NCBI GenBank assembly: GCA_038087875.1
Contig: CM075995.1
Coordinates: forward strand, 2,544,001 to 2,608,000
Direction of reading: 5' to 3'
DNA from: Malacoraja senta
Lineage: Eukaryota
Length of the DNA stretch: 64,000 nt
Notes under the pieces: model-generated
What the model saw: only the letters and a program-made list of their open reading frames with translations
The model's database searches: none
Told to the model about the DNA's origin: nothing
Shown: in pieces, positions 1-64,000 of the stretch
Layout of the letters: each line of letters begins with the position of its first letter
Numbering within the stretch: the stretch's first letter is position 1
Made by a program: the position numbers and the translations under genes

Positions 1-206
1 ATTACATAGCTCTGTTAAAAAACACAGGAACAAGCAATTGAACTTTATATGCTAATTTAAGTTACAATTTTTAAATGATGTTCATAGCAATGGTTTTAAT
101 TATTTAAAAGTAGTAATCAGGGCCAGAATTCATAATGCAAGGAGAAGATTTAATTTTGGCTTGAATTTTAAGCATCTCATACTGCGACGAAAGGTATAGG
201 AAATAT

Positions 207-265
207 CTACACACACACGCACACACAGTACACACACGCACGTGCGCACGCATGCACACACACAC
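207..265. repeat. Imperfect (CA)n/(CACG) microsatellite
   Basis: acacacacgcacacacag...cacacacacaca. Confidence 0.9.
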
Positions 266-321
266 AATGCAAACTCTTGACTATTGAATTAATCGTTTTT
301 TCTTTATGTTCCGTAATTGAC

Positions 322-1668
322 TGCTGGTTCTGGACTCCCCCAACATCGGGACCATTTTTCCTGCAACTAGCCTGTTCAATCCTTTTAGAATTTTATATGT
401 TTCTGTAAGATCTCCTCTCGTCCTAAATTCCAGTGAATACAAGGCCAGTCGACCCCTTTCTTTCATTATATGTCAGTCCCGCCATCTCGGGAATTAACCT
501 GGTGAACCTGCGCTGTACTCCCACAATAGCAATAATGTACTTTCTCAAATTAGGAGACCAAAACTGCACACAGTACTCCAGGTGCAGTCTCGCCAGGGCC
601 CTGTACAACTGCAGTACGACCTCCTTGCTCCTAAACTCAAATCCTCTCGCAATGAAGGTCAACATGCCATTAGCTTTCTTCACTGCCTGCTGTACCTGCA
701 TGCTTATTTTCAGTGACTGATATACAAGCACACCCAGGTCTCGTTGCACCTCCCCTTTTCCTAATCTGACACCATTCAGATAATAATCTGCCTTCCTGGT
801 TTTGCCACCAAAGAGGATAACCTCACATTTCTCCACGTTATACTGCATCTGCCATGCATCTGCCCACTCACACAACCTATCCATGTCACCCTGCAGCCTC
901 ATAGCATCCTCCTCGCAGCTCACACTGCCACCCAGCTTTGTGTCATCCGCAAACTTGGTGATGCCACATTTAATTCCCTCGTCTAAATCGTTAATATATA
1001 TTGTAAACATCTGGGGTCCCAACACTGAGCCTTGCGGCACCCCACTCATCACTGCCTGCCATTCTGAAAAGGACCTGTTAATTCCTACTCTTTGCTTCCT
1101 GTCTGCCAACCAGTTCTCTATCCATGTCAATACCCTACCCCCAGTACCATGTGCTCTAATTTTGTACACTAATCTCTTGTATGGGACCTTGTCAAAGGCT
1201 TTTTCAAAGTCCAGATACACCACATTCTACTTGTTACATCCTCAAGAAAATCCAGGTCAAACATGATTTCCCCATCATAAATCCATGCTGACTTTGACCG
1301 ATCCTGTCACTGCTTTCCAAATGCGCTGCTATAACATCTTTAATAATCGTCTCCAGCATCTTCCCTGTTTTCTCTCTCCCTCCTTTCCTCCCTCCAGCCC
1401 ACAGGAACTGATCCAGAGTCGACAGAACATTGGAAAATGATCACCAATGCATCCACGATTTCTAGGGGCACCTCCTTGAGTACTCTTGGATGCAGATCAT
1501 CTGGCCCTGGGGATTTATCTGCCTTAAGTCCCAACAGTTTACCTAACACCATTTCCTGACTAATGTGGATTCCCTTCAGTTCCCCCCTCCCACTAGATCC
1601 TTGGTCTGCAAGTATTTCCAGGAGATTTTTTGTGTCTTCCTTAATGAAGACAGAACCAAAGTATTCGT
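322..1668 (-). mobile_element. CR1 LINE ORF2 fragment (RT and C-terminal part), internally deleted and frameshifted
   Basis: ORFs 423-1223 (YLDFEKAFDKV, GVPQGSVLGP, FADD), 1340-1552 (KSPGPDDLHPRVLKE) and 281-466 are collinear with the intact ORF2 at 35614-38913. Confidence 0.95.
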
Positions 1669-1707
1669 TTCCCCCCTCCTCTCTCCCCCTCCCTTCCCCC
1701 CCATTCT

Positions 1708-2063
1708 GTCACAGTTGGGAAAAGGGGAAGTACAACGGGATCTGCGGGTCCTTGTTCATCAGTCAATGAAAGTAAGCATGCAGGTACAGCAGGCAGTAGG
1801 CAGTAAAGAAAGCAAATGGCATGTTGGCCTTCATAACAAGAGGAGTCGAGTATAGGAGCAAAGAGGCCCTTCTGCAGTTGTACAGGGCCCTAGTGAGATC
1901 ACACCTGGAGTATTGTGTGCAGTTTTGGTCCCCTAATTTGAGAAAGGACATTCTTGTTATTGACGGAGTGCGGCGTAGGTTCACAAGGTTCATTCCCGGG
2001 ATGGTGGGACTGTCATATTCTGAGAGAATGGAGCGACTGGGCTTGTATATTCTGGAATTTAGA
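1708..2063 (+). mobile_element. CR1 LINE ORF2 fragment
   Basis: LGKGEVQRDL...LYRALVRSHLEYCVQFWSPNLRKD...LEFR matches the CR1 ORF2 C-terminal region. Confidence 0.93.
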
Positions 2064-2550
2064 TGACACATGACAATGAACTAAACTAAACTAAATGGAA
2101 AATCATTCTCGACCTTTTCATCCAAACTATTGCACTATCTTAATCCTTCCTCTGATCTTCAAAGATCCTTCCTTCGAGGGGGCTCCCCCCCTCCTTTCCT
2201 TATCTGCACAGTGGTTTGGCAATATCATCTAAAAATACAGCGTCAGCTTCCACATGCATATTCTGTCTCCAAATCATCCCCTACCACTGTCTCCCCTATT
2301 CTTGTACCTGTCCTACACACTGATTTGCAACTTTTATTTTGTTTTCAACTCCTTTACTCTCTTTCTTGGTTTGGGGACAGTTCCATCCAAGACCGCAAGA
2401 AAATGAAGTGTGAAAACGCACACCTCCAGATTCAGGGACAGTTTCTTCTCAGCTGTTATCAAGAAACTGAATCATCCTACCACAACCAGAGAGCAGTCCT
2501 GAACTACTATCTACCTCACTGGTGACCCTTGGACTATCCTTGATCGGACT

Positions 2551-5500
2551 AGAGCGGCTCCTCGTTTGAACTACGTAAAACACCATGGATTGCAATCACA
2601 TTACTGATACTGAATAGAATCTCTAACAACCCACTACTGGAAATATCGGACCAGACTTTTCCTGAGCACTGGACTACACCTTTACTTCTAGAAAACACCT
2701 TCGAAGACCGGGTGAGTTTGTTCCAATTTGTTATTCAGTCATCTTGTATGTCTACAGCAATGGAAGGGAGAATCCTGACTAAAATTAATTTAAGACCAAT
2801 GACTTATTCTTTCATAATTATCATGCTTGCTGGATACGTAGCATTAAATCCCGGCCTTTACCAACCCAAATACCCGTGCATGGTGTGCAGCAAGGCAGTG
2901 GTCAACAGGCAATAGAATGTGAGGAATGTGACTCGTGGTTTCACACAAACTGTATTGGCATGAATGAACACATTTATAACGTGCTTGTCGAGCATCTGTC
3001 GTACTCATGGGTGTGCTGCAACTGTGGGCTCCCCAATTTTGATTCTTCATTTTTTTAGCCACGCAAGCATTAATTTGTCAAACAGCTTAGAATATCTCAA
3101 CATATCTGCAGACTCTGACGTTGTACCTAGTCTTGACTCAGCTTCACCTATCCCTAGGACATCTAGTCCGATAGTAGACCGTGATCAGCACGAGTCTGAA
3201 AAAAGCAAACACGGTGGTAATAAAAACTCCGGGGCCAAGTCGAAGCCTAAGAGGATGAAGTTTGGTCATAGTAAACAAGAAACTTTTAACATTCTTAATC
3301 TCAATTGCCAGAGCATTAGAGCAAAGAAGGCAGAATTCCAGGCTCTTATAGACCAGGAAAACCCAGACATAATAATCGGTACAGAATCTTGGTTGAACAA
3401 AGACATTGCCGCAGGTGACATTTTTCCAACATTCTACCAGGTGTTTAGAAAAGACAGGAAAGGGGACTCTCGTGGGGTTCTATTCATCGCTATTTGTATA
3501 TTGCTACTGAAGAAAAAGATCTTGATGCAAACTGCGAGGTGCTGTGGGTTAGCATTCATATAAAGGGGCTAAAGCCTACATACATCAGGGCATTTTACCG
3601 CCCTCCATCGTCAGGACAGGAACATTTAAGAGAACTTGAAGCTTCTTTATCCATGATTCCGAAATCTGCTTCTGTATGGCTACTCTGCTATTTTAATCTC
3701 CCTGATATAGACTGGTCCAGCAATTCTCTTCGTACTGGGGGAAGAAATACCGCATGTTGCAAGATTATGTTGGATTTGGCCAATGATTTCAACCTCACTC
3801 AAATGGTTGATAAGCCCACTAGAGACAGAAATATACTTGACGTGTTTTGTCAGCCATCCCTCCTTTGTAGAAAGTTGCAATGTGACATCAGGCATAAGGG
3901 ACCATGATGCTGTTATTTTCTAAGCCAAGATGACAGCCAAAGCAGACCACTGAGAAGGAAGATTTTCCTCTACAAAAAGGCAGATTTCTCTTCCATAGAT
4001 GAACATATCAGAATTTAATGAGAAATTAACAGGAGATTATGTGGCAGCAACAGACATAAACACGCTGTGTTTAGATTTTAAACAAGTTCTTGTCAGGGCC
4101 ATGGACTGTTTTATTCCTTCAAAAATGTGTTCCATCAGATATAATTTACCGTGGGTAAATTCATCAATTAGGCAATTAAGAAAAAACAAAGGCTTTATAA
4201 TAGAGCAAGAAAATCTGGGTCAACTTCCCCATGGACAGATTTTAAGAAATGTCGGCGTTCAATTGACAGACAAATCAGGAAAGCGCATCAAGAATACATC
4301 CATAGGTACACAAAAATGCTGGAGAAACTCAGCGGGTGCAGCAGCATCTATGGAGCAAAGGAAATAGGCAACGTTTCGGGCTGAAACCCTTCTTCAAACT
4401 GATAGGGGGTGGGGAGAAGAAAGGAAAAAAGGTGGAGGAGGAGCCCGAGGGCTGGGGGATGGGAGGAGACAACCAGAGGGCTGATGAAGGGGAGGAGACA
4501 GCAAGGGCTAGCAAAATTGAGAGAATTCAATGTTCATGCCCCCAGGATGTAGACTGCCCAAGCAGAATATGAAGTGCATTTCCTCCAATTTCCGGTGTTG
4601 ACACAAAGCCTTTCTGGAATTACATCAAGAAAATGAGCCAGGAAGTATTTGGCATCTCAAGCCTTACATCGATGGGGCGGACAGTTTCTTTGGCAGCAGA
4701 CAAGGCCGAAGTGTTAAACCAGCAGTTTTGTTTGTTTTTTACTGAAGAAAACCTAGATGAATTCCCGTCATTGAACTCACAACAAACTCCAAAAATTGCA
4801 GATCTTAAGGTAACAATGAACGGGATGCAGAAATTATTGGAAGAAATAAAACCAAAGAAGGCATCAGGGCCAGACCAGATACCAGCCAGTTTTAAAGAAT
4901 TGTGTCACAAGCTTAGCTCCAGTCTTCCAAAAGATGTTTCAAAAGTCTGTGGTTTGTGGAGAACTCCCAGAAGATTGGCTGAATGCTAACATTTTCCCCA
5001 TCTATAAAAAAGGAGATAGGATAAATCCTGCAAATTATCGCCCAGTTCCACTTACCTCCATACCATGATTCTCGAACATATAGTCCACCGACATATTATG
5101 GACCATATTGACTTCCACATATTAACAAACCACCAACATGGCTTTAGACAGGGTCGATCATGTGAAACCCTACTGGCGGGACTCATCGATGATCTAGCCA
5201 GGTCACTCGATAACAAGGGTCAGACTGACCTGATTATATTAGATTATATCAGTAAGGCTTTTGATAAGGTTCCCCATAAGCGGCTCCTGTACAAGCTCAA
5301 CCATGTAGGAATAGACGGCAACCTCTTAAAATGGATTGAGATCTTTTTGACAAGGAGACACCAGCGAGTTCTCTTGGAGGGAGAGACGTCTATTGAAACT
5401 TCTGTGACATCAGGTGTACCACAGGGGACTGTCATGGGTCCATTGCTCTTCCTACTGTATATCAATGACATTTCAAATGCAGGTTCGTCCAGAGTTCAAC

Positions 5501-6409
5501 TCTTCGCAGATGATGCCATCATTTATAGAGAGATTAAAACACCAGAAGGCAGCTTGTCCTTACAGAAGGATCTGGATGCTCTCTGTGAGTGGGGAAAAAC
5601 CTGGCAGATGTCATTCAATACAACCAAATGTCATACCATGCATGTCTCACACAAGACTAAACCACTTTTATCGGAATACAACATGGGTAGCCATACATTG
5701 CTTGCTGTCGACCATCACCCATATCTAGGAGTCGAATTAAGCAAAGATTTAAGTTGGGCGACGCATATTAGTCAAGTGTCTAACAAAGCAAATAGAACTC
5801 TCGGCCTACTCAAAAGAAATGTTCACGCATGTAGTACATCCGTCAAAGAGAATGCCTACAAGTCCTTGGTCAGGCCCAAATTGGAGTATTGTGGAGCCGT
5901 ATGGGATCCTTTCAACAACAACAACAAGATCACCCTAGAGAAAGTACAACGCCGAGCAGCCCGCTTTGTATGTAATGACTACAAGCGCAAATCAAGCGTG
6001 AATAATATGCTGACTTCCCTCGGATGGGATACCCTAGAGCTCCGCAAAATCAGGCTAAGACTTATTGCAATTTACAGAGATTCACAAAATCAAATCTCCC
6101 GTCATCCCAGAGCACCAACTGCTGTGAAACAAGACAAAATAACGGTCCCTACATCATCAACTCCCTAAATTTCAATAAACGTTGCTACCAATATTCCCTT
6201 TACCCAAGGACGATAAGGGAATGGAATATGTTACCACCCCTCACACGTGCTGCTCCCGATGTTGTCATTTAAAAAGGGGATTGAGCAACTAGATCTCCTC
6301 AACTTGGTCAAAAAGGCCCACTTCAAAATGTAATCACTACTCTACTCACTCCGACCTGCACAAGATAACCACTGATGAGGTGTTTGCGCAGTAATCAACC
6401 AGAACCAGA
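2551..6409 (+). mobile_element. Near-full-length degenerate CR1-group LINE of invertebrate type: 2A-like motif, PHD finger, APE endonuclease, RT
   Basis: PHD CMVC..CEEC..HTNC..WVCCNC. EN motifs LNCQSIRAK, IGTESWL, FYRPP. RT motifs QHGF, KAFDKV, GVPQGTVMGP, FADD (ORF 5065-6168). (AACCAG)n tail. 3-bp duplication 'act' at 2548-2550 and 6410-6412. Several frameshifts. Confidence 0.9.
4304..4600 (-). mobile_element. Penelope-like terminal fragment nested in the PHD LINE, with a variant hammerhead motif at about 4366-4400
   Basis: Reverse complement reads ttgaagaagggtttcagcccgaaacgttgcc and includes the end of the GIY-YIG ORF; homologous to 58627-59388. Confidence 0.8.
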
Positions 6410-6447
6410 ACTTTGCTGGCTTTACCTTGCACTAAACATTATTCCCT

Positions 6448-7159
6448 AAACACCGGTTGTAGCCAGCAATGGCTGCCTTGCCAACAGTCTGTCTGTCCTT
6501 TCTCCTGCTTTTGTTATTTTAAGTACGTGTTAAAGAGTATGTTTTAGTGTTCCTTGGTTTGTTTTATGTGGGGGGTGGGGGATGGGGGGGCTGGGGGAAA
6601 CTTTTTTCAATCTCTTACCTCGCCGGAGATGCGATTTTTTACCGTATCGTATCTCCGTCCCCACTGCGGCCTAACATCGTGGAGTGGCGCGGCCTTTCCT
6701 GGAGACCGACCAGGCGTTTCAACCGCGAGCGCGGCTTGAACTCACCATCGTGGAGCTTGCGATCCCTTTGCCGGAGATCGACTGTGGAGAGCTCCAACCC
6801 CGGGCCTGTGGACTTTAACATCGTGGAGCTCGCAGTCCCTGATTAGAGACCAAGAGCTCCAAGCCGCGGAGAGTTTCAACCGCCCCGACGCGAAGGCTTC
6901 GGATTGACGGCTGCGGGAGCATTGATGGGCCCGACTGCGGATGGTTCAACACCCCCGACCGCGGGAGAATAAAGAGGGAGAAGATTGGACTTTATTACCT
7001 TCCATCACAGTGAGGAATGTGGGGAGCCGCTGTGCTGGATGTTTTATTTTATGTGGCTGTGTGTCTTGTTGCTTTTCACTTAGTATGGCTGTATGGTAAC
7101 TCAAATTTCACTGTACTTTAATTGGTACACGTGACAATAAACTGACCTTGAAACCTTGA
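6448..7159 (+). mobile_element. CpG-rich non-coding retroelement with a Rex1-type 3' tail
   Basis: Related to 9415-10185, 10810-11570 and 24120-24660. Internal catcgtggag repeats. Ends tttcactgtac...gtgacaataaa plus ccttga repeat. Confidence 0.7.
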
Positions 7160-8399
7160 CCGTGTATCTGTACACTGTAAATGGCTCAGTTGTAATAATC
7201 ATGTATTGTCTTTCCACTGACTGGATAGCACGCAACAAAATCTTTTCACTGTATCTCAGTACACGTGACAATAAACTAAACTGTAACTGTAACCTTGTGC
7301 CTTATGTGGACGAGATGTCTTTGAGTTTTCCTCAATTTACAGCCTGTTTTATCATTCCTGAAAGCCAACACTCAGCACCAAGATTTGTGCCAACAATTGT
7401 TTAAGTCCGTAGGAATGGATATTCCCTTTCTAGATATTTTCATCTCGTACTTCTTTTAAGACACCCTTAAAATCTATTTCATTGATTAAATCATCTCGTA
7501 CAGTAACTTCTTGTGTTGCAGCACGTAAAAAAATGACTTGATTACAATGCTTTGAAGGGGCTTCAAATATTTGGCATCATTTTTAGCACAGTAATGTACA
7601 AGTGGCCACAATTGTCACAGCATACAGTTATTACTTTCCATGTTACCATTCAAGATTGACAACTCTCCCCAGAGAGCATAGCAAAACACCAGTCTCCTTG
7701 TAAACACAAGTTACCCATTGGATTTACTAAGACGATATTGCCTTAAAAAGGATCAAAACAGACTTGAAACTTTTCCAATGGGAAGGTGACATTTCAAGGT
7801 GGAGGGTGGAGAATAGAATGGGTTGATATGACAGTTAAGATTGAATCTCACAATAAACCTACTAGTTTTTATATATATATATGTGTAAATATGCATATAG
7901 TACACATAATTCTAAACATGCCAACAAGGCAAACCCTGATGTTTGTTGTATCTCAAAAGAAAGGTCTGATAGATTTAATAAAATTGAAGTTATAAACTTT
8001 GAATATGGACTATCTTCAGAACTTAAAGATTTATTCCTAATCATATAGTCATCAAAATATAATTTCACGAGTTATAGGAGCAGAATTAGGCCATTCGGCC
8101 CATCAAGTCAACTCCGCCATTCAATCATTGCCGATCCCAATTGAAAGTGAATTATTGCCAGTTCAATTGCTGTTCGTTAATACTGCAACTTGATCCATAA
8201 ACTTTACTTTCAAATGTGACTTCCTGGGTTACAGAAGTCCTGTCTTATGAAAAAACAACTTTACACAAACTTGTTCGTAAACGTTTAAGCATTTTCAAGG
8301 CAGGGAAGGTACTGACACAAATGCAATAAGTTATGGAACAGGGCATCAGCTAGTAAATCCAAAAGATAAAGATTTTCCAATAATTTTTGAAAACTTAAG

Positions 8400-8660
8400 T
8401 TATCAGGCAACTGAACCATCCTATCATGAACTAGATACTAAGAGAGCAGTCCTGGGCTACTATCTACCTCATAGGAGACCCTCGGACTATCTTTGATCGG
8501 ACTTTACTGGATTTTATCTTGCACGAAACGTTATTCCCATTATCATGTATCTGTACACTGTGCATGGCTCGATTGTAATCATGTATTGCCTTTTCGCTGA
8601 CTGGTTAACACGCAACTAAAGCTTTACACTGTATCTCGGTACACATGACGGTGAACTCAA
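8400..8660 (+). mobile_element. Rex1/Babar-type LINE 3' UTR fragment
   Basis: Uninterrupted homologue of the split element at 2372-7293. Confidence 0.75.
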
Positions 8661-8664
8661 CTCG

Positions 8665-8905
8665 TTGGAGCAGAATAAGGCCATTCAGCCCATCAAGTCT
8701 ACTCCGCCATTCAATCATGGCTGATCTATCTCTCCCTCTCAACCCCTTTACCCTGCCTTCTCCCGATAACCTTTGACATAATTACTAATAAAGAACCTTG
8801 CAATCTCCACTATAAAAATACAAAATGTCGCCTGCGGCAATGAATTCCACTGATTCACCACCCTCTGACAAAATAAATTCCATCTCATCTCCTTTCTAAA
8901 GGTAC
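8665..8905 (-). mobile_element. CR1 3'-end fragment. Same subfamily also at about 14990-15275, 18550-18850, 19395-19780, 39245-39720, 49575-49785, 51620-52232 and 55070-55290
   Basis: Shared CR1 3' UTR gatcagccatgattgaatggcggagtagacttgatgggccgaatggcctaattctgctcc. Confidence 0.85.
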
Positions 8906-9414
8906 TGGTTTTTGCATTAACTGTTTACATGTAATCTCCTGCTGCAGTCAAACAGATACATTATCTTTAAGAAAACCAGTTACCAGTTCACAATGGGAGT
9001 TCATTTACGGCATCAATCTCATCTATTCACGCTTGTGAAAAAAAGCCTCATTAAACAACGTCACGTCCATTGATACGTTAAGGCTATCACAACTAGCTAT
9101 TAGACATTCTGCCTCCACACTACAGAGGGGAAGACAATAAATAAATATTCCGAAGAAAGCAGGGCTGGCAAGAGATGACCAAGGAAGAGTGGAGCCCACA
9201 ATGGTCCATTGTTGGCTGGGGAAGAGGTGATAATGAAGAGATACAAGGATGCGAACAATGGAACTAGTAGGATGACAAGGGTGGGGGAGGGGGGAGGATG
9301 GGATTGCAAGGGTTACTTGAAATTCGAAAAATCAATATTCATACCGGTGGGTTGTAGGCTGCCTAAGCAAAATATGAGGTGCTCAGACCCGCTGAATTAC
9401 TCCAGTACTTTGGT

Positions 9415-10185
9415 AGTTCAAGTTATATTTATTGTTACATGCACCAATTGGTACAGTGAGATTTGAGTTACCATACAGCCATACGAATAAAAAGAATACA
9501 ATATACAATAGAGTTTAACATGAACATCCCCACACGTTTCCCACTATGAGGGAAGGCAATAAAGTTCAGTCATCTTCCTCATTGTTCACCCATGGTCGGG
9601 GCCTTTGAGCCCTCCGCAGTTGCCGCTACGAATGGCCCGATGTTCAGGCCCTCTCGCCGGGATGATCGGAACTCTGACGTCGGAACAGAAGAATACTCTT
9701 AGTGGCTTGGAGTTTCCGAATTGGCCGCTTCCTACCGGACGGAGACTGCGGCTCCCAAAGTCCACAGGCCGAGCTGCACGGAGCTCCAACACTGGCGACC
9801 CTCGGCAAGGGGTCCCAGGACTCTGCGATGTTACAGTCAGCGCCGCCCGCGGCTAGAAGCTCTGCAAACCACAGCTCCACGATGTTAAAGCAGCTGGCCC
9901 AACACCCTGGAGCCTCAACACGGCGATCCCTGGTAAGGTATCGCCCGCTCCGCGATGGTAATTCAGTGCTGCGCCGCTGCTGAAGCTCTGGCCAGTCTCC
10001 GGCAGGAAAGGCCGCGGGGGGCGCGAAGATGCGACCCGGAGAAAATACACATCCTCGACCAGTAAGTGACTGGAAACGGTTTCCCCCTTCCCCTCCCCAC
10101 ATAAAAAAGACTAAGAAAACTAAAAAAAAAACATACTTTTAAACAGACTAAAAATAACAAAAAGGGTGAAAGGACGCGGCGCCTG
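9415..10185 (-). mobile_element. CpG-rich non-coding retroelement with Rex1-type tail, inserted into a PLE terminal fragment
   Basis: Reverse-complement homologue of 6448-7159. PLE sequence stops at about 9412 and resumes at about 10198. Confidence 0.7.
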
Positions 10186-10576
10186 AAAAAAAAATATGTA
10201 CCAGCATCTGCAGTTCCTACCTCTACAAATGAATGTTTAAATTTGTTTCTGACCAGCTTTGAAAATATATTTAAAAATTGAACCTTTAATATGCAGGGAT
10301 GAAGCAAATGGTTCAAAAGGGAAGGTGATTTGCAAATTTTGTAGCAGAAATCAAGTCATTGTGGTAGATGCATCATGAAGAGAAGAACTGCATTGGAATA
10401 TTATCAGAATATACTCTTAGTCTGTCAATGTTTTCAGGCAATATCATGCACCAGGAGCCAAGGTACATTATTTTCTTTGAAACTTGATCTAGTTTAACAT
10501 AGGCAGGAGCCACTAATTTTTTCTGTTATGGTCTGCTGCAATGAATGAATTGAACTTTAGGAAAACAAATCCAAGC

Positions 10577-11655
10577 ACAGTTGTGCAGCTGATGGAGCTG
10601 CTGCCTCACAGCATCCGACCCAGATCCTGACATCGGGTTCTGTCTGTGTGGAGTTTACACGTTCTCCCTGCGACCGCGTGGGTTTTTACCGGGTGTTCCG
10701 GTTTCCGCCTGCATTCCAAAGACGTGCCGGTTTGTGGGTTGATTGGCCTCTTTAAATTTTGAAGTGGATGAGAATGTGGGATGATGTGGAGATGATGTGG
10801 GATGATATTAGAGTTTCCTTTTTGTCATTCAAACTTTTAGTTTGAACGAAATTGCGTGCCTTGCAGTCATGGCAGAAAATAAAGTAACAGAACGCACAAT
10901 GAACACAGTTTAACACAAACATCCATCACAGTGAGTCTCCAGACACCCTCTCACTGTGAAGGAAGGCAAAAAGTCTTGAAGTCTTATCTCTTCCCTCCTT
11001 GTTCTCCCTCTGCGTTGAGGTGATCCAGGCTTTCGATGTTGGGCCCCCCGCCGGGTGATGGTAAGTCCCGCGGCCGAATCCGAGCTCCGCGAACGGGCCG
11101 GTTCAAACTCCGCGGCCCGGGGCGGAAGAAGCTGCCACCCTCCAGTCCAGCCGACGAAGCTGTTGTTGCGGGAGCTCCGGAGAATCAGTCTCCGACCTGG
11201 GATCTGCGAGCTCCTCATGTTACCGTCCACAGGGCCGCGGCCGAAGCCTCCGAAGTCGGGTGACCGCCACAGCTCCACCACAGCCTCCGAAGTCGGCCAG
11301 CTTCGCGATGGTGAGTCCACAGGCTCTGCCACCGGAGCCTCAAGGTCGGTTCCAGTTGGAGGCCGCCAGCTCCACGATATTAGGCCTCAACGCAGACGGA
11401 GACGGAGATATGACAAAGAAAAGGTTGCATCCCCGTTAAAGGAAGAGGTTAAAAAAAGTTTCCCCCACCCCCCACAAATACACAACTAAAAATAAACTAA
11501 AACAGACACCTAACAAGACAAAAGAGAAAAAAAAAGGAAAAGACAGACGGACTGCAGGCGAGCCGGCCACTTGTGGAACTAGTGTTAAAGGGGGATCAAT
11601 GGTCGGCGTAGACTCGGTGGACCGAAGAGCCTGTGTCCGTGCTAACTAAACGAAA
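10577..11655 (+). mobile_element. V-SINE (10577-10760 and 11570-11655) interrupted by a minus-strand CpG-rich retroelement (about 10810-11570)
   Basis: SINE head and V domain lie upstream; SINE tail ggtcggcgtagactcggtgg...ctaaac resumes after the insert. Confidence 0.7.
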
Positions 11656-11880
11656 CAATGCTGTAAATCTGATTTGTTTGAACCCATTTATATATGACGA
11701 AGGGATTGATTATATTCATCTGAAATTGCATTCTAAAGAGGTTCATTGTTGGAGAAAATGTTGAGTGGTGTGTCATTTTGACGTTGACCCTGCTGTACAA
11801 TAAATAGAAATGAGAGTAATTTACACCTCACCATGTGTCTACCTACCTCTCCCCTTATTCCCCCACCCCCTCCCTGTGCC

Positions 11881-12309
11881 TAGGGTTGCCAACTGCCCCG
11901 TATTAGCCGGGACATCCCATATTTTGGGCTAAATTGGTTTGTCCCATACGGGACCGCCCTTGTCCCTTATTTGACTGCTACTTCTCGGGTCGAGGGGACT
12001 GTCGGGTCGGAGTGCCGCGTCCGGCCCCGCCTCACCCACCCCGCAATAGTGCAGCCCATGGTGTGCAGCAGCGGCGCCTCGCCCCTGGCCCCGTCGGTCG
12101 GCAGCCCGGCCAGCTGTCCGACCTTCAGACCTTCCCTTACCGCCGACACCACCACCCCTCCTTCTCATGGCCGATCATCGGTTCATGAGTTGGATGGGGT
12201 GCCGGACGCGGGGCCACAGCCGAGTCGGTTAAGGAACTGCCATCGGGAATTTGTCCCGTATATTTGACCTTTTGTCCCTTATTTGGGAGTGAGAAAGTTG
12301 GCAACCCTA
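11881..12309. mobile_element. Non-autonomous hAT MITE (429 bp)
   Basis: Terminal inverted repeats (TIRs) TAGGGTTGCCAAC / GTTGGCAACCCTA; perfect 8-bp TSD cctgtgcc at 11873-11880 and 12310-12317. Confidence 0.92.
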
Positions 12310-12317
12310 CCTGTGCC

Positions 12318-12670
12318 CCATCTGGACTTGCACCTTTTTCTCCCCTCCCACTCCATTCCTTCCTCTGGCTTTGCAATTCGCAACTCTTCAATTATTTTGT
12401 CTCACACCATCTGTTTTAATCTCTAGCCTTTTTTCCAACCATCTACCTAAGAAACCCCCCTCTCACCTACGTTCATCTATGCTTTGACCTGCTTCTTCTC
12501 TCTATCAGCTTTTATTTCACCCAATCCCCTGAAATCACTCTGAAGAGGGGTCACGACCCGAAAACATCACCGATCCATGTTCTCCAGAAATGCTGCCTGA
12601 CCCATCAAGTTTCTTCAGCACTTTGGGTCCTTTTTTTGTCAACCAGCATCTGGAATTCCTTGTTTCTACT
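12318..12670 (+). mobile_element. Penelope-like terminal (pLTR) fragment with a degenerate hammerhead at about 12537-12572
   Basis: ctgaagaggggtcacgacccgaaaacatcacc followed by the conserved ...atgctgcctgaccc...ccagcatctg tail. Confidence 0.75.
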
Positions 12671-12691
12671 TAAAGAAGAGCCCATGCCAGG

Positions 12692-13005
12692 GGTCACAGT
12701 GTTAGAATAAAGGGGAGGCCATTTAAGACTGAGGTGAGAAAACCCTTTTTCACCCATGGAGTTGTGAATTTGTGGAATTCCCTGCCACAGAGGGCAGTGG
12801 AGGCCAAATCACTGGATGGATTTAAGAGAGAGTTAGATAGAGCTCTAGGGGCTAGTGGAGTCAAGGGATATGGGGAGAAGGCAGGCACGGGTTATTGATT
12901 GGGGACGATCAGCCATGATCACAATGAATGGCGGTGCTGGCTCGAAGGGCTGAATGGCCTCCTCCTGCACCTATTTTCTATGTTTCTATGCCTATGTTTC
13001 TATGC
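12692..13005 (+). mobile_element. CR1 3'-end fragment with (TTTCTATG)n-type tail. Similar copies at about 31775-32185(-), 34757-35031(-), 45595-45910(-), 51322-51512(-) and 52720-53237(+)
   Basis: Matches the 3' end of the intact CR1 at 38700-39009. Confidence 0.9.
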
Positions 13006-13086
13006 TAGCTCTCAAAGATTTACCCACCCAGTCTCAAACCCTGATTAATCTTTATATCCGTTTCAAATATTGTTTGTCCCTAGCAT

Positions 13087-13936
13087 CAATCAATCAATCA
13101 ATCAATCAATCAAAGACTTTATTGTCATTCAGAAATACACCAATAAATGCAAGTCTGAACGAAATTTCGTTGCATCTGGCTCCCCATGCAACATAAAATA
13201 ACAAAAGGATAAAATAGATAAAAAGATAAAATAGATAAAAAGATAAAATAGATAATACCGGCGACACATTACATGGAATTCAAGAGTCTGATGGCTCGGG
13301 GGAAGAAGCTGTTGCAAAACCTGGCCGTTCTGCTCCTTATACTACGATACCTTTTGCCCGAGGGCAGCAGAGTGAACAGTCCATGATGGAGATGTGTGGG
13401 GTCCTTTATAATACTGTTGGCCTTGGGCAAGCAACGTTTGCACGCAATGTCCCGGATTGAAGGAAGAGAAGTCCCGATGATTTTTTCAGCCGTCCTCACC
13501 ACTCTCTGCACGGACTTCCAGTCGGAGGCTTTACAGTCCCCAAACCAGACAGAGATGCAGCTGGTCAAAATGTTCTCTATGGTGCCCCTGTAGATTGTGG
13601 TGAGGACGGGATGGGGGAGGTGAGCTCTTCTCATCCGGCGCAGAAAGTGCAAACGCTGCTGCGCTCTCTTAACTAGTGATGTGATGTTTTGTGACCACGT
13701 CAGACTGTTCGTGATCTGCACCCCCAGGAACTTAGTGCTACTGACCAACTCCATATCGATGTCATTTATGTGAAGTGGTGTGTGACTGTGCCGATTTTTT
13801 CTGAAGTCAACGATGACCTCCTTTGTTTTGTCAACATTCAGGATCAGATTGTTCGTGTTGCACCAGTCCACCAGTTGTTTCACCTCCTCCTTGTAAGCCA
13901 GTTCATTGTCGTCCCGGATAAGGCCCACCACTGTTG
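13087..13936 (-). mobile_element. 5'-truncated Rex1/Babar LINE
   Basis: ORF 13269-13985 (TTVVGLI...KFLGV...AQQRLHFLRR...SFFPRAIRLLN); (ATTG)n tail; probable TSD tagcat at 13081-13086 and 13937-13942. Confidence 0.88.
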
Positions 13937-14424
13937 TAGCATGTATTGAGGTCAGTGAGGGCATGTTCCAGTCATACAAGCTCATGGGAAAGACAAAGAG
14001 AAACTGATTAAACTGGGAAAAGCTTGCAGGAAATTCTATTCCAACTCCTGAAGGAAACCATACAAGTTCCGAGGGATTTGATAACTAATAAACAGTTACT
14101 CCCACTCTTAAATTTGATGACCAGAGACATCCTCAACTCTCAGGAGCGCAAGTTGCTCTCTTTTGAAGGACAGTAATGAATACATATTTACCATATGGCT
14201 GGTGAATCTTTTTTTCAGCCGGTCAATGACTGACTGAAAACAAATACTTCCTGGCACCTAACCAAACTGTGTGCTATCACGCTTAACACGATGCAACCAA
14301 GATTTTGAAGAATCAGTCTCTGCAGATAAGAAAGATTATATCCAGTTCGCAATCCGCATGGTGAGGATTGCATGAATCAGCACAACATTGGACTGAATGA
14401 AATGCCGCAAAAATATCTATATAA

Positions 14425-14748
14425 TTTAGTTCAGTTTAGTTTAGAGATGCAGTGCGGAAACAGGCCCTTCGGCCCACCGGGGTCCGAACTAGCGATTCTC
14501 GCACACTAACACTATCCTACACACACACTGGGGACAATGTTTTCATTTACATTCTTTTACACTTACACCAAGCCAATTTACCTACAATACCTGTACGCCT
14601 TTGGAGTGTGGGAGGAAACCCACGTGGGTCACAGGGAGAGGGTACAAACTCCGTACTGACAGCACCCGTAGTTGGGATTGAACATGGGTCTCCGGCACTG
14701 CAAGCTCTGTAAGGCAGCAATTTTACCGCTGCGCCATCGCGCCGCCAC
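14425..14748 (-). mobile_element. tRNA-derived V-SINE (HE1-like)
   Basis: tRNA-like head (ggcgcagcggta...), V domain (gagtttgtac..ctccc.gtgac..cgtgggtttcctcccaca), CR1-derived tail gggccgaagggcctgtttcc and (TAAAC)n. Confidence 0.88.
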
Positions 14749-15464
14749 TGATATTGAGTGCTTCACGAGCTGCTCTCATCCAGACAAGTGATGACTATTT
14801 CATCGGATTTCTGAGTTCGTCAAGTTCATATACGGTCCAATTCTAATCACAATCCAGTAATGCAAAACAAAGGTGTGGTTATTTATGACACATCTTGAAA
14901 TTATGAAAATTCAGAATTAATTTTGCCAAACAACTCTGAAAATGAAACAAAATGTCAGTCATTTTGCAACTCAATAACCTATTGAAGTGGAAGAGTGGGT
15001 GAGTCTAGTACCAGAGGCCATAACCTCAGAATAAAAGGACGTATCTTTAGAAAGGAGATGAGAAGGAATTTCTTTGGTTAGAGGGTAGTGAATCTGTGGA
15101 ATTCAGTGCCACAGACGGATGTGGAGGCCAAGTTAATGGATATTCCATGGCGGATTCTTGATTAGAACGGGTGTCAGGGGTTACAGGGTGAAGCCAGGAG
15201 AATGGGGTTGCGAGGGAACGATAGATCAGCCATGATTGAATGGCAGAGTAGACTTGATGGGCCGAATGGCCCCTTCTTCGCCTAGAATTTATCGTTAATT
15301 GTGGAATTGTGAATATTACCTGCAACTTGTTTTAACAGACAAAAAGCCAGAATACACAGAAGTAAATCCAGTAGATCAGAACATTGAACTTTCTTCAGAC
15401 AACTGAATTCGAGGAGTCAGGACTGGTCGATCGTTTCGCTGAACACCTTTGCTCAGCCCGCCTG

Positions 15465-15930
15465 AACCTACCTGAACGGGTTGCTAAACACTTTAATTCT
15501 CCTTCCCATTCCCACACAGGCCTTTCTGCCCTAGGTCTCCTCCAGTCAGAGTGAGGCTAAACGCAAATTGGAGGAACAGCATCTCATATTTGGGCAGCTT
15601 ACAGCCCAGTGGTATGAATATTGATTTCTCTAACTTCAAGTGACTCCGGCATTCCCTCTCTCCCTATCCCTCCCCCACCCAAGTTGCACCGGCTTCTCGT
15701 GTTCACCCAACAAACAGCTAACAATCGCCTGTTTCCTTTATCATCCTTACTTTTTTTGCATATCTTTCATTCATTGTTCTTTATCTCTCTACATCATCGG
15801 CGATATCTCTCGTTTCCCTTTTCCCTAACTAGTCTGAAGAAGGGTCTCGACCCAAAATTGTCACCCATTCCTTCTCTCCAGAGACGCTGCCTGTCCCGCT
15901 GAGTTACTCCAGTATTTTGTGTCTATCTTT
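15465..15930 (+). mobile_element. Penelope-like 3' fragment (end of GIY-YIG ORF plus pLTR with hammerhead motif)
   Basis: VAKHFNSPSHSH...RKLEEQHLI; collinear with 58890-59388. Confidence 0.85.
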
Positions 15931-16424
15931 GAGAAGTCAAGTTCAGCACCGCTGAAAACTATTCATCTTGCTGGGAGAGATCAAAATGAATGACCTCAAT
16001 ATATTTCTGCAGGGTCTTAAATGCAATCATGTTAGAGAACTGAATCTAATATCTTACTATGTGACAAATAGATAATTTAAATCGACTAAATATTTAAGGT
16101 AATGCAGTGGATTGTTCTGATATAGTATGCAAGGACTGGTAGGATGTGGGTTTGTGGCAATAATTATTTCCCACGCACAAAGGGCCGAGCCTTAGTTGCA
16201 CTAACAATGGGTGTTCACTCAAGGAGGAGAGATTAATATCCTAATTTTAAAAAGTCTCTCAGACACAAGAGCGACTGACTCGAACCTAACAGCAGCTATT
16301 TTAATAATGCATTGCATGGGGGATATTGGAGTGTTTGTTAGTTGATGGGTTTCTCTATTACGCCTGTGTGTGATGACAGAAGATGATAGATGTGCAGAAA
16401 TAGCAACTTAAAGTCGCTGTTAAA

Positions 16425-16726
16425 TTTAGTTTCGTTCAGTTCAGAGATTACAGTGCGGAAACAGGCCCACCGCACTGTAATCAGCAATCACCTCGAACAC
16501 TAGCACTATCCTATACACCGGGGACAATTTACAATTCTTACCGAAGCCAATTAGCCTACAAACCTGTACATCTTTGGAGTGTGGGAGGAAACCGGAGGAC
16601 CTGGGAGAAAATCCACGTGGTCACGGGGAGAACGTACAAACTCCGTACAGACAGCACCCGTGGTCAGGATGGAACCCGGGGCTCTGACGCTGTGAGGCAG
16701 CAACTCTACCGCTGTGCCGGCACTGT
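16425..16726 (-). mobile_element. V-SINE copy. Further copies at about 17739-17999(+), 22095-22391(-), 22931-23228(-), 24693-25019(-), 25868-26172(+), 29357-29677(-), 30313-30575(-), 42487-42788(-), 47224-47530(+), 51015-51320(+), 53538-53799(-) and 63448-63750(+)
   Basis: Same head, V-domain and tail architecture, mutually alignable by eye. Confidence 0.88.
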
Positions 16727-17651
16727 GTCCTTTGCAGTTCCATTTTCTACACCTCTTCCTTACTTTGCTAGTGCATATTTTTAAATGCATTATAATGTCA
16801 GATCAGAACAGATTAGTTTGTTAACAAAAAACCCCACAAAGTGCAGGAGTAACTCAGCAGGTCCGGGTCTCTGGCGCTGTAAGGCAGCAAATATTTTGTC
16901 TCTCTACCTGAAAAATGTGGAGACAACAGGAACTGGCATTTCTGCAGCAAATACACAAAATGAGTTTCCTTTTTGGGGGCCGTCAATTCATTGTTGTTAA
17001 CATGCATGATTAATGCAAAGCAAATAAACACTTCACTTTTAATGCGCTCATCAATGTAAAAAGATTTGAAGAAAGAAAAAACTCAGCTGTGAGCAGTAAC
17101 CTGCAGAAAACAGCCCTGGAGTTGGATACAACACGCCGACCGTGTGCGGTAAACCACAGGACTGCTCAAGGTTGAGAGACGGCTGCGGTAGTGGTGGCCT
17201 CGATTCTGTGGCTTTGTACGGGGCCACAGCGGGGAAAAAGCACTCTTCCAACGGCGGTGTGACTATATGCACCCTCCTCATCCCCTTCTCACTGCCCCTT
17301 AGATGGTGACATGGGGCAGAAGCTGTGGCAGGAATCACGACGGATGCAACAAGGCATCGGAGCGAAGATAGCAAAGTAGCAAGCACCGCCTAACACTGAC
17401 ATGTTCCAGATGTTGCAAGAACATAGTTAACAGCCACAACACTAGCTCGTGGGCCTCTATTTATCACAGCGAGCATCCAATTTCCATACTGATTTTGAGG
17501 TTTGCATTGACCGCGTAAGCTCTGGTGTTGCTTCCCTCTTGTGGAGGCCATTCGCTGCTCTCCTTCCTTCTCTTCCCGTCAATGGATTTTTCAGACTGTA
17601 AAATGCTGGAGTAACTCAGCGGGACGGGCAACATCTCTGGAGAGAAGGAAT

Positions 17652-17686
17652 GGGTGACGTTTCGGGTCGAGACCCTTCTTCAGACT
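17652..17686 (-). ncRNA. Minimal type I hammerhead ribozyme motif (PLE-borne), core intact
   Basis: Reverse complement agt-CTGAAGA-a-gggt-ctcg-accc-GAAAC-GTC-accc. Confidence 0.75.
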
Positions 17687-18082
17687 GTGTTGTTGAATAC
17701 GAGGCTTTCAGAGTTAAATACATTGGCACGGTTTTAGGGGAGGCACGGAGGCGCAGTGGTAGAGTTGCTGCCTTACAGCGCCAGAGATGCAGTCGATCCT
17801 GACTACGGGTGCTGTCTGTGTGGAGTTTGTAAGTTCACGATGTGGCCACGTGGGTTTCCTCCCATGTTCCAAAAACATGCAGGTTTGAAGGTTAATTGGC
17901 CTCTGTAAATTGTCCCTTGTCTGTCGGATGATCATTGGTCAGCGTGGACTCGGTGGGTCAAAGTGCCTGTTTCTTCACTGTATCTTGAAAATAAACTAAA
18001 CCATTGTTTTAAAACCCAAATCACATCATAAACAAAACAGGCACAAAATGCTGGAGTAACTCAGTGAGAGCCCCTGACTGTC

Positions 18083-18116
18083 GGTCTGAAGAAGGGTCTC
18101 GACCCGAAACGTCACC
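18083..18116 (+). ncRNA. Minimal type I hammerhead ribozyme motif (PLE-borne), core intact
   Basis: ggt-CTGAAGA-a-gggt-ctcg-accc-GAAAC-GTC-acc; stem I GGU/ACC, stem II GGGU/ACCC, palindromic ACGU in place of stem III. Confidence 0.8.
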
Positions 18117-20225
18117 CATTCCTTCTCTCTAGAGTTGCTGCCTGTCCCGCTGAGTTACTCCAGCATTTCGTGTCTATTTTTGGTGTAAACCAACATACGC
18201 AGTTCTTTCCTACAAATAAACAAAACGGCCTCTGGCAGTATGGCTCTAGCTAATTCCAATCATGGGGTCTAGTTTTTTCAAAGTTTTATCCCTCTTTCTT
18301 ATTACTGATCATTATATCACGGTAATCAGTAACCTGCCACATTTCATTCTGGGAAACCCTTCTTCCTTCGGAAGAGAAAGTGATTTGAAAATGGGGTATC
18401 TGGTCGCCAGTCGTCAGGAGACAGAAATGTGGAAGAGAACAGTTTTAGAGCCTTGATCATCGTTACTTTGTTGCATATCTTTCATTTATTTGTTCTATAT
18501 CTCTCTATATCATCGTCGATATCTCGCGTTTCCCTTTCCCCTAACTCCCCCATGTTTCCACTAGTGGGAGAGTCTGAGACGTTCTTTTAGGAAGGAGATG
18601 AGGAATTTCTTTAGTCAGAGGGTGGTGAATCTGTGGAATTCTTTGCCACAAAAGACTGTGGAGGCCAAGTCAATGAATATTTTTTAAGGCAGAGATGGAT
18701 AGATTCTTGATTAGTACGGATGTCAGGGGTTATGGGGAGAAGGCAGGAGAATGGAGGGAGGGAGAGAATAGATCGGCCATGATTGAATGGCGGACTAGAT
18801 TTGATGGGCCGAATGGCATAATTCTGCTCCTATCACTTATGACTTTATGACTCTCAGTCTGAAGAAGGGTCTCGACCCAAACGTCACCTATTCCTTTTCT
18901 CCAAAGATGCTGCCTAGCCCGCTGAGTTATTCCAGCTTTTTGTGTGCATCTTTGATTTAAACCAGCACCTGCAGTTCCTTCCCACACAGTTTTGGAGGAA
19001 TGCTGCGATCTGAAAGTTGGAGGACTGGGGGAAATTTCAAAGACAGGTGGAGCCAACCCTGTGGGTGGCTGTAAATGTGAGAATGTGAATTTTAATTCAC
19101 ACCAAAGGCAAAATATTGTTATTCTATTGTTGTTTAATTATGTGCATAAAATTGCATTTATCTCACAATTAATTTCTTTCATCTTTGACGAATGTGATTT
19201 TTTTAATTGTTTTGACATTCAAAACATTTTTTTAATGAATAGTTTGACCTTGTGTAAGACTTCTCGAATTTAGTACTCTATTTAACATCTGAGCATCAGC
19301 TTTAAGTTTTACTCTTAACAAAGATAAATCTCAATTTCTCCATCTCCACCACATCTACTCCTAAGATAAAGATTTCCATTCTCGGACATTCTCGCTGGAG
19401 TTTAGAAGGTTGAGGGGGGACCTCATTGAAACTTACAGAATAATGAAAGGCATTAGATAGAGTGGATGTGGAAAGGATGTTTCCACTGGTGGGAGAGGTC
19501 ATAGCCTCAGAATTAAAGGGCGCTCTTTTAGAAAGGAGGTGAGGAGGAACTTCTTAAGTCAGAGGGTAGTTAATCTGTGGAACTCATCGCCACAGAGGGT
19601 TGTGGAGGCCAAGTCAGTGGATATTTTTCAGGCAGAGCGAGACAAATTCTTGATTAGAACGGGTGTCAAGGGTTATGGAGAGAAGGCAGGAAAATTGGAT
19701 TAGGAGGCAGAGATCGGCCTGGTGAATGGTGGAGTAGACTCGATGGGCCGAATGGCCTAATTCTACTCTTATAACTTGTGAACGTGTCATCCAAGATGTC
19801 TTTGTTTAGTAAACATGGTTTCCCCATCTGCTGTGAGGGGGAAATGGGGAATGGGGTTAGGGGGGGAAATGATAGATCAGCCATGATTGAATGGTGAAGT
19901 AGACTTGATGGGCCGAATGGCCTAATTCTGCTTCTATCACTTATGAACTGTGGGAGATAGATCCCCCACCCACATTTCCTCTGTTTCTCGAGTTCTGCTC
20001 TCAATCCCCCCTATGTGGATGGAACAAAGATAGGGTTCCCCTGGATAGACACAAAATGCTGGAGTAACTCAGCAGGTTAGGCAGCATCTCTGGAGAGAAG
20101 TAATGGGTGACCTTTCAGGTCGAGACTCTTCTTCAGACTGTGAGTCACGAGAGAGGGAGACTAAAAATATGGACGGGTAAGGTGTGAAAATAACAGACCA
20201 AAGCAGGCAAATCTAAGGAAATGTA

Positions 20226-20405
20226 TGTAGACAAAAATGCTGGAGAAACTCAGCGGGTGAGGCAGCATCTCTGGAGAGAAGGAATAGGTGACGTTTCCTT
20301 TGTCACCTATTCCTTCGCTCCATAGATGCTGCCTCACCCGCTGAGTTTCTCAAGCATTTTTGTCTACCTTCGATTTTTCCAGCATCTGCAGTTCTTTCTT
20401 AAACA
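20226..20405. mobile_element. Foldback non-autonomous PLE derivative
   Basis: About 66-bp inverted arms (20227-20292 and 20302-20367); 12-bp TSD taaggaaatgta at 20214-20225 and 20406-20417. Confidence 0.85.
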
Positions 20406-20422
20406 TAAGGAAATGTAGGGTA

Positions 20423-20674
20423 GTTGTGGACTTGGACCCCAAGATACCACTGTATATTGTATATTTCCCCCTTACATTTGACCACCCAAAGTGCAACACC
20501 TCATTCTAGCTTGATCTGTCATAAACTCCATCCGCCATTTCTCTGCCTATTTCTGCTGCTGATATATATCCCGCTGTGTACTTTGACAGCCTTCCTCACA
20601 GTCTGTGACCCCAGCAATCTTGGTGTCATCTTCTCAACCTTACGAACTAACCTTTCTACATTTATGTCCAAGTC

Positions 20675-20715
<41 letters not shown>

Positions 20716-21890
20716 AAGATATATATCTCAGCACAGATCCCTGCAGTACTCTTCTGGTCATGGACATCTAGGTTTCTACCATAACCTTTTATCAGTAACC
20801 CAGTTCTGAATGCATATGACCAAATCCCAGTTAATCCCGCGTACCTTAATCTTCAAGGTCAGCCTACCATGGGGGACTTTATCAAATGCCTTAAGGGCCT
20901 GTCCCGCTTGCCGATTTTTTTCGGCGACTGCCGGCGTCATCGACTGACGTATCAGGGTCGGCGAAAGATTTTGAACATTTCAAAATCCAGCGGCGACAAA
21001 AAAAACGTTGCGACACTTGAGGAAACACTGCGCGTCAATACGTCATCACACCGCGTCACGCCGCATCTTTTTCAGTGACCTGATACGTCAGTCAATGACG
21101 CTGGAACTTCACCCATGACTAAAGCACACACAAAGATCTTTGTCATGGCTCCCGTAATCCTCTCTCTTGCCTCTCTCAATAATCTGGGCTAAATCCCATC
21201 AGGTTCTGGGGATTTATCCACCTGAATGCTCTTCAAGGGTCGCAACACCACCCCCTTGAGATCTCCTTTTCCTGCCCAACCTCTCCCTGTAGCTGAGGCC
21301 CACAAATCCTGGCAACATCTTCTTATATCTTCGCTGCACTCTTGCTAGCTTAACAACATCCTTCCTAAAACTGAACACTGAACACAATACTAATAATGCA
21401 GCCTCACCAATGTCTTGTACAACTGAAACATAACATCCCAATGTCTATACTCAATATCCTGACTGATGTAGGCCAATATACCAAAAGCCTGCTTGATCAC
21501 CCTTTCTACCTGTGATGCCGCTTTCAATGAACTATGTAAATGCACTCTTGGATTCCTCTACTCTACTCTCCAGAGCCCTACCATTCACTGTGTAGGTCCT
21601 TCACTGATTTGGCTTATCTGCATTAAACTCCATTAACCCTTCCTCAGCCCACTTGGCCAAATGATCAATATCATGCTGTAATCTTTGATAACCATCTTGA
21701 TTATCTACAATACCACCATTTTAGCGTCAGGTGCAAACTTACTAATCATGTCTTCCGCATTCTCATCTATGTCATTGGCATAAACCATAAACGACAGTGG
21801 GCTCAGCACCGATCTCTGAGGCACACCACTCGTTATAGGCTTCCAGTCCGAAAAATAACCTTCCACTATTACGCTTTGCTTCCTTCCTCT
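20423..21890 (-). mobile_element. Older, rearranged CR1 fragments with an embedded (TA)n microsatellite (20677-20712)
   Basis: YINDLD and RVQRRYKKMLPGFVGLSYRERLGR remnants on the minus strand. Confidence 0.75.
20894..21103. mobile_element. Truncated PIF/Harbinger MITE
   Basis: tta|agggcctgtcccgctt TIR like 30576; internal inverted repeat (gcgtcatcgactgacgtatcagg / cctgatacgtcagtcaatgacgc); second TIR missing. Confidence 0.7.
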
Positions 21891-24119
21891 CTCTAGGTTC
21901 CATGCAATCTAAAGACAATCCAAGACAGATGTCATCCCTGCCAATTTGCTACCAACGACAACCCCACCTACCTTTCAGCATCATTCTATCACACTCAATT
22001 CACTTTAGGAGATGAACTAAAGCAGAGATAAGCAAGTTACAGAAAAAACTATCAATCATTTAAGGGTTTCATCAAATCAACATTTTGCTTCATTAGTTTA
22101 CGTTTTGGTTTAGAGATACGGCGAAGAAACGGAGGCCACGCCGAACAACGATCCCCGCACACTAACGCTATCCTACACACACACATGGGATCATTTACAT
22201 TTGTACCAAGACAATTAACCTCCAAACCTGTAAGTCTTTGGAATGTGGGATGAAACCAGAGCACCCGGAGAAAACCCACGCAGGTCATGGGGAGAACGTA
22301 CAAACTTCGCACAGACAAGCACCCGTAGGAAGGATCGAACATGGGCTTCTGGCGCTGTGCGGCAGCAACTCGACCGCTGCGCCACCGTGCCGCATCATTT
22401 CATTTTTGTCATCATTCTGGAGGAGGGATGGTACAATATCTACAAGAACAAAAATCGACCCCTCCTATTCAGCGTTGCCAGTATAAACATTTATACTGGC
22501 AGTATTCCTGATGCCATATATATATTTTACTGTACCAAAACCATCCCCAAATCTGGACATTTATTTCACATTATTAAAATGTCATTTTATCTGGAAAGAA
22601 ATCTGTTACAGATCCCATAGGATGGCTGGATCAGGTTACTTGAGGGAACATCTGGAATATAAATAGCAAAGCAAATGTTTTTGGATAATAGGTCATCACC
22701 TTCAACCATGTTGAAACTTATGGAATGCATATTCCCACAAACTGTTCTTTCATTCGCACACCCTATTTTACATCTGCAATGCATTTACTTATTACAGATA
22801 CCAGTCATGAAGGAATCCAATTACGTAAAAAACACTGCAAACATCTTGAAATTCTCGCTCTGAATGTTAAAAGGGGTAAGTTAAAGATACGACAAGTTTC
22901 AAAAGTATTTACAGACTCCATGTTCACAGATTAGTCTAGTTTAGAGACACAGTGCGGAAACAGGCCCTTCAGCCCACTGAGTCCGCGCCAACCATCAATC
23001 CCCACACGCTAACACTAACCTACACACTCCAGGGACAAATTACAATTATAGCCAGCCAATTAGCTGACAAACCGTTACGTCTTTGGAGTGTGGGAGGAAA
23101 CTGGAGAAAGTCGGAGAATACCCACGCAGGTCACGGGGAGAACATACAAACTCCGTACCGACTGCATCCGTAGTCAGGATCGAAGCCTGTGCTGTGAGGC
23201 AGCAACTCTACCGCTGCGCCGCCGTGCCAACCACAGAACCACGCACATGCCTAAACAAGGGTTTGTACAGTCATCCTAAAGTCTGTGAATTCATAATGCT
23301 GTGTTATACGCCAAATAATAAATATTAATGTAACAAAATGTATTGATCAGGTTACACAGTAAAATAGTAGCAGGCACCAAATAACACTGCAAAAACTTTC
23401 TGTCTGGTCAATAAATAGAATAACATTTTCTGTAGACTCGTGCTGTTACTGTGTGCAGAAGCTGAACTATTTATAGCTTGCTGGTTAATTGGGGGAGGGG
23501 GAAAAATATGTACAACATTCTTATGGGTTGCACTTTTTTTAAATGTGGCTCCTGTTGGAAGCTTCAAACAGAGGGGTTATTGTGTGAAGAATGCAGAAAT
23601 GAGTTTGTGACGATTTGCTACAGCGGAGCGTTCACTGCTCCTGTTGATTTGATGAGCGTTCAAATCCGGACTTGCAAAAAGAATCGTGATTTTGTGAAGC
23701 GCAAGTGTTCCATCTTCACCTCGTCGGCCTTGATGGTTGAATGAATCCCTGTGAAAAGCAGCTCGTGCTGTTAGCCAAAGCAGAAATCTGCTGCAACAAT
23801 CAATATATGGGGCCAGTCAAGTATTTAATAATATTAGCTGAGCGTTTTGTAAAAAGAAGCCGGAAAGGTGAAACAGATGTTTGTTGCTATCATTTCCAGG
23901 TTCATGATGAGACCAGTTTACACAATGCAGGCATTTAAGAAGACTTGAAAAATTGGGACTTTTGCTTCCTCACACCAACTTAACGTTTAATACACATAAC
24001 GGTTAAGAGACATTTGGACAGGTACACGGATAGGTTGGATTTAGAGGGCAGGCAGATGTGGAGATGTTGGATGGTGTGGGCACGTTGGGCCAAAGGTCCT
24101 GTTTCCACGCTGCATGACT

Positions 24120-24660
24120 GAGCGGCACAGCGCTGGAGCGCTATCTCAGAGCGATCGATGCCTTGCCCGGGTCCCCGCGCTGGGACCGCAGACGAAACAT
24201 CGCAGAGTTGCGGGTCTGTGGAGCGGCCAGCTGTGGGCGGCGGCGCTGTACTTTACATCATGAGCCTGGGATCTCTCACCGAGATCGCCAGTGGTGGAGC
24301 TCCATCCAGCTGTTGGCTTCGGAAGCCGCGGTCTCGGGTAAGGAAGCGGCCGTTCCAGGTGTCCCAAGCCGCTGAGAGGATTCTCCCGACGCTGGAGCAC
24401 CATCATCCGGCGAGAAGGGCCTGGAACATCGGGCCTCCGTAAAGGCGACTGCGGAGGCCTCAATAGGCCCGACTATGGGTGGACATGGGAATGGGGACTG
24501 GACTTTGTGCCTTCCCCCATAATGGGAACCATTGTGGGGGATGTTTTTAAGTTTAAATGTCTTTATTATTGTTATGTTGTATTCTTTTTAATGTGCTGCA
24601 ATTGGCAATCCGCATTTCACTACACCAATGTGACAAATAAAGAACCTTTGAATCTTTGAT
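24120..24660 (+). mobile_element. CpG-rich non-coding retroelement with Rex1-type tail
   Basis: 3' part (ggactttgtgccttcc...catttcactacacc...gtgacaaataaa plus ctttga repeat) aligns with 6985-7159. Confidence 0.65.
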
Positions 24661-25164
24661 TCTATAACATAACAGAAATTGTAATCAACCTTTAGTTTAG
24701 ATTAGTTTAGTTTAGAGATACGCGCAGAAACAGGCCTTTCGGCCCACCGAGTCTGCACCGACCTGCGATCCCCACACATTAACACTCATACACTAGGAAC
24801 AATTTACACCAAGCCAATATACCAAGCCAATTAACCTACAATCCTGTACATCTTTGGAGTGTGGGAGTAAACCGAAGATCTCAGAGAAAACCCACGCAGT
24901 CACGGGGAGAACGTACACGCTCCGTACAGACAGGCACCCGTGGGCAGGATCAAACCCAGTTCTCTGGTACTACAAGCGCTGTAAGGCAGCAACTCTGCCG
25001 CTGCTCCACCGTGCCGCCCAGTCTGTCCAACCACAGACTGCCGCCCAGCCTGTTCAAGCCAATCAACCTTGAGTGAGCTTTGTTAAAGATCTTTTTGTAT
25101 CAATGGATTCACCCGTAATAGTTCCTAAAAACAAACTGAGAAATTGTGTGAATAAAGAACTCAC

Positions 25165-25345
25165 CACTTGGGCAGGCACTTGTTCCATTTTGGCAGCAGG
25201 AGTTCCTGGGCGCGGGTAGAACTGATTGATGAACAGACTCGGAAATTTGTACTCCTGTACGAGTTGCAGAGTTTCTTTGAAATCCGCTTCTGTCTCCCCA
25301 GGAAAGCCACAGATAATGTCTGTGGCAATTGTAATTCCTGGCACC
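25165..25345 (-). CDS. CDKAL1: Internal coding exon (181 bp) of CDKAL1, tRNA methylthiotransferase (MtaB/MiaB radical SAM family)
   Basis: Translation [60 protein letters not shown] closely matches my recollection of vertebrate CDKAL1. Acceptor cacAG at 25347-25346; donor GTGAGT at 25164-25159. Confidence 0.96.
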
Positions 25346-26455
25346 CTGTGTTTAAAGATGAATATTACATTTTAAATTGCCTGTTCTGCAAACTGCTAGG
25401 ATATTTATTACGCCGAGTGCGTTGTGCAACAAACACAGAATTGCTATTTTTTTTCTGCAGGAACAAGATAAAAATGTGAAATCAAACCATAACGTCAATA
25501 TTCTCCTGTTTAGTCAGAATAATTCTACACCCTGAAATTATTTGAACTAACATGAGAATGGATAGGAAAGGTTGAGAGGGATATTGGCCATGTGCAGGCC
25601 AAAGGGACTCGCGTAGATGGTCAACAAGGGGAAGTTGGGCTGAAGAGCCTGTTTCCATACTGTATGGCTCTATATAACTATAAAAAACAGAAGTTTGCAA
25701 TTGCTACTTTCTAAGGCTGTCTTCAATCTTTGAAAAAAAGTGTCCTCCACAAACCTATGGAAGCAAAACCATGGTATTTGATGCATGCTTCTTTCACATC
25801 ATCATCATCATTTGGTCATGCCTCATTTTGCCTGCACATTGAACATTTAACCCTCTAAATCCAGGGGAGGCACGGTGGCACAGTGGTAGAGTTGCTGCTT
25901 TACATTGCCAGAGATGCCAGTTCGATCCTGACGACAGGTGCTTGCCCGTGCGGAGTTTTCTATGTTCTCCTGCGTGACCTGCGTGGGTTTTCACCAGGAT
26001 CTTTGGTTCCCCCCAACACTCCAAAGATGTACAGGTTTGTAGGTTAATTAGCTTGGTATAATTGTAAATTATAGTGTGTGTAGGATAGTGTTAATGTGCG
26101 GGGATCGCTGGTCGGCGTGGACTCAGTAGGCCAAAGGGCCTCTTTCTGCGCTGTATCTCTAAAGTAAACTAAACGCTACAAATACTAAGAGGTTACACTT
26201 TGGAAGGACCATAGTGTCATCTGCTTGTAAACTGCATTATTAATAGAGCTAAACAGTCTTAATGAATAGTTGTGAAAAATTCAGTGTGAGGACAATGGCA
26301 GTCTGCATTTATTCTTGATGCTATTTGAATAGTGCCTGGGTTGACGGGAGTATAAGATGGTTTTGAAAGGTTAGCATCAAATCTGGAAAGAAATGTCAGC
26401 GATAATAATTGCAGTCTACATGGAACGTGAAACAACTGTCCTGCAGATGTTTGTT

Positions 26456-26972
26456 CTACAGGTGCACAGTAGAGAGCATCCTGTCGTGGCTTGGTTCGGC
26501 AACTTGAGCGCCCTGGAGAGGAAAAGACTAAGTAAACACTGCCCAGTCCATCATCGGCTCTGACCTCCCTTCCATCGAGGGTATATCGCAGTTGCTGCCT
26601 CAAAAAGGCTGCCAGCATCATCAAGGACCCACACCATCCTGGCCACACACTCATCTCCCTGCTACCTTCAGGTAGAAGGTACAGGAGCCTGAAGACTGCA
26701 ACGACCAGGTTCAGGAATAGCTACTTCCCCACAGCCATCAGATTATTAAACTTGGCTCGGACAAATCTCTGAACATTAATAGCCCATTATCTGTTATTTG
26801 TACTTTATCAGTTTATTTATTCATGTGTGTATTTACGTATATAATGGTATATGGACACACTGATCTGTTTTGTAGTCAATGCCTACTATGTTCTGTTGTG
26901 CTGAAGCAAAGCAAGAATGTCATTGTCCTATCAGGGACACATGACAATAAACTCTCTTGAATCTCTTGAATC
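26456..26972 (+). mobile_element. Rex1/Babar LINE 3' fragment. Related pieces at 32398-32792(+), 42915-43230(-), 47890-48790(-) and 48795-48955(+)
   Basis: LPSGRRYRSLKTATTRFRNSYFPTAIRLLN; tail gacaataaactctcttga; apparent 5-bp TSD ttgtt. Confidence 0.85.
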
Positions 26973-27766
26973 TTGTTGCCATCATTTCCAGGTTCATGAT
27001 TAGACATGTTTACACAATTTAAGAAGACTTGAAAAACTGGGACTTTTGGCTATAAATTTGATGAATATTAAATCCTTTAGAAATGTGTAAAAGTAGGCCA
27101 GCAAAAGAAAAATCAAGGAAATTCATAAAGTGGTGGAACAAACAAGCAAAAAGATGGCGCAAATGAGAAATGACAGCTCTATAGGGAAAGAACAAAGGAC
27201 ACAAAATACTGGAATTACTCAGGGGGTCAGGCAACATCTCTGGATAAAAGGAATAGTTCACGTTTCAGGTCGAAACCCTTCTTCGAAACATCACCTATTC
27301 CTTTTCTCCAGAGATGTTGCCTGACCCGCTGAGTTATTCCAGAATTTTTGTGTCTATCTCCGATGTTAACCAGCATCTGCAGTTCCTTCCGGCACTTACA
27401 AGGAAGTGCTGGAGTAAGTCAGAGGGTCAGGCAGCATCACTGGAGAACATGGAAAGGTGGCATTTTGGGTCGGGAGCCTTCTTCGGACTCAAGATTAGCC
27501 AGGAACACAGTCACATACTTGATCTCCTGGGACAGGAGATGATTTTCAAGGTAAATCACTGCAAGGAACTGGATGGGTCTTGTAGACTAAGATCAGTGCA
27601 AGCTTTTCTGAGTTTTGGTTTGTTTGTCCTGGTGTCTTGGGCAGGTTAAGACATCTGCCCATGGGAGTGAACATGGGTCTTCACTAGTGCTAGAAAACCA
27701 GTCTTCAAATGTGGATGCCAAATCTGACTCGGTATCAGTTTTCAATGCACCTCAAGAAGACGGTAC

Positions 27767-28318
27767 TTAGCTTTAGTTTAGAGATACAATGTGGAAATGG
27801 GCCCTTCGGTCCATCGAGTGCACGCCGACCAGCGATCATCCATACACTAGTTTAGTTTAGTTTAGAGATACTGCGCAGAAACAGCCCCTTCGGTCCACCA
27901 AGTCCATGCCGACCATCAATCTCCCGTACACTAGATTAGTTTAGTTTAGAGATTCAGCGAGGAAACAGTCACAGGGAGAACGTACAAACACCGTACAGAC
28001 AGCACCAGTGGTCAGGATGGAACCTGGGCCTATGGCGCTGTAAGGCAGCAACTCTGCCAAATCCGTGTCGACCAGCGATCCCCGTACATTAACACTATCC
28101 TACACACACTCGGGACAATCTACAATTATACCAAGCCACTTAGACTACAAACCTGTATGTCTTTGGAGTGTGGAAGGAAACTGGAGATCCCAGAGAAAAC
28201 CCACGTGGTCACAGGGAGAACGTACAAACTCGGCACAGACAGTGCCTGTAGTCAGGATGGAACCCGGGTCTCTGGCGCTGTGAGGCAGCAGCTTTACCGC
28301 TGCGCTACCATGCCGCCC
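27767..28318 (-). mobile_element. Composite V-SINE with reiterated 3' ends and a partial head
   Basis: Three consecutive ttagtttagagat...aaac tail units plus a partial and a full SINE body. Confidence 0.8.
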
Positions 28319-29749
28319 CACTCTCGGGTTTGAACTCGCAGCAGTCGGGTCAGATTCTAACTTTGTTTCCCAGCAGCCCACTAAGTCTGGGTACATCTGT
28401 GTTGAATGTGTAAGAAAGAACTGCAGATGCTGGTTTAAATCGAAGGTAGACACAAAATGCTGGAGTAACTCAGCGGGTGAAGCAGCATCTCTGGAGAGAA
28501 GGAAAGGGCGACGTTTCGGGTCGAGACCCTGCATTTTGTGTCTACATCTGTGTTGAGCTACGATTCATGCAATCCTCACGATTCCTCAGAACTCCTCACA
28601 TTTCCCAGTTCTTAAGCCTGGAAGTCTGCCTTCTGAGTCCAGGCCAGGTTCAATTGCGGGAAGTACAAACGGTCCCGGTGAAACCGATGGAAAGAAAGAA
28701 GCAGCTGCCAGCAAAACACTGAGTAGATGTTTCATTTAATTCAGCCAGTTTAAATATATATTAACACACTTGCATTGAACCGCAGAAACAAGGAACTGCA
28801 GATGCTGGTTTACCAAAAAAGGTACAAAGTGCTGGAGTAACTTTAGTGAACCTGGGACGATGAAGAGATGAGTACTTTGTGTACATATGTCGGCGCCTTA
28901 GTGGCGACTCTTTTGTGTACTTTGTACGCAAAAACAAAGTATTTCACTGTAGCTGGGTACTGGTGTCAATAAAGTATCATCATCATCATCACCAACTCAA
29001 CGGGTTAGGCAGCATCCCAGGAGAACATGGGTAGGTGATGTTTTGGGTATTCAGTCTGAAGAAGAGTCCTGATCCAAAACGTCACTCATCCATGTTCTCC
29101 AGGGATGCTGCCTGACCCGCTGAGTTACTCCAGCACTTTGTGTTGTATTTAACTGCTCCTGAATGCCTGTTAACTAACATGTTGACGATTATTCATTTAA
29201 GGAGTCTAATTTTTTTTAAATTATTGCTTTTATTTTCTAATGCTTCCTAAATAGTTTCTGGAGAGACCCACAAGCATTCCATTTAAATGTTAATGACAAT
29301 TTAAAAACTATTAAAGTCATGAAATGAAATGTAATCAAAACATTATAAATAAACATTTACTTTAGACTTTAGGGATACAGTGCGGAAAAGGACCCTTAGG
29401 CCTACCGAGTCCGCGCCGACCAATGATCACCCCGTACACTAGCGCTATCCTGCACACTACGGACAATTTAGTTTTTACCAAAGCCAAGTGACCCATAAAC
29501 CTGCACGTCTTTGAAGTGTGGGAGGAAACTAGAGCACGTCTTTGGAGTGTGGGAGGAAACCCACGCAGTCACAGGGAGAACGTGCAAACTCCGTACAGAC
29601 AGCACCTGTAGTCAGGATCGAACCCGGGTCTCATGCGCTGTAAGGCAGCAACACTACCACTGCGCCAATGTGTCGCCATGCAGTTGGAGGGATTTTTTTT
29701 GGCTGGGAGAATAGTGACTGTGTTAATTAAATGGTGTGAGACTGTGTCG

Positions 29750-30250
29750 ATGTACAGAGGAATCTGGACGCCCAGGTATAAGGGTAGTACGCAGCCTTTT
29801 ATAGGTCAATGGGTAAATAGGACTTCATGCGCATAGGTGACAATGAGTATTCAAGCAACGTTATGGATGATCTCATTCGCTGGGAGGATGATGAGGGGGA
29901 GTCAGGAGGACACTGGAGCTGTCAAGTCCAAAGATAACAAAGTTATGGATGAGGGTTCTGGCAGCAGAGGTTCTGAGCCAGTTGATGGATGGATGTAGAA
30001 GGTTTTAATGATAATGACCATGGGACCAAAGCCTAGGTTAGGGTCTAACATTTTTCAACAGTATCGTTTGGACAGCTACGAAGGCAGTGATGGAGGAGGT
30101 GGCTAACAATCAGAGCTCACATTTGAGATTGCAAAGCAAGCATTATAGTAGATGCTGTGCATTGCACTCTATGTCTGAGATTTATAGTTCCTTTGAAGTT
30201 AACGGAACCACAGTTCAGAGGCAGAACACAATGCTACCGTGCTCAGTTTT
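29750..30250 (-). mobile_element. Possible ancient L2 fragment
   Basis: Minus strand gctgccagaaccctcatccataactttgtt...ggacttgac resembles the L2 ETLIHAFV..RLDY region; highly degraded. Confidence 0.4.
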
Positions 30251-30575
30251 CAGTACATGACAAAAATCAAGCTTTCACTGCAAGAGGTTTGGTTTTCTTT
30301 TTCTTTTAAACTAAAGAGATACAGCGAGGAAACAGGCCCTGCGGCCCACGGAGTCCGCGCCGACCAGCGATCAGCCCGCACACTGGCACAGTCCTGCACA
30401 CGAGGGACAATTTACAATCTTTACCGGCCAATGAACCTACAAACTCGTACTTCTTCGGAGTGTGGGAGGAAATCGGAGCGCTCAGGGAAAACCCAAACTG
30501 TCATGGGTAGAACGTACAAACTCCATACAGACAGCACCCATAGACAGGATCGAACCCAGGTCTCTGGCGCTGTAA

Positions 30576-31081
30576 AGGGCCTGTCCCACTTGGCGACCTA
30601 ATTGGCAAGTTTAGGAGAGTTTGAAAAAGTGTCATGTTGAAGACCTCCTTCGACTATGTAGAAGACCTCCTTCGACAAAGTTGAAGACTAGCTTTGGGAA
30701 AATTGGACACCGAATAGTGGAGAGTGAAGACGACCTCCTTCGATCTCCTTCGACTATGATGAAGACTATCTACGACTACCTTCGACTACCCTCGATTACC
30801 TACGACTAACATGCCGATCTACTACGACCTACTTCGACTAAACCTATGAGTAAAAAAATATCGATTTTTTCCATGGCCTTTTTTTCCTCGCGGGCATTTT
30901 TCAGCATGTTGAAAAAAACGCCGCGACCTAGCTGAGGCCTCGAGTACGCGGAGACTACTCGCGAGCATGAAGGAGAGTTACAAAGACCTCCTAGGACCTC
31001 GTGTCGACCATGCTGCGAGTATGAGTCGAGGGCAAATTCTTCTAAACTCGCCAATTAGGTCGCCGTAGTGGGACAGGCCCT
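30576..31081. mobile_element. PIF/Harbinger MITE (506 bp)
   Basis: TIRs AGGGCCTGTCCCACT / AGTGGGACAGGCCCT; TAA TSD at 30573-30575 and 31082-31084; internal cttcgact repeats. Confidence 0.92.
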
Positions 31082-33176
31082 TAAGCCACTTTGCCTCCCA
31101 TATTTAATGAAAGGAAATCTCCACACTTCCAGTTTTGAATGTCTGACAAATAATGAGATAGTAGAGGAGTCAAGAGATGTATAGGTATGATAGACCCTGG
31201 TGTAATTAGCAATGTAAGTAAGAAATGATTACTTTTGTTTGAAAACACTAGAGTGAGAGAAATCAAATACAATAGGGCGTAGCTTTAAGGTCAAATGCTA
31301 GAGGCCATATTATAAAGGTGAGAGGGGCAAAGCTTAAAGGAAATGTGCATGTCAAGTCTTTTACACGGAGGGTAGTGAGTGATTGGAACACGCTACCAGG
31401 GGTGGTGGTTGAAGCAGATACGTTAATGGCATTTAAAAGACTATTAGATAGGCAGGGAATGGAGGGATCTGGGTTATGAACGGGTAGATAGGTGATGGTC
31501 TTGGCACCATGTTTGCACAGACAATGTGGGTCAAAGGGCCTGTTCTCATCGAAGATAGACACACAGTGCAGCGGGAAAGGCAGCATAGAAGGAATGGGTG
31601 ACATTTCGGGTTGAGACCCTTCTTCAGACTTATTTCAGCTCCGGGCCTATTCCTCATTTTAGTTTAGAATATTATCACGTGTACCGAGGTACAGTGAAAT
31701 GCTTTTATTGCGTGCTAACCAGTCAGCAGAAAGACAATACATGATCACAATCGATCCATTCACAGTGTACAGATACATAGAAACATAGAAAATAGGTGCA
31801 GCACCGCCTTTCAATATGATCATGGTTGATCATACAAAATCAGTAGTCCGTTCCTGCTTTCTCCTCATATCCCTTGATTCCATTAGCCCTAAGAGCTATA
31901 TCTAACTCTCTCTTGAATACATCCAGTGAAAGAAATGGCCTCCACTGCCCTCTGTGGCAGAGAATTCCACAGATTCACAACTCTCTGGGTGAAAAAGTTT
32001 TTCCTCTTCTCAGTCCTAAATGGCTTACCCCTTATTCTTAAACTGTGACCCCTGGTTCTGGACTCCCCCAACATCGGAAACAGTTTTTCCTGCATCTAGC
32101 CTGTCCAATCCCTTAAGAATTGTATATGTTCCTATAAGATCCCCTCTCATCCTTCTAAATTCCAGTGAATATAAGCCCAGTCAATAAGGGAATAACATTT
32201 AGAGCAAGGTTAAGGCAGCAGACCCGATCAAGGATAGCCCGAGGGTCACCAAAGAGGTAGATAGTCTCTTATGCTGTACTGTTCTATTTAAAACGTCTAC
32301 AGAGCACCCAATGACTGAATGTTACCTCCTTCTCAGCCAAGTCACTTAGAGCACACCTCCTTGTTATTAATATCATGTTATTAATATTGTATAATATCCC
32401 AGTCCATCATCAGCTCTGACCTCCCTTCCATCGAGGGGATCTATCGCAGGCGCTGCCTCAAAAAGGCTGCCAGCATCAAGGACCCACACCATCCTGGCCA
32501 CACACTCATCTCCCCGCTACCTTCAGGTAGAAGGTACTGGAGCCCAAAATCTGCAACATCCAGGTTCAGAAACAGCTTCTTCCGCACAGCGATCAGACTA
32601 TTAAACACAACTTCAAACAAACTATGAACTATAACAGCCTATTGCACTTTATCTGTGTATATATATTCTATGGTATATGGTCACACTGATCTGATCTGTA
32701 TTTATGCCTACAATATTCTGTTGTGCTGAAGCAAAGCAAGAATTTCATTGTCCTATCTGGGACACATGACAATAAACTCTCTTGACTTGACTTCTCTTTG
32801 TGGAACCTTTTCACTTAAGTTAGTTACCTTGTTTCCTGCATAAGTGTCTGCATTTTAAGAAAAATGAAGAAAGCATTTACTTATTGCATAAACAAGCCAT
32901 CTGATCTAACCTGTTGATTCTGGAGCTAATCCTGCACATGACCAGTTTATTCAATTAATAAGGGCTTAATTATTTACAAGTGATGGATTTAGTGGCTGAA
33001 CTGAATTTAGTATACACTGTCCCTCATGATGAATCTGTTTCTAATATATATTGTTTCGCATTGGATTCTGCAAACAGTGCATGGATTTAGCAAAGGTAGT
33101 TTGCCAACCTGTGATCAGCACTGCATTATATCCATTCACTATGTCTCTCACTACATGTGAAAATTCCACTGTAATT

Positions 33177-33465
33177 TGAGAGACATAGAACGAGACAGAG
33201 TGAGAGACAGAGAGAGTGAGAGACAGGGAGAGTGGGAGAGACAGAGAGAGAGACAGTGAGAAAGAGAATGAGAGACAGAGAGTGAGAGAGAGAGACAGAG
33301 AGAGTGAGAGAGAGTGAGAGAGAGAGAGACAGTGAGACAGAGAGAATGAGAGACAGAGACAGTGAGACAGAGTGAGAGAGAGAGAGAGTGAGAGTGAGAG
33401 AGAGTGAGAGAGACAGTGAGAGAGAATGAGAGAGACAGAGAAAGAGAGAGAGAGAGAAAGAGAGA
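33177..33465. repeat. Imperfect (GA)n-rich microsatellite
   Basis: gagagacagagagagtgag array. Confidence 0.95.
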
Positions 33466-33913
33466 ATTAAAAGCAAAAATGCTTTCTGTCTGAAGTCATT
33501 ATTAAGCACTTTCTTTGATTTCCAGTTAAATTGAAAAAAATAATTCAATAACTCATTAACAAAGATTTGTAGATTGGCTATTGTCAACAAAATCATCTAT
33601 AAAGTAAATTAAGTTAATGTTTATCGCAGACCTGTTACTAAGGACAATTAAAAATACAGGTTAATAATTACTATTTAAGGGGACTAATTTTCAACAGACT
33701 AATCTTACTTGACGGTTACAGACACCTTTGTGTGGAATGCACGACTCGAGTAAAACACCTATAACTGCTGCTGTCTGATTCTTCCCTTCACAGACCACAG
33801 GGTTCACCAATAGCACAGGTCAGGGAATTAAACAAACCTTCTGAGCATTTATGGATCACGATCAAATCATGTGATGGATTTACCTATTACACGATTGATT
33901 AATGGTGGAAGAT

Positions 33914-33948
33914 TGTCTGAAGAAGGGTCTCGACCCGAAACGTCACCC
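33914..33948 (+). ncRNA. Minimal type I hammerhead ribozyme motif (PLE-borne), core intact
   Basis: tgt-CTGAAGA-a-gggtctcgaccc-GAAAC-GTC-accc. Confidence 0.75.
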
Positions 33949-35031
33949 ATTCCTCCTCTCCAGAGAGGCTGCCTGTCCGGCTGAGTTACGTAATGCAGCT
34001 TTTTTGTGTCTATCTGCAATTAAATGATTTCTATTTAATAGGGAGTGTAGAACTCTAACATTATGTCGCTTTTTTCCATTTGACGCCTTGGATAAACCTG
34101 TGCTATGGTAGGAATAAATGCTGCGATTGTACGGACACATAAACAGAGGATTTCCTGATCCACGTTTTGATCCAAAAGAGATGTGCAGCTTTGAAATATA
34201 GGATTTTGTTGGCATTTTTTCAAAGTACACAATTATTTTGCTCAATATCAGCAAAAGTGGAAATTTTCAGTTCTCCGTTAGAAAGCTTGGGTCACACATT
34301 GCAAATAAAATTGCAGATAAAAAGTGAATTGCAGATAAAAAACAACACTTTAGTGAAAGGACACAAAATGCTGGAGTAACCCAGCAGGTCAGGCAGCATC
34401 CCCGGAGAACATGGATATGTGATGTTTTGGGTTGAGATCCTTCTTCAGACTGGTGGGGGGGGGGGGTTTAGAGAAGAAAGCTGGAAAAGGGCAGAGGCAG
34501 GACAAAGTGTGGCAGGTGATCGGATGTTACAAATGAGTTTTTTTTGTCTGATAGGCATATGGTTGGAAAAAAGGCCAGAGATAAGAACATTAGGTGTGAG
34601 ACAGGTTTCAAGAGCTGCAGATTGTGAAGCTTGGGGGAGGAAAGTAGCGGTGGAGGTGGGACGGGGGGGGGGGGGGGATTGAGGGGAGAAATAGATGGGA
34701 GTCCAGGTGCGGCACAAGGGAGGGAAGGGGGGAGAGAGGGAGTGGTATGGGAGAAAAACATAGAAATCAGGTGCAGGAGTAGCATGGATAGGCCATAGGC
34801 CAGCACTGCCATTCAATATGATCATGGCTCATCATCCAAAATCAGTACCCCGTTCCTGCTTTCTCCCCATATCCCTTGATTCCATTAGCCCTACGAGCTA
34901 TAATCTAACTCTCTCTTGAATACATCCAGTGAATTGACCTCCACTGCCTTCTGTGGCAGAGAACTCCAGATTCACAACTCTCTGGGTGAAAACGGTTTTC
35001 CTCATCTCAGTCCTAACATGCCTACCCCTTA

Positions 35032-35553
35032 AGGGCCTGTCCCACTTGGGCAAACTAATCCGCGAGTTCTGTCGAGTTTGGCCTCTGACTCATACTCGCA
35101 GCATCGTCGTCACGAGGTCATAGGAGGTCTTTGTAACTCTCCTTCATGCTAGAGAGTGGTCTCCGCGTACTCGAGGCCTCAGCTAGGTCGCGGAGTTTTC
35201 TTCAATATGTTAAAAAAATGCCCGCGAGTAAAAAAAGGTCGCCATGGAAAAAATTGATACTTTTTTAACTCGTAGTAGGTCGTAATAGGTCGGCATGTTA
35301 GTCGTAGGTAATTGAGGGTGGTCGAAGGTAATTGTAGATAGTCTTCATCATAGTTGAAGGGAGGTCGATCGAAGGAGGTCGTCTTCACTCTCCACTATTC
35401 GGTGTCCAATTTTCCCGAAGTTAGTCGTAGCTAGTCGAAGCTGGTCTTCAACATAGTCGAACGTGGTCGAAGGAGGTCTTCTACAGAGTCGGAGGAGGTC
35501 TTCAACATGTCATTTTTTCAAACTCTTCAAAGCTCGCCACTTAGGTCGCCCAA
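35032..35553. mobile_element. PIF/Harbinger MITE, inverted relative to 30576-31081, right TIR lost at the CR1 junction
   Basis: tta|agggcctgtcccactt start; body is the reverse complement of the 30576 copy; stops at ttaggtcgcccaag. Confidence 0.85.
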
Positions 35554-38500
35554 GGTAACAATCTCGGGATTACTGCCTGTGCCACGCGACAGTGAGAGTA
35601 GGAATGGAGCGAGGTGGAGGATAAATGCGTGGCTGAAGGACTGGTGCAGAAGGCAGGGATTCAAATTTCTGGATCATTGGGACCTCTTTTGTGGAAGGTT
35701 CGACCTGTACAAAAAGGATGGGTTGCACTTGAACCTGAGGGGGACCGATATCCTGGCGGGGAGATCTGCAAAGGCTACTGGGGAGACTTTAAACAAGAAT
35801 GGTTGGGGGGAGGGACTCAAATAGAGAATGCTATTAGACAGTGTGTGAGGCAGGAGGCAGAGAAGGAAAGCACTCAGACCCAACATGTAGGGGGGGGAGA
35901 AGAAAACAATAATAAACAGAGAATAAGAGGTGGTGGGGTTCTTAAATGGGTGAGCAGAGAAACAGAGGGGTGTAAAATGCGGGCGGAAGCAATAGGTAGC
36001 AAGGTGAAAAGTAAAAGTGGCAGGCAGACAAATCCAGGGCAAAAATCAAAAAGGGCCACTTTTCAACATAATTGTATAAGGGGTAAGAGCGTTGTAAAAA
36101 CAAGCCTGAAAGCATTGTGTCTCAATGCAAGGAGCATTCGTAATAAGGTGGATGAGTTGAACGTGCAGATAGCAATTAATGATTATGATATAGTTGGGAT
36201 CACGGAGACATGGCTCCAGGGTGACCAAGGCTGGGAGCTGAACATCCAGGGATATTCAATATTCAGGAGGGATAGAGAGAAAGGAAAAGGAGGTGGGGTA
36301 GCGTTGCTGGTTAGAGAGGAGATTAACGCAGTGGAAAGGAAGGACATTAGCTTGGAGGATGTGGAATCGGTATGGGTAGAGCTGCGAAACACTAAGGGGC
36401 AGAAAACGCTCGTGGGTGTTGTGTACAGGCCACCTAGCAGTAGTAGTGAAGTTGGGATTGGCATCAAACAGGAAATTAGAAATGCGTGCAACAAAGGCAA
36501 AACAGTTATAATGGGTGACTTCAATCTACATATAGATTGGGGGAATCAAATTGGCAGGGGTGCTGAGGAAGAGGATTTCTTGGAATGTATGCGGGATAGT
36601 TATCTAAACCAACATGTAGAGGAACCAACGAGAGAGCAGGCTATTCTAGACTGGGTATTGAGTAATGAGGAAGGGTTAGTTAGCAGTCTTGTTGTGCGTG
36701 CCCCCTTGGGCAAGAGTGACCATAATATGGTTGAGTTCTTCATTAGGATGGAGAGTGACATTGTTAATTCAGAAACAACGGTTGTGAACTTAAAGAAAGG
36801 TAACTTTGAGGGTATGAGATGTGAATTGGCCAAGATTGACTGGCAATTAGTTCTAAAAGGGTTGACGGTGGATATGCAATGGAAGGCATTTAAAGACTGC
36901 ATGGATGAACTACAAAAATTGTTCATCCCAGTTTGGCAAAAGAATAAATCAGGGAAGGTAGTGCATCCGTGGATAACAAGGGAAATCAGGGATAGTATCA
37001 AAGCAAAAGATGATGCGTACAAATTAGCCAGAAAAAGCAGCATACCGGAGGACTGGGAGAAATTCAGAGACCAGCAGAGGAGGACAAAGGGCTTAATTAG
37101 GAAAGGGAAAATAGATTATGAAAGGAAACTGGCAGGGAACATAAAAACTGATGGCAAACGTTTTTATAGATATGTGAAGAGAAAGAGATTAGTTAAAACA
37201 AATGTAGGTCCCTTGCAGTCAGAAACAGGTGAATTGATCATGGGGAACAAGGTTATGGCGGACCAATTGAATAACTACTTTGGTTCCGTCTTCACTAAGG
37301 AAGACATAAATAATCTGCCGGAAATAGCAGGGGGCCGCGGGTCAAAGGAGATGGAGGAACTGAGTGAAATCCAGGTTAGTCGGGAAGTGGTGTTGGGTAA
37401 ATTGAATGGATTAAAGGCCGATAAATCACCAGGGCCAGATAGGCTGCATCCCAGAGTATTGAAGGAAGTAGCTCCAGAAATAGTGGATGCATTAGTGATA
37501 ATTTTTCAAAACTCTTTAGATTCTGGAGTAGTTCCTGAGGATTGGAGAGTAGCAAACGTAACCCCACTTTTTAAGAAGGGAGGGAGAGAGAAAACGTGGA
37601 ATTACAGACCAGTTAGTCTAACATCGGTAGTGGGGAAACTGCTAGAGTCAGTTATTAAAGATGGGATAGCAGCACATTTGGAAAGTGGTGAAATCATTGG
37701 ACAAAGTCAGCATGGATTTACGAAAGGTAAATCGTGTCTGACGAATCTTATAGAATTTTTCGAGGATGTAACTAGTCGAGTGGATAGGGGAGAACCAGTG
37801 GATGTGTTGTATCTGGACTTTCAGAAGGCTTTCGACAAGGTACCACATAAGAGATTAGGATACAAACTTAAATCACACGGTATTGGGGGTTCAGTATTGA
37901 TGTGGATAGAGAACTGGCTGGCAAACAGGAAGCAAAGAGTAGGAGTAAACGGGTCATTTTCACAATGGCAGGCAGTGACTAGTGGGGTACCGCAAGGCTC
38001 AGTGCTGGGACCCCAGCTATTTACAATTTATATTAATGACCTGGATGAGGGAATTGAAAGCAACATCTCCAAGTTTGCGGATGACACTAAGCTGGGGGGC
38101 AGTGTTAGCTGTGAGGATGATGCTAGGAGACTGCAAGGTGACTTGGATAGGCTGGGTGAGTGGGCAAATGTTTGGCAGATGCAGTATAATGTGGATAAAT
38201 GTGAGGTTATCCACTTTGGTGGCAAAAACGGGAAGGCGGACTATTATCTAAATGGTGGCCGATTAGGAAATGGGGAGATGCAGCGAGACCTGGGTGTCAT
38301 GGTACACCCGTCATTGAAAGTAGGCATGCAGGTGCAGCAGGCAGTGAAGAAAGCGAATGGTATGTTGGCTTTCATAACAAGAGGATTTGAGTATAGGAGC
38401 AGGGAGGTTCTCCTGCAGTTGTACAGGGTCTTGGTGAGACCACACCTGGAGTATTGCGTACAGTTTTGGTCTCCAAATCTGAGGAAGGATATTATAGCCA

Positions 38501-39009
38501 TAGAGGGAGTGCAGAGAAGGTTCACCAGACTGATTCCTGGGATGTCAGGACTTTCATATGAAGAAAGACTGGATAGACTTGGCTTATACTCGCTAGAATT
38601 TAGGAGATTGAGAGGGGATCTTATAGAAACGTACAAAATTCTTATGGGGTTGGACAGGCTAGATGCAGGAAGATTGTTCCCGATGTTGGGGAAGTCCAGG
38701 ACAAGGGGTCACAGCTTAAGGATAAGGGGGAAATCCTTTAAGACCGAGATGAGAAAAAACTTTTTCACACAGAGAGTGGTGAATCTCTGGGACTCTCTGC
38801 CACAGAGGGTAGTTGAGGCCAGTTCATTGGCTATATTTAAGAGGGAGTTAGATGTGGCCCTTGTGGCTAAGAGGATCAGGGGGTATGGAGAGAAGGCTGG
38901 TACGGGATACTGAGTTGGATGATCAGCCATGATCATATTGAATGGCGGTGCAGGCTCGAAGGGCCGAATGGCCTACTCCTGCACCTATTTTCTATGTATC
39001 TATGTATCT
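35554..39009 (+). mobile_element. 5'-truncated young CR1 LINE: end of ORF1 (SGNH esterase), complete ORF2 and 3' UTR
   Basis: ORF1 remnant ISGLLPV...WCRRQGFKFLDHW...DGLHLN; 3' UTR ending in (TATCTATG)n. Confidence 0.96.
35614..38913 (+). CDS. CR1 ORF2, endonuclease-reverse transcriptase, uninterrupted (true start probably downstream of 35614)
   Basis: 1099-codon ORF. EN motifs LNARSI, GITETWL, GDFN, SDH. RT motifs QHGF, YLDFQKAFDKV, GVPQGSVLGP, FADD. Confidence 0.95.
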   Translation: MEDKCVAEGLVQKAGIQISGSLGPLLWKVRPVQKGWVALEPEGDRYPGGEICKGYWGDFKQEWLGGGTQIENAIRQCVRQEAEKESTQTQHVGGGEENNNKQRIRGGGVLKWVSRETEGCKMRAEAIGSKVKSKSGRQTNPGQKSKRATFQHNCIRGKSVVKTSLKALCLNARSIRNKVDELNVQIAINDYDIVGITETWLQGDQGWELNIQGYSIFRRDREKGKGGGVALLVREEINAVERKDISLEDVESVWVELRNTKGQKTLVGVVYRPPSSSSEVGIGIKQEIRNACNKGKTVIMGDFNLHIDWGNQIGRGAEEEDFLECMRDSYLNQHVEEPTREQAILDWVLSNEEGLVSSLVVRAPLGKSDHNMVEFFIRMESDIVNSETTVVNLKKGNFEGMRCELAKIDWQLVLKGLTVDMQWKAFKDCMDELQKLFIPVWQKNKSGKVVHPWITREIRDSIKAKDDAYKLARKSSIPEDWEKFRDQQRRTKGLIRKGKIDYERKLAGNIKTDGKRFYRYVKRKRLVKTNVGPLQSETGELIMGNKVMADQLNNYFGSVFTKEDINNLPEIAGGRGSKEMEELSEIQVSREVVLGKLNGLKADKSPGPDRLHPRVLKEVAPEIVDALVIIFQNSLDSGVVPEDWRVANVTPLFKKGGREKTWNYRPVSLTSVVGKLLESVIKDGIAAHLESGEIIGQSQHGFTKGKSCLTNLIEFFEDVTSRVDRGEPVDVLYLDFQKAFDKVPHKRLGYKLKSHGIGGSVLMWIENWLANRKQRVGVNGSFSQWQAVTSGVPQGSVLGPQLFTIYINDLDEGIESNISKFADDTKLGGSVSCEDDARRLQGDLDRLGEWANVWQMQYNVDKCEVIHFGGKNGKADYYLNGGRLGNGEMQRDLGVMVHPSLKVGMQVQQAVKKANGMLAFITRGFEYRSREVLLQLYRVLVRPHLEYCVQFWSPNLRKDIIAIEGVQRRFTRLIPGMSGLSYEERLDRLGLYSLEFRRLRGDLIETYKILMGLDRLDAGRLFPMLGKSRTRGHSLRIRGKSFKTEMRKNFFTQRVVNLWDSLPQRVVEASSLAIFKRELDVALVAKRIRGYGEKAGTGY

Positions 39010-39044
39010 AATCCCTTAAGAATCTTATATATTTCTATCAGATC

Positions 39045-39244
39045 NNNNNNNNNNNNNNNNNNNNNNNNNNNNNNNNNNNNNNNNNNNNNNNNNNNNNNNN
39101 NNNNNNNNNNNNNNNNNNNNNNNNNNNNNNNNNNNNNNNNNNNNNNNNNNNNNNNNNNNNNNNNNNNNNNNNNNNNNNNNNNNNNNNNNNNNNNNNNNNN
39201 NNNNNNNNNNNNNNNNNNNNNNNNNNNNNNNNNNNNNNNNNNNN
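39045..39244. other. Assembly gap (200 N)
   Basis: Run of exactly 200 n; a round number, so the true size is probably unknown. Confidence 0.99.
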
Positions 39245-41154
39245 CCAGAGGAGGTTTACAAGAATGTTTCCAGGAATGAGTGGGTTGACATATGATGAGC
39301 GTTTGACAGCACTGGGCCTCCACTCGCTGAAGTTTAGAAGGTTGAGGGGGGGCCTCATTGAAACGTACAGAATAATAGAAGGCATAGATAGAGCAGATGT
39401 GGAGAGGATGTTTCCACTGGTGGGAGAGTCTAGGACTAGAAGTCATAGCCCCAGAATTAATGGGCGCTGTTTTAAAAAGGGGGAACTTCTTTAGTCAGAG
39501 GGTAGTTGATCTGTGGAATTCTTTGCCACAGAGGGCTGTGGAGGCAAAGTCAGTGGATATTTTTAAGGCAGAGATAGACAGATTCTTGATTAGATAGTGT
39601 GTCACGGGTTATGGGGAGAAGGCAGGAAAATGGGATGAGGAGGCTGAGATCAGCCATGATTGAATGGCAGAGTGGACACGGTGGGCCGAATGGCCTAATT
39701 CTACTACAACTTGTAAACTTGTGAAATTGCTGTAGTAACTCAGCGGGACAGGCAGCATCTCCGGATAGTACAAGTAGGCGACTTTTTGGGTCGAAACCCT
39801 TCTTCTCCAATGTGTCTATGCATGGTCGTCAGGAGGAAAACATGATATTATAATGACGTCCCTCTCACCTGCTCTGTAAAACCGAGCCCAGTTTCATAGC
39901 TGTTGCTAAATAAAACCAAGAGAAATGGGATCTTGGCAAGCTGTAGACCTTGAAAACAGTGTTGCAGCGTCATGCCTGTTCTCCACAATGAGTCACCCGG
40001 ATGTCTCCCTCACCTGCCCTGACACACGAAGCCCAGTTTTACTGGTTGTTGCAAAATAGACCCAAGAGAACTGGCAAGGAGACAATTTCTATAGCTCTAA
40101 CAGTGTTACTTCCAGCACAGTGCCTGCTCTGCCACCTCTGCATGCACAAGAGTACCAAGTTTGTCCACAGGAATATGAAAGCTGCACTTATTTGCCTTGC
40201 AAGAGGTAGTTCCAATGCTCAAAACAGGCCTGAATTCCAGAATGTACATTTGTTGACCATTCTTCAGCAAAGAGTGAACAAATGATCAGCAAGAGGACAC
40301 AAAGTGCTAGAGTAACTCAGCGGGTCGGGCAGCATCTCTGGTGAACTTGGATAGGTAACGCTTCGGGTTGAGAGCCTTCTTCATGAGAACGTTGGAGGGT
40401 GAGTTTGGAGCCGATTAAAGTGGCCCAAAGTGCTAGACTGAAGAAGAGCCTCGACCTGAAACATCACCTAGCCATTTTCTCCAGAGCCTCTCCCTGACCT
40501 GCTGAGGCACTTTGTGTCTAGTTGTGCATCAACCAGCACCTACAGTTCTTTGTTTCTGTACGTTCTGCAAGCATTAGCATAACAAATTGGGTGGCAAAAC
40601 CTTCCCGTGTTGTCAGCTTAGCGTTAACAATTAAAATCTGTATTTAAAGAATGCAAATTCATCAGTGTGAGGCCAGAGCTAGAAGCCATGGCTGGTGTTA
40701 ATATTTTCAGTCTGCTAATGGTCTGAATGCTGCAGCCAAGCCATTAAGTGGCGCAGTTAAACACATTTGGCCATGAACCAACTCACACAAACTGAGATGT
40801 GAACAAAGTCCTGATGATAAAGAATAAGCAACAGTGGTAAGTGAACACAATTCTCTTGTGCAACCTGTCTCAAGCCTTTTTTCTAAGTCAAACACAATTT
40901 GTTTTTCTCCTTAGGAACAATATTAGAACTGTTGCGTATGTAGAAAAACAGATTCAACGATTTAAGTCCAACAACTCCAAACCAGCTAATGCAAAAACAA
41001 TCCTTGACAACTATAGTAGCTTGACACAATGATTATCAATAGACATTTAATATTTCTACTGCTATAAATCACAGTATTTTGTACAAATCATCAATCCAAG
41101 CTATCAGATGAGCAAAGAACGCCACAGTGGCGCAGCGGTAGTGTTGCAGCCTTA

Positions 41155-41919
41155 TGGGCCTGTCCCACTTAGGCGACTTTTTAGGTGACTGCAGGAGACT
41201 CTGCGGTCGCCACATGTTCGCGGGTGGTTGCCGGGGAGTCGCCTTCATGGTCGTGAGGAGTTCCCGCATTCTGGGAACTAGTCGCGGCCTCGTTATGGCC
41301 GTCGCAAATTTTTCAACACGTTGAAAAATTAGCGGCGACTAGAATGAAGCCGCCATGGAGAGTAGCGAGAATTCTCGTGCCGTAGGTAGGTCGCCAGGAG
41401 GTCCTAGTGGGTTGCCAAGAGGTCGAAGGTTCTCGGAGGTTCTTGTAGGTTGCAGCCGGTGCTGACCGGCGAATTTCATTGGCTCATTGGGAAACAAAAA
41501 GGTAAGCAGTAGTTTTTAGAACCAAGGATGACCGACCGATAATGTTAAATGTCCGCCGAGCTTCACAGCCGTGTATCTCTGGCTTCTTAAAAGTTGTCTC
41601 CACTCCTTCTCCCCCCTCTTTTAAAGGACTTACCGTACACTGTGCTTAGCTGTCTTAATTACAGCGCCAACCTTCCTGTTCATCGCGGTGTGTGTCTGCA
41701 TCGCCTTGGCTTTGCACCCATGTGAATTTTTTAGACAGCGCTCCCTCCGCTTGCCCTGTCCCCCGCCTGCATAACGGGCTGGTGAAGGAGGCGATGTGTG
41801 TGTGTGTGTGTGTTCCACTCTGACAGTCACCGTTCCAGTTGCCGTTTTTTCAGGCGACTGCCGGCAACTTGACAGTCCCCGGCAGTCCGCTGAAAAATCG
41901 CCTAAGTGGGACAGGCCCG
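41155..41919. mobile_element. PIF/Harbinger MITE (765 bp) inserted into a V-SINE (41119-41154 and 41920-42173)
   Basis: TIRs GGGCCTGTCCCACTTAGGCGA / TCGCCTAAGTGGGACAGGCCC; TTA TSD at 41152-41154 and 41920-41922; SINE resumes in register. Confidence 0.93.
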
Positions 41920-44244
41920 TTACAGCACCAGAGACCCGGGTTCGATGCCGACTATGGGTGATGTCTGTATGGAGTTTGTATGTTCTCCCTGTGACTGCGT
42001 GTTTTTTCTCCAGGTGCTTTGGTTCACACCCACATTCCCAAGACGTGCAGATTTGTAGGTTAATTCACTTCTGTAAATTGTCCCTAGCGTGTAGGATACA
42101 ACAAGTATATGGGTCGGCACGGACCCGTTGGGCCGAAGGGCCTGTTTTCACAGCCTATCTCTAAACTAAACTAATTTATTCAGGTAACAAAAATGGTTCC
42201 TGATTTAATCTACAATTTCAAACCTAAGGGACCTTTCCAATGTTGCTCTAATTACCTTCTGTGTCTCTAAACTAAGAAGGATGACAATAATCTGATTCCT
42301 TGGTCCCTTTAGGTTTAGGTTTATTGTTGTCAAGTGTACCGAGATACAGAGAAAGCTTTGTATTGCATGCTATTATATCATTTCAGATTTACCATATATA
42401 AATACAAACAAGTCCAACTCAAGTACAATACATAAGCCAAAGGGGAAGATACAGAGTGCAGCATAATAATTCTCAGCATTGTATCAGTTTAGTTTAGTTT
42501 AGAGATACAGCGTGGAAACAGGCCCTTCGGCCCACCAAGTCCGTGCCGACCGGCGATCCCCATACATTAACACTATCCCACGCACTCTGGGGACAATTTA
42601 CACGTACACGAAGCCAATTAACCTACATACCCGTACATCTTTGGAATATGGGAGCAAACCGAAGAGAAACCCCACGGTCACGAGGAGAACGTACAAACTC
42701 CGTACAGACAGCACCTGTAGTCGGAATCGAACCCAGTTCTCCGGCACTGCAAGCTCTGTAAGGCAGCAACTCTCACGCTGTGCCACCGGGCTGCACTGTT
42801 CCTTGGATAAGTTCCTTATCCGTTCCTAGATCAGTTCCTTAGACAAGTCCAATGCCTCAAAGGAGCAGAGGTGAATCATATTAGGTGACTCACGCTGGCT
42901 GAATTAACCTGACTTCATTTAGGATCATTCAGAAGATTGATAACAATGAGGAAGAAGTTGTTCCTGAGTCTGGTGGTGCACACTTTTAAGCTTCTGTACC
43001 CACTGCCCAACAGGAGCAGGGAGTAGGAAGAAATGACCGAGATGGGACAAGTCTTTGATCTTGTTAAAAATAGACACAAAGTGCTGGAGTAACTCAATGG
43101 GTGTGACAATGTCTTTGGAGAATATGGATAGATGACGTTTTGGGTCGGGATTCTTGTTAATGTTGGCTACCTTTCCAAGGCAGCATGAAGTGTAGATGGA
43201 GTCAATGGTGGGAAGTCTGGTCTGTTCTGACTTTGCATTAAACACCATTAACTATTCCTCAGCCCACTTGCCCAGCTGATTAACACTGGGCTGCAATATT
43301 TAATAACACTTTTATAAGATCAGCACTCAGCCTCCTCCCCCTCCAAGAAACAGAGTCCGAGCCTGCCAAACCTCTCCTTACAGCTCAGGCCCTCAAGTCC
43401 TGGCAACATCCTCGTAAAACTTCTCTGTACTCTTTCCAGCTTAATGGCATCTTTCCTATAGCAGGGTTTTAGCAATATGTGTGAATGCAGGCCAGATTGC
43501 TTCAATTAAAATTTCTACATAAAATAAGTCTCTGTGCAAACACAAACAGCTAATTTGGCAGGGCACCTGAGGATAATGGGCATTATTGGAAGCTTGCCTT
43601 AGTTATCAATCTGGGAGGGGAAAAGTCTCGGAAAATAATGAATGAGACCAGGCTGTCTCATTGATTGAATCAATAACTCTGCTTCCCAATTCTACACTTG
43701 GCTTTTTCATTTGTATCTATTATACTGGATTTGTTTGCAGTCACTGAACTTTCCATGTTCATTACATTGGGACAAATGTATTTATCTGTAAATTTTCATG
43801 TCATTATATTGTGGTGCATTTTGCTTCAATTATTCCCCATTGAATTCCCATGTGGAGACAAGATATCATGGTGTAATTATTACAAATAATTTGATAATTC
43901 CAGAAAATGAACTGTGAATGGAAGAGAAATATAAGGCTATGTATTAAAAAAAGTGCATTTATCTTTTACCGAAGCAAAACCAAAAGGCTTGGAACTCATA
44001 GAAGGCACGGCAGCATTTCCAATAACTGCAAAGGAGTTGGTGTTTCAAGCATGGTTTCAACCTCTTCAATGCATCACTTCTGAGTTGCTCTTTCCTTCCA
44101 TATCTTCAGCATTGCAATATTCTGCCATCTCTTTGTTCTTACACTTTTGGCCGCTTGTGTATCCCAATTATCATCATTGCACTGTTCGCAATGTCTTGAG
44201 CCCAAGCTCTGGGCTTTTCTCCCCAACATCTCCCTGTTTCAATT

Positions 44245-44276
<32 letters not shown>

Positions 44277-45226
44277 CCCTTTAAGCAACACCATAAATAT
44301 CTCTTTATTTCCAAGATGTCACACTGTTAAGAAATAAAAACAGAATTCACGAGTTCTGTTATTAAACGCTTCGGTTATGTTTACAGCCAGCACCCGTAGT
44401 CAGGATCAAATCCGAGTCTCTGGCGCTGTGAGGCAGCAACTCTACCGTGTCACCCACTAAATTAAGTAAAAGAATTAATAAAGAAAATACAGCGCTAAAC
44501 AATTTCTTTTTCACACATTATACGAAGCCTAGGGAGTACTAAGAGTAGTCCAAGTAGTTACAGTCTAAGATAAGTAGAGGGTGGCACCACATAGGCAGTA
44601 GAAGCTTGAAGGAATAACTGGTCTTTATTTGTGAAAAACACAAAGTGCTGGAGGAATTCAGTGAGTCAGGCAACACCTGTGCAGGAAATGGACAGATGAT
44701 GTTTCGGATTGGGATCCTTCTTCTCCTTCCTGTCCCATTTTTAACTTTGTAGTTGCGAAGGAAGGAATTTAAATGGCCCAATTTATTCATCATCTCCTTC
44801 TGTCAGCCACCTCCGATCATGTCTGCAGCGTGCAACCTCCGACTGACACACCAAGTCATAAAGCAGGAAAAGGCAACCGAAGCCATCTGTTTGCATGCAC
44901 AAGGTCTGGAGTCCAAGCAGAAGGTCCAGATGGCTGGGCTTAAGTTAGTTCACATTTTGAGCAAAAGATTAATCTTATGGTAAAGTGATCCAAAATGCCA
45001 TGTTAAATTGAACAGATTGCAGTATCTGAACTGAAATCGATGTTCTCTGCTGCTGACAGTTGAAAGGTGGGTGAAGCACATCTACCCCCCATTTACCAGG
45101 CTTAGAGGCGAACCTAAGACTTAAATATACGGTAAATATTAGTCAAGAGTCAAGTGTGTTGAATGTCATATGTGAAATGAAATTCTTACTTGCAGCATTA
45201 TAACAGGCCTGTAAACACATTACACA

Positions 45227-46510
45227 TCTATATAACTAAAAGTCTCATCTTGACAACTTCCTGTCTGCGCTATATATTGATCTTAGAAAAAATGCTGCCC
45301 TATATCGCTATGATTTTTGGCCATCTTATTCAGAGTCCTCCTCCGCTGAGGCAGCCCCGAGGATTTTTCCGATCGATGAAAAATCAAAAAGTTATGAATG
45401 TTTCAAAAATCTTGAGATTAGCTGATTGGTCCTCTTGCCTGTCAATCACCACGATGACGGTAACGCCCCCTCCGGTGGGGGGCAGGACTATAAAACCCCA
45501 GATGCCTGGACGTGAGACAGTCACTCTGGAAGATCGCGAGGGAGAGTCCACAATGCAATGAAATTGAATATGGAGGCCTGCACTATGCTTGAAATAGAAA
45601 CATAGAAACTAGGTGCAGGAGGAGGCCATTCGGCCCTTCGAGTCAGCACCGCCATTCATTGTGATCATGGCTGATCGTCCCCAATCAATAACCCGTGCCT
45701 GCCTTCTCGCCATATCCCTTGATTCCACTGGCCCCTAGAGCTCTATCTAACTCTCTCTTAAATCCATCCAGTGATTTGGCCTCCACTGCCCTCTGTGACA
45801 GGGAATTCCACAAATTCACAACTCTCTGGGTGAAAAAGTTTTTTCTCACCTCAGTCTTAAATGGCCTCCCCTTTATTCTAAGACTGTGGCCCCTGGTTCT
45901 GGACTCGCCCAAATGCTATGAAATTGAATGTGGTGGCCTGCACTCTGCTTGAAATGCTATGAAATTGAATGTGGTGGCCTGCACTCTGCTTGAAATGCTA
46001 TGAAATTGAATGTGGTGGCCTGCACTCTGCTTGAAATGCTATGAAATTGAATGTGGTGGCCTGCACTCTGCTTGAAATGCTATGAAATTGAATGTGGTGG
46101 CCTGCACTCTGCTTGAAATGCTATGAAATTGAATGTGGTGGCCTGCACTCTGCTTGAAATGCTATGAAATTGAATGTGGTGGCCTGCACTCTGCTTGAAA
46201 TGCTATGAAATTGAATGTGGTGGCACTGCACTCTGCTTGAAATGGAATTTCAAGGAATAACCGTGAGTGAACAGCCAGCCCACCAGGCCTGAGTGACTGA
46301 GCTGCCAGCCCAAGAATCAATTTGGCCCACAATGTCCATACTAGCCCACTGGAAACCAGTCCCTTCGGCCCACGCCCATACTATCCCTCCAGAAAGCCCC
46401 CCCCCGCCCACTGGCCACCAATATTGGAATTGGTGGAGAGTTGGAATATTGCGTTGGGGGACCAGCCCTCCCGTGTGAACATGGGACCCAACGGGTCCCA
46501 CTTAGTCTAG
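45227..46510 (+). mobile_element. Non-autonomous Helitron, unit 1 (contains a minisatellite and a CR1 insertion)
   Basis: a|TCTATATAACTAAAA start; hairpin tgggaccc-aac-gggtccca (46482-46500) then CTAG|t; no TSD. Confidence 0.85.
45911..46240 (+). repeat. 41-bp minisatellite, 8 near-perfect copies, plus a degenerate copy at about 45552-45594
   Basis: Unit aaatgctatgaaattgaatgtggtggcctgcactctgcttg. Confidence 0.97.
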
Positions 46511-47192
46511 TATATTACTAAAACTCTAATCTTGTTCGTTAGCATGTCCTTGAGTCTGTCTGAAGTCTGATCCAGAAACTACGCCAAATGGTACACGATA
46601 CCGCTACAATTTTTGGACCACCTTACTCACCATTGTCCTGTGGTGTGGTGTATCGTTTTGTTCAGATTGATGGTATATTTTATGTTATTCACATTTTAAA
46701 CTTTACAAAATCCAGTTTGAGAAAAATCACTGGAACTTGCACTGACAGTTAGCAGCTATGACGTCACAATGGGATCTCATTTACATAAACTGCCCGTCAA
46801 TAGTGTTCCACACCACAATGGGATCTCATACACATGAAAAAAACAGCAGCTTCCTCAACTCCCTTGCCCTGCCACTGCCCGTTACAATGTTACAAATGAC
46901 TGGACACTGAGTCCTGTCATTTCTAACATTGTAACGGGCAGGGGCAGGGCAAGGGAATTGGATTTTTTTAAGTGAAAAGTTAGTGAATTTTTTAAAGTTT
47001 AAAAAGAGGGAGGGTGAAGAGGAGGGGGAGGGAGTGCTTGGGATGAGGGGAAATGAGCTGCGTCTGCGCAGTTGGGAGCTATGGGTGAGTGGTGGAATAT
47101 TGCGTTGGTGGAACGTGTTGCTTTGGGGGAACGGATGAGTGGTGGAATATTGCGTTGGGGGAACGGGACCCAATGGGTTCCACTTGTTCTAG
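46511..47192 (+). mobile_element. Non-autonomous Helitron, unit 2, head-to-tail with unit 1
   Basis: tatattactaaaactctaatcttg 5' end homologous to unit 1; hairpin gggaccc-aat-gggttcc then CTAG|t. Confidence 0.82.
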
Positions 47193-50100
47193 TATCATAT
47201 ATAATAAACAGAAGCAAATTCTAGGCGGCAAGGTGGCGTAGCGGTAGAACTACTGTCTTACTGCGCCAGAGATCTGGGTTCGATCCTGACTATGGGTGCT
47301 TGTCTGTACGGAGTTTGTTCGTTCTCCCCGTGACATGCATAGGTTTCTCCGAGATCTTCTGTTTCCCCCCACTCTCCAAAGACGTACAGGTTTGTAGGTT
47401 CATTGGCTTGGTATAAATGTAAAACAGTCTCTAGTGCCTGTAGGGTAGTGTTAATGTGCAGGGAACGCTGGTTAGCGCGGACTCGGTGGGCCGTGGGGCT
47501 TGTTTCCGCGTTGTTTCTCTAAAACTAAATGCAAACTTAAAGAATTTTTTTTTTTATTAGACGCCGTGTACAAAAGTATAAACCGCGGCATATGACATAA
47601 TACATTTATTGTATAGCTTCAATTTTTAATTTTAGCTAAAGATGAGAAAGAAGAAGAGAGAAAAAGCAAGAGAGAGAGAAAGTGATGGTGCAAGAATGTG
47701 TGGAGTAACTTAATGGGTAAGGCAACTTTATAGAACATGGAGAGGTGATGTTTCGGGTCGGGTCCCTTCCTCAAACAAACGTCACTTATCCACGTTCTCC
47801 AGAGATGCTACCTGACCTACCAAGTTACTCCAGCAATTTGTGTCCTTTTTTTTGTGAACCAGCATCTGCAGTTCCTTGTTTCTACAAAGACAGACAACTG
47901 AAGTTTACAGTTGAGTTAGTGTTGTGCAGTGTTCAATGGCCTGACGCTTGATGAAAATAAACTATTCTAGAAACCCGGTAGTCACTGTTTTCAAACTCCT
48001 ATACCCTGTACCTGATGGTACGAGTGAAATGAGAGCGTGGCTGGGGTGATGTGAGTTTATGACGATATTGGCTGCCTTTTTGAGGTGGAGCCTCCTTTTG
48101 ATCCCTTCAATGGTGGGGAGGTCAATACCTGAGATGGACCAGACAGTGTCTACCCCTCTCTGTAATCTCCTTCATTCCTGCGAGCTTGAGCTGCTGTACC
48201 CAGACCAGGAGACTATCAGTCAGTATGCTCTCTACCGTGCCACTGCACAAGTTCAAGAGAATATTCGCCGATATACCAAATCTCAATTTTCTAAGGAAGT
48301 AGAGACATTGAAGGCTTTTCGTTGTGACTGCATGGTCCAGGGCACATATTTAGAGACATCCACACCTAGGACCTCTCTCTACCACCGACCTGTTGGTGAA
48401 GACAGGTTCATGCATCCTTAGCTTTCCTGTTCTAAAGTCAATAATCAGTTCCTTGGTCTTACTGATGTTGAGCGCAAGATTATAGTTCTGACACATTCAA
48501 TCAGACAAGCAATCTCCCTCCTACACGCTGACTAATTATTACCCGCTGTTCATCCAACAATTTACATGGGAATAGAGTCGAGCAGGGGGTTGAGCACGCA
48601 GCCTTGAGGTGCTCCTGTGCTGATGGTTATCGAGGAGGAAGTGTTGTCGCCGATTCCTACTGCTTGTGGTCTGCTGATGAGGAAGTCGAGGAACAAGTTG
48701 CATAGGAATGAGCAGAGACCCAGTTCCCTGAGTTTGACAACAAGTTTGAAGGGGGTGACAGTGTTGAATTCCGAGCTGTAGCCGCTTAACAACTGCGTGT
48801 ACATGTGTATTCATGTGTGTATATATTTATATAATGGTATATGGACACACTGATCTGTTCTGTATTCATGCCTACTATGTTCTGGTGTGCTGAAGCAAAG
48901 CTAGGACATCATTGTTCTATCAGGGACACATGACAATAAACTCTCTTGATCTTGAACATGTTCTTATTGTCCAGGTGGTCCACAGCTGAGTGGAGAGCCA
49001 GCGAGGTTGTATCCCCCTTTTTGTATCGTCGTTTCCCTTATCCCTAACCAGTCTGAAGAAGGGTCTCGACCCAAAACGTCACCCATTCCTTCTCTCCAGA
49101 GATGCTGCCTGTTACTCCAGCTTTTTGTGTCTATCCCCCTTTTTTCTATTGTGGCGTTAGGCAAAGTGTTCTGGGTCCAGATCCTTGCTATGGTTGGAGT
49201 TAATATACGTCATGACCAAACTTTCAAAGCACTTCATAATTCATTGATTATAAATAATTTATCCTGTTACAGTTACCGTACTCCCCAACTAAATGCAGGT
49301 TTTAGAGGCTTTTAGATAGGCACATGGAAGTGCGGGGAATACAGAGAAATGGATCATGTACAGGCAGATGAGATCAGTTTAACTTGGCATCATGTTCTAC
49401 ATTGTGGGCTGAAGGGCCTGTTACTGTGCTGTACTGTTTAATGTGCTATGTTGTCAGATGGGGCATCTTGGACAAGTTGGGCCAAAGGTCTAGTTTCCAT
49501 GCTGTATGTCTCTAACTTCGATTCTATTGAAAACTAAATAAAATAGACATGAGCTCGTTCCATACAAGACTTCTCGGAATTCATTGCCACAGACGGCCGT
49601 GGAAGCCAAGTCAATGGATATTTTTAAGGCGGAGATTGACAGATTCTTGATTAGTACGGGTGTCAAGGGTTATGGGGAGGAGGCAGGAGAATAGGTTTGA
49701 GAGTGAAAGATAGATCAGCCACGATTGAATGGCAGACTTGATGGGCCGGATGGCCTAATTCTGCTCCTGGAATTTATGAACTTAATCTCACTCCTGAAAG
49801 GAGTTAATTATATGACTGACATTGAATATACCACAAAAAAAAAAACATGGTCCCAGCATAAGAAGCCAGCTCTAATACTGGTCTGAACGACATAAATACA
49901 AGATTTGGAAATCAATAGGGTGAAGTCATTACCCATCCTCGTCGGATGACAGCTACATTTCATCAGCACTAAAAATTGCACATGTATAGCATCTTTTATT
50001 CGGAAGAAGTCCCAAGTCACCGAGATTTACTATCCCAATGTTTAAGAAACAGTTAGACAGGTACATGGATAGACAATAGACAATAGGTGCAGGAGTAGGC

Positions 50101-52589
50101 TGTTCGGCCCTTCGAGCCAGCACCGCCATTCAATGTGATCATGGCTGATGGTTTGACAGGCTGATTCATGGCTGATAGGACAGGTTTGGAGGGATTTGGA
50201 CCAAGCACAGGCAGGTGGGACTAGTGTAGATGGGACATGTTGGCCGGTGTGGGCAAGCTGGGCTGAAGGACCTGTTTCCATGATGTATCACTCTATGACT
50301 CTATTTAAACGATCACTGAGTCAAGAAGGAAACAATAGCAACTGGCAAACGGGCAGACTTTTTCTTGTATAAAATACCGAGTCATTATTTTACACTACTA
50401 GCGATGGCGTGATGTTAATCATTAGTGAACTAAATGGGTTACTTCAATGAAATCAGTGACAGACCTGTGCTCCTTCTAAAGTCCTGGATCAAATGTTCGA
50501 TCCATCGTAGCGTGTATTTAATAGGGTCCCAGGAGCCTATTACAGTAAATGCATTTCAAATTGTATTTTTTGGATTCATTTATACCTGGCTGATAAATCC
50601 AAAGCTGTCTAATCAAGGTCTCGGGATGAAATACTGATGCTACTTCTGACTCAATCAAAACATTGAAGTTTCTTTTCAGCACTTGCAAATTTATTAAAAA
50701 GAGCAGCTGTTCTCTTGCCTATAATGAATATATTTCACAATTTGCTGTGGCTTCAAAACTCACCCAGCGAAGCAGTGAACTTTAACATATTCACATCAAA
50801 AGAGCTTTATCCACTTTTTACTGGGGCTTCGCTGAGGTTTATGATGGGATTTTTACGAATTAAATTGAACGATTAGAGCAAAAGAAGTCATAACAATTCT
50901 CGAAACTTCATTTCCATATGTTGTAAAATACCTCCCACCTGGCCTGTACATTGAAGACTACGACAACTCTAAATAAATCTACAACATTCAGCACAGCACA
51001 ATGCAAACAAAATGCTGGTGAGATCGGAGCAGCTGGTAGAGCTGCTGCCTGACAGAGCCAGAGACCAGGGTACAATCTTGGCCTCGAGTGCAGTTTGAAC
51101 GTTTTCCCTGAGACTGTGTCGGTTTCCTCTGACTGCTCCGGTTTCGTCCCCCTCCATCCTAAAGAAGTGCAGGTTAACTGGCTGTTGTAAATTGTCCCCA
51201 GTGTGTAGATGGGTGGTAGAATCTGGGGGGGGGGGGAAATTGTTAACAATATGAAGAGAATAAAGTTGGATTAGATTACTGTAGGAGTGGTGTAAATGGG
51301 TGGTTGATGGTCAGTGTGGCATACATAGATACATAGAATAGATACATAGAAATTAGGTGCAGGAGTAGGCCATTCGGCCCTTCGAGCCTGCACCGCCATT
51401 CAATACGATCATGGCTGATCATCCAACTCAGTATCCCGTACCTGCCTTCTCTCCATACCCCCTGATCCCTTTAGCCACAAGGGCCACATCTAATTCCCTC
51501 TTAAATATAGCCGTGCTGTATCTCCCCATCCAAATACATATTTGATCAAATCTTCACCTTTTGTTCTGCTCACCTCTATCAGTTCTGAGCAAATTTTCAA
51601 AATCCACTGTTGTGTTACATAAGTGATAGGAGCAGAATTAGGACGTTCGGCCCATCAATTCTACTCCGCTATTCCATCACGGTTGATCTATCTCTTCCTC
51701 CTAACCCCATTCTCCTGCGTTCTCACTGACACTCGTACTAATCAAAAATCTACCTATCACTGCCGTAAAAATATCCATTGACATCCTCGACAGCCTTCTG
51801 TGGCAAAGAATTCCACAGATTCACCACCCTCTGACTAAAGAAAGTTCCTAAAAGAACGTCATTTAATTCTGAGGCTATGACTTCTAGTCCTAGATTCTCC
51901 CACTGGTGGAAAAATCCTCTGCACATCCACTCTATCCGAGCCTTTCACTATTTGTTAAGTTTCAATGAGGCCCCCCCTCATTCTTCTAAACTCCAACCAG
52001 TACAGGCCCAGTGCCGTCAAATGCTCATGAGTTAACCCATTCATTCCTGGGATCATTCTCGTAAACCTCCTCCGGACCCTCTCCAGAGCCAGCACCTCCT
52101 TTCTGAGATATGGTGCCCAAAATTGCTCACTATACTCCAAATGCGGCCTGACACATGCCTTACATCCCTGTTTTTGTATTCTAGCTCTTGAAATAAATGC
52201 TAGCATTGCATTTGCCTTCCTTACTAACGATTCAAATTACTACAATTGAAACTGGGTTGTAAATTGCAAATTAAGTGCACAAGGTAGTTAAGTCACGTGA
52301 TCTAGATAGCACGAACAGTTGCAGAACGACAAGCTGGTAAAAGCCATTTTAATAGATGCAATTATTAAAAGAGAACTACGACACAAAGAGCTGTCTCCGT
52401 TCTGTATATCTTGAAGATAGACTTCAAGGTGACACGACATAACATCCACATCATCCTATCAACTTTTTTTCTTTATCTTCAACATTTGTCTATTTGTTCT
52501 ACTATTCTAATGTTGCCCAACCTCCTCAACCACACTCCTATGGTGGGGAATACAGAGGAAAGACCTATAATAAGGCACGTAATATGTAA

Positions 52590-52718
52590 GGGACAAGTGT
52601 ACGCTTGAAACAAGGACTGTTCAACATAGCCGACAAAAAGCAGGCATAGCTGGGGCCCATACAAGTAAGTGCCCATGGCTACACCTTTAACTTGCAGCAA
52701 ACTGTAGCTGTGGCCCAT
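52590..52718 (-). mobile_element. Penelope-like RT fragment
   Basis: LQVKGVAMGT...LFVGYVEQSLFQAY resembles the PLE RT GxAMG motif region. Confidence 0.7.
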
Positions 52719-55700
52719 CGAGGAAGGACATTCTTGCTCTTGAGGGAGTGCAGCATAGGTTCACATGGTTAATTCCCGGGATGGCGGGACTGTCATATGT
52801 TGAGAGAATGGAGCGGCTGGGCATGTATACACTGGAATTTAAAAGGCTGAGAGGGGATCTTATTGAAACATATAAGATTATTAAGCGATTGGTCATGCTA
52901 GAGGCAGGAAACATGTTCCCAATGTTGGGGGTGTCCAGAACCAGGGGCCACAGTTTAAGAATAAGGGGTAGGCCATTTAGAACGGAGATGAGGAAAAACT
53001 TTTTTACCCAGAGAGGTGTGAATCTGTGGAATTCTCTGCCTCAGAAGGCAGTGGAGGCCGGTTCTCTGGATGCTTTCAAGAGAGAGTTAGATAGAGCACT
53101 TAAAATTAGCGGAGTCAGAAGATATGGTGAGAAGGCAGGAACGAGGTACTGAATGTGGAGGATCAGCTATGATCACAGTGAAAGGCGGTGCTGGCTCAAA
53201 GGGCTGAATGGCCTACTACTGCACCTATTGTCTATTGAGTGTCCATGGCTACCCCTTTAACTTTAACACTTTTTCTCTTACAGCTTCAATTATGCCAATT
53301 GATACAACGTATCTGACCAGTTTATTTTAGTTTGCAGATACAGAAACAGGGCCTTTCAAGTCGTTCATTTGTCACATACGCATACGAGATGTGCAGTGAA
53401 ATGAAAAGTGGCAATGCCTGCGGAATGTGCAAAAAATTACAAAAACAGAATAGAACAGAATCAGAAATTACATATTGGTGGGACAAAAAAACAGCAATTT
53501 TAAAAAGACACACTCAACAGTAGAGATGAGGTCCTCCGAGTCCATTCCAACCAGTCATCCCCGTACACTAGCACTATCCTACACCCTCGGGACAACTGAC
53601 AAATCTTACTGAAGCCAATTAACCTACAGACTTGTACGTCTTGCAGGAGTAGGAATGTGGGAGGAAACCGGAAAATCCAGAGGAAACCCATGCGGTCACG
53701 GAGAGAACGTAGAAACTCCGTACAGCATCCATAGTTGGGATCGAACCCGGTTCTCTGGCGCTGTAAGGCAGCCAATCTACCGCTGCATCACCGTGCCACC
53801 TCTACCTTTGGCAAAGTTAATTTGACTTTTTTTTTCTACTTCAGCAAAAGAAATTAACAGTTAAACTGAAGATAATGCAATGGTCCAGAATGCAATGCCC
53901 CACTGAAGATAATGCAATGGTCCAGAATGCTTAAGAGCTCAAGTTAGCTGAGCCTGAAGAAGGATCCCAACCTGAAACATCACCCATCCTTTTTCTCCGG
54001 AGTTGCTGCCTGACCCACTGAGTTACTCGAGCACTTTGTGTCTATCTTTAGCTGCAAAGAGGACTGAGTTCGTCTAGTCTGGGACCACAACTTCCTTACA
54101 GACACGGGGTGAAGGGCGTCATGTACATGAGAATCATGTATGTTGGGTTTTCATAGTAACCACATATTACTTCCAAAGTCACTCAAGAAACACAAAAGTG
54201 CAATCTCGTGCCCTGGTGAAAGCTTATAAATCAATGGAGGTTAGACACAAAATGCTGGAGCAACTCAGCGGGACAGGCAGCATCTCTGGAGAGAAGGAAT
54301 GGGTGACGTTTCGATTCGAGACCCTTCTTCAGACAATGGTTCAGCTTCAATGAAACCTTCACTTTGAATGATGGACCCCACCAGATGATAGAACATTGTT
54401 CTGTCGAGACTTTCATCTCGTGCATGGATCTGAAAGGTCAGATTCCACATCAAACCCTATTTCCCTATTTCCAAAAGTGCAGTCTGAACTGCAACCTGAG
54501 AAACATTGTCAGTGAAATGAATATAGAGTCAGTGTTGAAACAGACCCTCCAGCACAACTTGCCCACACCGACCAACATGTCCCATCTACACTAGTCCCAC
54601 TTGCCTGTGTTTGGCCCATATACCTCTAAACCTGTACTATCTATGTACCTGTCTAAATGTTTCTTAAACATTGCTATAGTCCCTGGCTCAACTACCTCCT
54701 CTGGCAGCTCGTTCCATACACCTACCACCCTTTGTGTGAAAAAGTTACCCCTCAGATTCCTATAAAAGTCTTTCTCCCCTCACCTTAAACCCATGTCCAC
54801 TGGTTCCTGATTCCCCTACTCTGGGCAAGAGACTCTGCGTCTACCCCATCTATGTGATGATTGGCTTCAATAGTGGGCGTCCTGACTGTAGCTTATGGTC
54901 TTGCAGGCCTTGCTCCCCAAAATGCAGAACGTAACAAATGGACCAAATAACCTTTCAAGCTTGCTCTACCATTATCAAGCTTCCACTTTCCTGCTTGATC
55001 CCCCTAATTTGGGTCTCCCCTATGCTTCAAAAATCTGGAGGAACTCAGAGGGTCAAGCAACAACTGGTGAACATGTGGAATTCTTTGCCACAGAAGGCTG
55101 TGGAGTCCAAGTCATTGGATATTTTTTAGGGCAGGGATAGTTAGATTCTTGATTAGTACGGGCGTCAGGGGTCATGGGGAGAAGGCAGGAGAATGGGGTT
55201 AGGAGGGAGAGATAGATCAGCCATGATTGAATAGCTGAGTAGACTTGATGGGCCGAATGGACTAATTCTACTCCTATGCCTTATAACCTTCTGACTTTAA
55301 GGTGCGGGGGGGGGAAGATTTAATAGGAACCTGAGGAGTAACTTTTTCACGCAAAGGTGGTGGGTGTATGGAGCAAGTTACCAGAGGAGGTTGATAAGGC
55401 AGGTACTATCGCAATGTTTAAGAAACATTCAGACAGGACAGGTTTGGAGGGATATGGGCCAAACGCAGGCAGGTGGGACATGTTGGCCAGTGTGAGCAGG
55501 TTGGGCCGAAGTGCCTGTTTCCACGCTGTGAGACTCTGTGACTCTATGTTGTAGAGATAATGCACAGAATATGTTTCACGTCAGGATCCTTCTTCAGGCT
55601 GAGAAAGAAGAAAGCTCCCGTCTCGAAACATCGCCTGTCCATTTCCTCCACAGATGTTGCCTGACCCGCTGAGTTCCTCCAGCGTGCTGTGTTTTGGTCA

Positions 55701-56677
55701 AGATTCCATCGCTTGATCCTCTACTTCAAAAATCTCTCCAGATCTAGGACCACAGGGAAGATATTCTTCTTCGTTTCCTTCTGAGATGTATGATCCCCCA
55801 TTCTGAAACCACGTCCCCTAATTCCTGATTCCCCAAGGAACAGATTGCATGATGATCAATGTTACTGCTGCACGGACCTTCATATGTAAGCACAGACCAA
55901 TTTATCAAGTGCATGTGGAACACAGATCCCTGTGGATGATCAATTCATTGTTTCAAGCAATTGCATAGTCCATTAAAATCGTGCTCAATACAACAGAATT
56001 TTAAGGTATTTTTAAAACTTTAATTTTGCAGTGCAACCAGTAACCTCTATTTTACAATATAATTTGTGATCTTAGCATTTGTCACAAATATTATATTCAA
56101 ATTATTCACAATTAATGTACATCCAGATATATTTGCTAACAGCTCTAATATCAGATCCTAGCTTTTCATTCCCCTGTGGCAAAACAGAATTTAGCATGAT
56201 GAACATCAGTAGGATATCGCAGGCAAACGCTCCGTAATTATTCAAGAGACAGCTGCTTCCTGCGATCGTAATTTCTTTGCAAAGCTGAATGATTTCCCTC
56301 ATCCGAAAATGTATCTTTGAACCATCACAGATATAAATTAACCTAGGATTTGCCTAATGAACAGGCCTGTATATACAACAGAATAAATGTCCTTCAACTT
56401 ATGAGTTACAACTTTGAGATGTTGTTCTAAATCGCAACTTCAAATATTGGCCTCTTCACTGAGAAACATACATTTTTCACTAGCAAAGGCGATAAACTTA
56501 ACATTTAAACTGAGAAACACCACAGCTTGGAGAAGGGAGAAATGGCAATATATTAGTTAGTTTAGTTTAGTTTAGAGATACAGCGCGGAAACAGGCCCGT
56601 CGACCCACCGATTCCGCACCGACCAGCGATCTCCACATTAAAACAAGCCCACACACACGAGGGACAATTTACACTTA

Positions 56678-58296
56678 CAGTGGCTTGCAAAAGTTTTCAT
56701 ATCCCTTGAACTTTTCCACATTTTGTCACGTTACAACCACAAACGTAAATGTATTTTATTGGGATTTTATGTGATAGACCAACACAAAGTGGTGCATAAT
56801 TGTGAAGTGGAAGGAAAATGATACATGGTTTTCAAATTTTTTTACAAATAAAAAACTGAAAAGTGTCGCGTGCAAAAGTATTCAGCCCCCCTGAGTCAAT
56901 ACTTTGTAGAACCACCTTTCGCTGCAATTACAGCTGCAAGTCTTTTGGGGTATGTCTCTACCAGCTTTGCACATCTAGAGACTGACATTTTTGCCCATTC
57001 TTCTTTGCAAAATAGCTCAAGCTCAGTCAGATTGGATGGAGAGCGTCTGTGAACAGCAATTTTCAAGTCTTGCCAGAGATTCTCAATTGGATTTAGGTCT
57101 GGACTTTGACTGGGCCATTCTAACACATGAATATGCTTTGATCTAAACCATTCCATTGTCGCTCTGGCTGTATGTTTAGGGTCGTTGTCCTGCTGGAAGG
57201 TGAACCTCCGCCCCAGTCTCAAGTCTTTTGCAGACTCTTAACAGGTTTTCTTCCAAGATTGCCCTGTATTTGGCTCCATCCATCTTCCCATCAAGTCTGA
57301 CCAGCTTCTCTGTCCCTGCTGAAGAAAAGCATCCCCACAGCATGATGCTGCCACCACCATGTTTCACAGTGGGGATGGTGTGTTCAGGGTGATGTGCAGT
57401 GTTAGGGTTCCGCCACACATAGCGTTTTGCATTTAGGCCAAAAACTTCAATTTTGGTCTCATCTGACCAGAGCACCTTCCTCCACATGTTTTCTGTGTCC
57501 CCCACATGGCTTGTGGCAAACTGCAAACGGGACTTCTTATGGCTTTTTTTCAACAATGGCTTTCTTCTTGCCACTCTTCCATAAAGGTCTGATTTGTGGA
57601 GTGCACGACTAATAGTTGTCCTGTGGACAGATTCTCCCACCTGAGCTGTGGATCTCTGCAGCTCCTCCAGAGTTACCATGGGCCTCTTGGCTGCTTCTCT
57701 GATCAATGCCCTCCTTGCCTGGCCTGTCAGTTTAGGTGGACGGCCATGTCTTGGTAGGTTTGCAGTTGTGCCATACTCTTTCCATTTTCGGATGATGGAT
57801 TGAACAGTGCTCCGTGAGATGTTCAAGGCTTGGGATATTTTTTTTATAACCTAACCCTGCTTTAAACTTCTCCACAACTTTATCCCTGACCTGTCTGGTG
57901 TGTTCCTTGGGCTTCGTGATGTTGTTTGTTCACTAATGTTCTCTAACAAACCTCTGAGGCCTTCACAGAACAGCTGTATTTATACTGAGATTAGATTACA
58001 CACAAGTGGACTCTATTTACTAATTAGGTGACTTCTGAAGGCAATTGGTTGCACTGGATTTTATTTAGGGGTATCAGAGTAAAGGGGGCTGAATACTTTT
58101 GCACGCGACACTTTTCAGTTTTTTATTTGTAAAAAGGTTTGAAAACCATGTATCATTTTCCTTCCACTTCACAATTATGCGCCACTTTGTGTTGGTCTAT
58201 CACATAAAATCCCAATAAAATACATTTACGTTTGTGGTTGTAACGTGACAAAATGTGGAAAAGTTCAAGGGGTATGAATACTTTTGCAAGCCACTG
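56678..58296 (-). mobile_element. Full-length Tc1 DNA transposon (Passport-like, IR/DR type), inserted in a V-SINE (56555-56677 and 58297-58511)
   Basis: About 213-bp TIRs (56678-56890 and 58084-58296) starting CAGTGGCTTGCAAAAGT; TA TSD; 1619 bp. Confidence 0.96.
56896..57917 (-). pseudogene. Tc1 DD34E transposase with ATG>ACG start and two +1 frameshifts
   Basis: KPKEHTRQVRDKVVEKFKAGLGYKK...GRPPK...WSDETK...QQDNDPKH...[11 protein letters not shown]; 34 residues between the second D and E. Confidence 0.93.
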
Positions 58297-58626
58297 TATA
58301 CCAAGTATACAAACCCAAGCCAATTAACCTACAAACCTGGACGTCTTTGAAGTGTGGGAGGAAACCGAAGATCTCGGAGAAAACAAACGTGGTCACGGGT
58401 AGATCGTACAAACTCCGTACAGACAGCAGCCGTAGTCGTAATCGAACCCGGATCTCCGGCGCTGCAAGCACTGCAAGGCAGCAACTCTACCACTGCGCAA
58501 CCATGCCGCCCTAAGTGGATGTTTAGCATTTCAAATTCAACAGGAAGTTGCGAAGGGAACGATCTCTGCAGAGGGCGGAAAGGGGTGGAGATGGGAAAAC
58601 TGTTCGCTTTGCAAATCCCTGGTTAA

Positions 58627-59388
58627 TGTCCCTTCCCACCCAAACCACCCCCTCCCTAGTTACCTTCCCCTGCAACCGCAGGAGATGCAACACCTGTCCC
58701 TATATCTCCTCCCTCGACACTGTCCAGGGACCTCGACAGTCCTTTCACGTTAGGCAGAGGTTCACTTGCACCTCCTCCAACCTCATCTACTGCATCTGTT
58801 GTTCAAGATGTGGACTCTTATACATCGGCGAGACCAAATGTAGACTGGGCGATTGTTTCGCTTCGTTTAGTCCGCCTGGACCCACCTGATCACCTGGTCG
58901 CTAAACACTTTAATTCCCCTTCCCATTCCCACACTGACCTTTCTGTCCGAGGCCTCCTCCATTGTCAGAGTGAGGCTAATCGCAAATTGTAGGAACAGCA
59001 TCTCATATTTCGCTCGGACAGCTTACAACCAGTGGTATGAATATTGATTTCTCTAACTTCAAGTAACCCCTGCACTCCCTCTCTCTCCATCCCTCCCTCC
59101 CCAACCCAATGCGCACCAGGTTCCCGTTCTCACCCAGCAAACAGCTAACAATGGCCTGTTTCCTTTATCATCATTACTTTTTTGCATATCTTTCATTCAT
59201 TTGTTCTATGTTTCTCCACATCACTGTCTATATCCCTCATTTTCCTTTCCCCTGACTGGTCTGAAGATGGGTCTTGACCCGAAACATCATCCATTCCTTT
59301 TCTCCAGAGATGCTGCCTGTCCCGCTGAGTTACTCAGCATTTTGTGTCTATCTTAGTTTTAAACTAGCATCTATAGTTCCTTCCTACT
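58627..59388 (+). mobile_element. Penelope-like element 3' part: degenerate GIY-YIG endonuclease plus pLTR with hammerhead motif (about 59258-59292)
   Basis: PCNRRRCNTCP...FTCTSSNLIYCICCSRCGLLYIGETK...VAKHFN; ggtctgaagatgggtcttgacccgaaacatc. Confidence 0.9.
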
Positions 59389-59874
59389 GAAAACCTGTGT
59401 ACTTTAATACTCATATTGATCGAGTCAAAGCAATCATTCTATTTGTTCAATACCACCCCATTTCTATGGATCCAAAGTGGTTGTGCTGATCTTCAACTGA
59501 ACTTAATGCAGTAAGAGCCACAATTTACAAAGTAAGGAACAGAGTTAACGACGAGAGACAGATTAGATTATTACCATGGAACTCAAATTTGAAATACATG
59601 ATTCAACATTTTTATGCAAAGTGGGAGAATTTCTTCTTCCTACAAATTGCTTAAATCTGTACTTGGAGTAATGATACAGTAAAATGAATGTGTATGATCA
59701 TAAATGTAAAATGGAACAATGTCATTAGCCAATGTTATTTCAAGTAACTGCTTCTTCTTTTTCCATTCTATTCAAAACTACTTTTTGATGATTTGAGAAT
59801 GATAACCTGGTACGTTTTTTCTTATTCTTGAAGCTAAACATGTGATTATCATCAAAAAGAAGCAATCTTAATAA

Positions 59875-60513
59875 GTGTACAAACGGCGGAAGCTCCCAGA
59901 GGGCCGCAGACTGCACCCAGGAGTCCCGTGCAACCTGTTTCGCTCGCGGTTCACAGACTCGCCAGCCGCCTGCCACTTTTGCGGGCTGGAAGAGTCTGTG
60001 TTCCACGTCGATATGGAGTGTGTGAGGTTGCAGCCCCTGTTCCAATATCTAAAGGGGCTGCTCCTTGCCTTTTGGCTGAACTTCACACCCACCATCCTCA
60101 TCTTTGGATCCTGTACGTAGGGGAGAGTGTAGGGCCGAGGATATCCTGGTTGGGTTGCTCCGGCCTGGCCGTGAGTCACGGCGCCAGGCGGAAGAGGGCT
60201 CTGCCTGAGCCGGCTGCCTGCCCCATTTCTGGGGTTATGTCCGTGCCCGGGTAATAATAGAAAGGGACTATGCGCGGTACACAGGCGCCCTGGGGGATTT
60301 CCGGGACCGCTGGGCACCACGGGGGGTGGAATGTATCCTCGATAAGGATGGAGAAATAGTTATTTAATATTTAGACTATAGACAATAGACAATTCGGCCC
60401 TTCGATCCACCACCACCAATATTTAAGAATATTTGTTTATTTTGTATTATGGTGGTGGGTTTGTTTGTATTTTTGTGTGTATTTTTGAAAATAGTTGATT
60501 AAAATTATAAAAA
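59875..60513 (+). mobile_element. Tx1/L1-clade LINE 3' fragment (zf-RVT region)
   Basis: RLHPGVPCN...CHFCGLEESVFHVDMECVRLQPLF (CxxC..E...H...C); T-rich UTR and A-rich tail. Confidence 0.75.
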
Positions 60514-60519
60514 CAGGGA

Positions 60520-61030
60520 GATGCTGCTGACCCGGCACCCTGTGGCTGAACGCAAGACCCGGCGGACAGCGGCCTGCAGGGGGAGCCGCCGAGCTCGTCC
60601 CCCGAAGACCAGAGACCGGGGACGATTGTAGCCGGTGATGACAACAGAATCGACGGGCGAGGAGCGAGGCCGGTGGTGGAGGAGAGGGAACCGGGCTCTG
60701 GCCTACCACGCCTTCGAGGTCGGCTGCAGGAGGCGGACCCGGTGCACAAAGGTGGACGGGCGAGGAGAGAGACACGTGTTCGCTGGTCGATCCAGACGTC
60801 CAAGGAGGCCCGCAGCAGCCTAGGGCTCGCCAGGAACGGGCACCGCTCAAAACAAGTAAAGCGTGGACTGGTCTTTGAAAACATGCAAGAGGCACCATGT
60901 TTTGGCGCCTCTTGCATACGGGATCAGTGGACTATTTCTGTACACTTGCTAATCGGGGATGTGCTTGGGTATAGGAACACTCGACTGGACTGTTTGCAAG
61001 TAAGAATTTCATTGTTCTATCTGGGACATG
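60520..61030 (+). mobile_element. CpG-rich non-coding element ending in a Rex1-type tail
   Basis: Ends agaatttcattgttctatctgggacatgtgacaataaa, as in the Rex1 copies near 26940 and 32760. Confidence 0.55.
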
Positions 61031-61243
61031 TGACAATAAAACACTCTTGACTCTCTCTCTCCCACAAAAATAATTTCACGGTGTATTTGTACTTCACACG
61101 AGTGACAATAAAAGCATCATTGAACCTATGGATGGCCTAATTTACTGATTTTTAAAGAGCTATACAAAACTATTTAACATTAGTACACGCTCAACAAAAT
61201 GCTAGCAAATATTGATATGAAAAGTTTCCCCCAAAAATGCCAA

Positions 61244-61993
61244 CTAGTGTCTCTGCATTAAATAAAATAACACATTTTGAAAATTCAGTGTGTGGGTGGG
61301 GGGGAAGGGGTGTGTGGGGGACGAGTGGGTGCAGGGGAGGAGGTGGTGGGGTGTGGGGAAGGGGGGGTGGGGGATGGGGGGTGTGGGGAAGGGGGTGTGT
61401 GGGGAAAGGGGGTGTGTGGGGAAACGGAGGGGTGTGGGGGAGGGGAAAGGGAGGGGTGTGGGGGAGGGGTGGGTGTGGGGTGTGGGGAAGGGGGGTATGG
61501 GGAGGGGGGGTGGGTCTGGGGAAGGGTGGGTGTGGTGAAGGGGGGGTGGGGATGGGGGAGCTCGCACTCTGCTCACCCCGCAGCTTCAGCTTTCGGCCTC
61601 ACGCAGCAGATCCCGGTCCCACTCCGGCTTCACTCAGAGGCATCCGGTTCAACTAAGCAGCTGCTCACTCTGCACACTCCCCGCGGGCTGCGCGCTCCAC
61701 GCGGGCTGCACGCTCTGCGCGGGCTGCTCAACACACTCCGCCCCTTCGGCTTTTTATTCTACTCGCCGCATTATTGACAGTGGGTTCCAGAAGGGCTGTT
61801 TTTACGATTTATAAACCTTCATAACTTTTGTACTATTTCATCGATCGGAACAAAAGTTATTTGACTTGCAGCAGAGGCGAATGGTGAGTAAGGTGGCGAA
61901 AATTCGTAGCGCTATGGGGGATCGTTTTTGCGCAAATTTAATTACAACGCAGATCGGAAGTAGTCAAGATGGGAGTTTTAGTAATAGTATAGA
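61244..61993 (-). mobile_element. Non-autonomous Helitron-family element containing a G-rich low-complexity tract (61286-61560)
   Basis: Minus-strand start a|TCTATACTATTACTAAAACTCCCATCTTG aligns over about 190 bp with 45227 onward; CTAG|t at 61244-61247 but no clear hairpin, so the 3' end is uncertain. Confidence 0.65.
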
Positions 61994-62349
61994 TAGATGG
62001 GATGCAGTCAGGTGGAGCTAGTGTAGATGGGACATGTTGGTCGATGTGGGCAACTTGGACGAAGGGTCTGTTTCCACACTGTATGACTCTACGAATCAAT
62101 GTGATAATGAAAATTAATACATTTAATCAGCGTTAAAGATGCTGGGTGTGGGAAGGTGGCAGGGTTACAGAGGGACAAACTTTGTGGAGAGAAAAGATTT
62201 GTCTCCAATTAGTTAAGCAGCCAAAAAAAACTGAAAAGGTTAACAAATCAGCAGCGAGCAGCAGTCAAACAAGTAGATGGTGTCCAAAAATATGACATTG
62301 AAGATGAAATGGGGTGTATCAAAGAAGTTATTTGGTTAAATGCAGATAT

Positions 62350-63361
62350 TATCACGAAAAATATCCAAAGAAGATATAATTAAGGGTTATTAAATTATAC
62401 ATAATCCTGAACAATACAAAATATGCAGTAGAAAGGCAGAACATTAAATTAGAGTTAGCTATTAAAATATCAAAGGAAAGTTGGAATGAACACTTATTAA
62501 ACGTGCATAAATGTTCGATTAATGTAAGACACACTTTAATACAATTTAAAATTTTACATAGATTATATTATTCGAAAACTAAAATTCATAAAATTTTCCC
62601 AAATGTATCATCTATTTGTGATAAATGTCAATCCCAAGAAGCTACTATAGCGCACTCATTCGTTTTCTGTACAAAAATTCAAAAATTTTGGAATTAAATT
62701 TTCGAAATCTTTACAAAATTATTTAAAATAAGACTGATACCCAAAGTAGAATGGATTATCTTCGGAATAACGGAAGATGGTCCAGAAGTAAATGTGTTTC
62801 AAAAGAAACTAATAGACTATGGGTTGATAACTGGAAAAAAGCTAATTCTAAAATTTTGGAAGAAGGCTCCAATACCAACTATAAACATGTGGATTTCAAA
62901 TATGTTCGAAACATTACACCTAGAAGAGATAAGACTCCTCCTAGCAGGTAAACCAGATCACTTCCACCTGATGTGGTCTGCATTTATAGAATTATTACAA
63001 ATATAGGGTGCAAAGGTACCTTAAAAAAAAAAAATTGAGGTCAGGTAAGCGGGGATGATAGTTGAAGAGTTGGTATGTCCCATTTGCGTAATGCTCATAA
63101 AAATATTTGTTTCTCTCTTTTTCCTCTTTCTCTTTCTCTTTCTCTTTCTTTTCTAGGGCCTATTTCTTAACTCTTTTTCTTTTGTTTTTAATTTTGCTCT
63201 TATAGGGTCTTCGTCCTTTTTTGTTGTCACATTTTCTACACTCTCACTTTTTCCTTCACTTTCTTCTTTCTTTCAATCTTTTCCTTTTCTAGTGAATTAA
63301 AAAAAAATAATAATAATAAATAAAAAATAAAAAGATTTTAAAAAAATTAAAAAATAAATAA
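62350..63361 (+). mobile_element. L1-clade LINE 3' fragment
   Basis: IQFKILHRLYYS...CDKCQSQEATIAHSFVFCTKIQKFW...GKKLILKFWKK; pyrimidine-rich UTR; A-rich tail at 63299-63361. Confidence 0.85.
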
Positions 63362-64000
63362 ATTAGAAGGGATAGAATGGAATATGATAACACTTTAAAT
63401 ACATAATTGAAAGGAAATATTAACTAAAAAACAAAGGCAGAGGAGTGGGTGGCAAGGTGGCACTGCAGTACAGCCTTACAGCGCCAGATACCGTTCGATC
63501 CTGACTACAGGTGCTTGTCTGCACGGAGATTGTATGTTCTCCCCGTGACCTGCGTGGGTTTTGTCCTGAAGCTCCGGTTTCCTCCCACACTACAAAGACG
63601 GACAGGTTTGTAGGTTAATTGGCTTTGGTATGAATGTAAAATTGTCCCTGGTGTGTGTGTGTGTAGGGTAGTGTTAATGTGCGGGGATCGCTGGTCGGTG
63701 CGGACTCGGTCCTGTTTCCGTGCTGTATCTCTAAACTAAAAAAACTAAACTGCACTAAAATAGTTATTAGGTGTGAATGATTAATTATGTATGATGATGA
63801 GGGTCAAATCTGCAAGATTAAAAGAGTAAAAGTAACAAACAAAATGAACAGAAAATTGATATGAATTTGCTGAAACTTAAAATAACATGGTGTTACATAA
63901 AGATTCATTGTAACTTCTTCAAATGTTCTGTCGAGGAAAAATACAGAGCTGTAAAAAGACAGCAGGGTTAGTTTTGATAGTCAGCAAAGAAGTGATGGTT

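What the first reader, a model, noticed from the sequence alone, without database searches (positions are those of the whole stretch)
4304..59388. More than 20 minimal hammerhead-ribozyme motifs dispersed by Penelope-like termini within one host gene
Seen: a recurring motif CTGAAGA-A-GGGT-CTCG-ACCC-GAAAC-GTC-ACC. It is intact at 17652-17686(-), 18083-18116(+) and 33914-33948(+), and variant at about 4370, 12540, 15833, 18858, 20105, 27260, 27460, 28505, 29053, 31595, 34420, 39776, 40353, 40437, 44696, 47743, 49051, 53953, 54301, 55575 and 59258. At 15465 and 58627 it lies just downstream of a GIY-YIG ORF. Stem II shows compensatory variation (gggt/accc, gggtt/gccc, ggat/acct). Established: PLEs carry minimal type I hammerheads (CUGANGA...GAAA, cleavage after GUC) whose palindromic stem III requires dimerisation. 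Inference: minus-strand copies such as 17652 are sense to the CDKAL1 pre-mRNA, and pairs of them could cleave the intron co-transcriptionally.
Basis: partly seen in the sequence, partly recalled or inferred. Interest (0 to 1): 0.8.

Follow-up and report, generated by a model that had tools for sequence, protein, structure and literature searches.

The report
Penelope retrotransposon tails with hammerhead motifs
The motifs are the mostly decayed tail ends of a very abundant Penelope-like jumping gene in a skate-like genome, each carrying a small hammerhead RNA motif already known from such elements, and they likely do nothing to the CDKAL1 gene they sit in.

Summary
All 24 listed motifs are there (26 found, chance about 0). 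They are the first 34 bases of a 90-130-base terminal module of a Neptune-type Penelope-like element. Intact 4-kb copies carry the module on both sides of a 1,212-1,238-aa RT/GIY-YIG ORF. The motif fits the published minimal hammerhead and is conserved between source lineages (82% against 40% for the adjacent UTR).

The genome holds roughly 440,000 motif-bearing copies, about 54,000 intact, so this gene is not special. Only 3 window copies are intact, and one is sense to CDKAL1. After insertion the catalytic core decays at the neutral CpG rate. Stem II shows wobble, not double compensatory change. Intact sense copies are not depleted in introns (11 against 13), and no intact sense pair exists here, so intron cleavage is not supported. 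Twelve copies lie beyond an assembly gap and are not shown to be in CDKAL1.

One lead is new to me: short copies start within about 5 bases of an exact initiator motif at the hammerhead's first base, as run-off copies of uncut RNA would. This scan noted the same kind before in other shark or ray genomes.

The parts
17653..17686 (-). Intact minimal hammerhead motif, the only intact copy sense to CDKAL1; its module runs to about 17599
18083..18116 (+). Intact motif (predicted cut between 18113 and 18114); module to about 18210 with tail; short inverted piece at 18042-18068
33914..33947 (+). Intact motif, antisense to CDKAL1
58629..59387 (+). 5'-truncated element: broken Zn-linker/GIY-YIG remnant (58629-59066), 191-base pyrimidine-rich UTR, motif at 59258 (G16.2>A) and tail
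15421..15929 (+). 5'-truncated element: GIY-YIG C-terminal remnant, 187-base UTR, motif at 15831 (G12>A, C15.2>T)
4308..4594 (-). 5'-truncated element of the youngest subfamily (UUCG-type loop, GUU triplet): endonuclease end, 107-base UTR, motif at 4367-4400 (C3>T)
12537..12661 (+). Decayed module (G16.2>A) with upstream UTR
18856..18985 (+). Decayed module (G12 lost)
20044..20401 (.). Decayed minus module (20047-20138) and a head-to-head fold-back pair (20228-20297 minus, 20302-20401 plus) that lacks the CUGANGA box
27198..27489 (.). Fold-back pair (27198-27285 minus, 27283-27390 plus) and a decayed minus module (27401-27488); the closest sense pair in the window, both broken
28410..29144 (.). 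Module lacking the CUGANGA box (28448-28530 minus) and a fold-back pair (28993-29048 minus, 29053-29144 plus)
31569..31630 (-). Decayed module (C15.2>T)
34360..34451 (-). Decayed module (G12>A, G16.2>A)
39724..55694 (.). Eleven further decayed motifs beyond the gap (39777-, 40354-, 40435+, 43131-, 44695-, 47744-, 49050+, 53951+, 54302-, 55567-, 55602+); none passes the descriptor
25165..25345 (-). CDKAL1 (tRNA methylthiotransferase) coding exon, about residues 348-408 of the skate protein P0003
39045..39244 (.). 200-N assembly gap; beyond it membership in CDKAL1 is not shown

Best explanation
The 26 motifs are the 5' ends of a 90-130-base terminal module left by insertions of a Neptune-type Penelope-like retrotransposon; the motif has the form of the known minimal hammerhead, likely serves only the source element, and decays like neutral sequence once inserted.

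SHOWN. Full-length elements read module - 166 or 167 bases to the ATG - 1,212-1,238-aa ORF (RT, Cys linker, GIY-YIG) - pyrimidine-rich UTR - module, about 4 kb, also in tandem. Most genomic copies are 5'-truncated stubs or head-to-head fold-backs, some with target-site duplications. The core is invariant between subfamilies while the UTR beside it is not.

INFERRED FROM THE LITERATURE. In the source transcript the two flanking motifs would pair through the ACGU palindrome, probably with help from the element's protein, and cut after GUC or GUU. Reverse transcription would start about 95 or 130 bases into the module.

INFERRED HERE (about 40%). The stubs are run-off copies of uncut RNA that starts at an initiator motif at the hammerhead's first base. 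Lone copies in CDKAL1 introns are predicted not to cut the pre-mRNA.
For: ELEMENT. Motif follows the GIY-YIG end in 83 of 360 full-span copies, a set enriched for long elements. Module on both sides of the element in 4 of 4 long elements, 3 of them with an intact ORF, one a tandem array with a 3,997-base unit. Pfam GIY-YIG is only weak (E 0.0008-0.007, below cut-off), but relatives carry RVT_1 and GIY-YIG. 177 of 545 hits are in head-to-head pairs. Duplications of 8 or more bases in 18 of 68 edge-truncated young copies against 22 of 400 shuffled pairs.

LINEAGE CONSERVATION. Median identity between UTR groups: motif 0.82, downstream 58 bases 0.78, ORF end 0.73, last 34 UTR bases 0.56, whole UTR 0.40. 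Subfamily majorities differ at 5 motif positions, none in the fixed boxes, against 16 of 53 downstream positions; the changes keep U-G pairs and the NUH triplet.

NEUTRAL DECAY. C11.1 0.23, G12 0.26, C15.2 0.23, G16.2 0.22; control CpG 0.21-0.22; unrelated SINE CpG 0.23. Intact fraction falls from 24 of 42 in the youngest to 0 of 18 in the oldest cluster.

NO HOST EFFECT. 178 sense against 183 antisense modules and 11 against 13 intact in 882 kb within two genes. No pile of read starts or ends at the cut site in 4 of 4 RNA runs, apparently from a related species. The active dimer is predicted at -6 to -11 kcal/mol against -21 to -22 for the preferred dimer fold.

PAPERS. PMC4209133 (parts 1-2 of 4 read); PMC11167929 (parts 1-2 of 4).
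Against: No cleavage was measured, and Rfam gave no hammerhead match at E up to 10. Helix I is only 2 pairs in most copies, and there is no double-sided covariation. The downstream 58 bases are nearly as conserved as the motif, so some constraint may not be ribozyme constraint. Non-CpG core adenines vary less than downstream ones (0.024 against 0.096). Sequence context explains only part of this (relative rates 0.55-0.63 for three of the A-run contexts in a SINE); I read the rest as selection in source lineages, but weak selection after insertion is not excluded. In CDKAL1 alone intact copies were 6 sense against 11 antisense (p=0.33), and the unassigned stretch beyond the gap was 3 minus against 9 plus. 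The RNA libraries were not built to capture 5'-OH or cyclic-phosphate ends, and the second gene's span rests on Pfam exon hits across three gaps.
Confidence: 0.85

Rival explanations
1. Pairs of sense copies fold into dimeric hammerheads and cut the CDKAL1 intron during transcription.
For: One intact sense copy lies in a mapped intron. CDKAL1 alone leans antisense for intact copies, 6 against 11. Xenopus tandem retrozymes are reported as under-represented in introns (10.64898/2026.07.22.740005, passages).
Against: No intact sense pair closer than 60 kb in the mapped introns downstream of the window's exon. Combined 11 against 13. G12 was broken less often in sense (22 of 116) than in antisense copies (36 of 116; p=0.05, one of 8 tests), the wrong direction. 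A single minimal motif showed no activity and dimers low activity (PMC4209133). The lizard motif needs the element's protein (PMC11167929).
Confidence: 0.04
2. The conserved sequence is mainly an internal RNA polymerase II core promoter and protein-binding signal of the element, and the hammerhead fold is vestigial or not used.
For: TCA+1GTC matches the initiator TCA+1GTY exactly, CGACC at +18 to +22 matches CGANC, and +28 to +32 matches RGWYV at 4 of 5 (consensus from PMC5580651 passages). C-1 and A+1 are kept in 91% and 89% of 138 UTR-bearing copies although helix I does not pair them. Hammerhead mutants did not impair insertion in vitro in the lizard element. D. virilis Penelope has an internal promoter in its pLTR (PMC2377424, section 15 and passages).
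Against: All 15 fixed hammerhead positions, the extra base after A9, the stem and the palindrome are kept across subfamilies, and changes keep pairing. The second MTE contact (CGG at +27 to +29) is not matched, and the youngest subfamily breaks CGANC. These consensus motifs come from flies and mammals.
Confidence: 0.1
3. The short copies are a separate non-autonomous family (SINE-like or retrozyme-like) that copies itself, rather than truncation products of the long element.
For: Sharp shared 5' edge and own target-site duplications.
Against: Stubs carry the same subfamily variants as long copies and grade continuously into them. No tandem of complete motifs is in the window. One long element also starts at the same edge (L171/L186).
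Confidence: 0.07

Closest known systems
Minimal hammerheads (min-HHR) in the pLTRs of metazoan Penelope-like elements (PMC4209133)
   Same: CUGANGA and GAAA boxes, extra base between 9 and 10.1, G10.1-C11.1, palindromic 15.2-16.2 with no helix III, position in both flanking repeats, mostly solitary copies from truncated elements.
   Different: Helix II 4 pairs and helix I 2 pairs (schistosome 7-8 and 4-5). About 54,000 intact copies estimated here (24,000-83,000) against about 4,000 in coelacanth and 9,000 in Xenopus, by different descriptors. Low, not high, sequence heterogeneity. No double-sided covariation.
Poseidon element of Anolis carolinensis (PAc; PMC11167929)
   Same: Hammerhead upstream of two insertion end points that define a 30-40-base tail; no RNA-seq ends at the cut site.
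   Different: In PAc the ORF starts inside the hammerhead; here the ATG is 166-167 bases downstream. The element here has the Cys linker of Neptune type.
Neptune-clade endonuclease-positive Penelope-like elements (PMC8557442, passages)
   Same: RT then C-terminal GIY-YIG, CX2-5CxxC linker, partial tandems, inverted truncated copy, tail.
   Different: ORF of 1,212-1,238 aa with a long Pro-rich repetitive N-terminal part; clade not placed on a tree here.
Non-LTR retrozymes (10.64898/2026.07.22.740005, passages)
   Same: Type I hammerhead derived from pLTRs, in vertebrates including one chondrichthyan.
   Different: Those are tandem units with at least two complete motifs; here copies are solitary or head-to-head.

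Membership tests
min-HHR of metazoan PLEs | CUGANGA and GAAA boxes, extra base after A9, G10.1-C11.1, NUH cut triplet | tested here: met
   All subfamily majorities; 3 window copies and 44 in 1.064 Mb pass the descriptor, 0 in reversed sequence
min-HHR of metazoan PLEs | No helix III; palindromic 15.1-16.1 allowing a dimer | tested here: met
   ACGU in every subfamily majority
min-HHR of metazoan PLEs | Helix I closing the core | tested here: inconclusive
   Only 2 pairs (U-A or U-G, G-C), as in the D. virilis variant; the paper's descriptor figure is not held
min-HHR of metazoan PLEs | Located in both flanking repeats of a PLE | tested here: met
   L183, L184, L185, L186
min-HHR of metazoan PLEs | Compensatory changes in helix II (reported support, not part of the descriptor) | tested here: not met
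   Only one-sided U-A to U-G between subfamilies; double-sided changes 7, 0, 1, 2 of 270
min-HHR of metazoan PLEs | Self-cleavage as a dimer | not testable with these tools
   Needs an in vitro assay; predicted active dimer is not the preferred fold
EN+ Penelope-like element, Neptune type | Single ORF with RT and C-terminal GIY-YIG, CX2-5CxxC linker | tested here: met
   ADKG, CNRKRCNTC, CIRCSRC and IYIGET in 4 of 4 long ORFs, RYIDDC in 3 of 4; relatives with RVT_1 and GIY-YIG
EN+ Penelope-like element, Neptune type | Partial tandems, inverted 5'-truncated copy, optional tail | tested here: met
EN+ Penelope-like element, Neptune type | RT phylogeny places it in Neptune rather than Nematis | not tested
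   No named reference proteins were available
Non-LTR retrozymes | Tandem repeat with two or more consecutive complete hammerheads | tested here: not met
   35 modules in the window, none in such a tandem
Inr/MTE/DPE core promoter | Initiator TCA+1GTY, CGANC at +18 to +22, RGWYV at +28 to +32 | tested here: inconclusive
   Initiator exact, CGANC exact except in the youngest subfamily, DPE 4 of 5, CGG +27 to +29 not matched
Inr/MTE/DPE core promoter | Capped transcripts start at A+1 | not testable with these tools
   No cap-selected data; one search shows no start pile

The most novel reading that the evidence does not exclude
The element's transcript begins at the first base of the hammerhead: one 34-base stretch is both core promoter and ribozyme, so cleavage at +31/+32 would remove the element's own cap. 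The very many short copies are then run-off cDNAs of capped, uncut RNA, and their 5' ends form a genomic record showing that uncut RNA, not cleaved RNA, is the usual template in vivo. Among 212 young non-inverted copies 68 end at the edge and 27 at +5 to +10, but only 4 at +31/+32.
Probability: 0.35. Interest if true: 0.55.

Novelty: new member of a known kind. Interest (0 to 1): 0.27.

Why it matters
As found, it adds a very high copy number to a motif class described in 2014 and shows that intronic copies can be tolerated without detectable selection. What the hammerhead does for Penelope-like elements is still open (PMC8557442 passage: function unclear). This family offers young intact elements and a very large number of 5' junctions, which make that question testable if the start-site reading holds.

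Tried and rejected
Rfam scan of the window: no hammerhead family at E up to 10, only hairpin matches to microRNA models from fold-backs. Monomer folding of 4 stretches: z-scores -0.40 to +0.21, no signal.

Coding explanation for the module's conservation: rejected by eye, because the ATG lies 166-167 bases downstream and subfamilies put stops into the module's frames. Seven apparent upstream pLTRs were independent insertions; true ones were found later.

Cap-derived G before A+1. Genome-wide the preceding base is C 80,139, G 10,341, A 8,013, T 6,596, so G/A is 1.29 against 0.74-0.96 in background. Locally G was 17 of 34 non-C cases. But fold-back junctions inflate G, and an independent 550 kb gave 0 G of 4. 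Kept as a hint only.

Search for the CDKAL1 exon of residues 303-347: not found with this query. RNA holder search: no RNA holder listed. Strand skew of single-cell reads (about 6 to 1 over the motif) cannot be read without knowing the library chemistry. Whether the window beyond the gap holds exons of another gene stays untested.

Literature searches: none of the 4-term or 5-term searches returned a paper on these motifs in skates or sharks (3 unrelated listings) or on a start site at a PLE hammerhead (0). One search gave nothing usable, so the cap-G idea is recalled, not cited. Supplements of the cited papers (including the alignment and consensus figures of PMC4209133) were not seen and may list chondrichthyan motifs.
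Full report
Observation. A profile of the motif plus the 60 bases behind it finds 35 modules in the window. Only three pass a strict descriptor (both boxes, G10.1-C11.1, four stem II pairs, ACGU, NUH, two helix I pairs): 17653-, 18083+ and 33914+. Rfam reports no hammerhead.

Host gene. The frame at 25066-25371 (minus) holds an exon of CDKAL1; the best named hits are skate and ray proteins. The next exon lies 20 kb left of the window, so 1-25164 is intron. Upstream, a 200-N gap sits at 39045-39244. The exon for residues 303-347 was not found, and earlier exons lie 0.5-1.2 Mb away in an order and orientation that do not fit one gene. So 14 of 26 motifs are on the contig piece that carries the exon and 12 are unassigned.

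Abundance. One exact 31-base form occurs 13,276 times in the 1.94-Gb genome, and a 15-base core 105,089 times. In 40 evenly spaced 10-kb samples there were 158 modules, 90 covering the motif and 11 intact. That scales to about 770,000 (bootstrap 555,000-988,000), 440,000 (321,000-570,000) and 54,000 (24,000-83,000). The window is therefore ordinary for this genome.

What the motif belongs to. At 59258 and 15831 the motif follows a broken GIY-YIG remnant and a pyrimidine-rich UTR of about 190 bases. The remnant has 48,094 first-look candidates in the genome. Walking upstream gave intact elements: module, ATG 166-167 bases later, an ORF of 1,212-1,238 residues with RT motifs, a CX4CxxC linker and GIY-YIG, a UTR and a second module, 3.9-4.0 kb apart, once as a tandem array. 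Of 25 loci with the ORF's N-terminal part, 14 reach the 5' module; 12 of these carry the UTR before it, one folds back at +1 and one starts at the edge. The linker marks Neptune or Nematis type (PMC8557442, passages). Head-to-head pairs (177 of 545 hits), a tail of about 35 bases and target-site duplications (18 of 68 against 22 of 400) are the known insertion marks.

Is it a hammerhead? It has every feature that PMC4209133 lists for minimal motifs. Between two UTR groups (51 and 27 of 83 copies; 5 left out for UTR length) median identity is 0.82 in the motif, 0.78 behind it, 0.73 at the ORF end and 0.40 in the UTR, and the edge falls at the motif's first bases. Helix I has only two pairs, and the predicted active dimer (-6 to -11 kcal/mol) loses to a duplex of the near-palindromic stem II (-21 to -22). 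That fits the protein-assisted behaviour of the lizard motif (PMC11167929).

Does it act on the host? After insertion the four CpG positions of the core and stem, including catalytic G12, change at 0.22-0.26 per copy in 338 copies, like the control CpG (0.21-0.22) and like CpG in an unrelated SINE (0.23). Non-CpG core adenines are calmer than downstream ones (0.024 against 0.096); context explains part of this and the rest is not resolved. In 332 kb assigned to CDKAL1 there are 92 sense and 92 antisense modules, 6 and 11 intact. In 550 kb inside a second long gene defined by six same-strand laminin-G exon hits there are 86 and 91, 5 and 2 intact. Together 11 against 13, p=0.84; the interval for the sense share is 0.26-0.67, so a mild deficit is not excluded. 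The window has no intact sense pair. About 25,000-29,000 reads per run fell on one intact copy, and none of the 4 runs showed a pile of starts or ends at the cut site; these libraries are a weak test.

The 5' edge. Among 212 young non-inverted copies with an intact 3' end, 50 start between +11 and +59, 27 at +5 to +10, 68 at the edge with unrelated flank, and 67 run on into the UTR; 4 start at +31/+32. In 190 copies with unrelated or folded-back flank, agreement with the element falls from 0.83 at +3 to 0.64 at +1, 0.43 at -1 and -2, and background at -3. An independent 39 copies repeat this. The edge is an exact initiator TCA+1GTC, with CGACC at +18 to +22 and a 4-of-5 DPE match (consensus from PMC5580651). 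C-1 and A+1 are conserved although helix I does not pair them. Penelope has an internal pLTR promoter (PMC2377424), and the lizard element starts reverse transcription at internal tail sites on unprocessed RNA. A transcript starting at +1 and primed at +95 or +130 would give exactly these stubs. Rivals are enzyme drop-off on entering the pyrimidine tract and annealing at the near-palindromic CAGTCTG. The cap-G sign is equivocal. I give this reading about 35-40%.

Verdict. Real motifs of a known kind, ordinary for this genome, with no support for intron cleavage. Four earlier notes of this scan describe the same kind in other shark or ray genomes; they agree with my reading, which was written before that look-up, and are not counted as evidence.

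Noticed in passing
window 35602-38913 (+): Open frame of 1,103 aa with endonuclease/phosphatase and RVT_1 domains, a young CR1-like LINE (name recalled).
   Followed up: partly
window 56896-57850 (-): Tc1-type transposase in two frames (HTH_Tnp_Tc3_2, DDE_3); a 343-aa open copy lies in L144:6754-7782.
   Followed up: partly
window 58315-58510 and about 18 other places: A second dispersed repeat of about 190 bases, SINE-like (label recalled), used here as the mutation-context control.
   Followed up: partly
G000:C19:1324109-2569368: CDKAL1 exons are out of order and on both strands, and one exon was not found; this looks like a scaffolding error.
   Followed up: partly
L021:196-416 (-); reads joining 18165 back to 18126: Head-to-tail repeats of about 66 bases made of the module from GAAAC onward, without the CUGANGA half; such repeats are present in RNA reads.
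   Followed up: no
L183, L184, L185: Many near-identical full-length elements with 1,200-aa open frames and tandem arrays, so the family was active very recently.
   Followed up: partly
introns of CDKAL1 and G000:C2:80640001-81310000: G12 is broken less often in sense than in antisense copies (22 against 36 of 116; p=0.05, one of 8 tests); unexplained, possibly chance or strand-biased mutation.
   Followed up: no
window 46844-46970: A strong hairpin unrelated to the module, matching several microRNA models below their cut-offs.
   Followed up: no
P0123, P0127, P0229: Database proteins named as host genes are largely this element's ORF, so they look like annotation fusions.
   Followed up: no

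Follow-up and report, generated by a model that had tools for sequence, protein, structure and literature searches.

Are the 2A-like sites of LINEs that lack the usual glutamate dead relics, or are they sites that have been tuned down? This question, which attaches to the elements described by Odon et al. (2013; PMC3708506), returns at a decayed element of the elasmobranch Malacoraja senta. In the window, i.e., the whole 64,000-nucleotide stretch of DNA that was analyzed, positions 2564-6411 (+) are a dead, 5′-truncated copy of a single-ORF APE-type LINE, with a 2A-like peptide in front of a PHD finger. An earlier note on this DNA proposed that the active ancestor released an N-terminal peptide by ribosomal skipping at this site. 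This proposal is partly supported: the feature is genuine, but efficient skipping by the ancestor is not established.

Organization of the Element

The copy probably belongs to an invertebrate-type branch of the CR1 group. Its similarity to other copies begins at 2564 and stops at 6411. The 5′ junction, previously placed at 2551/2553, has therefore to be moved downstream: positions 2551-2563 (+) are a 13-nt filler outside the family sequence, which is missing from the aligned copies and from every other fetched locus. The ACT at 2548-2550 (+) recurs at 6410-6412 and represents no more than a target duplication of 3 bp or microhomology. The LINE was inserted into a host repeat, the empty form of which is found at about 8495. 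LINEs of the CR1 clade have a 3′ microsatellite tail, and their target duplication is absent or very short. The (CAGAAC)n tail of the 3′ UTR (6334-6411, +), which is of identical type at 14 other loci, together with a duplication of at most ACT, fits this trait. A hairpin at the 3′ end had no significance (z of 0.17 in the window copy and of -1.6 in locus L044).

In this family, a single ORF encodes, in this order, a 102-aa leader, the 2A-like core, the PHD finger, the endonuclease and the reverse transcriptase (RT). The leader (2564-2855, +) runs from MAHAQFELRK to NPG in full-length copies. Longer copies reveal what is missing from the window copy: the start codon, 14 nt at the beginning of the ORF, and 160 nt or more of 5′ UTR. 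Near the N-terminus lies the signal-peptide-like hydrophobic core WIAITLLIL (2586-2612, +; KD9 of 2.79), and further downstream a mid-leader motif, HW[TS]xP...VS[SL]F[HQ] (2664-2729, +), was found by alignment of 13 leaders and an HMM search of 139 leaders. The 2A-like peptide (2799-2858, +) consists of a hydrophobic helix and the core, which reads G-Y-V-A-L-N-P-G-L at 2832-2858 and G-D-V-A-L-N-P-G-P in other copies. As described before, the frame is open from stop to stop (2553-2915; ...FIIIMLAGYVALNPGL), with LAGYVALNPGL exactly at 2826-2858. The pattern [VI]xxNPG occurs only once among the 127,996 six-frame residues of the window, i.e., in this core.

The C4HC3 PHD finger (2877-3025, +) begins six codons after the core. 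The profile check suggested in the earlier note came out clearly, as PF00628 was matched on the shifted frame alone at 30 bits, above the cut-off of 24 (E=5.4e-07); the C4HC3 pattern is present, and AlphaFold gives the domain a pLDDT of about 90. The frameshift noted in the PHD finger is a 7-nt deletion after 2898, private to the window copy among the aligned copies; an extra T at 3050-3056, slightly beyond the stretch covered by the earlier note, restores the frame. Endonuclease and RT were both found downstream, as reported. The frameshifted APE-type endonuclease (3290-3905, +) aligns with the relative P0002 in tblastn and matches PF03372 weakly and PF14529 with E=2e-05, which falls below the cut-off of that profile. 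An unrelated host repeat (4304-4599) was inserted later into the LINE; alignments to other copies are gapped here and pick up again at 4600. The RT and C-terminal region (4600-6333, +) ends with AHFKM and a stop codon and has its RVT_1 match inside the ORF 5020-6168 (PF00078, E=1.3e-27). With an APE endonuclease upstream of the RT in one ORF, and with dispersed copies that have a common 3′ end and variable 5′ truncation, the element is a LINE.

At locus L017, no + strand ORF of more than 72 aa was found within about 880 nt upstream of the ATG. Neither a longer 5′ end nor an upstream ORF1 was found; one 94-nt match lies elsewhere. The contig of P0002 has about 540 nt outside the ORF. An out-of-frame ATG in a strong context, located 8 nt before the main ATG, opens a uORF of 21 codons that overlaps the main ORF (L017:1479-1544, and 7 other loci checked); it could form a second brake on translation.

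Other mobile elements are scattered over the window. Host CR1 fragments, rearranged and on both strands, lie at 423-2060, upstream of the LINE. At 35602-38913 (+), an unbroken frame of 1103 aa encodes a host-type CR1 ORF2 (endonuclease and RT) of a young and perhaps intact element. A 271-aa RT C-terminal fragment at 13269-14084 (-) has what we take to be a Rex1-like look, and a 224-aa frame at 57176-57850 (-) presumably resembles a Tc1/mariner transposase.

The Core Motif in Other Copies

The 5′ part of the LINE has 34 genomic matches, and a genome search with the 3′ end returned 361 candidates at first look; the 40 that were scored are 91-95% identical to the window. Fifteen 3′ ends differ from the column majority by a median of 2.5%. 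The core is covered at 20 distinct places in the genome; the codon of the Asp encodes D at seven of them, E at eight, N at four and Y at one, the last being the window. A raw majority (8/20) would assign Glu to this position; this was rejected, since the E copies share flanks and descend from one insertion. The E and N copies all stem from a single insertion amplified with its flanks. Three GAC copies belong to the same amplified set, and GAC is one step away from GAA and from AAC. The remaining three independent insertions have D. Since the E and N copies count as one amplified insertion, four of the five independent insertions point to D. The final Pro is present at 15 of the 18 covering places (His at 2, Leu at 1), and Ala occupies the usual Glu position in 20/20. 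A pattern search allowing up to two mismatches retrieved 22 sites, with 20 GCA, 2 GTA and no Glu codons at the Ala position.

Sequencing runs of seven other organisms contain 25-38% of the sampled words, and those of an eighth organism 4%. Four of these organisms are likely related species, because the flanking host repeat is also present at huge depth. Of the seven organisms whose contigs cover the site, six have GAC or GAT as the Asp codon and the seventh has the amplified GAA form; in one contig, this codon is altered once more. Where fully readable in this set, the Ala codon shows one change, to Val.

Independent copies, as well as the runs of other organisms, thus have the ancestral Asp and final Pro that had been predicted, and a family consensus, whose lack of D and of the terminal P had been named beforehand as the point of failure, recovered both. 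As judged from its copies, the active family read GDVALNPGP. G-D-(V/I) and N-P-G-P are present in the family, from which the window copy deviates by Y and L. Since the Glu at position -5 is absent, the core is not a canonical class A 2A; with its single substitution, it falls into class X.

The amplified insertion was copied along with 1.5 kb or more of flanking sequence (identity of 93-100%) and is found at about 20 places, mostly on small contigs (L002-L016 and L023-L029; G000 C5931, C685, C316, C173, C1502, C1038, C1547, C4760, C128, C3258, and C15), as a large segmental or tandem repeat unit. A copy at G000 C1:356308124-356309000 (L020/L021) is interrupted by an insertion that lies exactly within the 2A-like helix, after IIML. 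L017 and L018 break off directly after GDVAL, up to which the L017 ORF is open from the ATG for 99 codons.

Relatives and Phylogeny

Relatives were collected with the endonuclease-RT part only, and the best 120 of 3,234 matches were analyzed. Among these, 61 have a PHD finger, and in 59 of the 61 it is preceded within 25 aa by [NH]PG and then P. Asp is present in 55 of these 59 motif-bearing relatives from the best 120 of 3,234; the Gly position is G in 44 and N in 5, and the Glu position is E in 24, Q in 13, H in 11, N in 6, A in 3 and S in 2. A set selected by the N-terminus (best 150 of 3,356 matches) was concordant (119/125). P0002 is a single ORF of 1171 aa with leader, core, PHD, endonuclease and RT. 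Two intact relatives, 47% identical over leader and PHD, have the cores NDIATNPGP and NDIALNPGP, and the leader of the window family is homologous to those of P0001, P0002, P0137, and P0294. Over the long term, both the helix-D-x-x-x-NPGP unit and a hydrophobic N-terminus have thus been conserved. In line with the earlier note, the motif is a homologue of the 2A-like sites in LINEs of the CR1 group. By eye, the RT resembles those of CR1-12_BF and STR-24_SP in the available supplement of PMC3708506, with about 40/67 residues shared with P0002.

The RT is 65.6% identical to P0002/P0009, against 37% to the host CR1 inside the window. In an RT tree for which 69 of 125 rows were kept (56 were dropped for short RT cover or absence of the motif) and which contains no classified references, two elements of the Ala type and one of the Glu type join the window at 0.99, and another Ala-type element is sister at 0.85. 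The Ala is thus old in the branch. It is not a product of decay, since it stands in 20/20 copies and also in intact relatives whose RT is 66% identical; nor did it arise by decay after insertion, since it is fixed in a family that was expanding, with 3′ ends in the hundreds and a divergence of about 2.5%.

Named matches among those listed are from sea cucumber (Holothuria), amphioxus (Branchiostoma) and one bacterial bin. A sea cucumber protein annotated as "Pygopus-like 1" (P0139; KAJ8017921.1) is the leader-2A-PHD start of a LINE of the same clade, with the canonical core GDIESNPGP.

The Leader Peptide

The relatives' leaders of at least 70 aa (n=49) have a median length of 101 aa. By Kyte-Doolittle hydropathy, a hydrophobic core in the first 30 residues is present in 39/49 of them, versus 4/770 starts at internal Met residues and 0/43 mid-leader windows, which suggests that a signal-peptide-like N-terminal core is a clade-wide trait. 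The score used (KD9) is a crude hydrophobicity heuristic; on the same heuristic, a basic n-region (RK) precedes WIAITLLIL as the h-region, and the P0002 leader scores below the signal-like threshold (2.3). The h-region is short, and no good -3/-1 signal-peptidase site was seen by eye. Per 100 aa, the leaders have 1.2 glycosylation sequons and the post-PHD linker has 3.3; as sequons are not enriched in the leaders, a lumenal leader is unsupported. The mid-leader motif is kept across the branch and is common to the sea cucumber members.

Of the hydrophobic segments noted earlier, the N-terminal one is thus confirmed, but none is of membrane-spanning length: KD9 peaks at 2.8 and 2.6, and the best 19-residue window reaches 1.51, so that a transmembrane leader is not supported. 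Over the pre-motif stretch, AlphaFold predicts a helix that ends near -9. In the 49 leaders, the median uncharged run of this helix is 11 residues; none reaches 17, and two reach a KD19 of 1.6. The helix is preceded by a basic patch (202 K/R vs 28 D/E over the 49 leaders). A folded leader domain was rejected, as AlphaFold gives three loose helices (pLDDT 40-73), the PHD alone being confident. Pfam gave no match for the leader, and the Atlas matches were below 0.9 and PHD-driven.

Does the Ala-Type Site Mediate Recoding?

Published assays of natural D[VI]AxNPGP peptides gave mixed results, with Ala-type cores ranging from inactive to 74%, and therefore favor weak or partial recoding over clean skipping. 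A signal sequence located upstream is able to inhibit 2A (PMC2978324), so that the native context matters. Among nine [GN]D[VI]AxNPGP peptides in a Sort-seq table, whose classes are model-based, four are nonskipping, two show falloff only, one falloff with reduction, and two skipping (PMC13405545). Peptides with GDIALNPGP and GDIATNPGP are classed as skipping in the supplement of that study, whilst the two peptides nearest in style (..INILLAGDVASNPGP) are nonskipping, again by the model. Glu14 stacks on rRNA (PMC12846837), and in saturation mutagenesis of P2A and F2A only His reached 0.6 at this position; Asn was one of two tolerated substitutions of the Gly (10.64898/2026.09.24.754024). The class X peptides X2.1 and X5.1 of the same study, with A21, are active, 74% and 39% being given for three peptides, where equating A21 with the Glu site is our own interpretation, the sequences not being visible. 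Crack-17_BF, with E changed to A, had very weak activity only, and among amphioxus CR1 peptides whose cores are nearly canonical several showed no activity, whereas mollusc CR1 relatives were active (PMC3708506). Most retrotransposon 2A-like peptides lowered protein (59% of ORF2p cases), and this reduction was tied to 3-6 Leu at -19 to -10 (PMC13405545). The window family has two Leu there, under this number.

The reading that we tentatively prefer, without giving it the better part of the probability, is that the GDVALNPG-P site of the active family would be a weak, partial StopGo or stall element in front of PHD-EN-RT rather than a clean cut. The hydrophobic N-terminal core would recruit SRP, by which the ribosome would be led to the ER, and the 2A-like helix would make it stall at Gly-Pro. 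In a minority of ribosomes, the leader would be released and synthesis would continue to a cytosolic PHD-EN-RT starting with Pro; the remaining ribosomes would fall off or produce a fusion that does not persist. Overall, the output of the enzyme would be throttled, in an element that probably lacks ORF1. Against this model stand the short h-region without an obvious cleavage site, the low score of P0002 and the scarcity of sequons in the leaders, as well as the exclusive tolerance of His at Glu14, the very weak Crack-17_BF, and the four of nine nonskipping Sort-seq peptides.

Possible, but less probable, is that the site does not recode at all and is read through, the helix-D-x-x-x-NPGP unit being kept as a structural or targeting element, e.g., a second signal-like segment, and being a vestige or a precursor of a 2A. 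The Glu, critical in viral 2As, varies freely in the clade (24/59 E; best 120 of 3,234), many CR1-clade peptides are inactive in vitro (PMC3708506), the basic patch before the helix is like the n-region of a signal, and 2A-like sequences can serve as signal sequences (PMC4981915). However, the invariant NPG-P, the Asp at -7 and a helix that stops near -9 correspond to StopGo geometry, and the active mollusc CR1 relatives also argue against loss of function. Moreover, since the pre-motif helix is too short to span a membrane, an enzyme made by full read-through would have a signal sequence in front of it, and the RT would be misrouted.

Efficient StopGo, by which more than half of the ribosomes would skip, the upstream context offsetting the Ala, and the leader would be a separate small protein replacing ORF1, is improbable. 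The activity of up to 74% among Ala class X peptides and the retention of Ala through a branch with 66% RT identity would suit it, and so would the conserved motif of the leader, as expected of a functional product. Base rates are low, however, with 139/1,969 class X and 43/580 retroelement peptides highly active (10.64898/2026.09.24.754024), and the nearest-looking peptides are nonskipping. The boldest version, in which an invertebrate-derived LINE of sharks or rays would have a functional, helix-tuned Ala-type StopGo that frees an ER-targeted 102-aa leader, equipped with its own conserved motif and replacing ORF1, and so ties retrotransposon translation to the ER membrane, is a long shot.

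It is very improbable that the pre-motif helix is a stop-transfer anchor, yielding an ER-anchored protein with a lumenal leader and a cytosolic PHD-EN-RT and no skipping: a signal-like start followed by a second hydrophobic segment could give such a topology, but the helices fall short of the required length and hydrophobicity (0/49 with 17 uncharged residues, 2/49 with a KD19 of 1.6), and the basic residues are on the would-be lumenal side. Finally, although the window copy by itself fits only 5/8 fixed core positions, chance resemblance through decay can be dismissed, because the core, the sole match in the window, is restored in other copies and present in 59/61 PHD-bearing relatives (best 120 of 3,234).

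Origin of the Family

A marine invertebrate is the probable source of the family, which would have reached an ancestral elasmobranch by horizontal transfer. This is suggested by the RT, which is so much closer to that of P0002/P0009 than to the host CR1, by the sea cucumber and amphioxus among the named matches, and by the small median difference of 2.5% between copies and their column majority. Conversely, 66% identity is too low to serve as proof, and the closest relatives carry no host name. All vertebrate CR1s form one clade (PMC13343379), which the window family does not appear to join. Short motifs of the elasmobranch Zenon and of the little-skate Rex1-12 from the same survey have 3 and 5 genomic occurrences, respectively, with 0 for controls, which marks the genome as that of a shark or ray.

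Comparison with Known Systems

Among CR1-group elements of elasmobranch genomes, the family resembles the canonical vertebrate CR1 and Zenon (PMC13343379) in its type of RT. It differs from the host CR1 by the 37% RT identity mentioned above and from Zenon by the (CAGAAC)n tail, where Zenon has poly-A; membership of Zenon is thereby ruled out. The 5′ motifs of the family were not found in the first 400 characters of each library entry of PMC13343379, which is a weak check, and this CR1-group lineage may be missing from that recent vertebrate survey.

The reduction-class 2A-like peptides (10.64898/2026.06.17.732966; PMC13405545) share with the window family a hydrophobic helix at -19 to -10, the ORF2p context and fish among the hosts, the ORF2p peptides being described as ranging "from algae to fish"; the window family differs in having two Leu only. 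No LINE row in the accessible supplements matched IMLAGD or any of four elasmobranch terms. Class X peptides (10.64898/2026.09.24.754024) likewise have one substitution in (G/H)D(I/V)ExNPGP; many occur in non-LTR elements, and Ala members exist, some of which are active. The window-family peptide is absent from the accessible text of that study, the peptide tables of which could still contain it.

The sea urchin NLR 2A-like signals (Roulston et al., 2016; PMC4981915) couple ER targeting with partial recoding, as proposed here. In that case, the 26-aa 2A is itself the signal, whereas in the LINE the hydrophobic core is a segment of its own, some 80 residues before the 2A-like site. If the leader truly targets the ER, synthesis of a LINE enzyme at the ER would be new biology. 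The literature searched (including PMC4981915, PMC3894237, and PMC12338488, as far as available) held no report of a 2A-LINE in cartilaginous fish or of a signal-like LINE leader, although preprint supplements could list one.

The closest known systems are the elements of Odon et al. (2013; PMC3708506: Crack-17_BF, CR1-1/17/26_BF, STR-24/25/34/35_SP), which likewise have a single ORF, an N-terminal 2A-like core and a PHD between the core and the APE domain. Their Glu position is variable, with E changed to A in Crack-17_BF and CR1-4_NV. The 2A-PHD-APE-RT layout, including cases of Glu-to-Ala change, is therefore already published. Odon et al. state that no such LINE was found in fish, and their leaders are of 40-80 aa rather than 102; in the available text, a signal-like start and a mid-leader motif are not mentioned. 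What is new is the elasmobranch host, which extends this type of LINE to cartilaginous fish, together with an Ala fixed along a lineage and the conserved mid-leader motif. The natural sister peptides with Ala (P0009 and P0002) and with Glu (P0294) form a direct test set for the question whether Glu-less sites in such elements are relics or have been tuned down.

Follow-up and report, generated by a model that had tools for sequence, protein, structure and literature searches.

Endonuclease-bearing Penelope-like elements (PLEs) of the Neptune clade have one open reading frame (ORF) that ends in a Cys-rich linker and a GIY-YIG domain, and a pseudo-LTR (pLTR) with a minimal hammerhead, as described in PMC8557442. 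According to the same source, a Zn-finger-like Cys motif between reverse transcriptase (RT) and endonuclease defines the clade, insertions are heavily 5'-truncated and carry an inverted 5'-truncated copy plus a tail of 30-40 bp that is frequently confined to one end, and the origin of the inverted pLTRs and tails is called undefined. Penelope families of Adineta vaga have inverted pLTRs, target site duplications (TSDs) of 8-10 bp, an optional 31-bp tail on one inverted pLTR, solo pLTRs and an initiator-like motif in the pLTR (PMC3846280). For Poseidon of Anolis carolinensis (PAc), it was reported that two internal RT start sites bracket the tail, that both strands are cut and extended, and that uncleaved RNA is used, hammerhead cleavage being dispensable; inverted insertions and TSDs are left undiscussed in the main text (PMC11167929). 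Dispersed minimal hammerheads occur in metazoans as thousands of single motifs and as opposite-strand pairs 100-700 bp apart, read as truncated PLEs, in the available text of PMC4209133, which leaves cartilaginous fish unmentioned ('shark' is absent). Non-LTR retrozymes of metazoans have a type I hammerhead, pLTR ancestry and TSDs of more than 4 bp, and take the form of direct tandem repeats (150-450 bp) that have discrete RNAs, both linear and circular, according to the portions of PMC7229834 and bioRxiv 10.64898/2026.07.22.740005 consulted.

The window, the 64-kb stretch of DNA analysed here, comes from a host genome that reads as cartilaginous-fish-like, skate- or ray-like. It holds 36 matches to a unit of ~95 or 131 nt (about 30 copies per 64 kb) with two recurrent outer ends, one near unit positions 92-95 (pLTR end) and the other near 131 (tail end). 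These comprise eight short foldbacks, two ORF-bearing inversions and, for the remainder, single arms. The units are what several subfamilies of an endonuclease-bearing PLE left behind, dead insertions with severe 5' truncation, and not a new element family. They have the truncation, inverted copy and one-sided tail of Neptune-clade elements, except that the whole insertion is only a pLTR pair of 110-190 bp. With the A. vaga families they share an inverted pLTR, a short TSD, a tail on one arm, solo pLTRs and a putative initiator-like motif. The pairs are closer together than the metazoan hammerhead pairs. The type I hammerhead, pLTR ancestry and TSDs above 4 bp are common to these units and the retrozymes but, unlike retrozymes, the units are single or head-to-head.

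That the unit is the 3' pLTR of an ORF-bearing PLE is shown by the copies at 59259, 15832 and 4399, which run upstream into the end of an ORF for a Cys-linker and GIY-YIG domain. Searches with relatives (tblastn) matched 58629-59063, 15423-15640, 4594-4490 and 9384-9316, and the full-length relatives scanned (816-924 aa) have a C-terminal GIY-YIG match in five of five cases and an RVT_1 match in four of five, several of these below the Pfam cut-off. A 72-aa translated piece from the window had no Pfam match. The PLE origin, asserted in the preliminary description without a test, is thus borne out by ORF continuity and by relatives with both RT and GIY-YIG, even though within the window RT is nowhere contiguous with a unit and there is no full-length element. 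A CxxxxCxxC-type motif at 58670-58700, ahead of the GIY-YIG domain, suggests a Neptune-like source, judged from this linker motif.

One ORF-bearing copy (58535..59388, + strand) has an inverted ORF piece at ~58535-58605, a broken Cys-linker and GIY-YIG end at 58629-59065, a 3' UTR of ~190 nt and a hammerhead unit with tail. The copy at 15423..15930 (+) consists of the endonuclease C-terminus, 3' UTR and a hammerhead unit with a tail-less end, and matches the 59259 copy at 82% identity along 425 nt upstream of the unit, while 4308..4594 (-; ORF C-terminus, UTR, hammerhead unit) belongs to another subfamily. At 9125..9413 (+), an inversion has its junction inside the ORF: ORF end and UTR lie on the minus strand (to 9383) and unit positions 50-89 on the plus strand, with an 8-nt overlap of which 7 nt match the unit. 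A further UTR- and tail-bearing copy (18451..18988, +) is split by a ~300-bp LINE-like 3' fragment.

The four TSDs claimed previously are exact (11, 12, 14 and 13 bp, around inserts of 177, 180, 137 and 109 bp) and exceed chance: flanking repeats of at least 11 bp were found in 4 of 18 real units tested vs 8 of 2,983 random pseudo-units. Variable-length TSDs, as expected of a staggered cut, are present more widely (7-14 bp in 7 of the 18; at least 7 bp in only 53 of the 2,983). Further exact repeats flank single-arm units at 17590..17688 (-; 10 bp, 17590/17679, overlapping the first bases of the unit as 5' microhomology), 43059..43160 (-; positions 12-95; 9 bp, 43059/43152) and 53944..54054 (+; starting at position +1; 7 bp, 53944/54048). 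The 6-bp repeat at 54232/54334 is weak, as 155 of the 2,983 null units reach that length.

Three of the TSDs enclose foldbacks, numbered here in order. Foldback 1 (18028..18226, +; TSD 18028-18038 / 18216-18226) has an inverted tail-less arm at 18039-18069 (unit positions ~64-92) and a tail-bearing arm at 18071-18215 (-12..131). Its site looks filled in public contigs of three organisms (no contig record spans the whole unit), and at this site, the only one compared across organisms, no empty allele with a single TSD copy was seen. The tail adjoins the right flank also in contigs of two of these organisms, where 18227 is A and the TSD is therefore 12 bp. In foldback 2 (20214..20417, +; 12-bp TSD), four untemplated nucleotides separate the tail-less arm (20226-20297, -; 24-95) from the tail arm (20302-20405, +; 29-131). 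Foldback 4 (28392..28556, -; 14-bp TSD) pairs a tail arm at 28406-28530 (-; 12-131) with an inverted tail-less arm of merely 12 nt at 28531-28542 (+; ~78-90). The exception among the TSD units is the single-arm unit 49010..49144 (+; 13-bp TSD), whose insert (49023-49131) has a lone arm that includes 27 nt of 3' UTR, the hammerhead, a 10-nt deletion and a tail-less end.

All five other inverted pairs named in the preliminary description were recovered, two of them larger than claimed, each with one arm split by later insertion. The arms of foldback 3 (27199..27396, +; tail-less 27199-27284, -, 6-92; tail 27284-27396, +, 23-131) overlap by 1 nt, with no significant TSD; a separate arm (27404-27489, -) follows. 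In foldback 5 (28782..29143, -), the tail arm (28782-28843 and 28993-29048, -; inner end 20) is interrupted by a later insertion of ~150 bp, and the tail-less arm (29051-29143, +) covers -2..92. Three foldbacks are old. Foldback 6 (40297..40559, +) has arms 76% alike (tail-less 40297-40384, -; tail 40435-40559, +) around a ~50-nt spacer that is possibly decayed UTR; foldback 7 (47700..47883, +) has an arm with an eroded outer end (47701-47776, -; 2-80) and a tail arm (47777-47883, +; 25-131). In foldback 8 (55025..55735, +; arms ~55034-55710), repeat insertions later split the tail-less arm (55034-55075 and 55551-55603, -), the other arm (55607-55710, +) has a partial tail, and a 12-bp direct repeat (55025-55036 / 55724-55735) sits 14 nt away from the arm end. 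Three of the four TSD units bear out the statement that most units combine a terminus with an inverted copy. Window-wide it fails, the eight short foldbacks standing against 19 other insertions (17 single arms and 2 with an inverted ORF or UTR piece).

In each foldback the arms stand head-to-head, one ending with the tail and the other without it. A 35-40-nt tail is present on one arm in all eight (one partial) and on both arms in none. Among the other insertions that could be scored, 3 of 17 have it (Fisher p 1.5e-4; 0.007 with stricter scoring). An inverted 5'-truncated copy with a 30-40-bp tail at one end is the published PLE signature in miniature. All eight junctions differ, in the only foldbacks readable base by base (n=8, all from this window). 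Inversion points do cluster near the hammerhead, as described before, in that 12 of 16 inner arm ends lie at -4..+29 (an interval picked post hoc), but none of the 16 falls at the cleavage site, 31/32. The inner ends of single arms fall in the same zone. On the tree, foldback arms are polyphyletic and fall among the single and ORF-bearing copies: label changes number 11 vs 9.9 when shuffled, and in every subfamily short units are scattered among copies that bear UTR or ORF. An independent non-autonomous foldback family is not supported, with eight of eight junctions different, a single clade of foldback arms rejected (p-AU 2.9e-6) and the best inverted joint shown in 3-4 contigs.

About 150,000-170,000 public contigs per run match the stretch. 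Among the 15 best-supported contig joints (the count is incomplete, 511 further joints lie beyond these, and identical junctions collapse in such contigs), one is inverted, at single-copy depth; three organisms have this joint (18085/18126), in 4, 3 and 3 contigs, and some breakpoints therefore do recur. The commonest joints listed are head-to-tail, from the tail-less end to position +2 (113, 87 and 115 contigs over eight rows); in the long ones, where the letters between are unread, two separate copies may lie on one contig, and each such joint has 0-4 RNA reads. Short hammerhead repeats of 33-42 nt also occur. In three DNA runs, loose ends are most frequent at 18084, where reference mismatches at 18080 and 18083 inflate the peak, and at 18177; their neighbours are heterogeneous (agreement 0.33-0.39). 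RNA reads are equal on both strands, 97% run on, and no start or end pile-up appears among 14,223 matching reads (drawn from 6% of one poly(A) run of a related organism, a library that loses short and circular RNA).

We consider it probable that these units are abortive PLE insertions and that, in the foldbacks, two cDNAs were primed from two nicked strands. The RT-endonuclease would nick both strands 7-14 nt apart. A separate cDNA would be primed from each nick, the tail start site serving for one and the pLTR-end start site for the other. Both cDNAs would head to the 5' side of the RNA, and most would halt within ~100 nt, inside the uncleaved hammerhead or immediately 5' of it, with a mode at +1/+2; their ends would then be joined via 0-4 nt of microhomology or filler. 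A lone cDNA would leave a single arm, and second priming further upstream would give the ORF inversions at 9125-9413 and 58535. The +1/+2 mode could reflect run-off where the transcript has its 5' end, with the putative initiator-like motif TCAGTCT as its start. Second-strand priming, one of the mechanisms suggested in the preliminary description for abortive insertions, is supported. In L1 twin priming, a second nick primes a second cDNA, which yields an inverted 5' part inside the TSD, with microhomology; the inversions at 9125-9413 and 58535-58625 are of this kind. In the foldbacks, by contrast, second priming begins at a fixed position, 35-40 nt inside the first start, and the arms therefore overlap widely as an inverted duplication. 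The two start sites would lie some 80 and 120 nt 3' of stem II of the hammerhead, compared with 111-118 nt for the main site of PAc (PMC11167929), an element of another clade; unlike PAc, there is no ATG at stem II (CUGAAGA). Start sites were equal between strands in the PAc experiments reported there, so the pairing of one tailed with one tail-less arm is not predicted by that alone.

One competitor is self-priming, proposed with endonuclease resolution in PMC3846280 and PMC8557442: cDNA or antisense RNA would fold back and copy itself, the endonuclease would resolve the product at the pLTR end, leaving a one-sided tail, and the hairpin tip would later erode. We regard this as unlikely, and its simple form is disfavoured because the 5' extent of the tail-less arm exceeds that of the tail arm in five of eight foldbacks (20226, 27199, 28782, 47700, 55034; 40297 is uncertain), including the youngest (arms alike at 63 of 66 positions). 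Two foldbacks (18039, 28406) are nested as predicted, and non-nested arms could instead stem from later lopsided deletion at the hairpin tip. The 27199 junction is a 6-nt palindrome, compared with the 18-38-bp junction palindromes of the A. vaga structures, which flank ORFs or captured DNA (PMC3846280). Arm pairs share minority variants (five in 20226, two in 27199, five in 28782), although these are also expected from one master element. In the youngest foldback, two of the three arm differences match alleles of copy 4301, of another subfamily, with which the tail arm groups at 96/85; this single case hints at two templates.

There are two further readings. The solo unit could itself serve as a SINE-like, non-autonomous template. 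Transcription would begin at its own start or take place inside host RNAs, PLE protein would mobilise it in trans, and foldbacks would arise as by-products. Such a reading is compatible with two-nick priming, and we give it a rather low probability. The unit covers the region equivalent to the minimal template of PMC11167929, pLTRs were sufficient for trans-mobilisation in the account of PMC3846280, and non-autonomous PLEs are known from PMC8557442; the contig abundance, a roughly tenfold fall in RNA depth 5' of position +1, and the 10 of 35 arms that begin at -4..+2 point the same way. Against it, short units are mixed with longer copies in every subfamily, the sequence that precedes the unit on its 5' side varies (agreement 0.33), the loose ends listed include no transduced flank that recurs, and the poly(A) run has no discrete transcript start. 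Far less credible is the earlier suggestion of a retrozyme-like family with its own master copies, spread via self-cleaved circular RNA, which we think very unlikely. The predicted hammerhead, the prevalence of head-to-tail joints among those shown, the short hammerhead repeats and the pLTR-derived tandem retrozymes, found also in one chondrichthyan, in the sections of preprint 10.64898/2026.07.22.740005 consulted would fit, but there is no direct tandem among the 36 matches, no arm end at the cleavage site and no high-copy inverted junction among the joints shown, and junctions are unique and arms polyphyletic. An inverted partner would also pair with the ribozyme strand and not complete a circle.

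As an element family the units are ordinary, truncated PLE ends with a known inverted-repeat-plus-tail anatomy, and their mechanistic value is modest. They form a test set with arms, junction and TSD within 200 bp, and one skate- or ray-like assembly would yield thousands of events scorable for arm nesting, tail pairing and template identity. Repeat-finders, microRNA scans and retrozyme pipelines may misclassify such units. Tentatively, and as a possibility that we would not favour, the PLE protein may act as a coupled dimer in which each of the two RT sites keeps to a start of its own (one nicked strand taking the tail end, the second the pLTR end), sometimes with two RNA molecules involved, most cDNAs running off at a transcript start right before the hammerhead in a 'strong-stop'-like manner. 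The very abundant miniature foldbacks would then record, as fossils, how the inverted repeats and tails of PLEs arose, and would discriminate between self-priming, endonuclease resolution and twin initiation; some solo units may spread in trans and would be the smallest PLE-dependent elements.

The pLTR carries a predicted minimal type I hammerhead, for example at 18084..18116 (+), with CUGANGA at 18086-18092, GUC at 18111-18113 and predicted cleavage after 18113. The motif has one extra base, a 4-bp stem II, GAAA and a self-complementary C-G, and the core boxes, the extra base after A9, G10.1-C11.1 and the palindromic 15.2/16.2 are all present in an alignment of 23 copies, following features given in PMC4209133. 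Stem pairing holds in 86% of cells vs 9-44% when slid, covariation is weak (28 of 500 shuffles are equally high), and Rfam gave no hammerhead match. Ten sub-threshold miRNA-precursor matches fall on two hairpins.

The short units are the 3' pseudo-LTR (pLTR) of an endonuclease-bearing Penelope-like element (PLE), because those at 59259, 15832 and 4399 are preceded by a UTR of about 190 nt or shorter and then by a broken ORF end that encodes a Cys-rich linker and GIY-YIG motif, and because protein relatives carry GIY-YIG together with RVT_1. With a 72-aa piece of this ORF, 17 of 20 candidates were recovered in one search (58-82% identity) and 1,851 proteins in a second; among five relatives of 816-924 aa, all have a C-terminal GIY-YIG domain and four have RVT_1. 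Judged from its Cys-rich linker, as Neptune linkers are defined in the available text of PMC8557442, the PLE appears to be Neptune-like. Numbered from the A of the AG preceding the hammerhead core, the unit matches a minimal type I hammerhead at positions 2-34, with predicted cleavage after position 31. The features, following the list for minimal hammerheads in the accessible part of PMC4209133, are the core boxes, an extra base after A9, a 4-bp stem II and a self-complementary C-G replacing stem III. Covariation is weak, and an Rfam scan of the window returned no hammerhead family, its matches being to miRNA and NRON and below threshold. Five folded units gave z of -0.4 to -1.1, a stability not above expectation, so we make no structural claim on start sites.

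A profile built from six copies gave 36 matches in the 64-kb window, resolved by eye into 27 insertions: 17 single arms, two copies with an inverted ORF or UTR piece, and eight short foldbacks of two unit arms (at 18028, 20226, 27199, 28406, 28782, 40297, 47700 and 55034). The four target site duplications (TSDs) of the preliminary description are exact, with inserts of 177, 180, 137 and 109 bp. Its reading of most such units as a terminus plus an inverted copy holds for three of these four, which are foldbacks, and fails for the single arm at 49023-49131. Taking the longest exact repeat touching both unit ends, repeats of at least 11 bp flank 4 of 18 real units versus 8 of 2,983 random units. 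Three single arms have further TSDs of 10, 9 and 7 bp; foldbacks 27199, 28782, 40297 and 47700 have no significant TSD by the flanking-repeat test, and a TSD guessed at 31569 failed confirmation. Identity to the window majority is 67-95% (median 86%, 33 copies scored). Substitutions fall at 50 of 223 CpG sites versus 344 of 2,716 other sites, the pattern expected of old, decaying insertions. DNA pattern scans for further copies found no matches in metagenome contigs, prokaryote genomes or viral contigs.

Some neighbouring sequences are worth recording. PLE copies at 20039-20213 (-) and 27404-27489 (-) directly adjoin foldbacks 20226 and 27199, and may reflect a preference of the endonuclease for its own AT-rich ends. 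A ninth inverted arm, very short, may be represented by 17 nt at 18421-18437 that resemble an inverted tail-less end and lie 14 nt ahead of the copy at 18451, which carries UTR. The sequence at 16817-16934, in which pieces of the unit and a SINE end are combined in decayed form, was omitted from the end-type counts. The 23-row alignment omitted 55605 and matches without the hammerhead region.

Copies have one of two outer ends, near position 92-95 or near 131, and the 35-40 nt separating them is the PLE tail. All eight foldbacks are head-to-head with their outer ends at these two recurrent sites. One arm has the tail in every case (partial at 55607-55710), and the outer end of the tail-less partner is at 87-95 in seven, with erosion to 80 in the eighth. 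The tail occurs in 3 of 17 scorable other insertions (Fisher p 1.5e-4 versus foldbacks; 0.007 with the partial tail scored against and a doubtful single scored for); 39724, interrupted at its 3' end, and the decayed 16817 were left out of this table. Confinement of the tail to one inverted repeat is known from the portions of PMC3846280 and PMC8557442 available to us. For an anole PLE, the main text of PMC11167929 places the tail between two internal reverse transcriptase (RT) start sites used without strand bias, reports cutting and extension of both target strands with no need for hammerhead cleavage, and does not discuss inverted insertions.

The inner ends of the foldbacks, in the order listed and as tail-less arm/tail arm, are 64/-12, 24/29, 6/23, 78/12, -2/20, about -50/1, 2/25 and -4/6, so that all eight junctions differ. 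The suggestion that inversion points lie near the hammerhead is borne out, with 12 of 16 inner ends at -4 to +29 (nominal p 0.003, the interval being picked post hoc). The ends of single arms fall there too, and of all 35 arms 10 start at -4 to +2, so this clustering belongs to cDNA truncation rather than to inversion, and the template was uncut at the ribozyme site. Termination of cDNA at the hammerhead cleavage site was rejected: 0 of 16 inner ends, and none among the other arms, fall at positions 31-33. The tail-less arm extends further 5' than the tail arm in five of eight foldbacks, which is impossible for a self-copying cDNA unless a lopsided tip deletion followed. Foldback joins have an overlap of 0-1 nt or a filler of 1-4 bases. 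Two ORF-bearing copies, with junctions inside the ORF and overlaps of 8 nt (9376-9383) and about 20 nt (near 58609), show the same inversion habit.

The preliminary description left a choice between abortive PLE insertions and a retrozyme-like family in its own right. The foldbacks are not a new family, given that no two of the eight junctions agree and that a single foldback clade is rejected (p-AU 2.9e-6). In a tree of 29 arms (omitting 9376, 16817, 18033, 28788, 31542, 55028 and 55551), foldback arms are dispersed among single and ORF-bearing copies in at least three subfamilies, with 11 changes of the foldback label versus 9.9 when labels are shuffled; the sequences are short, and 2 of 26 branches have strong support. 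Both arms of a given foldback belong to the same subfamily. At 20226, two alleles of copy 4301 recur in the tail arm and are absent from its partner, a single case that hints at copying from two templates. Retrozymes consist of direct tandem repeats and give rise to discrete circular RNAs (PMC7229834), and they probably derive from pLTRs (bioRxiv 10.64898/2026.07.22.740005); unlike them, the units of the window lack the defining tandem arrangement. Opposite-strand pairs of minimal hammerheads were earlier read as truncated PLEs (PMC4209133, available portion). The foldbacks show a known PLE signature in its smallest form, real and well observed, and thousands of such units could be scored for template identity, for nesting of the arms and for how tailed and tail-less arms pair. 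Literature searches on Penelope and hammerhead ribozymes in skates or sharks found no papers; supplements may list chondrichthyan units. Those on Penelope twin priming and on skate or Neptune gave none on the subject by title or start of abstract, and Repbase or Dfam may already annotate the family.

Public runs were aligned to 17985-18560 at 85%, yielding 169,013, 170,653 and 152,838 contig records for organisms A, B and E. The strongest loose ends, at 18084 (1,825, 2,626 and 2,501 contigs) and 18177 (650, 788 and 866), have heterogeneous neighbours, and both peaks are sharpened by reference mismatches at 18080, 18083 and 18178. The best 15 joints (511 more exist and counts are incomplete) comprise one strand change, 11 backward joints within the unit and three from UTR to unit; eight of the backward joints run from the tail-less end to the unit start, with intervening letters unread. 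Recurrence of inverted breakpoints, raised in the preliminary description, is partly seen: no high-copy junction occurs among these 15, and the strand-changing joint recurs at a low level (4, 3 and 3 contigs in A, B and E), at about single-copy depth. A 6-nt microhomology behind the 18085/18126 joint was discarded, as the hexamer lies 5 nt off the joint and no letters are shared there. Joints from 18116, 18120 and 18125 to 18084 are direct hammerhead-only repeats of 33-42 nt, seen in 2-14 contigs per run. Some have 1-4 intervening letters, and none joins exactly at the cleavage site; they may come from natural dimers of the hammerhead or from a template jump that follows run-off. The same right flank adjoins the insertion at 18028 in all three organisms, so the empty site sought there does not appear. 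In 6% of one raw poly(A) run from the related organism E, unit reads are equal on both strands, 97% continue into other sequence and there is no pile-up of starts or ends, in a library type that cannot show circles. The unit is therefore carried within host transcripts.

Twin initiation is the simplest account of all these points. Staggered nicks 7-14 nt apart would each prime their own cDNA, one starting at the tail site and the other at the pLTR-end site; both would end early, within or just ahead of the uncleaved hammerhead, and the two cDNA ends would then be joined. We infer these steps from the anatomy of the copies and from PMC11167929. At the tail-less end, target bases agree with the template over 3 nt (28543), 4 nt (49132) and 1 nt (18039), which fits annealing of a nicked primer. 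The stop at +1/+2 could mark an initiator-like TCAGTCT where transcripts start, stalling of RT on the ribozyme, or a splice acceptor that host exons use, a reading that agrees with the pyrimidine tract, CTRAC and YAG ahead of the hammerhead and with a D. virilis Penelope intron ending at the same place (PMC4209133). Splicing to a fixed PLE exon was rejected for this mode, as the contig loose ends there are heterogeneous.

The surrounding window is repeat-rich animal DNA with a GC content of 42-47% in most bins and 200 N in all, with an assembly gap inside 39000-39494. The resemblance of its SINEs and LINEs suggests a skate- or ray-like genome. An uninterrupted frame of 1,103 aa at 35602-38913 (+), with endonuclease and RT domains (Pfam), is read as a young or intact LINE ORF2, which we take to be CR1-like. 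A 224-aa fragment of a Tc1-type transposase lies at 57176-57850 (-), and lone PLE RT-region fragments detected by tblastn at 52587-52712 (-) and 19329-19397 (+) are attached to no hammerhead unit. A hairpin at 46856-46960, present once in the window and unrelated to the units, has 50-nt arms that are 92% complementary around a 5-nt loop; it gave sub-threshold Rfam miRNA matches and is probably a MITE-like remnant.
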